A stretch of DNA of 64,000 bases from Rhina ancylostomus (Eukaryota). The notes beneath the pieces were generated by a model. That model was given only the letters and a program-made list of their open reading frames with translations. It was not told where the DNA came from and searched no databases. The DNA lies in assembly GCA_030265395.1 (NCBI GenBank), contig JARFYF010000001.1:31677901-31741900 (forward strand), read 5' to 3'. Position numbers and translations under genes: made by a program. Below are positions 1 to 64,000 of this stretch, one piece after another (position 1 is the first letter of the stretch; each line of letters starts with the position of its first letter).

Positions 1-604
1 AACTGTATTCAGAAAATACCTTGAGCTGTTGTTATTCAATACAAATTCATATAATTGTACATTTTTAAGAGCTTTTCTTTCCATTTGCATGTGTTCTGAA
101 ACAACTAATTGAGCAGAAGACCATTGTCTCATTTGAAACACTTTAGTACAATGGAACATTTTAGTCAGCAGCAAGTAATTACTGTTAATGTTTCTTGTTT
201 CATCTTCAGATAACAGGAGGTTCAGAAACCAAATTCAACATGTGATTAATGAATACTAGTGGAGACAATAGGCCTCTTTAAGACATCCTACTGTAGCCTT
301 CAGTTTCTAATGTAAATAATATTCTGGAGAAAGCAGCTACTTTAATATTTCAGAAAACAGTAACCACTTGAATAGCAGGGTTTCATCACAAGCCAATCAT
401 AACAACAATAAAAAAAAGTAATGTTGACTTAAATAAAAGCTTTTGGCTGATAAAGAACAAAACCCTTGGGGGTGTGTCTTGCAACAGCAGTAAAAATTTA
501 AGGTTAAGTTTGCATCTATGGAAAATGACAGTTCACCATACTTTCAGATTATTCAGTCAAAAGGCACACTGTTCGCCAAATCTAAAACTACAATTAACAC
601 TTAC

Positions 605-758
605 CATATGGCCACACATATTTCCTCGGAGCTCACACAGTAGGAGTTAAGTGTACAATTGCTGTAACACACTTTGTCCTCGCATATTGGGTTAGTATAG
701 TCACACCACTTGCACAGGTTCGTCTCCAAGAAACTTGCAATGACGAGGGAATTCAAAA
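605..758 (-). CDS. tgfbr2l: TGF-beta receptor type-2-like, coding exon 2 (N-terminal half of the ectodomain)
   Basis: Acceptor ttcttttgttttgcag and donor TG|gtaagt; 154 nt, phase 1 to phase 2. Translation (V)LNSLVIASFLETNLCKWCDYTNPICEDKVCYSNCTLNSYCVSSEEICVAI(W) aligns to human TGFBR2 [39 protein letters not shown]. All 7 Cys are kept and the intron splits the same Trp codon. Downstream exons lie left of the window. Confidence 0.92.
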
Positions 759-1710
759 CTGCAAAACAAAAGAATTACAAACTTCCAAAAACAGGAAATT
801 CACATGCAGTCTCTGAGCATCTACCACTGAATTGAGACTCCCAAGTATCTTGTGTTGTGCACCCACTTCCAGATTAATAACTGCATGCCTAACTCTATTG
901 ATATCCATTGGTGAGGTACAGCTGTTGCATCAGCAGCAATGACAGCCTTAAGCTAGCGTTGCTGGTCCAAGCAAGGGCAACTATCAAGCTGATCCTGCCA
1001 AGCAGGGTATGATCCCTACTCTGGGGGTAAATACAGCACAGTTTGGGAGCTTCTGCTTTATTTATTAAGATGTTTTACAGGGCTTGCATGATTTTGCAGA
1101 AAAACCTCAATGATATTTATTTGCATTTAAGCTTTCACAGTTGCAGTCCATAAATACGAAGAGTCTGAAATACAAAAACTGACAAGCATAGAGGTAACAA
1201 TGATAGGTACACCTGCCCCTAACCTCAGAAGCAGAGGAGCAGGAGGGAGAAGTGGAGAGGGAAGGAAATGTGAGAAAAGACTGACTAGAAGGTGATTAAG
1301 TAGAATGTAAATTATTAAAAAGCAGACAGCATACATAATTGAAAAACATACATTTCTGAAGCTAACTGGAAATGTTTTGGAGTCTCAGTGGTCATCATAA
1401 AAAGTTATTCAAAATCATCTACTCAAATCAATTCAAATTTTTACACTACTTATCCAACAGTTTATAATGCAGAGCTTTACACTTTGAATTCTATGGATTC
1501 ACCCAATATTAAGAAAATGAACTTCCAATCCAATCAAACTACAGGCACATTGAGGAGAAAGAGATCTATGCAGCATCATCATCAAAAACCATTTGAGCTA
1601 TTAAACACACCAGAAACCCCAGCAATTCCTCAGTAGAAATCCATCGCATAAAGAATAAAAACTTGCTTACATTCCATATGTGCTAATCTGTTATGGCTAT
1701 TAAAACACTT

Positions 1711-1955
1711 GGGCATAAAACTTGCCTTGTGCCAATAATGCGAGATGGGCTAATAGCAAATAACCATCCCATTTTATAAAGTGCCCACATTTTCTTTTAC
1801 ATTTAAGTCAATGGAAAAGATCATTGGGCACTTTACAAAACGAAATGGCTATTTGCAATGACTTCAAAGTAAAAGAAAATTAGCATAACGTAAAGCGGAT
1901 AGCTGATTTGCTGTGAGCTGATTTCGCACTATTGGAGAACACCAATTCAACCTCC
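1711..1955. mobile_element. Palindromic MITE-like DNA transposon remnant
   Basis: Outer inverted repeat ccaataatgcgagat / atttcgcactattgg. Inner hairpin gcaaataaccat..ttttataaagtgccca / tgggcactttacaaaa..atggctatttgc. Confidence 0.5.
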
Positions 1956-3019
1956 TTTGACCTCATTTGCCTTTATGATTCTGCTTGAGCTTTGCTTGGT
2001 ACAGTCCAGTTCCTGTGAGGTAATCAGACAGTTTTGCATCAGTGGTTTCTAAGAAGAACTTGAAGCAGTATAAGAGAGTAAGATTGACTAAATTAGATAA
2101 TAATCTTTTGTCAGAAGGAACATTAACTTCTTGGAGTAAAATGTCCCAACCCCTCCCCCACCCATACTGCTACATTCTGACTGCCACATCTTTCATATTA
2201 ACTCTAATTAAATCCAGATGATGCATTGCAAATTAAGCCTTCAATGATTTAATAAAGCTGCACAAACATAAAAAGAATGATTGTGCATTTATGAAAAAGT
2301 TCCAGATGTTACTGAGGCAAATCCAAAACATCAAAATATAAACTTCAAAAACTTTGGATGAGCCACTGCTAGAGTGAAATAAAACTGATTAAAAATGGTT
2401 CATCTTCCCAACTAAAATTGAACTCATGCCTTTCTTTCATGAGCCAAATCTAATCGTGGATTATGTTTCGAAACAATAACATGAAAAAGGGATTATTGCC
2501 AAAGTTTATATAAACATACTCTTTGCTTAAACCAAAACTCTAAGACTTAGTCAGCCCAATACTTATATATATTAAATGACAAATAAGTTAATTTATTTGA
2601 GTCAAAAGTGTCTGCATTTACTTTCAACTGTATTGCTATTAGAAACAAATTTCCTAATTACCCCATTGTTAAATATATGTATAAATTTACGAAGGTACTT
2701 ATTAAACTATAGTAAAACAATAAGCAACATTGCCATAACATTTTTTTCCATGGTTTAAATTTTTTTGTAAGGTAATATTGAAACAATTTTTCATTAATAT
2801 CACCTGGAGTGATATTTGTTAGCTTTGAAACCAGTCATCGGAATCATAAATTACAATTAACTGCACCCAGTGTAATACAGACAATGTGCATGCTCATTAT
2901 AAAGATTACCGAGTCCAAACTATTCTCTTCATTGGCTGAATGCTTCAGTGGGTGAGTGGGGGGCATGGGCATGAGAATGGGGGAGAAAGTGAGTGAGTGA
3001 TTTGCGGCAGTTGAAACTG

Positions 3020-3733
3020 GCCAACACAGTGAGGTGCACAGAGATCTGGGTAGCCTAGTGCATGATTCACAAAATATTCGTAAACAGGTACTGCAATTAA
3101 TTTGGAAAGCTTGCGGAATGTAACTGCTTATTGTTAAGGGTAGTGAATACAAAAGTAAGGAAATCAGATTCAGCTATACGGAGCATTGAACTACAATAAA
3201 GAGTATTGGTCTTCTTTATTAAGTAGCTTCATTAAATCATTGAAGGCTTAATAATGAAACAACATTAATGTGTTGGAAACAGTTCAGAGAAGGTTCACCA
3301 AACCAATACCTGGAAAGAGTGGGTTGTGCTATGAGGAAAGATTGGACCGGCTCGGATTGCACTACATCAACTGAAGTTTAGAAGGGGGGAGGGGCTTGAT
3401 TGAAATGTACAAGATCCTGAGGAATATTGCAGGTTGCATATGGAAAAGAGTTTTCTCTTGTAGGAGAATGTAGAACCAGAGGTTACTGTTTAAAAATAAG
3501 GCATAGACCATTTAAGAATAGACAATGTGATTTTTTTAATTTATTTCATAAAGTTGTAAGTCTTTGGAACTCTCTTCCTCAAAGGATGGCGAAAGCAGAA
3601 TCTTTGAATGTTTTTAAGGCAGAGGTATATAGGTACTCCAGAACCAAGAGGTTACTGCAGCTAGACAGGAGTACAGAGTTGAGGTTACTATTTAGATTAG
3701 CATGATCTGAGAAAATAGCTGAACAGGGTCAAG
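3020..3733 (+). mobile_element. Decayed CR1/HER1 LINE, 3' part
   Basis: Remnant motifs ggaaacagttcagagaaggttcacc (LE.VQRRFT), TRGYCLKIR and SLWNSLPQ. Confidence 0.8.
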
Positions 3734-5499
3734 NNNNNNNNNNNNNNNNNNNNNNNNNNNNNNNNNNNNNNNNNNNNNNNNNNNNNNNNNNNNNNNNNNN
3801 NNNNNNNNNNNNNNNNNNNNNNNNNNNNNNNNNNNNNNNNNNNNNNNNNNNNNNNNNNNNNNNNNNNNNNNNNNNNNNNNNNNNNNNNNNNNNNNNNNNN
3901 NNNNNNNNNNNNNNNNNNNNNNNNNNNNNNNNNNNNNNNNNNNNNNNNNNNNNNNNNNNNNNNNNNNNNNNNNNNNNNNNNNNNNNNNNNNNNNNNNNNN
4001 NNNNNNNNNNNNNNNNNNNNNNNNNNNNNNNNNNNNNNNNNNNNNNNNNNNNNNNNNNNNNNNNNNNNNNNNNNNNNNNNNNNNNNNNNNNNNNNNNNNN
4101 NNNNNNNNNNNNNNNNNNNNNNNNNNNNNNNNNNNNNNNNNNNNNNNNNNNNNNNNNNNNNNNNNNNNNNNNNNNNNNNNNNNNNNNNNNNNNNNNNNNN
4201 NNNNNNNNNNNNNNNNNNNNNNNNNNNNNNNNNNNNNNNNNNNNNNNNNNNNNNNNNNNNNNNNNNNNNNNNNNNNNNNNNNNNNNNNNNNNNNNNNNNN
4301 NNNNNNNNNNNNNNNNNNNNNNNNNNNNNNNNNNNNNNNNNNNNNNNNNNNNNNNNNNNNAACAGCCATGTTTATATGCTCTAACCACCCATGGTAGAGA
4401 TGATGTTGGCTATCACTGGCCTGCCTGTGCTGACACCGTGGCCACCAACAGGTCTGGATATATTGAAGATGACAGAATCCTTGTAGCTACTCCTTCCCAC
4501 CTCTGCCTTACTGTCAACCCAAAATCTCTTCTGACTGTCAGGATGCAGATGGTATTAGCATGCACATCTTACTTTCTCTCCTTAAACTCACACCTTTCCT
4601 TAATTTCATGAACTGCAACACGGCCAGACAGTAGGAAACAACCAGAAGGTAGTGATGAACCTTCTTAATTTCAATGTCATAGCCACCAGTTCAGACTCTG
4701 TGAATAAGTCAGAGAGTAATGCCAGCTGTGTCTGTGTATCATGAAGCACCTATAAATTCCACTATGCAATATAAGAACTGAAATGGAGCAGATGTAGAAG
4801 GTGCCCAATATCACCAATGGGTGTTCACAAGGGCATGCTCAGTGCATTGGGAAGCCTGCCAGAGAGCCTACATTCCATGCCAAGGAGATTGGCACCAATT
4901 TGGCAGGCACACAGCATGGGGTCCATTCTTTCTAATGTGGAAGTGGATGCTTAGTTAAAATGTGTATGGTGCTATATAACAGGGTTAACGTTTCAGGTTG
5001 ATGACCCTTCATTTTTCTCTTTTGTTCCCAATCAACTCTAAACATTAACTCTGTTTGTCTTTCCACGGAGGGGGTCTGACCTGCTGGAGTGTTTCCAAAT
5101 TTTTCTGCATTTAACTTCAAATTTGATCTATGGTAATTCATTGTCAGGACTCCAAAGACTTCAGGTGACTTCAATAATCTGACGTCACATCTGTGGTAAT
5201 TATTTGGAAATTTGTTTTGCATTTCTACTGTAAACATGTGGCAGTTTAATTATCAGCTGCTAAAAATGTTTGCCTCACTCTGCCTTCTTCTCCATGGTCA
5301 CTCGACTCTGTGCATTTCATTTCTTTGAACAGATGGCATGCCAACTACCAGGATAAGCCACGTCACTGCTACCAAAATGGCTCTCCAGAACTGTGCATGC
5401 TTGCTTGATAATTGATAACATGCACCTAGCTGCAGCCTGTCATCAGAATCCAAGGGGATCTGAGTCCATGTCTTTAGCCGTTTTTGTAGGAGATTAGTT

Positions 5500-5935
5500 G
5501 GGAGAGAGGATATCAGTTTAAAGCCATGGGGGAGAGAAAAGCAAAGGGAGAGGATGAATGAAGAGAAGGATTGGGGTGGCAGAGAGAGGGGGTGAAGAGA
5601 CAGAATGGGAGAGAAGGGAGCAAAGGGAAGAGTTTAGACCAAGGGCTGAGGGAAGCAGAGGAGAGGAGATTGGAATGGATAGAGAGGAATTTTAAGGAAA
5701 GGGAGAGAGGGAAATGTAGGAAGGGGTTTGGAATGAAGAAAGAGTAGTTTGGAGCAGGGAAGAGGGAATACAGTGAGGCAGAAAAGGAGTGAATGGTGTT
5801 TAAGGGAGGGAGAAGGGGAAGGGAAGACAGGGGGTCAGATTGGGGAAGGAGGGGCAACTTAGGTGGAGACAGAAGATTTAAGTTGAGGGGTGGTGTAAAA
5901 ATATCAGAATGGGAGAAAGATGACGGGAGAATATA
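5500..5935 (+). repeat. GA-rich polypurine low-complexity tract
   Basis: About 430 bp of almost pure G/A on the + strand. Confidence 0.85.
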
Positions 5936-6684
5936 CAACTAACATAGTTCCCCAAGTCCCTCAGAACATGAATTCATCATCTGCAATGTGCAAACCCTAT
6001 GAAATGTATGCAGCTCCTATGATTGTGGTTCTAACAAATCTGAGTGCTATTACTGGTATATTTGTAAATGTTACCAAAATGTACTTCAATAGTATGATGT
6101 CACATCCGTGCTAATTACTTACAGATTTGTTTTGCATTTCTACTGTATACATTTAGCTGTTTAAATATAAGCTGCTAAAAATGTTTGCCTCACTGAGTCT
6201 TCATTTTCCATGGTCACCCTACTCTGGGGACTTCATTCCTTTAAACAGATGGCATGTCAGCTACTAGGATAGCTGTGGGAAAAGCCAAGCTTGATAATGT
6301 AAAGCCAGAGGTTATCTCCCATGTGCTGTTCGCAGGTATATTGGTCTAAAATGTTCCAAATGTTTTATTATAGTGGGAGGACAAACCCCAATGTGACTAC
6401 CAAAATTTGGCTCACTAAGTACTGGCAGCTAAAAAAAGAGTATAATATTAGATAACACTAGAAAATGTGTGCTAAGATTTTATTGCACAATTAGCCAACA
6501 CTAAAGATGCAAATGTCATTCTTCCACCTCAGCATGAAGGTTGAATCATCCAGCCAGTGAATACCTATTATGTCAATTTCAAAAGCAGAAAACAGCAGCT
6601 GAAGTCAATTACAGCTGTGCATAGCCATGGAGAGTGGACAGTGGTGGAAGATATTGCATTGATTTGGGAAGATTGATGGAAATC

Positions 6685-6890
6685 ATGGCAAAGCACAGGC
6701 AAAAATGGTTAACCTAGTTTTCCAACATTACTTTGGACAGCTTATCTGTCAAAGTCCTCTACTCACAGGGACCCAAGATACCTCCAAGATCCATAGTGAA
6801 GTCTTGTTCTAGGTCAATGCTTTAACAATGCACCAAAGCCACAAATGCATTGCTGCAAGAAATGTAAAAACTTAATACTCATGACCAAGG
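6685..6890 (+). mobile_element. Decayed Myb/SANT-like ORF, probably from a PIF/Harbinger transposon
   Basis: Broken reading MAKHRQKWLT*FSNITLDSL..VLYSQGPK..EVLF*VNAL..PKPQMHCCKKCKNLILMTKV resembles the Harbinger Myb/SANT pattern (R..RFS...L..L...VNA....RT..QC.KK..DL). Contains stops and frameshifts. Confidence 0.45.
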
Positions 6891-8194
6891 TTAACAATGA
6901 CAGTATCAAGTCCCAACTCTCAACCACCATATCATTAACCTCACACGGTGCTCCAAGCTATAGACCCCCATCAACAACTTCCGAAAATCAGGCTCTAATA
7001 TCAATTTTCCCTACCACACTCACAGACCTGCCACTATTTCAAACCTTGTGTTCACATTTCCTATTTTCCACACATGGTCAGCTATTTAACCTTGGAAGAT
7101 ACATCATTTGAGCACACTTTAGGATACTTATCAACATATCTCCTTCACTCTTGAAGGAGAAAATGGTACATAAATTCCATAAGCAACAAGAGAACACTAG
7201 GGGACTAGTCTATGTCCATTGATTCAGCAGCTTGAAAGAGAGCATATTGGTCTATACAGAGTCCATGGTTAGAGATGGTGCAGAGATCACTGAAGACAAA
7301 GGTATTCTGATATCTAATTGTTCTTCTCATAACCCTCTCCCTTGTTATCCACAAACTCTTTTGATTTACAAGCTATAGGTTGGGTAAGCATTTATGTTTC
7401 TCTTGTCCTCTTCTCTCACAATGACCCTACTTTCGTGCCTTTCTTCTTTCAGATAACCAGGATCTCTCCATTTGCCTAATTGGGTGCAGCTCCATCCAGA
7501 CTCAAACATCTTGACACAACCAAGATAAAGCAACCCTTTTGATTGGCATCTCACCTATTGTGTTGCTGAATCATTACAGATCATTTTGACAGGAATGGTA
7601 TCAAATCAGCGGTGGATAAGAACTGACCATCAAGACCTCGCTCTGTCAAGCCCATGTGGTAGTTGGTGTGCAATGGTTAGTCTATGTTAAAGGAAGTTTC
7701 ACACAGGTAACTTCCACTCCCCTGAATTAGAATGGAAGCAAGTAATCTTCCATCCCAAGGAACTGCCTAAGAAGAAGATTTCATGTATCACAAAGTGCCA
7801 ACTATACAATTTCCTGATTAGTACGAGTCACATTAAAAATATGCTTGTGATTCATGAATAAAATTGGAAGCAAATCAACATTAGTACAATAGAAAATCAG
7901 CTCTCCATAATCCATTTTCAATATAATTCATGTCTATCATGGGAAAAAGCTGATCAACATTTTTAGGGAACTGCGGAACAGTGTTCATAGAGTTTGCAAG
8001 CTCAAAAAGGTCTTGTAAGCTGGTGTTCACTTCAGGACAAATATTGCAATCAATGTGGTTAATTCAAACATTTAACACAGCAGATACTCTTCTATTTTAA
8101 ATCAAGCATTGATTCAAATTAATGAACATAATGCAGAACAAAGTGCAATTTACATACAAGCGAAATATAAATGTTACTATTACTTCTTTTATTA

Positions 8195-8545
8195 GCTGGT
8201 CACAGAACGTAGAGGTCACTGGAAATTCCAGCATTTACCACCCATCCCTACATCCCCCTGACTGAGGAAGCATATAAGAGTCAGCCATATTGGTGGGTCT
8301 GGAATCACGTACTGCCCAGACCTGGTAAGTTTGTTTAAGTTTTCTTCCCTGAAGGACATTACTGAACCAGATGCTTTTTAAATGACTTTGTGGTAGTTTA
8401 ATGATCACTGTTAGGGTAAATTTTTAATTCCAGATTCATTTAATTATTTGAATACACCAGCTGCCATGATGGGATTTGAATTTGTTTCTCTGGATCAATG
8501 GTGCCAGACAGCAAACTTAATTGCTACCTCATCACACTACCCGTA
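8195..8545 (-). mobile_element. tRNA-type SINE with L2-like 3' tail
   Basis: The reverse tail gggatgggtggtaaatgctgg matches the + strand L2-type end at ~36020 (tagggatgggcattaaatgttggacttgccagg). Confidence 0.55.
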
Positions 8546-9699
8546 TGAACAAATTACAAATTAGTCCAAGTACCTTCTTAACAAGGAAAATACCAGAGGA
8601 TGTTGGGATGAATCTTTTAATTTTTTTTCTCTATGGTCTCAGGGTCAAGTTCTCAGGTTGGATATGCCAATTAATGGTAGGTCTGGACAGTATACCATGG
8701 TACCACTAAAATTCCTGGCAGCCCTTTTCTCCTGTTGCTTATTTTCCTTCAGGAAATTAAGTCAAAAGAAACCTAGAGAAACAATCTCATAGTTGGGAAC
8801 TTCCTGTCTTTCATACTGTATGAAACTACAGTAGTTCTCTTATAATATTCAGCATGTGAGAAACTTTTCCTGTAATAATGCATGTTTTTCAAATTAAGAA
8901 TTGGCATTTTTACTGCATGATTCCTAAAGATGATAGTTTTGACATTACTTCTTTTAGCTCCTATTTGTGGATCATATTACCTGCAGACTTTATCAACCAT
9001 AACGTGGCTATCATGCAGTACAAGTCACAAACTCATAAAGCAATTTTCTGACTTAAAGCCTGTGCAACTTTATAAGCTGATGGTAATTTCCGGGTAATGA
9101 AGATGACAAATACAAAAGATTCATGAATTTCTATAGACTTAAAAGCAAATCCGAATGTTTGTGTTTGAGACAATGGAAACTTGGCTGGGCATTGACTGCA
9201 AGATGTCACTGGAATAATTTCAGCCCATCTTATTTCCTTTATCAGATGTATACTCTACAACAACATTCTGTTTGGGAATTGTGGTCATTTCAGGTCTGCA
9301 TATAAACTGACAGGCTAAAGTTGTTTTATTTCAGTTATTTCCTGTGGTTAAGTTAATTCCAGGTCCTGTTAGTTCTTAAGAGGAACTGTGCCAAATCATT
9401 TGAGTTGGCAATAACAGATAACAGGAGGATATTGTGTTTTGCAAATTTTTTAGAAATGCTCTCTTCCATTTCTTTTGTTTTCTTCAGGGCACCATTTCGA
9501 TTCAAGTTTCCTTACTTTGTCTTGACATGGGGAAAATGTTGCCAAAGTCATGCATGTTGTACACCCCCAATTGCCTGAGAAAGTGTTGGTGTGTGTTCTC
9601 ATAGTTTCTTTATTAACAGTACTCCCACTTGGCTCAGCTCATTCACATAATTAAATTCAGCACTACCTTCATTCTTTCTGGACTGAACCATACTGATCA

Positions 9700-10630
9700 A
9701 AGAAGTTCTCTTTAAAACACCTCAGAAATTCTTCTCTCTCATTGTCCTCTCATTTCCAGGCTTGGTAATGGCATGGGGAGCACAACAGAATTTTGCTAGT
9801 GTAATCAGTGCTGGGGATGTTTGTCAGGAGAGGACATTGATGTTAATCCACTTATCCTTCCAGTAAATTTGGAGAATTTTGCAGAAATTGCTGGTAGTAT
9901 CTTTCTTATGCCTCAGAAGCATAAAGGAGGGCAAGGATCACTGCTGCCTGGTAGACCATGGGTTTTGTACGAAATCTGACATCTTAATCTTCATCAACTG
10001 ATCAAAGTCTAAACTGGCACATTGAAGTGGCTGTTGAATTTCATCCTCAATGTCTGCCTTTGTTGAGAGGTAGTTCCCAAGATAAGAGAAGTAATCCACA
10101 ATATCCAGAGTCTCACCATAAACCTTTACTGTTGGAGGGATGGTGTTGTACTCCAGTGACATTAGTTGGTAGAGGAGCTTTGTCTTGTTAAGTGCAAAGT
10201 CCAGCCTCTCACATGCTTCAGTGAACAAGTTGACAATTGTTTGGAGCTTGGCCTCAGAGCATAGACAAACTCAAACATCATCTGTATTCTGCCGTTCAGC
10301 CTCTAAGGTTTGGGTGACCTTGGTTCTGCAGTGCAATCACCATAGATTGAGTAGTTTTCCATTAGTTCTGAAAACAACCTCCTCCACTTCCACAGGAAGT
10401 TTGTCTGAGGTGAGGTGAAGCATTGGGTGAAGATTGAAAAAAAATGTCAGGGTAATGACGTTGTCTTGTTTGACACCAATTTTCACTGAGATTGGCTCTG
10501 CTGTTGACCCATTGGTTAGGGTCATGGCTTACAGGTCATCATGAAGCAAACAAAGGATAGAGATGAACGTTCATGGGCTGCTGAATTTGAGGAGAGTCCT
10601 TCATGTTCATTGGGGTTGAAAAGGGCTATG
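9700..10630 (-). mobile_element. Decayed RTE-clade LINE (RT region)
   Basis: VKIGVKQDNVI..MLHLTSDKLP..FRTNGKLLNL and FTEACERLDFALNKTKLLYQ..FSYLGNYLS..DIEDEIQQ are RTE-type RT motifs. Confidence 0.8.
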
Positions 10631-11649
10631 TTTATTTTTTTTCTATCTCAGTCAATACAGTATTAGGTCGATCAAATCTAGGAGTGTTCTTCTTGGGCAT
10701 TTCCTCAGGATTAAGGATGACTTGCTTCCATTCCAGTTCTGGGGACTGGAAGACATCTGTGTGAAGTTTTTTAATGTGGCGTTAGGGTTGTACATCACTA
10801 CCACACAGAATGAGATCTTGGTCCAATGGCAAGGAGGTCCAAGACTGGAGACAAGATTCTGCTGCACAGAATAAGTGCACACCCAAAATACACACACGCA
10901 CCCATGTGCACACATAGACATGCAAATTGATACACAAATGCAAATCACACACACTCCGAACACAGGGACACACTCTGACCAATATCATCATGGACTCAAA
11001 CACACATACTGCTCTCATCTGAATGGCTCAACTAAACCCACCATTTTCTTTATAAAGTCTAAGCTATTTTGATCTTTATATAATGTTACACTGCAGTGCA
11101 CAGGCATTACGCTGGGAAGCCACAGATGCCATATTGCTTTTTTTTTATTTTTCAGGCATCAGTTTATAAAATGTACTTGCTGTTATACAGTTTTTACTAA
11201 GCAGACTATATAATAAAAATGCCATGTGGGGAAGGAGAAAGGGAAATGAAAAAGGGAAAAAAGTCACACACCAGGAAGAAACAAATGACAAACATCCTGC
11301 GAATGCTTTTTAACAGAAGAAACTGCCAACTTATTCAGTCTGTTTCCATAGATATCAGCAAACCATTACTTCCTGCTACCTGGGGTCATGCATAAGGCTA
11401 AATTTAAATGATACATCATCATTTTATCTGACTTTCAAAACCCAAAATAAAAGGACCTTCTGCATCAGCATTGTTAGAAGTGCCAATTAGTTTACTTTTA
11501 CAATACTCCACTGTATTATGATCCAGACTTTAAATCTCATGGGAATCCTGGCACATGTATACACTTTAAAAGGAGCTAAGCCTTTCTTAGAAAAATAGCT
11601 GCAAGCTGCAATATGTTTTATTAGGCTGTTATTATTTGTCTATTAAACA

Positions 11650-12335
11650 ACTGTAAATGGGTAGACTCATGGCAGATGCAATTTAATGCAAATGTATAAC
11701 ATTTTGAGAAACACTTTGAGAAACAACATGGAGGAGAGGTGTAATCTAAATGGGTGAGGGCTTTGGAAGGCACAAGTGATAAAGGACCAGGAAATGAACA
11801 TCATAAATCATTGAATTTGGCAGGGCAAGCTGATAAGATGGGTTGAGGAAGCCATTTAAATAGGAACAGTGGCTTTTTAAATAGGAAGTCACAGGTTAAG
11901 CCTCAGCTAGATTATTGTGTACATTGCCAGGGATGAAGGACTTGGAAATGTAAAGAGCTCGGAGGTTTTTTCTACACACAGCAAATGGGTTTAAGGGAAG
12001 AGCAAATAGAAGTATTCAAAATTATGAAATTTTTTAATAAACCTGGAGGCAACCTTTTCTCCCAAGCATTGGGTCAACAAGCAGAGACAATAGGTAGGAT
12101 ATTATTGGCAAGGGTAATAGAGGGGAAATGAGGGGAGTTTGTTCTAGACAGAAGGTTGTTAAGATCTGGATACGCTGTTTGAAAAGGACTCCATTGAAAC
12201 TTCCAAAAGACAAGTGGGCATGAAGAGGACTGGGCTGAAAGGTAATGGAGATAATCCTGGGAAGTGGGACTAAAACTTACAGCACTCCAAAGAGTCAGCA
12301 TAAACCCAACAGATCAAACAGGATTCTTCTATGCT
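11650..12335 (+). mobile_element. Highly decayed CR1 LINE, 3' part
   Basis: tggcagatgcaatttaatgca (WQMQFN) motif and a CR1-like 3' UTR. Confidence 0.6.
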
Positions 12336-12399
12336 TCCTGCTCTCAATGCCCTGAACGTACCAGATGTCAGAGCATTACAGGGTGAAAACAGATGGAGG

Positions 12400-12845
12400 A
12401 CGGGCAGCAAAGTGGCTNNNNNNNNNNNNNNNNNNNNNNNNNNNNNNNNNNNNNNNNNNNNNNNNNNNNNNNNNNNNNNNNNNNNNNNNNNNNNNNNNNN
12501 NNNNNNNNNNNNNNNNNCAGTGGGTCACACTGAAGCTTCACGGCACTAGTGATCTGGGTTTGATATTGATTTCTTATGCTGATGATGTGGAGTACGTATG
12601 TTCTTACTGTGACTGCGTGGGTTTCTATTGGGTGGTCTGGTTTCCTCCCACATCCCAAAGGCATCCTTATTGGTAGGTGAATTAGCTACTGCAAATTACT
12701 CCTAGTGTAGGTGGGTGGTAGGAGAATCAGGGTGGAGTATTTGGGCATGTGAGAGGGAATAGATTGCAAATGGGGTATGAGATTGATGGGATAGCTGAGA
12801 GATGGCATTGACTCGATGGGCCAAATGGGCTCCTTTTATGTTGAA
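12400..12845 (+). mobile_element. V-SINE (HE1-like) with CR1/HER1 tail
   Basis: V-domain-like ctgcgtgggtttc..ggtttcctcccacatcccaaag and tail gactcgatgggccaaatgggctcc. Confidence 0.75.
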
Positions 12846-13439
12846 AGAATAATATGGGAAAATGATGTATGTTTTCTGGATTGAAAACCTGGAAGAAATA
12901 AGTGCAACTACTCAAATTCCATGTAAATGCTGAAGTTCAATCATAATGAAGTTAGTTTTCACTTCTCAAATAAATTTGTTTTCATCACTCTGATCAGGCC
13001 TTTGGCATGATTCTGATATGGCAGTTATCAGATATATAAGTAACATCTTCTGTAACTGGGACAAAAGTAAACTATTCTTCCTTCTCATGCCACACTGTTC
13101 AGTAATGCCTTTCTTCCAACATCCTGTTAACTGAGACTGTGCTCACATGGCAATCCATGCAGTCATAGCCAGAGATTCTCCTGCAATGACTTCTCTCTGT
13201 ACTCATGCACTGTTACCTCTGATGGTCCATAAGAATGTCCTCCTTGCCTCCTTGCTTCCAACCTATTTCTCATGCAGGAGCTGCCTCTCAGTGGCATTAT
13301 TCAAAAGTCAACCATCTAGAAATTAAATTTCACCCTTTCCTGGTGCACTAAATATGCAATTGTGAAATTGGCCAAAAAAAACTTCAAAAACATACAGCAG
13401 CTTGCACACAGACTCACTCTGTCTGCAGTTTCTGTTGGG

Positions 13440-13770
13440 AGCCTAACATATACAAACTTATGAGAGGCATAGACAGGTGAAAACTTTTTCCCATGACAGT
13501 TGAGCCAAGAGGACATTGGTTTAGGGTAAAGGGGAAGAGGTTTGGAGGGTACCTGGGGAAGAAATTTTTTCACTCAGGGGTTAGTTGGAATTGGACACTT
13601 GAAGCAGGCTTCTTATATTTAAGAAGGATCAACAGGAGCACTTGAACTGCCAAGACATAGAAGGCTATGGAACATGCGCTAGTAACTGGAATTAGTGTAG
13701 ATGGGCAATTAATGGTCAGCATTGACATGGCGGGCCAAAGGGCCTCTTTCTGTGCCGTATGACACCATGA
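13440..13770 (+). mobile_element. CR1/HER1 LINE 3' end
   Basis: gagaggcatagacagg..tttagggtaaaggggaagaggttt..gggccaaagggcc. Confidence 0.75.
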
Positions 13771-16700
13771 TTTTAAAGGCACACAATAGCTGTGCCACTG
13801 CCTTGCTGTTAATTGGGAGGTGCATCAGAGTAGCAATCACAGACCAGTGTGTAAAAGGATACCACAGAAGTGAGGGAAAACATGGGGTTGGGGATAAATA
13901 TTAATCTCCTGTGTGTATGGCTACCCTGTCTCCCACATTTATGATCTGTCCCGTACTGCAAGAAGTTCCATGCCACTGCAAAGTGTGAATGATCAAGGAT
14001 CCAAAGATCATAGCCTGTAAGTTAAATGTGAAGTGTATAAAGAGGCTGCAATCAATGATTGAACAACCAGAGATTATGTTTCTCTTATCCTGAGCATTGA
14101 AACCTGAGATTAGCAGATGCTGTGTGCAAGCCATCGATGTCACAGTAGGTGCACTAAAATTGACACTTCATTGCCAATCACAGCATGATATGCTCCTAGT
14201 TCCTTTATGCGTACTCAATGAAGGCAGTAGGTTGCACACAAAAGCCCCCATTTATGTCAGAATGGGAGGACTTGAGCACAACCTGTGATGTCATTACATA
14301 CACTGCTGATGACAGGGAAACATCAGTCCCACTAATGTGAATTGCATAGGGAAGAGCCTTGGCCAATTTCCCAATAGGTGCAATTTCATCTGGAAATGAT
14401 TATTAGCACAACATTACCTGCTAAAATCACTTTTATGTGCAATTTCCAGATGAAAAACATGCACAAGTGGATTCAATTTCTAGTCCAGCATCATTATGAA
14501 TGTGTTTGCAGTTGGTACCCAGCTTTACTTCACTACCAGTGTTGACACCACCACTGTCTCTGAATTGTCCATTGCTTATCCTAATATGGCTGAGCAGAAC
14601 CTTCCTCCAACCAAATACTGGCACAATAAGCCAATGCTTTTGTAGAGTGTGTTGCAATATTTTACTACTTTAAAAATGCCACACAAATACAGGCTGCTTT
14701 TTGAACACAGCTTATGGAAACTCAATGTTAGTAGTTGCAAAGCTGTCCCTTCATTTGCCTTATAAGGGACATTTTCACATTTTTTTTCTGTGCAGCAGGG
14801 TGTATGTATTTGGAAAGCCATTTTTTCCTGACAGCAACTAGCGGGTCAAAGTTATATCCCACTTATTATTTGGCACAAGTGCCAACTTCAAAGGGAAGGA
14901 CCTATCTGGCATGCGTAAATTAACAGAAACTGAAGAAAGTGCAGCTAACTTCAGTGCAATTATGCCAGATACATGTGGATAGCTTACTACTTGAGTTATG
15001 CTAGAGAAAGAATAGTGGGTGTAGCTTGGCCTCAGTTACTCAGATTTTCTTAGACCAATTATGGTATTCTCTCTCACACTGCTGATATTTTGGAATCATA
15101 TTCTACAATTCATTTCAATTTATCATGAAAACTGCAAACAGTGTCTATAATTTTGGAATAGCAATAAGTATTTCTAAATTTTTGATCCCACTATATCAAA
15201 TTTCATTGCTGAGCATTGTTATGTTAAAATTAATGCGATACCATGAAGTTAGGTTTTAACACTATCAGTCAACAATAATGAGCTTATTACACAATTGGAA
15301 GAGGAGTGAATGTGACCCATATGGTCATAATATTCCTCACCTCTGGAGATTGGATCATTGCCACAATGAATTCCAAACCGACTTTGCAATTCATTAGAAA
15401 AGTGCCAAATAATGGAAAATAACTTGTCACGTAAACGTTGGAAGGAAAAAACAAGGCAGACAGATGAGACTAAGCTTAATGGAAAGAATGAACCAAGTAA
15501 ATGAAGCATTGCTGTGTGCAGGAAAGCTCATGTTGAGAAAGTAGAAACAAAGAGGGGTGGTTGGCTACAGGTCCATATCCAGATGTGTGTCTGTTCTAGA
15601 AAGACATTGATTAAAAGTGAAATCTGCTGGTTCATTCTCAATTCATTCATAAACACCTACTAAACTTACAAAAATAACTTTCTGATATTAGTTGGATGCA
15701 CTTATCATTGTGTATATGCGGCTTTGAATTTATTTTTAAATTCTGTAGACTGAAGGGATTTACCATGCAGCTTGATTATTGACAAAAGGTAATATTTATT
15801 CTTTACAGACTAAGGTCCTCCCCCAAAGTTTATAAATTTTAGAATCATTCATCTGCCTAAGAGACGGATCATATTAACTGACAAAAAGTTAAAACAGATA
15901 TATATATTTTTAAAGGTTCCCTATCGACATATGAATTATTTACTGAGGTTTTTTTAGTCACATTGCGATGCCATTGCATGTCTGCAGAGGAAAGAGTATG
16001 CTATTCAGCTAATGCTGCAAACATACCTTGAGGTTCTAGTGAATGTCAAGAACTGGAGGTGGTGTGCTGCCCCTATCCAGCAGAGTTCCCAACATGAGGG
16101 AATCATTAGACTATAAATTTTTAACAGGGCACGTACAAAAGGGGCCCATAAGGGGCATCATAATAAAAATCTTGAAGTGCACTGTGCATTAGACTGACAT
16201 ATTGCATATGCATCATTAACACTTTAATGTATCACTTATACTTTGTACCATTCATAGTGTATCATCAGAAGGTAGCCATATTGCACAGAAGCTAGCATAT
16301 CACCAAATATAAGCATAAGCATAAAACTGAACAATAACCCTGGAATATGCTAACTCAACATGATAAGGGGTTGTCCTGAAAATACAAAGAGACAACAGTT
16401 GGTCACAATTTAAACTGAAGGTTTATTGAGAATTTCACCATTATTTTTTAATGGACAAACCCAAGAGTACATAAAAGCACAGCTTGTAACAATACTGAGT
16501 AGCGAACTACTGGAAGAAACTGGCAGCAAATTTTAAACCTGTGCCCAAAACTGGCAAGGCACAAACCTTTTTGAAAACATATCATTCTGTTTGTGCCAAT
16601 GTTTTCTGTGCCTGAATGAGCATTAGTGAGCAGATCACTACTGTTCCTGTAAAAGAACATTTAGGTCCTAAAGCAAGGTAGTTCCTGCATGTGTCTTCCA

Positions 16701-16884
16701 TGCCAGAAAGAAGTCCTCATTCAAAGAAGTGGCTGGTGAACTCTGCAGGAGATGATGACAGGATGTCTTACCATTCATTTCTGTGAGGTAAATCAGACAT
16801 TCCCAAGTTAAAATGACTCCTTTCTCAAATTGTGCTATTTTACTACTGACTCTCCTACACAATGCCTACACAAAAAAGTACTTC

Positions 16885-17200
16885 ATAGAAACAGAAAAAT
16901 AGGAGGTGTAGGCTATTCACCCCTTTGAATCTCATCTGCCATTCAATGCAATCACGGCTAATCCTCTAACTTTAATACTACATTCCCAGTTTCTCCATAT
17001 CCCTTGATATGCTTTGTGTCTAGAAGTCTATCTAACTGCTTTTTAAGTATATTCAGCCTCCACAGCCTTACATGTTGGAGAATTCCATGGGTGCACAATG
17101 GTATGAGTGAAAACATTTCTCCCCGCATCTTGAGACTATGACACCTGGTGCTAGAGACTCCATAGCGAGAGGAAACATCCTCCATGAATCCAGCCCATTG
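16885..17200 (-). mobile_element. CR1 LINE 3' end
   Basis: Typical reverse-strand tail catagaaacagaaaaataggagg..gccattcaat. Confidence 0.7.
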
Positions 17201-18079
17201 GACTCTGAGTGTTCCACACTTTAGCAGGTCCAAAGTTCATGAAAGGTGCTACTAATGTGCAAATCTTTCACACTTTCTCCTACAAGTGCTGGAAGTATGA
17301 AGCTTATTTTCTGAGAAAGCTGGGGCATGTTGTCCTTTCAATTTTAACTCTTTATTGTGTGTATTTTTCAGCATTTTACATATTGCTATTATTCTGCTTT
17401 CCAAGCCAAAACTTTTTTACTGGAAGCAACAGTAAGATTTTAAATATATAAGTAAAAATGACTATTATAATCTACTTTAACTCCACAAACTCAATTATGA
17501 AATTTGAGCTAATCTACTCAAGAAAATTACAGATGTGATTTTTACCAAGTATGATGCCAAATTGTGTTATGTACACAAAACACATTGTCGAGATTTAATG
17601 CAGATGCCAGATCTCTGGTGACATTGCTCATGGTAAATCAGAAGATATGTTTTCTCCATTATTTGTGTCCATCTTCCTTATTTCTCTGCCAATTAACTTA
17701 CTCGTTCTTTCATTTTATCTTCTTGTTCTCTTCTGCTTGTCTTCTCAGACTGGCAAGAAGTAAGAAGAGGGAGAAAGTGATAGGCTATTGGATAAGGTTG
17801 ACCCAGATGGCGCTGGAGGCTGGTGGGTTAGCAATGGCTCTGGACTAAGAATTAGAACTAAAGAAAGGGAGAATAATCCTACACCACAGATTTACTTCTT
17901 GGGTGACATATAAATAACCTCATATGAAGGAGAGAGGAGATCCAGTTAAGAATTAGCGGTATGAAGATGGAAAAAGAAAGACCCAGGAGTGATAGGACTG
18001 TAGAGACAGTGGGAGGCAGTAACAGAGAAAGGAAAAACAAATTAGGACAAGGAAGACAGGATGGTGAAGAAGGCCCACG

Positions 18080-18700
18080 GCACACTGGCCTTCATCAGTC
18101 AGGGCAGTGAGTATACAAGTTGGGATGTTATGTTGCAGTTGTACAAGATATTTGTGAGGGCCTTATTTTGAATAACGTGTTCAGTGTTAGTCACCCTGCA
18201 ATAGAAAAAATACCATTAAGCTGGAAGGAGTGCAGAAAAGAGTTATGGGGATGTTACCAGGACTCGAGAGACTTATTTATAGAGAGAGACTTAGCAGACG
18301 AGGACTTTTTTCATTGGAGTGTAGGAGACTGAGAGGTGATCGTATGGAGGTGTATAAAATCATGAGGGGCATAGATAGGGTGAATACACACAGTCTTTTG
18401 CTCAGGGTTGAGAATCAAGAACCTTAAACTTAGGTTTAAGGTGAGAGGGAAGAGATTTAATAGGAACCCGAGGGCAATTTTTTCGCCCGGAGGGTGGTCC
18501 ATAGTATGGAATAAGCTGCCAGTGGAAGTGACTGAGGAAGATACATTAACATCATTTAAAAGGGACTTGGAGACATACATGGATAGGAAAGGGTTAGCAG
18601 GATATGGGCCAAATGTGCGCAAATGCAACTAGCTTAGATGGGCATCTTGGTTGGCATGGACCAGTTGGGCCGAGGGGCTTGGATACGTGTTGTCTGACTC
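18080..18700 (+). mobile_element. CR1/HER1 LINE 3' fragment, relatively well preserved
   Basis: MLPGLERLIYRERLSRRGLFSLECRRLRGDRMEVYKIMRGIDRV; WNKLPVEV..FKRDLETYMDRKG. Confidence 0.9.
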
Positions 18701-19849
18701 TCCCACTAAACGAAAGACAAAATAGGTACTTGAGTATAAGAAAGAATTAAGAAATTTCAGTTTTCCTTTCAATCTGATGCATCTTCATTAAACTAGCATT
18801 TCTCTCCAGCACAAGGTTATTCCCCTGAGCTGAGTTGATTCACTGACCACTAGTCATTGTATTGTTCAGGATATGTGAGCTGTGTATTAATCTCCTATTG
18901 ACATCAGGCAGGATATCCTGGAAGTATCAGGTACAAAATAGGACCTGCCAAATCAGCTCCCAATGAGATTTCTGCTTCTGTCTAAATTATTCTGAGAAGC
19001 TAGAATGGGATTCATAGGCTAAGATATATTATTATAAAAACACAGGCCAAGAGTTTTCATTTGAGCACAATAGGTGACCCTGGCATTAATTGTGTAGAAA
19101 ATTGCTCCAGTTTTCAGAAGTAAGTTATTTGCTTAAGATTCTGCTCACATCCATTTCCATATTTCAAGCTGTAAATGTTTCCATGAACCAAAAGCAGCTT
19201 TGGAACTTTTCCCCTTAAAAAGAACTTTGCTTTAAAAATTGTACCTTACTATATTTGAAAATAGTAACCTGGTATAGTTTTATTTATACTTTATAAATTG
19301 AGGCATGTAGCACACAAAAAAGCACATTGATCAAATTACCTGATCTACTACTTGTGATAAAACTAATTTTAAATAACTGAAAATGACATGTTAAAAAATC
19401 TACAGAACTATTTGGCCTTCTGAAGTCAGATTCTTGTAAATAATATTTAAAATGTTTCAGAAGAGCCTGTTTGTGCCCATGCACCTAAGATAACATTTGA
19501 CTTAATTTTAACATTTTCAAAGGCCCAAAAATTAGCAGGAAACTTACCATGCTAAGCAATTAGATCTGTTTGGCTTCCATAGCATTGTTCTTTATAATAC
19601 TGAAAATGAATCTGGAAACTCCATTTGCTTTGGAAGTAATTTATGTTTAAAATTTCTCAATCATATGCACTGGTTTGCCAATTTTTGGGTGATTTGTTTG
19701 GAAATGTCACCACAAACTAACAGAAATTCCTGGTCATAGTACTTTCAAAATTAGAAAAAGCTCTTCAAAGCATAATACAGGAGCCTGAATGGAGTTTTGA
19801 ATTTAAAACTCACAGATTTGATTCTGGAAATGAAGACTTATGGTGCCAT

Positions 19850-20900
19850 AGGAATGGAGATCTCTTCTCTTGATGAATTCGAAGCTAGTAATTGATTTCA
19901 CAGAAACACAGACAAGGCAGTAGAACATGACAGATGAAATTCTCAAAGAGAAGTGACATGATATATTTTGGTAGGAAGAATGAAGAAAGACAATACACAC
20001 TATGTCATACAATATTCAAAGGGCTTGTGCATAGGCCTTTGAAAGTGAACTGAGAAGTCAATAAAAAGATATATACAGTTGACTTCTGATTTACCAGTCT
20101 ATGGGTTAACTGTGCAAGGGGGACAAAAGCTCATGCTTTATGTCTTACTGAACTCAATATGCTCTAGCTGAAAGGAATATTTGCAGTTTGGTAATTGAGA
20201 GTCAACCCCAGAAGGTACTTAGCATAAAGAGGCCCAACTGGAATAAATAAATCCAGTTTTGGCACCTCATTTTAGGAAGGACCTGAAAGCTTTGATTCTG
20301 GGGAAAGGGATTAAAATTACATGGATAAACTGGACATGATGTAATTTTTCTCTCTAAAACACAGAAGGCTAAGGAGATTTGGCAGATTTAAATCATTGGT
20401 GATTTAAATAAAAGTATACAATTTTCAATGCTGAAAGGTTGAGAATCAGAGGTGTATATTAAGGAAAATTAAAATGCTGATGCTGGAAATCTGAAATGAA
20501 AACAGAAAATGATGGAAGAACTCAGCAGGTCAGCAGCATCTGTGGAAAGAGAAAACAGTCAATGAAAGAAAAACAGTCAACATTAACTGTTTTTCTTTCA
20601 TCACAAGCATGCCTGACCTGCTGAGCTTTCAGCATTTTCTATTTTTATTAGTGTAGATTAAGGACATATGAGACAAAAAATATGAGACAAAGAAAATTCC
20701 AAATGGTTAGGATTTGGAATGTATTGGCTTATTGGTTGGTGGATATGGCTTCATTGTTAGCCTTGAAAAGAAAATCAGATAAATATTTGATTAAGAATGA
20801 AATTACAGGGATATGGAGAAACACTGGGAGAGAGAAACTAACTGGATAGCTGCTAATAGAGTTAACACAAACTTAAATGGTCATAGGTCTTGTAATCTGC
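19850..20900 (+). mobile_element. Decayed CR1 LINE interrupted by a Penelope-derived hairpin (20465-20650)
   Basis: CR1 motifs catgacagatgaaattc and ccagttttggcacctcattttaggaagg. Inserted arms gaactcagcaggtcagcagcatctgtgg / gcctgacctgctgagc. Confidence 0.65.
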
Positions 20901-22435
20901 CATGATACTGCAATTTTGCCAATAACAATTACTCTGATGGCCATTTGGAGATGATCCTGTTGAGTCAAATGAAACCTAATTTTATGTTGACATGGAAATC
21001 TGTACATATTTAATTTAAAATATACCCAAAATTAAAGGTACATTCTTGTGATGAAACTTTTTCACTGGATTTCTGTTATTAATCCCACATGAGCCTTCAG
21101 TGCATCTGTAAATCTTATGTGCTTTTCTTAAATATTTGCTGATTAGTGTTGGCAAATTTTCTTAGCTTTCAGGCTATATATATTCAGTAAACAGATTACA
21201 TATGTTTTTAGTAAATATATCTGGGATCACTTTTACTTGAACGAACATCAAAAGTAATGCTAGAAGAGTGTGAAGAATGGATCATCAGTAGGGTTTATGT
21301 TCACAACCATTTTCATTGGCTTCAGTGTCATATCGTCTGTTCTACATCAGTGGCAGCTTTCAAGTACACTGGTACGCAACAGATAACCAGTCTTCTAGCG
21401 ATATCTTAAGTCAAAGGAAGGGTATAATAACTCAGAATTGGACAATATCTGAATCTGAAACAATTCCAAACACAAAAACAAATTTAGTAGCTCAACTTGT
21501 TTGCCAGTGGGACATTTAATTATTCTTGATTTTAGCTAGTTTCTGAGAAAACATTTCATTGATAAAATGATAAAGTCATGCCTAAACCATGTCTATCCTT
21601 GATAAATACAGCAAACAAAACCACTCCTTTGCCAAAATTCTATTTAACTACATCGACTACACAGTTTTGGGTTCCACTCTTAATTCAATCAGAGATCTTT
21701 ACTATGTTGAAGGAATATTAAATCTAGCTATTTAAATAGCTAGCACTATTTGATTTGGATTTAGTTTTATAGAACTACTTACTCCCTCAACAATTGCACA
21801 CTGATCCTCATTAGCAAAATTTGCCACATTATATGGAAGTGTGTCTTTTCAATGATCAACTGAGAAAAGGTGCATAACAGTGGATTATCGATTGCTATAT
21901 CTGTAATGATTTTCTCATTAAACTATATACCTATTAAACTACTAGATCAATTAAACATAATCAGGGCAAATGAATAAAAGAGATGATTACATTTAGAGAA
22001 AAGAAACCTAAAATGTTATCACATAATCAAAACAGAGCATGTACAAAGTAAACACTGAGGAGTGAAATCATAACTTCCTTAAGAACCAAGTGCACAAAAA
22101 AAGTCACCTTGGTTTCAAAAACCCTTTGTTTTCTGCTTTTATAACATTCTGTTATCTTTGTAATATCACCCAATGTTGAAACTGAAATACCATTTTCCTT
22201 CTAAAATCATATCAAACTTTCAGAAGAGACCCAGTTGGGTTTCAGCATTTTCCACTACACCTCGAGCAGGATGGAGAGAGTAGTGGGACAGCGGTCAGGA
22301 AAGGGTTTAACTCCAATATCAATTCTTGATAGCTCTGTCTTTATTATTAGTTATTTACAGTGTTAGGCAAGTGTAGTTTAAGGAGGGATGTACTCATACT
22401 AGAAGCAGTTCAGAAAAGATCCATTGGGTTGATGT

Positions 22436-23295
22436 AAAAAACAGAAAATGCTGGAAACATGCAGAAGTTCAGGTAACATTTGTGGAAAAAGAAACAACGA
22501 AAGTTTCAGGTGCAGGACCCTTTGGCAAAACTGGGAAGGACAGAAAACAAGTTAGTTTTCTATTAGAGAAGGTAGGGTGGGGTGGGGAAGGGTAAAACAA
22601 ATGGAATACCTCTGGTAGGGTCAGACCAAATGTCTAGAAGTAGTAATTAGAAGCCCATTATGCTCTGTTATTTGTTGTTCTAGGCGATGGGACTTGCTCA
22701 GCAAGCCAGACTATCCATATGGAGAGAGAAAAACTGAGCCAAGATGATGACAGGCAAATGGCCGGTTCAAACTGTCAAATAGAAACAAAGAGTGAATTAG
22801 CTGAAGGTCAAGGATTCAATATTGAGTGTAGGAGGCTGCAACATACCTAAATGGAAGATGAGGCACTCTTTCTCAAATACGTTGAGAAAGTGCAGGAAGC
22901 CACAGACAGAAAGATTAGATTAGGAGTGGGTTAGGGAAGTCAAATGACAGGCAACTGGAAGCTCAGGGTCACTCTTGCAGACTGAATGCAGGTGCCCTGC
23001 AAAGCAATCATGCAATCTCCATTTAATTTCTTCAGCAGCAAGGAGACCACATTGTGGACACTGAGTGCAGTACACTCACTTGGAAGAAGTGCAAGTGAAT
23101 TGCTGCTTTATCTGGAAAGTGTGTTTGTGTCCCTGGATGGTGAGAAGAGATGAGGTTAAATGATTGGCATTGCACCTTTTGCTGTCCCAAGCATGACACC
23201 ATATTTATCAATTCTGACAAAGGTTTAAGGACCTGAAATGTTAACTGATTTTCTTTCCATCATTTTCTGGTTTTATTTCAGTTTCCAGCATCTGT
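22436..23295 (-). mobile_element. Penelope-like element with inverted termini and a GIY-YIG remnant, inserted in a CR1 (~22330-23830)
   Basis: Inverted ends aaaacagaaaatgctggaa / ttttctggttttatttcagtttccagcatct. The reverse internal part reads like a Penelope GIY-YIG (..gaaattaaatggagattgcatgattgctttgcagggcacctg, E.K.RL.D.FA.HL). Confidence 0.7.
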
Positions 23296-24899
23296 GGTTA
23301 TTTTTTATTTTCATTCACCATGGCACATGGATGCAAGAAAAATGGAGGGTTATGGGCTGTGAAGAAGGGAAGGGTTAGATTGATCATGGAGCAGGTTTAT
23401 ATAGGTCAGCACCACATCGTGGGCCGGTGCTACTTCTAGATTGATTTCTGAGATGAAGCATTGACGTGCAGAAAAATTGTGCAGCTTGGGCCTATACATT
23501 AGAGTTTAGGAGAATGAGGAGTGATCTTATTGAAGGTTAGAAGATTTTGAGAGGGCTTAAACAGGATGGATGCTGAGAGCATGTTTCCCCTCATGGGTGA
23601 ATCTGAAACTGGGTTTATGGCTTCAGTGTAATAGGATGTCCATTTAAGATAAGAGAAGGAATTTCTTCTCTAGGAGTGTCATGAATCTTTGAAAATTTCA
23701 TTATTACAGAGCTTGTGGAGGCTAAATTATTGAATGTATTCAAAGTTGATACTGATTTTTAATCTGTATGAGAACTAATGATAATGAGAAACAGGCAGGA
23801 AAGTGAAGCTGATGCTAAGATCAGATAAAAGTAGGTAAATATGTAACTGCAAATATGTAGATAGCAATTAAATCAGTTTTTTTTTCAAATAATGCACTCA
23901 TTCCTCATTAATCATGAGGGATATGTTTGAGAGATACTCACGAATAGCAGAGTTTGTGATTAATAATTTTGGCCTAAATAAATCTACCATCTTGATTCCC
24001 CCATTAAACTATACCAGGCAATTAGTAAGATAAGTACCTGAATAAACTGTAAATAAATACTATCAAATCATTAAAAAGTCATAATTATAGTATGTCACAG
24101 ATCTGGAAGGCTATAGTACTGTATATGTGCAGGTTTGGAAACAACTAGACAACAGACTGGAGTATGGTTAACCCAATCTGTGGACTTCTTGTTCCCTCTG
24201 ACATTGCCAATCCTTCTGTCTAACCTTGCCTCCACATTGGCATGACTCTGGAGCTCTGAGAATTTCAACCCTTCTTTTGCATTTCAGCAAATCTCTGCTG
24301 CCTTTTGGTGGCCTGGTTCCGTTAAAACTCAAAATTTATGTTCTACAGCTTTGTCCTTGTAGTGTTTTCATTGTTGGCCTCCTTTCTTCTGTCATCCATG
24401 AGCTCTTATAAAATACTTGCTCAGCTAACCATAGTCATTCAACCAAACAACCTGCCCAGCCAGAACTGAACCATGATTAGCATAACCTCAGTGCTGGGCT
24501 TTATCACGTGCTAGTAATTTATTGTTAGAAATCTTATCCTGTTCAAAGACATCTTGATGAATGAAATATGCATATTATTTTTGTACTTCAAAATAAGTGT
24601 CTTAACTATAATGCATTTTCCAGTGATGAACGCCCCTAAGAATCATAGATATTTCACAAAAAAATGTTGAAGTATGGAGAAATAACAAATGGAGAATATT
24701 AATTATTCAACATAGATACAGCTAAAGGTAATTGCATTTGGAGGATAAAGGGGAGACTTTCTACAAAATGTCCAAGTCTATTTCCTAGATCAATATGCCT
24801 ATTGCCCAATAAAGAACTTGGAACCAGTCCTGGGAAAAGAAGTGGGCAAGTAGGCAGTCTATGTATGGGGAAACATTGTTAATTAATGAAGAAAAACAA

Positions 24900-27300
24900 T
24901 ACTTTGGTTTGACGTGGAAGTCAAAAAGCAGAGGGGAAGATCTGGAAGAAAGCAAACTTCGTGGGGGAGGGGGAATAGGAATAAACACAAATAAAAGCAC
25001 ATACATGTGTGTGTGCTCCTCATTTCCTACATCGCACCTTAAATAACTCTTCGAATGTCAACACTATTTATTAAATTGTTGTATAACATTACGTATATAA
25101 TCGTCTCAAATAATAATTAAAATAAGTGATGTTATTTGTACGACACAGGCTGTGGAAATCCGACTGTAATTTGAGAAAGCCATGAGTTAAATACTCCATA
25201 AAGAATGAATTATTTACACTTAATATTTTAAGCCTGTGGAAAAAAAAACGTTCATTTAGCTCAGTGGGAGCAGGCTGAATGAAAATATTTCGTCGTATGA
25301 TAAATACGTAGACTATATTGGATACGTAGTTGGATACTTTGCAGGGCAAGAGAATGGGAAAGGGTCCGAAGGGGCAAGAGTACAAAGATTGAACGAACAG
25401 TTAGCTTTCTGATTCGAAGGTCCCTGTGCAGTGAAACGTTGCAACAATTGAGAGCATATTGCCAGGATTTGTCAACCTTTTGTCCAAATCCAAAGAAAGC
25501 AACAATAATAAACCATTCTGATATTTTAGTAAATAACGAACTAAAGTTAAATTTGAGCTACTTTGTTCAGTGACTTCCTTCGACATTCCGTTACTTCAGC
25601 TCTCCTTCGCGAGCGAGTACCATGGGTTCAGGACTGGTGACTTACACCGTGCAGAAAATGTCCTCAGAACTTATTTTTTCATCGTAAAATTATAAATTGA
25701 TTTTTCAAAAGATCTGTAGCTCTCTTGTTCTTTAAATCACAATTTGAATATTTTGTTTCCAGTAGTTTGCGTAACCAATTAAGGTCGGTGAATTTGAAAT
25801 TAGGCTTGGTTAAAGCAATATTTTGAAGTTTATGCCTTCCTATTGAGTTCCCCTGGGATCTCATAACATACTTCGAGTGACTGGGCGCTTGCCGGGAAGC
25901 AATTTACTCTGCGCTAACGCGTAATCAGTACTACTGATCGCACTACTTTTACTTAACTGTAAAAGTTAAAGTGTGTGCAAATTTTTGTTTCTATTAATCT
26001 GACATTAAAGACTATTCGTCAAAATGAGCAAATTTAAAACTGGCTCAATGTTCCCAGCCGCAGGCGGAACTTCAGCAAATGTGGTCACTGAAACGATTCT
26101 ATTAGAAACTAGGCAGTCGTTCCAAACGGAGACTTTTCCTTTGTTTTCCCTTCCTCTCTGAGATGCCGATTGAACTAAATAGAAGGCAGCCGTTGCGGGG
26201 ATCTATTACATGCAGAAGCTGTGTTGAGAATATTTGAGGCACTCGGTGAAAATTCTGGTCTCAGTGATCAGAATGCTGAAAATTTGATGTCTATGTCGGC
26301 AAACGCTATAATCCAGCATTCTGATTTNNNNNNNNNNCGTGTTTGCTAAAAATGCTGAGAGTTACACTTTATGAGTTAAGTAGTGGTTAAAGCTGGAAAA
26401 AGCTGCGCTTGCTCTGATTTACGATCCCTACCCTCTTAAATCCTGATAGTGTATTATTTCTTCACTTACCGGAAGCTAGAACCAAGACAGATGTTGGGGT
26501 TAAGACCCTCCAGCAGTCCATTCTCCTTCCAGGGATCCGAGCATGGAGAGTCCTACCGAAAAACAGCGACCGATCTATCTCCGCTTTTTAGTTCCATCAT
26601 GCAGTCTCGGTGTAAAGATCATTGCAGGCACGCGTGAGGGACTCATGCTGCCCGGGCTTGGGGTGCCTTGGAGGGACTTTACTGGAGGCGGGTCTGGTGC
26701 CAGCTGTTCTGAACTTGCCTTTAAACTCCAACTACAAGGCTCTTTGCGGGGCCGCCCAGAAGGAAGGTTTTCAAACGTCAACAAATCAAATTTCCACCAA
26801 AAAAAACCCAATGGCGACAAATCAGCACTCGTTTTTTAAAAATCAAACGGTGCAATTCATGGAACAAAACTTACTCCTGTCTATTTTTGGGAATAACCCT
26901 CAGTTGGCGAGTGTCTACGTCCCTCAGTTTGCAAAACGAAACACACGTGGGCTTCTAAATCTGGGGAAAAAAGTTTCTCTGTGATTCATGGAGAGAAAAC
27001 AGCAAAATATATGAATCCCATCATCTCTCCGGATAATAAACTTCATTGGGTAATTGAATTATCAGCATATATTTTAAATCTGATTAAGTGCAAGATTTTA
27101 TTGTATTCATTCTGAAGAAACTTATTTTTTTCTGTTAATTTATTGAAAACATATAAAAGTATTAGGAAACTTTTTATGCTAAGTCGCAATAAATGTCACA
27201 ATTCATAAACTTCTCTACATTGGAAAATGGAGATCAAACTTTCAAAACAAACCTATGAACTGAACTTAAATCAAATCGTGATTCAAAAGTTGTGAGGGAC
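24900..27300 (-). promoter_or_regulatory. CpG-retaining promoter/first-exon island of the TGFBR2-like gene
   Basis: CpG frequency is visibly higher than in the flanks. GC-box-like GGAGGCGGG (~26684) and GCGGGGCCGCCC (~26746), plus E-box CACGTG (~26944), lie upstream of exon 1. Confidence 0.65.
26470..26521 (-). CDS. tgfbr2l: TGF-beta receptor type-2-like, coding exon 1 (signal peptide)
   Basis: Reverse strand reads ggagaATGG (A at -3, G at +4) and encodes MDCWRVLTPTSVLVLAS plus 1 nt, followed by the donor G|gtaagt. There is an in-frame TAA upstream and the exon sits in a CpG-rich region. Its phase-1 end joins in frame to exon 605-758. The paralog symbol is an inference. Confidence 0.85.
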
Positions 27301-27624
27301 AAGTCATTGGACATAAAATTCAAGGTAAAAGGTCACATTTATTTTTAGTAGAACAGATTTGGTCTATCAGAAGCATAAATATTACAGATTTAATTGCAGA
27401 TTTGGACTTATTAGTCAAATAAATAACTTACTGAAATATAACTTATTTAAAAGTGTTATTATTCAAAACTTGTTGGAAATAGTGTCATCCCAAAAATGGT
27501 CAGTAGATTCACCATAAGAAATGGAAATAACATGCATCCATTGTGGGAAATTGCAAATGCATTAAACTTCTTTATTGAAATCAAATGTTTTGAGTGATTT
27601 GAAGGTCAATACATCTTATATCTG

Positions 27625-27810
27625 TGATAAAAAAACAAGCTGCTGGAAGAATTCAGTGGGTCAGGCAGCATCTGTTGAGCCCCAAATTGTCGACTATCCC
27701 TTTGCCTCCACAGATGCTGCTTGACCTACTGAGTTCCTCCAGCAGTTTGTTTTTTTTGCTCCAGATCTCAGCATCTGCAGTCTCTTATGTCTCCACTATA
27801 TCTGTGATAT
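27625..27810. mobile_element. Penelope-derived palindromic element
   Basis: Arms aaacaagctgctggaagaattcagtgggtcaggcagcatctgt / acagatgctgcttgacctactgagttcctccagcagtttgttt. Similar copies at ~28320-28435, 51940-52120 and 61650-61830. Confidence 0.7.
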
Positions 27811-28956
27811 TCTGAATGACAGGACAATTCATTGTCAGACAATTGATTATAACCTAGTGCATTGCAGCTGGTTCTATTGTATATTCCTATATTCATTATC
27901 ATTTTGTTGTTAATTTATGCTCTTGTTTAAAAATGAAAAGTATTACACTGATCGTGTCTTGTATATTGCTTCTCACTTCCTCAATCATGATTGACTACCA
28001 TGACTCCTCAATATTGTATTTTTGAAATTTCCCTGAATGTAAATATAGGGCTGGAGGTACTCCAACCTTGATGGCCATGTCTTTAACTTATTAGGCGCCA
28101 AATCACCCTGCTTCTCCATCTCTGTCTTCTCTGTCTCTATCCTTTAAACCCTTATTTTAAGCTCTCCTTTTTGACCAAGCTTTTGATCACTCTTCACAAG
28201 TTCTCCTTTCAGAGATATGTCCATTTATCTCATATCTCCTTTGAAATCTTTCTAGGTTAAAAGCGCTATATAAACAAGTTACAAAGTAAAATCACTATTG
28301 AAAGCACACACAAATCAGTGCAGGAAAATGCTGGAAATCTGAAATAAAAATAGAAAATGCTCAGAAGGTCAATAATTTGAAATGTTAACTCTGTTTCTCT
28401 GTAGATGCTCCTTGACCTGTTGAGTTTTTATTCTTTATAGATTAGTAGTGTTAAGGTTTTGTCAAATATTTAGATGTAGCATCATAACAGCATGATGGCC
28501 GTTTCTTTTAAGGCTTTCTGATAATGCGATGTTATCATAAGATGGAACAGAGCAAAACTGTCATGATTGTTTTCTCCACAATGACTAAATGCCTCAAGAG
28601 TGAAAACTGAGTAACTCTTTGATCATATAATTTAAAATGAATCTTCTATTGTATGCATTTTATTGATGCAATGTAGCATGTCACTGGATTATCACAGCAG
28701 GATCGTATTTTTCAAACTCAATAATTTTGATTGTGTTCTAGTGAATGTCTGAATGGAGAGAGCTGATCTCTTGCTTCCAGTAAGGCCCTTGTGTTATTAT
28801 TGCTCTTAAACTAAGCCCAAAGGAAACTGCTGATCTTCTAAGCATACACCATAACTGATGCTTTTACTGAAGTGCGAAGGGAATGGGCCATATACTCAAA
28901 ATCCACAAGACAAAAGTCCATCAACCAACCCCAACTGCATCATGCTGCCCTCTGAT

Positions 28957-29543
28957 GTCAGTGGTAGAGAAACTATTGGAGAAGGTTCCAAGGAATAGGA
29001 TTTAGTACATTTGGAAAGGCAGGGGCTGACCAGGGATAGTCAGCAGCATGGCTTTGTACGAGGAAATCCTGTATCACTAGTTTGATTGAGTTTTTGAGGA
29101 GGCAGAAGACTGATGAAGAAAGGGCAGTAGACTTTGTGTATATGAAGTTTATTAAAGCATTTGACAAGGTCCTGCATGGTAGGCTGGTCCAGAAGGTTAA
29201 AGTACATGGGATTCAAGGTAAACTGGCTAATGGGATCCAAAATTGGCTTATTGATAGGAGGCAAAGCATTATCATTGGAAGGTTGCTTTTCTGATTGGAA
29301 GTATGTGACCAGTGATATATCCCAGGGATCAGTGCTGGGACCCTTGTTGTTTTTGATATACATTAATGACTTGAATGTAAATGTAGGAGAAATGATTAGT
29401 AAATTTGCAAATGATGTGAAAATTGTCCAAGTTGTAGATAGCAAGGATGGTTGCCTAAGGCTACAGGAGGATATAGATCAGATGGAAAGTTAGGCAGAAC
29501 CTTGGCAGATGGAATTTAATTCCAGCAAGTGTGAGGTGATGCA
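28957..29543 (+). mobile_element. Internal CR1 reverse-transcriptase fragment
   Basis: VDFVYMKFIKAFDKVLHGRL; SQGSVLGPLLFLIYINDL..ISKFANDVK; frameshifted. Confidence 0.9.
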
Positions 29544-30252
29544 CTGCCCTCTGATCCTTGTGACCCCTGCCCTCTGATTCTGAGACATGGATACCCACAG
29601 TGGGTTTCTCAAGGCACTGAAAAAATACGAATCTCTGCAAAATCCTCCAAATTCAATGCAAGAACAAGTGAACGGATGTTAGCATCCTTTCTTTCTCTAA
29701 CATCCACAGTACTAAGTCCCTAGTTACACTCATTTGGCTACATTGGGCATATCATATCATTTGCATGCCTGGCATCAGACTGCCAAAACAAATAGTCTAT
29801 TCTGGTCTCTGCCATAGAAAGTTTACCAGGGAAACAGAAGAAAATTTCAAGGATGTGTTCAGGGCTTCCCTGAAGAAATACAACATCCCCACTAGCCCAT
29901 CAAAGTGGAGGAGGAATATTTGGGATGGTATTGAGAAATTTGAGGCAAATGGAAGCCTGCATAACTTTCTAATTGAGGCATATGGAAGCCTGCATAACTT
30001 TCTAATCACCCACTATTTAAAATGGAAAGTTCATTTTAAAGAGTGTGCAATCAGAGAGTTCCTCAGGTTCCCCTGGATGCACTTAGTAGTTGTGGAGAAA
30101 GTAATCATGAGGATTTATGAATTTTTTTCTGTTCTGTCTTATGATAATATTTATGATAATATAAGCAAGCCTTGATGCTATAATGATGTCACATCTAAAC
30201 GTTTGAGAAATCCAGAATGCTACAAATCTTTAGATAATAAAAATTCAACAGG

Positions 30253-30658
30253 TGTTATGGTTCTGGGTTCTGGCCCTCAATTTGGCTCCTTTAATGCCTG
30301 TTGTCCAGCACATGGATTCCATGCTGGACTTATTACATAACGACATTCACCTGAGCCCCATTAGGGGCCTAGCATAAGTACCTGTGTTTCTCTAGCACTA
30401 GTTGGCAGAGTATTGGTCAACCTTTGGGTATACTTTGGCTCCTAGTTGTTTAGCGTGGTCTACTCTAGAGCAGTCCTGTGTTCTCTATTCCTTTTTGAAG
30501 ATCCAGTTCGTGTTGGGATTCCTCTTCAGATCTCTGAGGCAAGATTCCTTCCAGTTGCTGCCTGTGTTTGTCCTGAGGAAGTATCCTGACTCCAGTCTTG
30601 TATCAGTGTGCCACATTTGGGTTCTCTGTGAGCTTGCCCCTTGCTCAAAATTGTGACA
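30253..30658. mobile_element. Solo LTR (406 bp) with 5-bp target-site duplication
   Basis: Termini TGTTAT...GTGACA flanked on both sides by ACAGG (30248-30252 and 30659-30663). Second copy at 42148-42555. Confidence 0.8.
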
Positions 30659-32859
30659 ACAGGTCAAGCAGTATCTGCAGAGAAACAGTTAATGTTTCAA
30701 ATTATTGGTCTTCTGGACATTATGCTCTGATGAAACCCAATGTATTATACAGACTGATAGACAGAGAATGAGGATGGGCTCACTTCATAAACTACCCATA
30801 CTCCACATCAGCCATCGTCTGGCCCATCTGAGGTTTCCACATTGGTCTTATTAACCACTTAAAAATCCACAAATCCAGAGTGGAAGTAAATCATCCTTAA
30901 TCCTGAGGGACTACCTAAGAAGAGAAAGGAAACTATGTGTTCTTCTTTCTTCTCTCTCTTAAGAGGGCAGCTGATGCAAGGAAGTCAAACTCTGGACAAT
31001 TATTTAAATGCAACAATCCATTTAATGGACTATTAAATTAGTTTCCTATATGATTCTTAACTTAGGGACAAGTGCATGCAACACAGCCTTTGTAGTATTT
31101 CATTAACTAAACGTAGATCTAACTGTATTAAAAAAGATGAATGGTGTTTGATCATAAAATAGGGCTATCTTCATATGTAATTTAAACTGGCTACCTAAAG
31201 CTCCTTTAATGCATTGCCCTTGGCTAGATAATTGAAGGGTAATTTTTCTTTTTAGGAGTTAATAATGAATTGATAAGAACAGGGTACATTATTTCTCTGA
31301 TCCTCCCACTCTTCATCTGCCCCCATTGCCCCTTCCCCCACCCCATCCACATGAAGTTAGCTGTTAGATGTCTTACAAGCTAATTTATTGTCACTGGTAA
31401 AAAAAGACAAAAATGAAATCCAACCTTCTCATGTTTCTATTGAGGACCTGTGTACTCAGTGAGTTATTACGCTCTGATGAAATATACATAGCATGAGGGA
31501 TGAGGAGCTCAAACAGGTTGTGCAAAATATATTCAAGGATACTTCACAGTCTGCACACAGTAATACACGCTTGTCTAAATATGTAATGAATGACATCAGA
31601 TATTTACACATACTACACTGCTGACTTGAAAACATTAATTAATTTAACAAATTCAAAATTTTACAAATCTGAGTGATGGGTTTTTGCATTCTCCGTGATC
31701 TTCACAGTAACACGTGTTATTTATGTTGAACTCACAGATTCACAAGATGTTGTTGGAGTACTATCTATTTCTGGTCAATGATATTGTCTTATCATAACTT
31801 CCATCAGAAATATTACATGTTAGCAATTCTTGAACAATTGTGGGATTCAATTCAGAGATATCTTAGATCTCACAATCTTCTTCAGTATTTTTCAGATCTT
31901 GTACACCATAACCAATCCTTATGAGATATTTCCCAGAGATATTAATCCTGATATCCTACCTTTCTTGTCTTTGATTTGCCAGGAGACCTCAGTACACAAC
32001 TGTTTCAGGGATACTGAACCCCTACTGTGGCTTGTTTTATCATGCTTATTCTTTATCAATTGCTTTTTTTTCTCTTTTGTTTTCCTCCTATTTGTGCTGA
32101 ATCTTTTGTGAATCAACATTTCTGCAGGAGTGTATCCTATGGTGAAGTGTGTTGTTGCTTAATAGTTTAAAGTAAAGGCTGAAAATTGATGTTTCATGGT
32201 GCTATCTGATCATCCTTCTATGATCTGTTTCTTCAATGTCTCTTTTACTTCCCCATTTGAAGCTGGGTGATAAAGAGAAATTTCTTTTATTGTCTGTAAC
32301 TTATTTTCATTTATGCACAGACCTAACTACGTCACTTTGTTCTGCATTTGGACACATTCGCTTTGTTTTAAGATTGACATTATGTTGATAAAGACCTCTG
32401 AACACTTCCTCAACATTCTGCAGGTTTTCCTTCACCATCAAAGTTGCAGTTAGGATGTCACAAACAGTGCCAGAACCCTGGAGCATATTACCCAGTTACC
32501 TCAAATATTTGTGGTGATGATTCTACCCCTTATGGTAGCTTTGTATATAAGTACAATCCTTTAAGAGTGTTAGTTTTCTTGTCTTCAGTAAGCTAGTGAA
32601 ATTTGAAAACACGCTTCATTTTATTCATTACGGAAGCCACTTTTCTTTCCCTTTCCCTTCCATTGGCTTTGGAGACATAGAGAGATACAGCATAAAAACA
32701 GACCCTTTGGCTCACTGAATTTAGTGCTGCCCATAAATCATTCAGTTACACGAAACCAAGTTACTGGACTCACCTTTTTATTTGCAACAATTTTTGCAGG
32801 TGCTCTCTTTTTTTCCCTTCCATTACATTCAAGTCTGCATCTCAGACTTATCGGGAATG

Positions 32860-33795
32860 CTTATTGGGAGACCACAGTTAGTATGGATCAGTAGTAACGT
32901 CTCCTCCTCACTGACAATCAACACAGGCGCACCTCGAGGATGTGTGCTTAGTCCACTGCTCTACTCTCTCTACACTCATGACTGTGGCTAAGCACAGCTC
33001 AGACACCATCTATAAATTCACTAATGACACTACTGTTGTTGGCAGAATGTTAGATGGTGATGAGGAAGCGTACAGGAATGAGATAGATCGGCTGGTTAAG
33101 TAGTGTCGCAACAACAACCTTGCACTCAACATCAGTAAGACCAAGAAATTGATTGTGGACTTCAGGAAGGGGAAGTCAGGAGAATTCACACCAGTCCTCT
33201 TTGAGAGGTCAGTGGTAGAAAGGATAAGCAGCTTCAGGTTCCTGGGTGTCAACATCTCAGAGGATCTATCTTGGGCCCAACATGAAGAAGGCNNNNNNNN
33301 NNNNNNNNNNNNNNNNNNNNNNNNNNNNNNNNNNNNNNNNNNNAAAGACTCTGGCAAATTTCTATAGATGTACAATGGAGAGCATTCTGACTGGTTGCAT
33401 CACCGCCTGGTATGGAGGCTCCAATGTGCAGGATCAAAAGGGGATGCAGAGGGTTGAAGCCTCAGCCAGCTCCATCATGGGCACAACCCTCCCCGCCATT
33501 GAGGATATTTTCAAGAGGCAGCACCTCAAGAAGGTGGCATCCATCATTAAGGACCCTCACCATCCAGGACATGCCCTCTTCCCGTTACTACAATCTGGGA
33601 GGAGATACAGGACCCTGAAGAACAGCTTCTTCCCCTCTGCCATCAGATTTCTGAATGGTCTTGAACCCTACCTTGTTATTCTTCTTTTGCACTATTTATT
33701 TTTGTAACCTATAGTAATCTCTATATCTGTACTGCTGCCAGAAACAACAAATTTCACAACATACGTCAGTGATAATAAAGCTGATTCTGATTCTG
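32860..33795 (+). mobile_element. Rex1/Babar LINE, 3' fragment
   Basis: TINTGAPRGCVLSPLLYSLYTHDC; IVDFRK; ESILTGCITAWYG; DPHHPGHALF; tail aataaagctgattctgattctg. Confidence 0.9.
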
Positions 33796-34569
33796 ACTTG
33801 TGGCCTTGCCGTGACCAACCCTGAGATTCGCAGACTCATCCAACTAAGTAGTCATGCAGTCATTTGAGGTTCGCAATGACTTTGATACTTTTGAGGGGTG
33901 TGATTCTTCACCATCTCATCTTCACTGCCAGTGTACTATGTACTTTCTTAACCAATGACAAAGTAATAAAATCCATTATGATACATGTGAGACAGGAAGA
34001 ACTCAAACAAAGTGTGTGTTGGTTATTCAAGGTTCTTTACAAATTGCCCATGCACATTTTAATACATGTGAAATACATCGTACACATTTACATAAACTAC
34101 GCCTATAGACCTTAAAATGCTTAAGGAACACTTTAAAATCACACTGCAACTCACTCTAGAAAGCAATGATGACCATCTTATTCATAGGTCCAAGCTGCCA
34201 ACTTACAAATGCATGAGTGCTTAATAAAAATGTATTTTCAGTATTGGTAGATAATTCTTATAGTTGCTTTATTTTGAAATGTAGCAGAACTTATACTAGC
34301 TCAGTTGATCCATGGTACCCTTGTATGATTTGTCATTTTAATGTGAGTGTCATAGACTGTGTACAGATTTACACTGCAACTACCAACCTGGGACAGACAG
34401 CATACAGTGCAGATTTAAGGAAAATGGAACTGCTTTTACTTCAGCTGGCTCCCACTTGGCTGGGTCTATATAAATCTTTCCCAAAGGGGAGCAATGCACA
34501 TGGCTGTTTGCAGCCATGGGGGAAACCTCTCTCAACAGTTGAAGAATATAATGAACTTTCTGTAATATG

Positions 34570-34890
34570 ATGCCCCAGAGGATTCTTCAGCCAACTTTCA
34601 AAGTTTAGTTATTGTTGCAAGGTAGGGGAAACCTGGAGATAATTTGCACACTGCATGGTCCTATAAACAGTGCCGCTCAATTTGTATTATGGATGCTGGT
34701 CGATGAATAAATATCAGTGAGAAAGAGATATTCTTCTTCAGATGGTTTCCCATGAATTTTTACATTTACCTACTAGAGTGAACTGGCTGTTATTTATTGT
34801 CTCCTCTGGAAGATGCTACCATTATACTGTTGCACTTTGCCAGCATTATACTGATGTGTAAGCCTGGATTATGAGCTCAATTTGGTCCAT
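34570..34890 (-). mobile_element. Ancient DeuSINE-like element
   Basis: Decayed match to the reverse Deu-domain pattern (aatttgcacactgca..cccatgaatttttacatttacc..gtctcctctggaagatgctacc). Confidence 0.5.
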
Positions 34891-35789
34891 TGTGGTTTTA
34901 GCTTTTAAAACTGGCTGATGAAACACAAAAAAAAATTAAAAGAAGAAACAAAGGGGTGGAAAATCTGAGTAAATCAGCAAGAAAATTAATAAAAGATTTT
35001 AAGAGTTTCCACAAGCATGTAAAAAGAGATGAGCAAAAGTAATTATGGATTCCTTTGAGAGAGAGATGTGGACTATTACAACAAAGACTTGAAAAATGTT
35101 TGAAATGGAAAACAATGATTTTAAAATTGTCTTCACAATAGAATTCACAGACAATATAGAGGAAATCCCAGAGAATCAAGAGTATAATTAAAAACACTTT
35201 TTCTTGAAAGCAGCTGGCACAACATAGATAAATTGAGTTTGAAGTTCATCAGTTACTGTTTGGCCTTTTTCTGAGAGGGAGTTTACCTTAAAGATAATTT
35301 ATGTTCAACTGAATTTATGTTGAGAGAAGAATGTAAAGGTGTGATCCATTGCTTGATCCAGATTACTGCATTTGCCAGCAGAACGGGCTTGATTTGCTAC
35401 TTTTGCATTAAGTGTTCAGATTAACTATGTCCTGTTCAGATGCTGTTTAGGACCATCCATGACCATCAAAACTGGTGAAATGCCAAGGAGGCTTGTCATG
35501 GTATTATTCAATGTTTTTGGTCTAGGCTTAATTCCATTTATATCAATGTGGATAAAATGAAGTGAAGGTAGGAGGACCATAAAGGTTGTGAGGTTGGATT
35601 CAGAGAGCTCCGATAGATTGGTAAATGCAGCTTACTAACACTTCACACAGCTTCTGTGTCACAGCATCTCAGTGAATGAGAGTAGGGTATTATCAATTGC
35701 ACCATGACCCAGAAAGGACCTTAAAGTAGTCAACTTGATGAAAAGAAAATACTGGGGAAATCAAAGAGACTAAAAACTGACAGATCATT

Positions 35790-36070
35790 TCCTTCATCAC
35801 AGTGGACTGCCTGCATTAGGTTTCATCTACAAATGCACTGTGGCACATCACCAAGGCTTCACCTGAAAATGCACCCCCATTTTACATAACATACTGCTGC
35901 TGCTTCATCATTGCATCAAGGTTCTGGAATGCCCTCCTTAATCACACTGCGGAAATACCATTACTAAAAGGATTGCAGCAGTTCAAAAAGCCAGCACACC
36001 ACCATCTTCTTTGAGGCATTTAGGGATGGGCATTAAATGTTGGACTTGCCAGGAATGATCATAATTCCAG
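35790..36070 (+). mobile_element. L2 LINE 3' end
   Basis: gattgcagcagttcaaaaagccagcacaccaccatcttct..tagggatgggcattaaatg. Confidence 0.6.
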
Positions 36071-36744
36071 GTATTAATTTAAAGACAAAGGATTGCTGAA
36101 AGTTTTTGGAAAAACTGTCTTCCATGTGTTGGAACTTTGAATCTTCAGCTCCCTGCAATTGGTTTATAGGACTTAAATTATTCAGTAATCTATTTCATCA
36201 TGATTGGAGATTTCATATCAACACATGTAACTAATATTTCATTATGTTCAGTGGAGGTATCTCACTAAATATCTCATTAAATATGTATGCATACAGATTA
36301 AAATATTGTGTAATGATGGTAATTTTATATCAATGTGGATAAAATGCAATGTCTAGTGATTACAATAAGTTACTGTTGACAGTTAAACACAATGCCATAC
36401 ATTCTCCTGTTAAAATCTGGTGGTTGTGCAGGTGTGAGCAAAGGGACAAAGGGTCTTCTCACTGAATCCCTTATGTGCATTACATTTCTATGCTGATTTA
36501 CTGCAGCTTGTGTTAGAGTATTCTCATGAATGCACCCAACATACCTGTAAATGCCTTCAGATATGTCTTCAGATTTTTCAGTCCCCAGGCAGAAGTTCCA
36601 TCCAATGCTACATTCTGTCTAGCATTGTATTTGTTAATTCAAACTGAAAATTTAAGATTAACTTATATGCTAAAACACCCGAATGGACAAACTCCCATAA
36701 TATCTTCCATTCTCCCGTCTTCTCCATCTACATCATATCAGTCT

Positions 36745-36990
36745 GGTAAATTGGTTTATTAATGTCATGTGTACCAAGGTACAGTGAAAAACTTGTCTTG
36801 CATACTGATCACACAGGCCAATTCATTGCAACAGTGCATTGAGGTAGTATAAGTTAAAACAATAAAGTGTTCCAGTTACAGAGAAAGTGCAGTGCAGATA
36901 GACAACAAGGTGCAAGGTCATAACGAGGTAGATTGTGAGATCAAGAGTCCATCTTATTGTACCGGGGAACCGTTCAATAGTCTGATAACA
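36745..36990 (-). mobile_element. Rex1-like LINE 3' UTR
   Basis: Reverse tail tttttcactgtaccttggtacacatgacattaataaaccaat. Related + strand piece at 38150-38282 (PSRRYKSLKAHTTRLKDSFYP). Confidence 0.65.
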
Positions 36991-38439
36991 ATTGATTGAA
37001 ATGCTCTGAGCCAGCATAGACCCAATGGACTGAATGGCCTCCTTCTAGGTCATAAGAAAATCCAGGAAATATGTTCGGGGGAACCCAGGGGAACAGAGAT
37101 CAGAGGAACAGCAATTAATCAGATCAACCATCAGGTCCGTACATCAGGAACTGGTCCCAGGAGTGACTGCCAGCCATTACCTCCCACCTTTGGAGGTGAA
37201 GCCCAGCACCAGCCCATGGATCACACACAGAGGAGCTTTCAGTGCTGAGAGAATGAATCAACAGTGGCCAAATCCTACCCCCTTATTATCTGTGGTGGTA
37301 TATAAAAGATATTACATGGGTGCCTATTAGTGAACAGTAGCCTTACAGTGCTTAAAAGGCAGAAGTGGCTGAATTATTTTATCCTTTGTGTTTGTCAGAC
37401 AGAAGAAAATCTATAATGCAAGTATCCAAACTCATTGTAACAATATCAGACACAGAAATGAAAGGAAAATGATCAATTCTACCACTTAACTGTCCTTTCA
37501 GTTTGTGTCAAGCCACCTGGTAGAACAGTCCCTGTTACACAACACACTCAGACAGTGGCCAGCTGCATAAATGCCCACATCTTATGTGTCCGGATTACAA
37601 GTCCATCCAGGATCAGAATCAAGCCAACAGCCATCCAGCCCCTTGAGCCAGTCATGGCCAATCCCGAGCCTCGCCCACATGTCCATCTGATAGCACGCCT
37701 CTTGATAGCTTGGCACAGTGGGCAACAGACTCACTTCTGTGCCACACTTATGGGTCCAAACCCCCATCCACAGCTGTGCGCCCATAAATTGAGGCTGATG
37801 TTTCCAAGAATATTGATGGATTATACGCTGGTAAACCTGCAGTGTATTATCTCACAAATTTACAAAATGTGATCCAGAGACTGCGGTGGAACCTGACTTC
37901 AGGGTGGAGTTCAACGTCCACATGTTACAACATGGCTAACCGAGTGCACGGAACAGATGACAAGTTCCTGCCGTCCAACTCCCGCCCCACCTTTTGCCTC
38001 GGTCTGGGTCAGTTAGCCCACCAATGCACACCCTCTGGGAACCAGCCCCTGGAGGAAGGTGCCAGCTATAAATTGCAGAGGTTCAGGTGGATGTGGAAGG
38101 TCTCTGGCAGATTATATTTCTTGAAGATAATACAAATGACCCCAGTTAATCAAAGACCCCACCCACCCTGGATAGTCTCTTTTCTCCCCCTCCCACCGAG
38201 CAGAAGATACAAAAGCCTGAAAGCACATACCACTAGGCTCAAGGACAGCTTCTATCCCATTATAAGACTATCAAATGGTCTCNNNNNNNNNNNNNNNNNN
38301 NNNNNNNNNNNNNNNNNNNNNNNNNNNNNNNNNNNNNNNNNNNNNNNNNNNNNNNNNNNNNNNNNNNNNNNNNNNNNNNNNNGCACCCCAATCGTTCATT
38401 CGACTCTTGGACTCCAAACAAGTGTCCCGTGTCTTTATT

Positions 38440-38690
38440 CAGTGTAGCTAGTCGCTACACTCTCCACATTCCCATCAACTCACCTCCAATTCTTCCACCT
38501 ACACTCCGGACTATTTACAGTGGCCAATTAACCTACCAACCTGCATGCCTTTGGGATGTGGGAGGAGACTTGGGGCAACCAGAACAAACCCACAGAGTCA
38601 CAGGGAGAGCATGCAAGACTAGCCACAGGAGATCAGGATCGAACCCGAGTCACTGAAGCTCTACTAGCTGTGTCACTGTACTGCCCTACT
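38440..38690 (-). mobile_element. V-SINE
   Basis: tttgggatgtgggaggag..aaacccacagagtcacagggagag..ggatcgaacccgagtc (reverse B-box). Confidence 0.75.
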
Positions 38691-40429
38691 GTGTGATGCT
38701 GACCTAGGAGAGGGATGATGGTGAAAGGGGATGTGGAAGTAGAAACTCCACTTAAAATGCTCCCTCTTTCAGCCAATTTTCACCCCTCAGGAAATACCTG
38801 ACTTGCTTTTATTCAGATGGGACAACATCTTAATACTCACTCCAAATGGGGCTCAATTTTCTGTTTCCCTAGTGATCTTCTAAAGCCCCAGGGAAAACAT
38901 TCTACCCTGGTTTAACTTGAAGAAAAATTAAAGACATTATTGCCTCCTGAAGACGTTAATTGAACCACCAATTAGGCATTTGCCTGTAAGTTTTAAATCC
39001 CTGACTTCAGTGAATAGGGATCCTGCCGGCATTGAAATGTGCTGCTGTTAAACTTGAAAGTGGGAGCATTAAGGCGGGGCTGTGGTCCCGATCAAGATTT
39101 CATTAATTTTCACCCAAGACTAGGCTGCTTCCGCTGCAAATGGTCCTGGGCAGCCAAAACTCTTTGGCCACTCGTTTACCACCTGGAGCTGAAACTCGCC
39201 CCCAGACTCAATGAATTCAACGCAGAAAGCATTAACGCTGTATCCCCAAAGTCATATCTTCAAATTGCACAGTCGCGCTGATTCTGAAGATCATATTGAT
39301 GAAGAAGTGAAGTTTCTTCTAGGAATGTTTCTGATTTAACAAAGGCTAACCTTTGCCACAAGATTTATGTTCTTTTACTTCCTTCAACTTTGATGAAAGA
39401 CTGTCAGATTTGATTTCTCCAACCAATGCCAGAGCTTTGCCCCTCGCAAGAGAACCACTGAAGTTTTGTTTCATTTATTGCCAGGACATCAAAAATAGTG
39501 CCTAGAGTACAGACTAATGATGTGGGAGTCTTGAAAACTGTTTGAGGTGCAGGCTGCAGGGCACTTGCTGCCCAATCTGTCCAAGTAATGGCTTCCATGT
39601 TTATGCTGACAAGATGTTTCTTTCAATAATTCTGCTGGTTGCTTTACGAGGTTCATTAAAATAAATCAGCAGCAAAAGACCGTAAAAACAATAAATGCTG
39701 GAAACACATCACAGCTAAGTCTACATCTGTAAAGAAAAAGAATGGGTTATGGTTTTAGGCAGTGCTCCTCTGCAGAACTGAAATGAAAAGTGAAAAGCAT
39801 TTTATTTGAATCAAAGAGCAGGGAAAGGAAAACAAAGCAACACATACCACCATTCTGAAAAGGGAAGCTGATGACTCAGTATTCTGATCCTTGTTCAACA
39901 CAAAAGCAGGAGGTTGTTAAATGATCTGAGGAATGCCCTTAGACAGAAGAGACAACAATAAAGAAACAATATTATGTGCAAATCACCAGGTTAGTGAGGG
40001 GCATAATTTGCAGCGAGGTAAGATAGTGGTAGGGAATTAAAAAGAAAAAAAAGAGAGCGCGCCTGGAACTTGGAGGTGAAGTATAAATTGGTCAAAGCTA
40101 GAGATCAGAGAAATGGCAGAGTGAGTGAGAGAAAGGTAAAATGCTAGACCTCCGAAATAAACTGACAATTCTGGATGTGTTCACCAGGTCTAGCAGCATC
40201 TGTGGAGGGAGATATGGAGTTGACGTTTCAGGTCAATGACCTTTCCTCACGAAGACAAGATAATGATTGGGTTAGGAATTTGATTGGTTGAGTGTACTAA
40301 ATTCATAATATAGTAGCATAGGCAGGTGGAACCACTCTGGAAACTCAGTCTTGGAATCAAATTTCAGAAGTGGAGTTTAATGTGACTTTGCTGCTAAATT
40401 AGCAGTTAGTGCATGCGACCAATGACATA

Positions 40430-42140
40430 AGAAGGTAAGAGCATTAAAAATGGAGCTGGATTAGGCCACTTGGACCCTCAAACCTGTTCCACCATTCAAC
40501 AAGATCATAGCTGATCCTCTACTTCAACACCATTTTACTACTTTATTGCTCTATACCCCGCCCCCATCCCTTGATTCCTCTAATACCCAGACATCTATCG
40601 ATCTGTTTTGAATGCTGTCAATGACTGAACCCCCAAGATCTCGGATTGCCACCCTCTGATTAAAGACTTTTCTCCTTATTTCAGTCCTAAGCGGCCTAAC
40701 CCTTATTTGAGACTCTGATCCCTAGTTCTGGACTCCTCAGCTGGAGGAAACATTTTCACTGTATTTACTCTTTGTATCCTCTAAGAGTTTCTAATGAAGA
40801 TAGAGGCCTCACTCTACTCTAATCACATGACAGCCCTACCATTCAAGCAACCAGTCCAATGAGTCATTACTGCACTTCCTCTGTACTAAGAATTTATTTC
40901 TTTAAGTAACAACGCCAAATTAACACACAATACAGCAGATGTGGTTCACGGAGGCTCTATATAACTTAGAAAGATATCTTGACTCTTACACCCAAATCGT
41001 CATATGTAACAGCCAACTTACTATTTGTGATGAAAATCATAAGAATCTGCTGATAGTGGAAATCTGAAATAAAAACAAGTGCTGGAAATATTCAGCAGAT
41101 CTGGCAACATCTGTGGAGAGAGCTGATATAGTGCATAATCTTCTGTGTATCACCAGGACTTACTTTCTTGTACTATTTGCCTTCTTGGTTGCCTGCTTGT
41201 AATTTATGTACAAAGATACCCTTTGAACATCAAAATTCCCCAACATTTCATTATTTAAAAGATACTCATCAATTTTGTTTTTCTTCCCGAGTGGATAACC
41301 TCATATTATTCCAGATTCCACTTCAACTGCCATATTGTTTCCCACTCACTCAGCTTGTCTACATGCACCCTCCTCACCACTCACATTCTCACTTAGTGTT
41401 GTGTCATCAAACTTGGAAATGTTATGTTTGGTACCATCAGCCAAATCGTTGATATAGATTGGGAATAGTTGGGACCCAAGTACCAAATCACTTCAACGTT
41501 CCTCTAGTCACAGCCTAAGAATGATTTGTAGATTCCTACTCTTTGTTTTCTATCTGTAATTAATTCTCAGTCCAGACTAGATTACGTTTGCCAATTGTGT
41601 GTGCTCTAACCTTGTTCAGTGGGACCTTATCAAAAGCCAGCCGAACATTTAAATACACCCCACCTATTGGTTTTCCCTCACCTATTCTTCCATAGAACTC
41701 CAATAGATTTGTTAAACATCATCTTGTCTTTCATAATTCCATGTAGATTCTTCTCAATCATATCATTATTTTCGAAGTGTCCCGACACCATGTCCTTTAT
41801 TATAGATTCCAACATTTCCCCAACGACCGATGTCAGGCTAACAGGCTGATAGCTCCCTGTTTTCATTTTCCTTCCTCTCAAAAATAGTGGGCTCACAATT
41901 GCTGCTTTCCAATTGCATGAACTATTCTGCAGTTACCTTTGTCAAAACTCTGGAATTTAGTTCGTCAAGGTCTTGGGATTTATATACTTTACTCATATTA
42001 CTTTCTTTTACTTCCTCTCCTGCACTGGGCTCATGGTGTCCAGTATTATCAGGAAGGTTTTTTTGAAGACAAGCAAAATGTTCATGTTTAATTCCTTGCC
42101 ACTTTTTTATTCTCCATTATTAGTTTTTCCACCTCTAATT
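40430..42140 (-). mobile_element. Decayed CR1 LINE (RT to 3' end)
   Basis: GSYQPVSLTSVVGEMLESIIKD in ORF 41678-41896; 3' tail near 40430-40520. Confidence 0.85.
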
Positions 42141-42147
42141 GAAAAGG

Positions 42148-42555
42148 TATCATGGTTCTGTACTGGCCCTTGATTTGGCTCCTTAGATGCCTTGCTGTCC
42201 AGCACATGGATTCCATGCTGGACTGATTGTATAATGACACACACCTGAGCCCCATCAAGGGCCTAGCATAAGTACCTGGGTTTCTCTAGCACTAGTTGCC
42301 AGAGTATTGGTCAACCTTTGGGTATACTTTGGCTCCTGGCTGCTTAGAGTGGTCTACTCTAGAGCAGTTCTGTGTTCTCTATTCCTGTTGGAAGATTCAG
42401 TTTGTGTTGGGATTCCTACTCAGATCTCTGAGGCAAGATTCCTTCCTCCTCCTGCTGCTGGTGTTTGGTCCTCAGGAAGTATCCTGACTCCAATCCTGTA
42501 CTAGAGTGCTGCATTTGGGTTTTCTGTGAGATTGCTCTTGCTCAATGTTGTGACA
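42148..42555. mobile_element. Second solo LTR copy, no TSD
   Basis: Colinear and highly similar to 30253-30658, ending in GTGACA. Flanks aaagg and agaat do not match. Confidence 0.75.
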
Positions 42556-42900
42556 AGAATTGCAGTGGGTTGAGGTTGTCTGGGAGGCTGAAGTTGATGT
42601 GTGCCTCTCAAAGCACTTCATGATGGTGGATATTAGAAACACTGGGCAGTAGTCATTAAGGCACATTAACTTGTTTTTCTTGGGTACTGGGATGATGGTG
42701 GCCTTCTTAAATCAGGTGGGAATGTCTGACTGAAGCAGGGAGAGGTTAAAATATCTGTGCTGGCTGATCTGCACAAGATCTAAGAACATGGCCAGGGATG
42801 CTATCCTGGCCAAATGCTTTCTGTGGGTTCACTCTCCAGAAGACTGATCTCACACTTGCAATGGTGACTGGGTTCAGGTGCAGGTCTGATGATGCCATCC
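42556..42900 (-). mobile_element. Rex1 RT fragment
   Basis: [20 protein letters not shown] matches the Rex1 motif LNDYRPVALTS.IMKCFER. Confidence 0.75.
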
Positions 42901-42949
42901 TCCTTTTTCATTATTTATGAATCCCTCTCCACCCATATCCATTCCACTT

Positions 42950-43830
42950 CCTGCACTTCTGTTCTCACCCTTTCTCCTCTCTACCAGTACAAAGGTATGG
43001 TTCTTCTTGTCCTTGCCCTCCATCTTCTAGTCTCTCTATATTAAACAGATTGCACTTGGTAATTTCAAACTCCTGGCACATGATGCTACCACCAGACACA
43101 TTTTAACCTTTTTTATCTCTTGGAGTTCCAAAAGGACATTTCTTCTGCAGTTATCTGGCCATTTTTGCATTTTTATTTATACATGTTCTCCTTCCCAAGG
43201 TGCCACTGTGCCACTACAGGTGATGCAAAACCTGCACTTTTACCTCTTCCCTTCCAACTGTCCAGGCTCTCACCCTCTTTCTATGAGAGGTAACAATTTA
43301 CTTTGAATGTATTTTACTTTATTTGTTGCTTACTATGAAACTTCCTAGATTGGGGAAAACTAAATGCAGATTGGATGACTGCTTGGCAGAGCACCTCCAC
43401 TCAGTGATGGGAGATGACACTGATCTTCCAGCCACCAGTTGCTTTAATTCCCTGTCTAACTCTCACTCTGGTCTCTCTAACTTGGACCTCCTATACCACT
43501 CCTGTGAAGCTCAATGCAAGCTTGAGACTTGAGGCATGACATGTTCTCTTCCAACTGGGCACATTATAGCCTTCCAGATGCAGAAATGTTATTCAGATAT
43601 TCAGTGTTTTTGGCTTTTTATTTGAGATTTCCAGAATTTTCCTTTGGTAAATTCAGATAATGCCCATTTTTTTCCTCAATTTACTGGCTGTCTAGACACC
43701 CCCTCTTTCCCCTTACTTGTCCCATTACAATATTTTTTCATTATAATTTCATCTGTTCATATACCTTCCCTTTTTATGGTCTCCGCAGTACTGTCTGACC
43801 TGCTGAATATTTTGAGCTGTTTTCTTTCTG
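42950..43830 (+). mobile_element. Penelope-like element, GIY-YIG remnant
   Basis: LGKTKCRLDDCLAEHLHSV..ATSCFNS.S.SHS..EAQCKLE, followed by hairpin-family terminal sequence. Confidence 0.75.
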
Positions 43831-45229
43831 GTTAAGCCATAAACATATGCTTCTTTTCACACCCTTTTCCTCAGCCTCATACCCTCACCCCCAGTCTCCA
43901 ATCCCCTCTTCCCTCTCCACCTCAGTACCCTTTTCCCCATACCCACTCTTTCCCTCATATCCCCACCACTGAATCCTACCCTTTTCTCTCAATTAGTTCA
44001 TGATTGTAATTCAACTCCACTTCTCATTTACCTGCAATAACCTTTCACTCCTTGCTTATCAAGGTTCTATCTACTTCTGTCTTAAAAATATTCAAATCTC
44101 TGCTTTCACTGCCCTTTGAAGAAGAAAGTTCCAAAGGCCCATGACCCCTTGAGAGAAAAAAATCTCTGATCTTTTTCTGAAATGCACAACTCCTTATTTT
44201 TAAGCACTGATCCTTAATTCTGGTACTTACTACCCTGGAAAACATCTTCTCCACATTCACTCTGAAAAGACCACTCAAAACTTACAGAATATAGTGAAAA
44301 CAAGGCATTCCTGACCCCCAAAGATTTGTCTAGGCAGTAGAGAGTTTTTTTATTTCATTAAATGCATGGTGTCTGTTATCACCAGCTGCAATTTCTAGTA
44401 AATTTTAGTTATTCTGATCCTGTCAAAAAGGTCTATTTTCTTGTGCTTAAAATAAAATTCCATACTGCAGTAATGTTTAAAGAAGTAAAATGCACAAAAC
44501 CAGTTTTCAGGAAATAAGGAAACTGAAATTTGTACACCAGTTGGAACAGAAGAACATAAGACATAGGAGGAGTGGATTAATTGGCCCATCAAGGTTGCTC
44601 CCCCATTCAATGAGTTCATTGGCCTCAACACCACTTTCTCACTCTCTCCCCATATCCCCTGATGTCATTACAATTCAAATGTCTGTTAAGACTGACTGCT
44701 TCCAGTCTGCACTTTAATATTCATGTTATTCCTTGTGTTTTTCCTCTAATATTGAATACTTTCATAAATTCGGTGTAGTTTATTATATAACATGATATCT
44801 GTGTTCGGAAACTTAGAATGATACCAGGCCATGTGACCTTTAATTACATCACACATCACAGCAGGAGACTATAGTAAAATCATTAACAAAGGAATTGTTA
44901 TACATGTAAAAAGTGTGACATCAATGCGTGATGCATTAGCTCCTACATATTGTGCACCTCTGTTCAGTGTAAGAAATGGGTATAATTAGAGAGCATACAA
45001 CCACTGAAGCACGCTTCCTATGCTGGCCGATTCAATGAATGGCTCCAAAACTTAACAACCCTCTCGCCATACAGAATGGAGATGACTGGGTACTAATGTA
45101 ATTCACTCAGGCTGACATTGAGATAAGTTGCTTGCAGCAAACCTACGCTCAAAATCAATTTCTGCAGAAAATGCCCAGCTTTCGTTGGGAAGTTAACGTC
45201 GCTTTTATTTTTTTATTTATTTNNNNNNN

Positions 45230-45900
45230 NNNCGTCTCCAGCCTCCAACTCATCGGTTGGCACCGTGAAGTCACCGGTGGAAGCAGCGTGGCAGGGCTGC
45301 AGGATCTCTGAGCGGGGGAAGGGTGCGCTGCCCCTTTAAATGCGGACCGAGGGCCGCGCCTGCGCAGTGCGGAGAGGCGGATGATGGCAGATCAGGTCGG
45401 ACAACAGGAGGAGGAGGAGCAGGTGTCGGTGGGCAGTGACTCGGGACCCCAGGCTGAGCCCGGGTTTCAGTCCGGTCAAGACATCGGCAGCCCTGCCGGC
45501 AACCGAAGCACGGTACTGATGCGGGGGGCGGGGGGCGGCCTCGGGCCCTCCGAGGTCGGGCGCCGGGGCTTGGGGGTAGTCTCCGCCCGGCTTGGGGAGC
45601 AGCCGCTCCCAGAGGCGGGAGTAACGAGCTCCCTGGCGATTCCCCTTTGCGGGCTTGGGCCAGACCGAGCCGAGCTGGTCGCTACTTTAGAGCCCCTGAT
45701 AGGTGTTCGAAAATGCGGCGGCCGGGGGCGAAGTTCCTGCCCCTCTGCGGGTTCTGTCGCTTCAGAGCCACCGCCTTCCTGCAGGGCTGAGTGTGCTCGG
45801 GTTTTCCAAGGGGCGGGTAATTCACGCCAAGTGTTTCACGGCTGCTGGGTGTATCCAGCTGCTTTGCTGGCTCTTGGGGGCTTTGTGTTGAAATATCCTA
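45230..45900 (+). promoter_or_regulatory. CpG island/promoter of SNX4 with NRF1 motif
   Basis: GC- and CpG-rich block around exon 1. GCGCCTGCGCA at 45356-45366 matches the NRF1 consensus. TTTAAAT at ~45335. Confidence 0.75.
45381..45512 (+). CDS. SNX4: Sorting nexin-4, exon 1
   Basis: ATG within a CpG island. Encodes an acidic, low-complexity N-terminus MMADQVGQQEEEEQ...AGNRST. Phase-0 donor ACG|gtactg is in frame with exon 2. Confidence 0.85.
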
Positions 45901-46599
45901 GATAGGTTTTGGTTCAGATTGGAGGCGCCCCAGTTTATACCCTGATGCACCAACAGTGGATTCTGGGAACACTTCCTGAACCTTTTCGGCATCTTCGGAG
46001 GGAACAGATTTTGTTCAGGCTCCTGGTTGACTCTTCAGATGCACTGCTGTATTCGTGTTTCACCTTCAGTCTTTATCTGTCAGTTTTGTTTGTGGGTCAC
46101 AACTTGTTGATGTGTTGAACTCTGGAACTGATGTGGTCCAGGATTTTCTATTGACTTTATTAGAACAACAAATGGTGCCTGCTCTTATCTTGTGGTGTAA
46201 TTCACTTTTGTCTTGGAGTAATAGAATGATAAATGTGCAATATTGATCAGGGAATATGGGCAGAAGAACTAAGGTGTGTGTGTTTATGGTCCAAATTCCT
46301 TGACAGTTCACAAAGGTGGGATTGCTATTTTGCCAGACAAACTGTGAGGAACTAGTAGGTAGTTTAGTTCCCTGAGAAAATCTTGCTCACTAACAGACTT
46401 TCCCTTTTGGTCAAATAGTACAGAAATAGGGTTAGATAGATCATAGAGAAGGATAAAATGTTGGCACAACATTGTGGGATGAAGGGCTTATGCTATAGTG
46501 TTCTATGTTGTAAGGTAATGGTATCTTTTGGAAGTTCTGTCAAAGCCAGGAGCATGGCCCATGAATTGTTGAACAGCACAGGAGGAGAAGAAGAATGAT

Positions 46600-48430
46600 A
46601 GAGTAATATTAATATGGGGCGGCATGGACATGATGGTGCGTTGTCTCCCTGATACTGGGGGCAAGAATGTTATGGAATGACTGCAGGGAATTGTGAAAGA
46701 AATTGTGGGCTATAATAATACCAATGGTGTGGATGGCAAAAAGAATGAAGTCTTGCAGATGAAGTTTGAGGAGCTAGGAAAGAGGTTTTAAAGAAATGCA
46801 GGATCTTTATGGTAGTAGTCTCAGTGCTACGTGTATCAAGTACAGAAATAGAATAAACTAATGTGCAGCTGGATGGATAGTCAGGTGGGAAGCCTTTAGA
46901 TTTGAGGCATTGGGATAGTTCCTGGAGCAAATGGGACCTGCATTAACTAGAATGTTGCACCTCATTAGGGTTGGAACAAGTATCTTTGCTTGGGTGGGTG
47001 GTTAGCACTATTATGGAGGCTTAAACTAGCTCAGCAGGGGGATTGGAATTTCCAAGGAAACAAAGCAGAAATTAGAAGTTGGACAAGTAGTAAGCAAAAT
47101 CAATGACTAGGAAAAGCTAAGGCAAGCAGTAAATTGGGGTTCAGAGTGCTGAAAGTAGTTGGTGGCAAGTTGAAGCATGCCATATCTCAATGCTCTCAGC
47201 ATTCACAACAAGGAAGATGGATTACTGAAACTAACAGAAGTAAATGGGTATGATCAGAGTACCATTTTTGGAAAAGCTGGGAGCTGAATGTTCAGCTTGA
47301 CCTTTAGGAAAGGTGGGCAAAAAGGAAAAGATGATATAGCACAGTTGATAAAGGAAGAGATCAGTGGAGTGATAAGTTTGGTTTTGCAGATTATGATGTA
47401 GAATTATAATCAGTTTGGGACAAAGTAAGAAATAGTGAAGCTCAGCAAAGATTGAAAACTTATAAATAACTCCTGCCAAATAGTAGTTTGTGATAAGATA
47501 TTTATTTATTAGTCACATGTACATCAAAACACAGTGAAATGCATCTGTGTTACCAAGAATGTGCTAGGGGCAGCCTGCAAGTGTCACTGCTCTTCCGACA
47601 TCAACATAGCATGTCCACAGCTCCTAACCTGTATGTCTTTGAATGCAGGAGGAAAGTGGAGCACCTGGAGGAAAACCACACGGACACGGGGAGAATGTAT
47701 AAACTCCTTACAGACTGGCAGGAATTGAACCCGGGTTGCTGGTGCTGCAATGGCGTTACACTACTGTATTGGGTGGGGCAGAATTCAATAAATTAGGTGT
47801 ACATGATACAATAACCATGGGGAACTTTAATCTACACCTGTGGACAGGATACGTCAAATCAGCAGCAAAGGGGTGGAGAATGAATGGGTGAAATGAATAT
47901 AAGATTGTTTTTCCTCTGTTAATATGGTGAGGAACCAACTAGGAAGGAGGCTATTTTGGAATTTGTTTTATACAGCAAGAAAAGGTTAATTGATAATCTT
48001 GTAGTCAAACTGCATTTTGTGGACAGTGGTTACAATATGTTAGAATTTTGCATTTAGTTTGAAAGTGATGTAGTTTCATGCAAAACTAGCTCTTAAAGGA
48101 AACCATGAAGGAATGAGGAGTTAGTTGTCTTTTACTGGGAAACTGCATTGAAAGGTTGTCGTTGCATAGGTCGTGGGTCACACCTAAGAAATAATGCATA
48201 AATTGCAAACTAAAAAAATCCTTTAAAGACCCACAAATCCAAAAGAAAGTGTTTCATATATCATTGTCAAGAAGAATTACAGTTAAAGGAAGAAATTCAA
48301 AGTTGCCAGAAATAGCTGCAGGCCTGAGGTTGGGGAACATTTTAAAACTTGGCAAAGGAGGACTGAGAATTTGATGAAAAGGCAAGATGAGATATGAGAA
48401 TAAACCAGCAGTAAGTGAAAATAGACAGCA
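46600..48430 (+). mobile_element. Decayed CR1 5' region (ORF1/endonuclease)
   Basis: ataaccatggggaactttaatct (IMGDFN-like) and gaggaaccaactaggaaggaggctattttggaatttgttt (EPTR..AILDLV-like). Confidence 0.6.
47495..47765 (-). mobile_element. V-SINE with Rex1-like tail (copy 1)
   Basis: aagatatttatttattagtcacatgtacatcaaaacacagtgaaatgcatc..ggaattgaacccggg. Same family as 49325 and 57734. Confidence 0.8.
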
Positions 48431-48434
48431 AGAA

Positions 48435-50289
48435 CACAAGAAAATGGTAGCAGGACTAGGCCATTGAGCATTTCAAACCTATCCCACCATTTAATGTGAT
48501 CATTGCTATTTTATGCTGGTCTCAACTCCACTTCTGTACCATTTCTTCATGCCCCTCTTCCTCACTCTATCAAATATTTATCCACTGCCACTTTAAATAC
48601 TTTAAATGATCCAGTTTCCACCACCTGTTGGGGCAGAGAATTTCAGAGATTCGCCACCCACTGTGAGAAGAAATTTCTACATACCTCAGTTTTAAATGAC
48701 CGGTTCCTTGTAGTTGTACCCCCTTGAACAAGACTCTCCCACGAGTGAAAACATCCCAACATCAATCCTGTCGAACCCCCTTGGGAATTAACATATTTGA
48801 GTAAAGTAACCACTCATTCTTCAAAACTCCAAGGAATAGTCTAAACTATTTATTCCCTCTTGGTAGCAACCCCCTCATCCCAGGAATTAGCCTGGTGAAA
48901 GTCCTTTTTACTGCCACCAATATTTCTATATTTGTTTGGATACAGGGTCCAAAACTATTTCTGGTAAGGCTTCAACACCCTGTATGCTAGCAACAAAACC
49001 TACCTATATTTAGTCTCCAACCCCCTTACAATGAAGGTTAAAATGCTGTTTGCCTACTTATCTACTTGTTGGACTTGTCTGCTAGGTTTTTGGGTCCTAG
49101 ATTCCTTTGTACTTCACTAACTTGCAGTTTCTCTCCATTTATGCTGCTGAGTTCCTCCAGTACTTTGTTGCTCCAGATTCCAGCATCTGCAGAATTTCTT
49201 GTCGCTATACAATTTGCCTTTTTGATTTCTCTTATTGAGTACATGACCACTCATTTCCCCACATTAAACTCCATTTGCCAGTCTTTTGCTCACTCACTCA
49301 ATCTATCCATGTCTCATTGCAGAATCAAGACAAGACATCTTTATTAGTCACGTACATCGAAACACAGTGAAATGCATCTTTTGCATAGTGTGTTCTGGGG
49401 CAGCCTGCAAGTGTTGCCACACTTCCAGCGCCAACATAGCATGCCCACAACTTCCTAACCCGTATGTCTTTGGAATGTGGGAGGAAACTGAAGCACCCGG
49501 AGGAAACCCACGCAGACANNNNNNNNNNNNNNNNNNNNNNNNNNNNNNNNNNNNNNNNNNNNNNNNNNNNNNNNNNNNNNNNNNNNNNNNNNNNNNNNNN
49601 NNNNNNNNNNNNNNNNNNNNNNNNNNNNNNNNNNNNNNNNNNNNNNNNNNNNNNNNNNNNNNNNNNNNNNNNNNNNNNNNNNNNNNNNNNNNNNNNNNNN
49701 NNNNNNNNNNNNNNNNNNNNCTCCAGGTCAGTAATGTAAATGATGAACAAATGTGGGTCTAGAACTGATTCCTGCCGTACTTCACTAGTGACCACCTTCC
49801 AGTCTGGAAAGGACCCATTTATTCTAACTCTGTTTTCTATGAGAGAGCCAGTTTTCAATTCATTGTACACACTTCCTCTGATACCATGGGCTTTTAATTT
49901 TGTACACCAGCCTGCTATGCCTTTTGTCAAATGCCTTTTAGAAATTGAAATACACACTATAAACTCTCCCTGTTTCAAACTCAATTCAAGTAAACTTGTC
50001 AAATATGATAAACTTAGTCAATGTGGTTTTATGAAAGTTTAAATCATATTCATCTTTCCTAAATAAGCTATTTCTGCTTTGATTATAGGCTCTGGCAGCT
50101 TGCCAATAATAGCTATTAAATTAACTTGCCTTCTGCTCTTTCCCCCCCTTTTGTTTTGAACAAGGGAGCCACATTTGCTGCTTTCTAAATTTCTGGTACC
50201 CTCCTGGAGTTTAGCAAGTTTATGAAAAGTTTCAGCCAATGGGTCGACTATCTCTGCAGCAGCTGCCTTTAAAAACCCTAGTGTGTGCA
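48435..50289 (-). mobile_element. CR1 LINE (RT to 3' end) with a nested SINE and hairpin
   Basis: KLKAHGIRG..RVRINGSFPDWKVVTSEVRQESVLDPHLFIIYITDLE; LKAAAAEIVDPLAETF. Confidence 0.85.
49325..49720 (-). mobile_element. V-SINE with Rex1-like tail (copy 2, partly N)
   Basis: aagacaagacatctttattagtcacgtacatcgaaacacagtgaaatgc..ggaggaaacccacgcagac. Confidence 0.8.
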
Positions 50290-51089
50290 NNNNNNNNNNN
50301 NNNNNNNNNNNNNNNNNNNNNNNNNNNNNNNNNNNNNNNNNNNNNNNNNNNNNNNNNNNNNNNNNNNNNNNNNNNNNNNNNNNNNNNNNNNNNNNNNNNN
50401 NNNNNNNNNNNNNNNNNNNNNNNNNNNNNNNNNNNNNNNNNNNNNNNNNNNNNNNNNNNNNNNNNNNNNNNNNNNNNNNNNNNNNNNNNNNNNNNNNNNN
50501 NNNNNNNNNNNNNNNNNNNNNNNNNNNNNNNNNNNNNNNNNNNNNNNNNNNNNNNNNNNNNNNNNNNNNNNNNNNNNNNNNNNNNNNNNNNNNNNNNNNN
50601 NNNNNNNNNNNNNNNNNNNNNNNNNNNNNNNNNNNNNNNNNNNNNNNNNNNNNNNNNNNNNNNNNNNNNNNNNNNNNNNNNNNNNNNNNNNNNNNNNNNN
50701 NNNNNNNNNNNNNNNNNNNNNNNNNNNNNNNNNNNNNNNNNNNNNNNNNNNNNNNNNNNNNNNNNNNNNNNNNNNNNNNNNNNNNNNNNNNNNNNNNNNN
50801 NNNNNNNNNNNNNNNNNNNNNNNNNNNNNNNNNNNNNNNNNNNNNNNNNNNNNNNNNNNNNNNNNNNNNNNNNNNNNNNNNNNNNNNNNNNNNNNNNNNN
50901 NNNNNNNNNNNNNNNNNNNNNNNNNNNNNNNNNNNNNNNNNNNNNNNNNNNNNNNNNNNNNNNNNNNNNNNNNNNNNNNNNNNNNNNNNNNNNNNNNNNN
51001 NNNNNNNNNNNNNNNNNNNNNNNNNNNNNNNNNNNNNNNNNNNNNNNNNNNNNNNNNNNNNNNNNNNNNNNNNNNNNNNNNNNNNNNNN

Positions 51090-51610
51090 AAGGCCAACAT
51101 GTAGGTGAAATAAGCAATTAGGAAAACATAGTACTTTATAATTTGAGTACAGGTGTAAGGAAGTTTTACTAGTTATATAGGGCCTTGTGTACTTTGGGCT
51201 CATCACCTAAGATAAGATACACTTGCCATAGGAGTGCAGTGCAGATTTACTAGACTGATTTCAGGAATGGTGGGTTTGTCATATGAGGAGAGATTGAGTA
51301 AAGTAGGCCTGTTTTGGCTAATGCTTAAAAGAATAACAGTGATTTCATTCTAATGTTGAGTTAGAATAAGAGTGAAGCTATTTAGGACCGATGAGAAACT
51401 CTGCCTTTGCAGAGTGGTGAATTTTTAGAATTCTTTAACCCAGAGGATCTAGTGGGCTAAAGGTTGAGTCTATTCAGAATTGAGATTGATAGATTTCCTA
51501 AGGGAACATGGATATAGTGCTGGAAAATGGTGTTGACATGGAAGATTAGCCCTGATGTTGATGAATGGCAGAGCAGGCTCTAAGGGCCAAATGGCCTACT
51601 CCTGATTTTG
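51090..51610 (+). mobile_element. CR1 LINE 3' end
   Basis: ggagtgcagtgcagatttactagactgatttcagg..gggccaaatggcctactcctg. Confidence 0.8.
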
Positions 51611-52543
51611 TTTTTTTGTGTGTGGCTTGTTTGGATCTGCACACATTATATCATGCAAGGCTCTGGCACTGCACAGACCTTGGCCATTTTATACCAGACC
51701 TTGTCTGTCAGTCGGTCCACATTAGAGAATCTGTGGAAATGCAGTACAAACTCTGTAAATCAGTCAGCAGTTTGTTGGCAGCAGCAAGTTCTGGTGCAGT
51801 GAAATTCCCGTAAGAGCCACATCAATTCCTGTAGGGAGTCTTTATTCCATGAGGCATATTAAGAATTTTGATATAAAAGATGCAAGATTTGAGGGGATAC
51901 ATATGAGTGCAAAAGTTCAATTTGCAATGTAAAATCAAAATGCTATATACTGGAAATCTGAAACTAAAATGATGTGAGGAATATGCAGCAGCATAGGCAG
52001 GATCCTTGGAAATATTTTAAGTCCATGATCTTTTGGGGTCATTGTCCTGAAATATTAACTGCATTTCTCTCTTTGTGATGCTGCCTGATCTGCTGAGCAC
52101 ATTCATTATTTAACTTTTTTCCGGTTTAAAATTGCAAAAATAACTCGTTGGAAATAAGTTTTGGAGTTTCCCAGATTTGGTTTAATCCAGAACTTGGAAT
52201 CAACATCCTGTAAGATTCATTTCTTATCTATTAAACCTAGTTTTTTTTTAAAAATTAGACACTGACAAAAAACTTCATGCTGTTGTTGCAGCATGTGCTT
52301 GTGATCTCCCAGTCTGTATGGCAGAATGTTTCAGCCACAAATACTATCTTTTGATACTTGTCTATATAAAATCTACATTGGTTTACTTCATTTATGATAG
52401 CACATACTTATCTAGTTGTACACATTTTGCAATGGTACTGGAGTTTCTGGAAAAGAATATCTAAAAGAATAGAAAAATGCCGTGATAAGGTAAATGCTTG
52501 GATAAATGGTAACTTTTTTACTCTTTACACTTATATGTAAAAG

Positions 52544-52668
52544 ATAATGGAAGACAAAAGCTGCTTATTGAAGAAACTGGAGATCAGTGTGTCAGAAGCG
52601 GAAAAACGAACTGGAAAAAATGCAATGAACATGCAGGAGGTTTATACAGTATACCTCATTGAAACAAG
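52544..52668 (+). CDS. SNX4: Sorting nexin-4, exon 2 (start of PX domain)
   Basis: IMEDKSCLLKKLEISVSEAEKRTGKNAMNMQEVYTVYLIET(R) matches human SNX4 LKKIEISVSEAEKRTGRNAMNMQETYTAYLIETR. Acceptor taaaag, donor AG|gtatct (phase 2). Confidence 0.93.
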
Positions 52669-55559
52669 GTATCTATAACTACAATCCAAATTTGAGATTT
52701 AAATTTTAACTTATGACTTTAGTATTCAATAATTAGTATGTTTTCATAAGGTTTTGGACTATCTACGTTATGATTTAAGAAGCCCTCCTGGATGCACCCA
52801 ATAAATGCTGCCCTGAATAAACCTCTTGCACTAAGGAGGTCCCAGTCCATATTAGAGAAATTGAAGTCACCCACTACAGCCCTATTGTTTTTGCACCTTT
52901 TCCTTCTTACTGTTTTGATGTGCTCCTGTGACTATATGGTATAAAACCACCAATCAAATCATTTGAATCTACTCTTGCTGCTGCTAATGTGATTTATTGT
53001 GATTTACTGCTTGTTGGTTAAATGCAGTGTATTTGTTTACAGATTTAAGAATATTTGAAATCCTGATGAAATCCACTGTCCTGTTATGTAACCGAGATGC
53101 TTCTTGTATTTCAGTGGTCACTTAGCGCATGACTATTTCGATTGACTCTATATTTTGTGCAATTTATTTTTCTTCAGTTGACTGGATAGTACAATGGCTT
53201 AAAAAGACTGACTTTTCAGTACAATAAGAGTAGGAAGATACTTGCAGTTTATGTGTGAATTTCTTTTGCAATGGACAAGAAAACTAAGCAACTGGAGGCT
53301 TGCATGTCCTCCTGATTATGCTAATAATTGGGGAAAAAAATGTATGTGCAAAAATCTCTTGTACCTTGCATTGAGGGGAAAATAGTTGTTAGCTGCTTAC
53401 TATTTACCCATTTTTCATTAGAATTAACACTTCTGATTTTCAGTGATGCATACCTAGATTAAAATACTGAAGTTGCTATATTTTGGATCCCCACTGAGAT
53501 ATTGTGCAGTAGGGGAAGCGGTGGTGAAAAGGCCAAAATAAATTATCTGCATGAAGCCAGATCAGGAAGTTACTCTCATCATTTTTCTGTCCTGTCCCTA
53601 TAGCCTTAGATTTCCATGGAGGAATCAATCAATTTTGGTTTTCAACCTCAAGAACTCTGTGGGTAGAGAATTCCAAAGATTCACCATGCCTTTACTAAAA
53701 ATAAATGCACCTCATTTCGGTCCTAAGTGGCCCATCCCTTATTCTGAAACTTGTTACCTTGGGCTGAGAGAGCAGCAAGAGAGGAATGACAAATTCGAAA
53801 ATGAATTGTTAGATGGCATTTCTCCTTTTGTTGTTTGAATTACTGGGTGATTTGGAACTTTGTAGTTGGCCAGAAATGTACAGCCATATGTCTGGAAGTT
53901 CTGGGAACATTGAATACATTAGCAGTGCATAATACTAAATTGAATTTTCACTCATAACTGGGAGATCTTGAGCGCCTCCTTGCATTTTCCTAGAAGCAAA
54001 CTTGCACTGAAGTTGCATTTTTAATGCTGCTACAGCATGTATTAAATTGTTAACTGTTGATCTGTGCAAAATTAAATTTTAGACTTTGTAAATGAACTTT
54101 GAACTTTTCCGAAAGTGTGACCAAGTGTCAGTTTTACTTAATTTTATTAAAAATCCTTTTTATTTCTTTAAATTGGTGTAAACCTCCCTGTTTTCAGCTA
54201 ACTTTTAATCTGGCATTCTGAAGGGTGTATGGAAGTGAGCTCCTTGTGCTATAATTAATTGATTTGTTAGAATGTTTTTCCTCTTTCTGTGCCCTTAAAA
54301 CTATCACTAGGTTGTCATGTTTACTGTGTCATACAGTCTGAAGTTATTGGATAATATATCTTAAATGCAAAAGGAAATGAGAAGAAAATAGAACAGGCTT
54401 AGTACTGAATGGATTTGGCATGTGATGGTCTGAATCCTTGTTGATATTCATTGGAAATTTTAATTGAATCCATGTGGTTCATTTGTAGGAGGTGAAATAG
54501 CTTCTGTATACTGCTGCTCATTACAAAAGATGAGCTAACTGGTGTGGGTGTATATTTATTTCAGAATTCTTTACTTCTAGCTTTTTCACATTCTGCCCTT
54601 GATACTGTTTTTGTACACAGGGCTGAACATGCTATGCCACAAAGAATTCTTTTTAAATTTCAACAATATTTTTAATGAGAGATTTATTATTCTACTCCCT
54701 ATTCCACGTGAACATAAGTGGTTCTAAACTCTCTCTTGCTATAACGTAACTAAGTGTCCCAGCTAGAGTGATTCACAAGTGAAAATGGGAGCGGTTGTAG
54801 GAAGGGAGGAAAAGCTTTTGGTGATTTATAGTGTCAATCCTTTGAAAGGATAAAATATTTTATTTTTCCTTCTCAATCTGATTTGCTTTTATGCTTCCAA
54901 TAATTACCATCAAATTCATGTTTTTTGTTATTGTTGGTAAGATTAGGTTATATCCACTGGTGTTATAAGCAGATAACTAGGTTATTCTGTCAGTGTAAGG
55001 GTACAGAAAGAGGAAAAGCATTCTAACAAATCAACTAATTGAGTTAGCTATTTCTAGTAAAACTTACCAAATACTTTATAGATCTTTTTCACTTTATGCA
55101 TTTAATGGGATTTAAGTTCAAGGCAAACAGTAGTTAGTAGCTCTTTTTTTAAAAAATTGGAGGAATGCTATTTACCCAATTTAGAGTGGGTAAAGTTAGA
55201 AATAAGCATTAAACTCATTGAATTAGAAACTTATTGCACTGAATAATGCAGCAACTTTTCTGTTTTTTGCCACTTCCTTAGCATCTTTGTCTGCTCAGCC
55301 TATAGGCTCTCAAGTGACTTTGATACAACAAAAGCAAATTGTTCTACACTTTAACAACATGATAAATTCTGTTAATGTGATTTGCAGCCTAGGTTTGTCC
55401 TTGTTTCCTGTCACATGTAACACTTTTTTGCTCTTCCTTCCCCCTCACTATCCCACTATTTGTTCTTTTTATTCTGAAGGAGAAACAGTTTGCTGACAAG
55501 CTGGAAGATGATTCCCAGTCAGTTTTTGAATGGGTTCATAACCATCAAGGCTGTCTGGG

Positions 55560-56000
55560 TCTCCACCTAACCTTCAACAAATGCAGGAGTGGTGCTAACC
55601 TTCAGGACCATCAAGAAACTGTTCAACCAACAGTGACTACACTCCAGAACAAAGGATGACCCAATCCTGGCAGTTAGGCTGCAGTATGCAGAAGATGCTT
55701 GTGTTTGCATGCACTCAGATACCAGGCTACAAGCCACTATTAGCTGTTTCACTGAAGCATATGAGAGGATGGGCCTTTTATTCAACATATGACAATCCTG
55801 TACCAATCTGCTCCCACTGAACCACAATGTCCTCTGACAATAAACGTTCATGGCATGGCCCTGGACAATGTTGATCACTTCCCATATCTCAGGAGTCACC
55901 TTCCAGTAAAGGCAGATACCAGTTATGAAATTCATCACAGCCTTCAATGTGCAGGCACAACCTATGGTTCATTTTTGGGGGAAAAGAGTATTTGAAAGTC
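55560..56000 (+). mobile_element. RTE LINE RT fragment
   Basis: ctgcagtatgcagaagatgct (LQYADDA-like); INVHGMALDNVDHFPYLRSHL. Same family as 9700-10630. Confidence 0.8.
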
Positions 56001-56972
56001 AGGATCACTCACATGGCTCAAAACTTGTAATCCACAATCTAATCCTCCTCCCACCATAGCCTCTGACTTCTGTTTATGTGCATTCCTTAGCTTCAGTCTT
56101 TTCCATTCTTTCTCATGTATTATCATGTTGGTCCTATGGTTTCTAAATGGCAATTCATTGTTTATTTTGTGTGGCTTCTACTATAACATATTAGTTTGTA
56201 TATCTCAAAAATAAAATCACTAAATAATGTCAGTTGTCTTGAATAATATTTAGATTCATGGTTTATGTAACTTCAAAGTCAGACCATTTTGTTTTTTTTT
56301 TGTAACTCGTATCATGACTACTTATGACTACTTCAGATCAAGTTTGGGCCCAAACTCTCAAGCTGAATGAAGGGTGATCTTACTGAAATTTTGTACAAGG
56401 AAAATGCAGGATATTTTCCCTAGTGGAGTGCCTACAGCCAGGGTTCAGTGTTAATAAGAGATTTGGCTGACCTGAGATGATGAGAAACTTCACCCAGAGA
56501 TTAATGAATTTTTGGAATTCTGTACTCACAAGGGGTGTAGAGGTTCAGCTGTCGAGTGTGGATGTATGTGTATGTATATTTTTATATATATTTTCCCCCT
56601 TATTATCCAAAAGTCTACGAATATGGAGTTCATGTTGGAAAGTGATGCTGTTTCTTTGATAAGATCACGGCTGAGGTTTTTTTTAAAATGAAGGCAAGCA
56701 TGAGGAACAAAGAACCTACTGCTGCTTATGTTCTCAGTGGTAAATTTGCACAGAAATTTCTTTCTAAGAACTTTTTGAACAGGTGAAGGTCTGGCTTTGC
56801 ATAATTAGGAAAATGAAAATACTGTCCATATTGAATGCATCTGGTTTGCTTAGAAATGTCTGTTTGCAAGGTTTTTAACTTGGAGGGATATTGCATTTAT
56901 TAGTCTGTACCCAGAGATTGCTGTTTTGATGTGAACGTTAACCTTTTAATTCTGATTTGTTTCCTCATGCAG

Positions 56973-57111
56973 GCCTGTTAATTCTCAAAATGAAGATGAG
57001 AATTGTGTACCAGACTCTCTCTGGAGGAGATACAGTGAATTTGAATTGCTAAGGAGTTATTTAGTTGTTGCTTATCCCTGTATAGTGGTGCCCCCTCTGC
57101 CTGAAAAAAGG
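56973..57111 (+). CDS. SNX4: Sorting nexin-4, exon 3 (PX core)
   Basis: (R)PVNSQNEDENCVPDSLWRRYSEFELLRSYLVVAYPCIVVPPLPEKR contains the PX motifs RRYSEF and PPLPEK. Acceptor catgcag, donor AGG|gtaagt. Confidence 0.96.
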
Positions 57112-57733
57112 GTAAGTAATGCAAGAAATTCAAGTCAATATTCTATTTTCTTACAAAGGTACCCTCTCCCATTAACTTCAGAGAATGCAATTGGTTGAAC
57201 TAAGTTGATAGGAAAAGGGCCTCTTTGTAATCATATCCTATATGTGAACTATGGATAGAAATACAAGGCTNNNNNNNNNNNNNNNNNNNNNNNNNNNNNN
57301 NNNNNNNNNNNNNNNNNNNNNNNNNNNNNNNNNNNNNNNNNNNNNNNNNNNNNNNNNNNNNNNNNNNNNNNNNTGTTTGATCCATACTCTGTATTAAATA
57401 TAGTCGAGCTTTTGCAGTAGACTGAAGCTTTTAAAGCTATCAATTTACTAGGCAAATTGGACTCTTGGCAAATTGGACTTCTAAACTATAGTGTAATTGA
57501 ACCATCCTAATAGGATATCGTAGCATTTATTACCAGCATTTATTGACTCGGCAATACTTCTGAGATCATGATACTTCAGCAAAGTTGTACTTAAGTGGGT
57601 ATTTGCATTCTGCCAGATGTTTAAAGGACAAATTTAAAGCAGATCTCTGGAATCAAGATTACAACATATAGAAAATGTATGTGCATGAGGGTTGTCCCAC
57701 TTTGTGGATTGTTTTGTTATATGCCTACTGGGT

Positions 57734-57990
57734 AAGATATCTTTATTAGTCACGTGCACATTGAAACACAGTGAAATGCACCCTTTGCTTAAAGTGTTCT
57801 GGGGGCAGCCTGCAAGTGTCACCATGCTTCTGGCGCCAACATAGCATGCCCACAATTTCCTAACTCGTACGTCTTTGGAATGTGGGAGGAAACCCACGCA
57901 GACATGGGGAGAACGTACAAACTCCTTACAGACAGTGGCCAGAATTGAATCCGGGTCGCTGGCACTGCAAAGCTTTATGCTAACAGCTAC
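57734..57990 (-). mobile_element. V-SINE with Rex1-like tail (copy 3)
   Basis: aagatatctttattagtcacgtgcacattgaaacacagtgaaatgca..gaattgaatccgggtcgctggc. Confidence 0.8.
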
Positions 57991-58229
57991 AAATGCTGAG
58001 ACACAAGGGGAGAAACTTGGTCCTTTGGATAGTGTCTGTGAATTATACTCCACTATGAAACTTCAGTTCTATTGACTTCTGTGGAGTCTTTTAAGAAACT
58101 GAGTAGTGTACACAAAATTGTAAGTTTAACATGGCTAATTGAAGGACAAATCTTTAGAAGAAAATTAATATGTACACAAACTCTGTGCATTAGAACAACT
58201 GAATAGTCTCAGATCTACAATCTATTCAA

Positions 58230-59330
58230 ACTGTTTAAACTTAGTTTAAGGATTGGATATATGGCAAATGCAAAGTAGTTGAAGTTGTATTTGGAGCTTG
58301 TAAATGCAAATATGGTCAAAATATTGTACAGAAATGTGGTGCAAGGGCAATGCAGAGACCTGATTTGAGAAAGAGATGGCTGGGAACTTGATACTCCTGG
58401 CTACAAGGTATTGGAGGGAGTGGTGGGAAAAGATAACTATATTAATCAAATTCTTTAGTACTGGAGAGGGATAATGTCATTGAGAGACTATTAATAGTAA
58501 ATTGCAAAAGGAAGCAAGAGATACAGATTGGGGATTATGTGAGTATTTATTTTGCTTGGTTTGTCCTAAAATTGTATAAAGGGCAGTGTGAGGTTGGGAG
58601 GGTGGTTGACAGAGGATTGCAAATATTGCAATACTGTGTTTATACTGCCTTTTTTAAGTCTGTCCAGCTACAACTATAGGCCAGTCAGAACAACAGTGGT
58701 ATGTAATTCTTAGTAGACAATATTCTGGCAAAGAATTTGTAGTCTGAAAACTTGTAGGCAAATGAGTGGTCAGAATGCATTTGTTAAGATATACCACGTT
58801 TATCCATTTGATAAGTTCTTTGAAGAAATGGAAAAGAGAGGATTAACAGATATAATGGAATTTCAAAAGTTATTTTATGGAAGTACCTTAAAATAAACTT
58901 GTAATGGAATGAAAGCAGATGGCATTACAGTATATGTATAAATGTTGATAGATTTTTTCAAAACTATGAACTATACAGTGTTCCCCAGTGCCAATGTTAG
59001 GACTGCTGGATATTAATCATTTGAACGTGGGCATGCAAGGTATATTTTCTAAGTTTGCAGATGACATGAAATTGATGTCATAAATGAACAGCTTTGAAAT
59101 AGACTTTGGAGACAGACTAGTAAAATGATCAGGCACACTGGGAATGAAACTTGAGTGTTAATGCCTACATTTTAGTAGAAGCAAAGGAAAAGGCAATGTA
59201 AACTAAATAGTAACTTTTTTGAAGGGATGTAGGAGCTGAGGGACTTGAAGCTCATTTATAAATCAAAAACTTGGGGAGGCTATGCTGTAGTATTTAACAA
59301 AGCAATGAAATACAAAAACAAGGAATTGGA
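58230..59330 (+). mobile_element. Highly decayed CR1 LINE
   Basis: tctaagtttgcagatgacatgaaatt (SKFADD) at ~59050, plus endonuclease-like remnants. Confidence 0.6.
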
Positions 59331-60970
59331 GCAAAATAACTGCAGGTGTAGAAAATCTGAGACAAAAACTGCTGGAAACACGCAGCAAGTCGAGCAGCAT
59401 CAGTACTTGGGGGAACAATTGACATTTGGGTCAAGGACACGTCAGAACTGTGAGTGAGGAGTTAACTGTTTTGGGTTGCATACGGGGAGAATGGAGAGAA
59501 CAGTGACAGTGGCGGATTGGAGATGAAAGTTGGCAAGGTAGCAATTATTTAAAAAATCAACAGCAAGACTGATATGAACAGATGTACAGATCCTCCTCAG
59601 GTTACAAATACTTGACTTATGGACATCTCCAAAATACTCATCTGTATGTATGAGATCAGGTAGTTGGGGATGGATTTGCTGGCTGCAACAGGGCTGCAAG
59701 CAACTTCTAGCAGGTGGGAATGGGGCATTTCCTCATGCCTTGAGCTACAACAATCAGGGGCTGCACTGAGCTAAACAGAGCTGGGAGTGTTGAGCAGACT
59801 CACTTACTCACTCTCTGAATCAGTGAAGCCAGCTGGGGGTGGTCCTACCTGCACCTGCTTGCTCTCCCATCATAGCTATTTCTGTGATCCTCCTCCCCAC
59901 ACAGTTTTTGTTCCAGGTTTCTCAAGAATGGAACCCTGTCATAACCCATGAAGGACCTGTAGCACTAATTGGGTCTCAGTGGGAATAGTGTTTCAGTAGT
60001 GATGCTCAGAACTAAAAAGGAGTTGAGTTCTTGAAAATATTTCAGTAAACCTCTTGCACTAATATCAGCAAAGGAGGATTTGTATGTAGAGATTCTCAAA
60101 AATTTGGCTGAAGTGTTGATGCAAAGAAGGCTTGGAGGATAATTGGTAAGTGAATTAAGAGGTGTTAAAATGTTAACAACCAGAGAATGCTGATCATAAG
60201 ATTAATACCAGAAGTGAAATGAAGATTTTTTAAAACACAGCATCCTGTTCTGAAAAGTATCACCTGGAAGTGTCCTTAAAAGGTGCCAATCCATTTTCCT
60301 TATTGCTTAATCAGGAGCCAACCTAGATTTGCAATACCTTGGTTTTTATAACTCTTCTTGTTTTCAATTCCTTCCATGATGTCTGCCCTCTACTATTCAT
60401 CTCCAGCCCCTCTTGTTGATCTGGTTCTTGGAACAAAGCTGTATGTTGCCCTCCCAGTCTGGAGAACAACCTTTTGGTCAATTTTGCTTTTCATTTTTAA
60501 TTAATTTCACACCTAAGTTGACACTAATCCTCCTATCCAATGTCCCTCAGTTTTGTTAATCAGCATTTTGTAATATTCTATCCAAAAGGATTTTGAGAAA
60601 GCATTTGACAGAATCTTCTGCATTGTCTTCAAGCTTTTGTTACTTGATCAAAAAAAATTAAGATCATCAAACACCTGCCTTGTGGGGGTGGGATTTGAAA
60701 ATCAATGCTAGCAGAGTTGACTTTGTTTTTCCCCTTGAACCTTGCCCATAACTGTTATGCAGTGACTCATTCTATATGACATCGTGGACATGTGTAATGA
60801 GTTCATATTGACGTGAAAACCTATGAACTTATTGGGAAGTCCATGTTTAGAATTTTGACTAGATGTCAGGGTGAGATAGTGAAGGTAAAACTTGCAATCA
60901 TTTGAGAGAGTTTGGATAATGAAACAATTGGAATGAATTGAATAACCTCTCTTTTATTGATTCATTGCAG

Positions 60971-61120
60971 GCTGAATTTGTCTGGCATAAACTATCTGCC
61001 GATAACATGGATCCTGATTTTGTTGAACGACGAAGGATTGGACTTGAAAACTTTCTTTTGCGCGTTGCTTCTCATTCTGTTCTCTCTCTTGACACAATCT
61101 TCTATTTATTTTTAACACGG
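60971..61120 (+). CDS. SNX4: Sorting nexin-4, exon 4
   Basis: 150 nt encoding AEFVWHKLSADNMDPDFVERRRIGLENFLLRVASHSVLSLDTIFYLFLTR. Acceptor ttgcag, donor CGG|gtattg. Confidence 0.96.
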
Positions 61121-62170
61121 GTATTGGATGGTTATTTTGTTTCAATTTCTATGTTTTTGGCACCACTTATCATAAAATTCAGTATGTTTAACTTTGGCAT
61201 GTTTAGTGTGGATGGAGTGAGAAAGATATTTTTAAATGTACTGGGTACAGCCAAGAGTTCTGTTATAAGCTGAGTTTCCAAGTATTGAGCATGTGATTAA
61301 GGTCGTTGCCTTATTCTTGAGCTGTTTCTATTCTTGACAAATTTTTTACTTTTTAATATGGACAGTTTGTCCTAAAATAATGGTTCATTCTGCTTGGAAG
61401 TCACTGCAGTAATACTTCAGTTATTTTTCTTTCTTGAGCTATGTGGTTGTGGAAGCAAGTGTCACTCCAAATATTCGGTACATAACTGCTCGAATCTTAG
61501 AAAATTTAGATTCAGGAAAAATAACACCTGTGACTGCTCTGATGCGGTTTTACAAAAGGCTTATTGCAAACTTGCAGAATCTAAAGTCAAACCTCACTAG
61601 TGCAAATGTAGCTAGTTTCATTCTCCAACTTGGTTTTCCCACTGACATAAAGACTAAAGATGCTGAAATTTGGAGCAACAAACAATCTGCCAGAGGAATT
61701 TAGGTCGAGCAGCACTTTTTGGTGGGGGTGTTAGGATTTGTCAATGTGTTTGGTCAAAGCCCTACGTCGGGGTCAATAATGCTGCTCAACCTGCTGAGTT
61801 CCTCCAGCAGTTTGCTTGTTGATCTTCCTGGATCTGCATGTGTCTGTCCATTGCAAGGAGTGGGTTAAAGTACTATGTCACAAGATGTTCCTGCTTCAAA
61901 ACTATTTGCCCATTGCTTTCAAATTGAGAAATAGGAGAAAATCGTTAATTTCCCAGATTAAAAATACCTGTAAATCAATTTTGAGCATCTGCCAAATTGC
62001 AGATATCAAATAATTAGAGAAAATTGCTGTGATATTGTTTATAAGCAAGTTTACAAAATAGTTCCATAGGTCAAATGTACACAACTTTTTTAAAACAGTG
62101 AACTTGTTATTGTATATGAAATGTATTTTAAATTTAAAATTTATGAAGCTGGATATTTAAATCCTTTTAG

Positions 62171-62218
62171 GAGAATGGTTGGAAAGAAGCAGTAAATGAA
62201 TCGGGATTCCAAGCCAAG
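62171..62218 (+). CDS. SNX4: Sorting nexin-4, exon 5
   Basis: 48 nt encoding ENGWKEAVNESGFQAK (human EGNWKETVNETGFQLK). Acceptor ccttttag, donor AAG|gtaagt. Confidence 0.94.
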
Positions 62219-62999
62219 GTAAGTTGCACACTTTACTATTTGGCAAAGTAAATTGGGAAATATGAGCTATAATAATTTAATGTTCTTTAAATGCAGAGCA
62301 TGATTTTGTATCAAGCAAAGTTATGCTAGGACAACAAATTAATTTTGTACATGGAATAGCAATGTTTCACACTTTTCAGCAATGTTGAAATTGTATTGAA
62401 GTTAGAGTTGAGCATCAAGGGTTTTGGAGTTCAGATTGAATTTCGGAGAGAGTATCTTTTTGACCTTGTTTCGAAGCATTCCATTTAAAAATGTTTCCAG
62501 TCCATTCTATTTTTTTCTACCTTAGAAATATAGAAAAACCACAGCACAATTCAGGCCCTTCGGCCCACAAAGCTGTGCTGAACATGTCCCTACCCTACCT
62601 TGAGCAATGCACGCACACTATACCAGTTGTTTTGGGGAGGCCATTCTTGTATTCTCTTGGTTAATCAGCATTTTGAAATAAGAAGTGAATGCAAAAAGGA
62701 ATGTTATCTGAAAAAAGGAATTCCATAATTATTTAGAACTAGGTGAAACATAGCTGTTCCTTAAAATGCCATTCAATAGATTGGAGACATTAACTTGAAG
62801 AACACCTCTTTTGAGATTTTAAAGTACTCCAATCCATTGATTCTGTACCAAAATGAAATGCATCTCTATGGGGGGGGGGAGGTGGAGGGATTTAAAAACA
62901 AACTCCTGGGAGCAATGAATCAAATGTTAATGTTAAAAACAATGCTTGTATCTTTTTTCTGCACATGTGTATACTAAAAGTGTTCATGGGGGGATAAAA

Positions 63000-63250
63000 A
63001 AGGGGTGACCCTGTGGCTCAAGCCATGCCTCCATTGCTGCAAGTATAGAGTTCGCACATTCTCTCTGTGACTTCTGGGTTTTCCCATGGGTGCTGATTTC
63101 CTCCACATTCCAAGTATGTGTGGGCCAGTAGGTAAATTGCCCCTAGAGTGCAAGTGAGAAGTAGAATCTGGGGCTTGATGTGAATACAAGGATTGGGATT
63201 TCTCTGAGCTGGCATAGATTTGATGGACCAAAATTTCGCCCTTCTATGCC
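63000..63250 (+). mobile_element. V-SINE with CR1/HER1 tail
   Basis: gttcgcacattctctctgtgacttctgggttttcc..ggtaaattgcccctagagtg..ggcatagatttgatggacc. Confidence 0.7.
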
Positions 63251-64000
63251 ATATGGGGGAGAAAAGTCTAAATATTAGAAATGTATGCTGTTTTGTGGAA
63301 ACCCCTGGTGGTAATTCAGGATGCTGATGCTATGAACTTTTTCATTCAAAGCAATGAGTTACATTTGACTTAGTCTGTATCCCCTATATATTAGACTTGA
63401 GAGCTTTACACAATTACTTCTGAGAATGTAACTCCTTATCCTCTTCTGCGGCTTAGTAACACTCAACTTTCAAATTTTAGATAGCCAGGTTTGATATTTC
63501 CTGGATTTTGTCTGATCTTGTATCTTGATGTTATCCTTACTTTTAAATTGAAAAGAATGCAAGAAAGATTGCATGGTATGCGTTAGAGCTTTAATTTACA
63601 TTGTAAGAGATTTGAGATGTATACAAATCACTTAAGTAGAAAATTGAATTGCTGATGGGCTGTTAATGCTGTATCGTAAGAAAAAACAGATTTGTTCTGA
63701 AATAAAGAAGCTTCTTGAGCAACTAATTGTGTTCATGAAGCAGAACCCTCAAATTACTATAATTTGTAGAAATCTGGTGTTGCATTTATGTTGGCAGCTC
63801 TCCAGTTCCTTGGCAGTGGTCATTTTTCAAGCAAGTGTGGAGAGTTAAATTTTGACAGGTTATTTTATTGTGGGTCATACAATGAAGCCTGACATCTATC
63901 ATACATCATTCACACTTTCTGAATTTTATTCAATAATGATCATGAAGAAATTGCAGTTTCCAATCCAGCTTTATTGTACCATCCATTGACAGTTACTACA

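What the first reader, a model, noticed from the sequence alone, without database searches (positions are those of the whole stretch)
605..26521. Hidden TGF-beta type II receptor paralog, absent from the ORF track
Seen: two minus-strand exons (52 and 154 nt) with consensus splice sites and matching phases join into MDCWRVLTPTSVLVLASVLNSLVIASFLETNLCKWCDYTNPICEDKVCYSNCTLNSYCVSSEEICVAIW. Known: this Cys pattern and the intron inside the Trp codon are those of TGFBR2. Human TGFBR2 lies between RBMS3 and GADL1, not next to SNX4. Inference: this is a second, poorly characterised type II receptor (TGFBR2-like) kept in non-mammalian vertebrates. That would imply a parallel TGF-beta receptor arm in cartilaginous fish.
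Basis: partly seen in the sequence, partly recalled or inferred. Interest (0 to 1): 0.8.

Follow-up and report, generated by a model that had tools for sequence, protein, structure and literature searches.

The report
Known second TGF-beta receptor gene, TGFBR2L
These are the first two exons of TGFBR2L, an already described second copy of the TGF-beta type II receptor gene that sharks, rays, bony fish, amphibians, reptiles and birds keep and mammals are reported to have lost; it likely binds TGF-beta and signals much like its twin, so the gene is ordinary, though little studied.

Summary
Observation confirmed. The two exons are real, and RNA reads of a related animal join them at the stated junction. 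Five more exons lie left of the window, giving a stop-free 574-aa receptor: signal peptide, 12-Cys TGFBR2 ectodomain, one membrane helix and a Ser/Thr kinase. The genome holds a second copy next to GADL1. In the trees the window gene falls in a clade without mammals and the other copy groups with mammalian TGFBR2 (AU p=2e-5). This is TGFBR2L (TGFBR2B), published for elephant shark in 2018 (PMC5979292) and again in 2026 as a genome-duplication paralog lost in mammals (PMC13187141). It is not hidden: the exons are short and the rest lies outside the window. Added here: the gene sits between OSBPL11 and a SNX4-type gene, mirroring an OSBPL paralog, GADL1 and TGFBR2 on the other chromosome. The clade keeps the ligand-gripping acids D32 and E119 but differs at positions 22-24 and 118, which contact the type I receptor in human TGFBR2. 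No binding or signalling study of TGFBR2L turned up in nine literature searches.

The parts
26470..26521 (-). TGFBR2L coding exon 1 (52 nt): start codon and most of the predicted signal peptide
   Evidence: loose ends of RNA reads match its 3' end
759..26469 (-). Intron 1, 25,711 nt, GT-AG, phase 1
605..758 (-). Coding exon 2 (154 nt): N-terminal half of the ligand-binding domain, 7 Cys
1..604 (-). Start of intron 2. The gene runs on left of the window on G000:C1, minus strand: exon 3 31676500-31676298 (203 nt, rest of the ligand-binding domain), exon 4 31672077-31671263 (815 nt, membrane helix and kinase N-lobe; 38 codons unread, frame kept), exon 5 31663425-31663284 (142 nt), exon 6 31655552-31655425 (128 nt), exon 7 31644514-31644284 (231 nt to the stop). 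OSBPL11 ends on the plus strand about 12 kb beyond the stop.
   Evidence: exon 2/3 and 3/4 joints in RNA reads; OSBPL11
26400..26950 (-). CpG-richer stretch over exon 1 and its upstream DNA (GC 0.48, CpG obs/exp 0.73, against 0.39 and 0.15 in intron DNA 10000-20000); likely promoter and 5' UTR (inferred)
52568..61120 (+).
   Evidence: Pfam PX E=4e-8; 67-88% identity to the PX part of primate model P0326

Best explanation
The two exons begin a seven-exon gene for TGFBR2L, the sister gene of TGFBR2, which is spliced in a related animal and encodes a single-pass receptor kinase that likely binds TGF-beta-subfamily ligands and would then phosphorylate a type I receptor (most likely TGFBR1/ALK5) to switch on SMAD2/3. 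Shown: exon structure, open reading frame, splicing in a relative, domain content, kinase motifs, clade, neighbours. From the literature: origin in early vertebrate genome duplication and loss in mammals. Inferred: ligand binding through the conserved D32 and E119, type I recruitment and SMAD output. Odds: identity as TGFBR2L about 0.97; works as a signalling TGF-beta type II receptor partly redundant with TGFBR2 about 0.7.
For: Gene model: 7 exons, 6 of 6 introns GT-AG, 574 aa, no internal stop. Intron phases 1,2,1,0,1,0 are the same as in the canonical copy, and exons 5 and 6 have the same lengths, 142 and 128 nt. RNA of a relative: exon 3/4 joint in 6 reads of X21, 2 of X22 and 1 contig of X1; exon 2/3 joint in 4 reads of X21, 0 of X22 and 1 contig of X1; exon 1/2 as loose ends in 9 reads of X21 and 1 contig of X1; run X15, whose contigs run through introns, shows none of these joints. 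Two copies in the genome: 4 ectodomain exon hits at 2 places; of 12 matches to kinase exon 5, two are at 100% and 79%, the other ten at 46-60%. Trees: 47 rows with 554 columns and 50 kinase rows with 3 outgroups give two clades, each with chimaera, shark, ray, ray-finned fish, coelacanth, lungfish and tetrapods; support 98/99 for the window gene's clade and 96/87 for the canonical clade; forcing the window gene into the canonical clade is rejected, p-AU 1.9e-5. Paired neighbourhoods: OSBPL11 and TGFBR2L on C1; an OSBPL paralog (64-71% to four OSBPL11 proteins), GADL1 and TGFBR2 on C84, in the same orientations; GAD1 on C1 and GAD2 on C84. Kinase motifs in the 96 database proteins of the TGFBR2L class: HRD 96 of 96, DFG 96 of 96, VAxK 95 of 96. 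Ligand-contact acids: D32 in 54 of 64, E119 in 58 of 62. Papers: PMC5979292, PMC13187141, PMC10432839.
Against: No call measures binding, kinase activity or SMAD output. The 38 codons that should hold the Gly-rich loop and catalytic Lys are unread in this assembly; contigs of two runs bridge them at the same length and orthologs have both motifs, but this genome's own letters are not seen. The reads come from a relative, at low depth (about 0.3-6 on exons), and X22 shows no exon 2/3 joint. Residues that contact the type I receptor in human TGFBR2 differ across the clade. Xenopus workers use the tgfbr2l locus as a safe harbour for transgenes, which suggests disruption is tolerated. The outgroups are partial, long-branched and from this genome, and no jawless or invertebrate TGFBR2 was in the tree, so the date of the duplication rests on the papers.
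Confidence: 0.85

Rival explanations
1. TGFBR2L binds TGF-beta but is wired differently: it recruits ALK5 weakly or only with a co-receptor, prefers another type I receptor, or favours a ligand such as the second TGFB2 gene, and so tunes rather than duplicates TGFBR2 output.
For: Tally on the membrane-proximal ligand-binding domain, human numbering (64 of 97 TGFBR2L-class rows and 109 of 124 canonical rows matched the pattern). Position 24 is polar or charged in 62 of 64 against hydrophobic in 98 of 109. Position 22 is polar in 55 of 64 against hydrophobic in 104 of 109. Position 118 is acidic in 0 of 62 against 99 of 105. F30 is W in 64 of 64 and I53 is Y or F in 64 of 64. The median distance from Met to the first domain Cys is 31 (n=56) against 49 (n=78). 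V22, F24 and D118 are named as type I contacts in a simulation paper (PMC12785921). PMC5979292 notes that TGFB2B and TGFBR2B are retained in the same lineages.
Against: The rows are not independent (many birds and reptiles) and were classed by best BLAST score, not by tree. A hydrophobic residue sits at 23 in 57 of 64 and could replace 22/24. The loop before E119 is one residue longer (62 of 62) and usually has an acidic residue one place earlier. This ray's own TGFBR2L has F at 22, and its canonical receptor has A at 118 in an equally long loop, so the 118 change does not separate the paralogs in rays. No structure or assay was run.
Confidence: 0.25
2. The window gene is the canonical TGFBR2, moved next to SNX4, or a ray-specific recent duplicate.
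For: Databases name several of its closest orthologs simply 'TGF-beta receptor type-2' (P0002, P0004, P0006).
Against: A second copy stands next to GADL1 and groups with mammals. The two copies share about 49% identity over 535 aa, unread residues counted as mismatches. AU test p=1.9e-5. Both clades contain chimaera, coelacanth and birds.
Confidence: 0.01
3. The gene is a decaying or kinase-dead copy, or a decoy.
For: 38 codons are unread here. The gene was lost in mammals and some birds and amphibians (PMC13187141). Its locus serves as a safe harbour in Xenopus.
Against: No stop or frameshift in 536 read codons; short end branch (0.014-0.021) beside intact orthologs; HRD, DFG and APE present; spliced in a relative.
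Confidence: 0.04

Closest known systems
TGFBR2L / tgfbr2l / TGFBR2B ('TGF-beta receptor type-2-like') of non-mammalian jawed vertebrates
   Different: Nothing of kind. One ligand-binding domain, as usual; the paper reports two only for lungfish. Most sharks and rays in the set have Val at position 55 where most of the clade has Glu.
Canonical TGFBR2 (human TbetaRII; C84 copy in this genome)
   Same: 12-Cys ectodomain, membrane helix, kinase, seven coding exons with the same intron phases, D32 and E119.
   Different: About 49% identity; W30, aromatic 53, polar 24, Q/H118; shorter N-terminal extension; flanked by OSBPL11 and a SNX4-type gene rather than GADL1; reported absent from mammals.
ACVR2A/B, BMPR2, AMHR2 (other type II receptors)
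   Same: Type II architecture and kinase family.
   Different: The ectodomain hits only ecTbetaR2 in Pfam; the two type II outgroup rows fall outside the TGFBR2 plus TGFBR2L clade, support 100/98. A full BMPR2 was not in the tree.

Membership tests
TGFBR2-type receptor (TGFBR2/TGFBR2L) | ecTbetaR2 ectodomain with 12 Cys after a signal peptide | tested here: met
   Pfam PF08917; 12 Cys at 33-125 and a hydrophobic N-terminus by hydropathy only
TGFBR2-type receptor (TGFBR2/TGFBR2L) | One membrane helix followed by a Ser/Thr kinase with HRD, DFG and APE | tested here: met
TGFBR2-type receptor (TGFBR2/TGFBR2L) | Gly-rich loop and catalytic Lys in this genome's copy | tested here: inconclusive
   These 38 codons are unread; the frame and length are kept and orthologs have both motifs
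TGFBR2-type receptor (TGFBR2/TGFBR2L) | Binds TGF-beta and activates a type I receptor and SMAD2/3 | not testable with these tools
   Inferred from D32/E119 and kinase conservation
TGFBR2L (TGFBR2B) orthologs | Groups with the non-mammalian 'type-2-like' clade, apart from mammalian TGFBR2 | tested here: met
TGFBR2L (TGFBR2B) orthologs | A separate canonical TGFBR2 in the same genome | tested here: met
   C84:81.05-81.11 Mb, next to GADL1
TGFBR2L (TGFBR2B) orthologs | Lies in a chromosome region paralogous to that of TGFBR2 | tested here: met
   OSBPL11 and its paralog, GAD1 and GAD2, on C1 and C84; only these pairs were checked against named sequences
TGFBR2L (TGFBR2B) orthologs | Absent from mammals | tested here: inconclusive
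   No named mammalian row among the best 120 of 695 hits; no mammalian genome was searched; the claim rests on PMC5979292 and PMC13187141
Canonical TGFBR2 orthologs | Groups with mammalian TGFBR2 | tested here: not met
   AU test rejects, p=1.9e-5
Canonical TGFBR2 orthologs | Flanked by GADL1 | tested here: not met
   The GADL1 match is on C84; the nearest listed PF00282 match on C1 is about 10 Mb away and is GAD1
Canonical TGFBR2 orthologs | Flanked by RBMS3 | not tested
   No RBMS search was run

The most novel reading that the evidence does not exclude
TGFBR2L is not a spare copy but a differently wired TGF-beta receptor: it keeps the ion pairs that grip the ligand fingertips, has rebuilt the hydrophobic contact (W30, Y/F53), and has lost the V22/F24/D118 surface that lets TGFBR2 pull in ALK5 cooperatively. 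It would then give most non-mammalian vertebrates a second mode of TGF-beta signalling, perhaps matched to the second TGFB2 ligand, that mammals dropped.
Probability: 0.25. Interest if true: 0.55.

Novelty: already known. Interest (0 to 1): 0.17.

Why it matters
As a gene it matters little: it is published and annotated. It matters as a caution, because databases mix up the names of the two paralogs (orthologs of this gene are called 'TGF-beta receptor type-2' in three cartilaginous fish, while a skate's canonical copy is called '-like'), so TGFBR2 knock-outs or expression work in fish, frog or chick can target or miss the wrong copy. If the interface changes alter type I recruitment, the rule that TGFBR2 is the only high-affinity TGF-beta type II receptor would be a mammalian special case, and the clade-wide residue differences give direct mutants to test.

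Tried and rejected
A six-frame ORF list of the window at 90 aa or more does not show the gene, as expected for short exons. The first two attempts at the gene model cut exon 4 at the wrong place and were corrected; exon 1 of the C84 copy was three bases too long and was corrected. Run search: no RNA holder listed on record; the evidence used comes from laying raw RNA reads. A PDB search could not name the PX gene: best hit sorting nexin-7 at E=3e-4. Many of the 40 listed hits for 'tgfbr2l' (of 42) look like mouse Tgfbr2-LoxP or '-low' text; one was checked and was such a false hit. Searches for cartilaginous-fish or functional work on this receptor gave nothing further. The supplements of PMC13187141 hold one mention and no shark names as text; its Fig. 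2 is a picture and was not seen. No complex prediction was run: no whole TGF-beta ligand protein was in hand, and a pass would follow from likeness to solved structures. No fold was predicted because the Pfam and PDB matches already fix it. Two look-ups of earlier scan notes gave nothing relevant. Rejected readings: moved canonical gene, recent duplicate, pseudogene, chance exon pairing.
Full report
1. Observation. The window is G000:C1:31677901-31741900 in a 2.2-Gb genome; its proteins group with those of rays. Exon 2 alone matches Pfam ecTbetaR2 (E=1.2e-11) and 12 of 12 PDB hits are TGF-beta receptor type II. Its open frame is 57 aa, so an ORF track would miss it.

2. The rest of the gene. 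In the 200 kb left of the window lie exons 3-7. The seven exons (52, 154, 203, 815, 142, 128, 231 nt) give 574 aa with no internal stop, and all six introns are GT-AG. The protein has a hydrophobic N-terminus, 12 ectodomain Cys, one membrane helix near residue 146-165 and a kinase with HRD, DFG and APE. Thirty-eight codons of exon 4, covering the Gly-rich loop and the catalytic Lys, are unread in this assembly. The frame is kept, the orthologs have 38 residues there, and contigs of two runs bridge the stretch at the same length.

3. Splicing. Four runs were laid on the stretch holding exons 2-4 (about 18% and 24% of the two raw RNA runs were read). The exon 3/4 joint is in 6 reads of X21, 2 of X22 and 1 contig of X1. 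The exon 2/3 joint is in 4 reads of X21, none of X22 and 1 contig of X1. At the 5' edge of exon 2, 9 reads of X21 and the X1 contig continue with letters identical to window 26471-26500, the end of exon 1. Run X15, whose contigs run through introns, shows none of these joints. The RNA is from a related animal (reads mostly 90-99% alike), depth is low and the tissue is not on record.

4. A second copy. The ectodomain family hits two places in the genome, C1 and C84. Of 12 matches to kinase exon 5, two are TGFBR2-type (100% and 79%) and ten are at 46-60%. The C84 gene has seven exons with the same intron phases and is about 49% identical to the window gene. It lies tail to tail with a decarboxylase gene whose best PDB match is GADL1 (E=2e-30 against 8e-22 for the next).

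5. Trees. I picked 45 of 219 database proteins by hand to span lineages and added both gene models. The full-length tree and the kinase tree with three partial outgroups from this genome both give two clades, each holding chimaera, shark, ray, ray-finned fish, coelacanth, lungfish and tetrapods. The four mammals are all with C84. Support in the kinase tree is 98/99 for the window gene's clade and 96/87 for the canonical clade; holding the window gene with the canonical clade is rejected (p-AU 1.9e-5). The outgroups are long branches and no jawless or invertebrate TGFBR2 was included, so the tree shows a duplication before the cartilaginous/bony split but does not date it further. No named mammal is among the best 120 of 695 hits to the window gene's kinase; that is weak evidence of absence.

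6. Neighbours. On C1 the order is OSBPL11 (+), TGFBR2L (-), PX-domain sorting nexin (+). On C84 it is an OSBPL paralog (+), GADL1 (+), TGFBR2 (-); that this paralog is OSBPL10 is recalled. GAD1 is on C1 and GAD2 on C84. A New World monkey gene model that fuses OSBPL11 to a PX domain (P0326) maps on the OSBPL11 exons and then on three PX-gene exons in the window, jumping over the whole TGFBR2L gene. This fits a mammalian locus in which OSBPL11 and SNX4 are adjacent and the receptor is gone, but it is one gene model, not a genome search.

7. What is known. PMC5979292 (passages; Table S2 not seen) reports a duplicate 'TGFBR2B' from genome duplication in elephant shark, coelacanth, gar and tetrapods except mammals, retained alongside a duplicate TGFB2B. 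PMC13187141 (passages and one whole results section; supplements searched as text; figures not seen) states that 2R gave TGFBR2 and TGFBR2L and that TGFBR2L was lost in all mammals and some birds and amphibians. Chicken TGFBR2L is on chromosome 7 (PMC10432839, passages), as are SNX4 and OSBPL11 (PMC11507135, table passages). Xenopus tgfbr2l is used as a safe-harbour site (PMC10511863 and bioRxiv 2025.03.05.640691, passages) and rises in IL34-treated wounds (PMC12738165, one passage). Nine searches listed no ligand-binding or signalling study of TGFBR2L, judged from titles and abstract starts; the library lacks most subscription journals, and the primary safe-harbour paper was not seen.

8. How it likely works. 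By established knowledge of the pathway (recalled), a type II receptor binds the ligand dimer, recruits a type I receptor, phosphorylates it, and SMAD2/3 carry the signal. Human TGFBR2 grips TGF-beta1 through F30, D32, S49, I50, S52, I53 and E119 (PMC4552549, discussion passage). In the TGFBR2L class D32 is kept in 54 of 64 and E119 in 58 of 62, while F30 is W in 64 of 64 and I53 is Y or F in 64 of 64 (64 of 97 rows matched the pattern, the rest lack or break the ectodomain pattern). Kinase motifs are intact across the class. I therefore expect a signalling TGF-beta receptor, partly redundant with TGFBR2 (about 0.7). Binding and output are inferred, not shown.

9. The open lead. Residues 22, 24 and 118 contact the type I receptor in human TGFBR2 (PMC12785921, a simulation, passages; crystal-structure work recalled). 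They differ across the TGFBR2L class: position 24 is polar in 62 of 64 (hydrophobic in 98 of 109 canonical rows), position 22 polar in 55 of 64, position 118 acidic in 0 of 62 (99 of 105 canonical), and the N-terminal extension is shorter. Against reading much into this: rows are related, a hydrophobic residue at 23 and an acid one place earlier in a longer loop may compensate, this ray keeps F22, and its canonical receptor also lacks D118. I give a real difference in wiring about 0.25.

10. Verdict. Novelty: already known. Interest 0.17.

Noticed in passing
L027:6680-6682 (canonical TGFBR2, C84 exon 4): The canonical copy reads DCG where 219 of 219 database homologues have DFG. It may be an assembly error, an allele or a real kinase change; it was not checked against reads.
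   Followed up: partly
C84 canonical TGFBR2 kinase: VAAK in place of VAVK at the catalytic Lys is shared by 7 of 7 shark and ray canonical TGFBR2 proteins listed, but not by the chimaera.
   Followed up: partly
L091, L092, L093, L094, L095, L096: Pieces of at least four TGF-beta-subfamily ligand genes. All four first-half exons have Arg at position 25, including the TGFB2-type gene on C63, which has Ile92 and Lys94; mammalian TGF-beta2 has Lys25 (recalled). Two short contigs carry a divergent ligand with Arg25, Val92 and Arg94 if the two pieces belong together; names and pairing are untested.
   Followed up: partly
L051 and L104-L106 (C81, first 21 kb): A divergent type II receptor kinase on the contig that also carries an ACVRL1-like kinase (names recalled from motifs); possibly AMHR2, which PMC5979292 did not find in cartilaginous fish.
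   Followed up: no
window 26544-26646, minus strand: Five upstream ATGs, all out of frame; the one at 26544 opens a 14-codon frame that overlaps the start codon and could damp translation if it lies in the mRNA.
   Followed up: no
window 45312-45902, plus strand: GC- and CpG-rich stretch with an ATG at 45381, likely the first exon of the sorting nexin gene; no Pfam match.
   Followed up: partly
database proteins P0002, P0004, P0006, P0124, P0205: Names do not follow orthology: three cartilaginous-fish TGFBR2L proteins are named plain 'type-2', while skate and sturgeon canonical proteins are named 'type-2-like'.
   Followed up: yes
window 29043-29490, 33228-33704, 37788-38444, 49328-50017: Fragments that look like reverse-transcriptase (LINE-type) remnants in six-frame translations; recognised from memory, not searched.
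   Followed up: no
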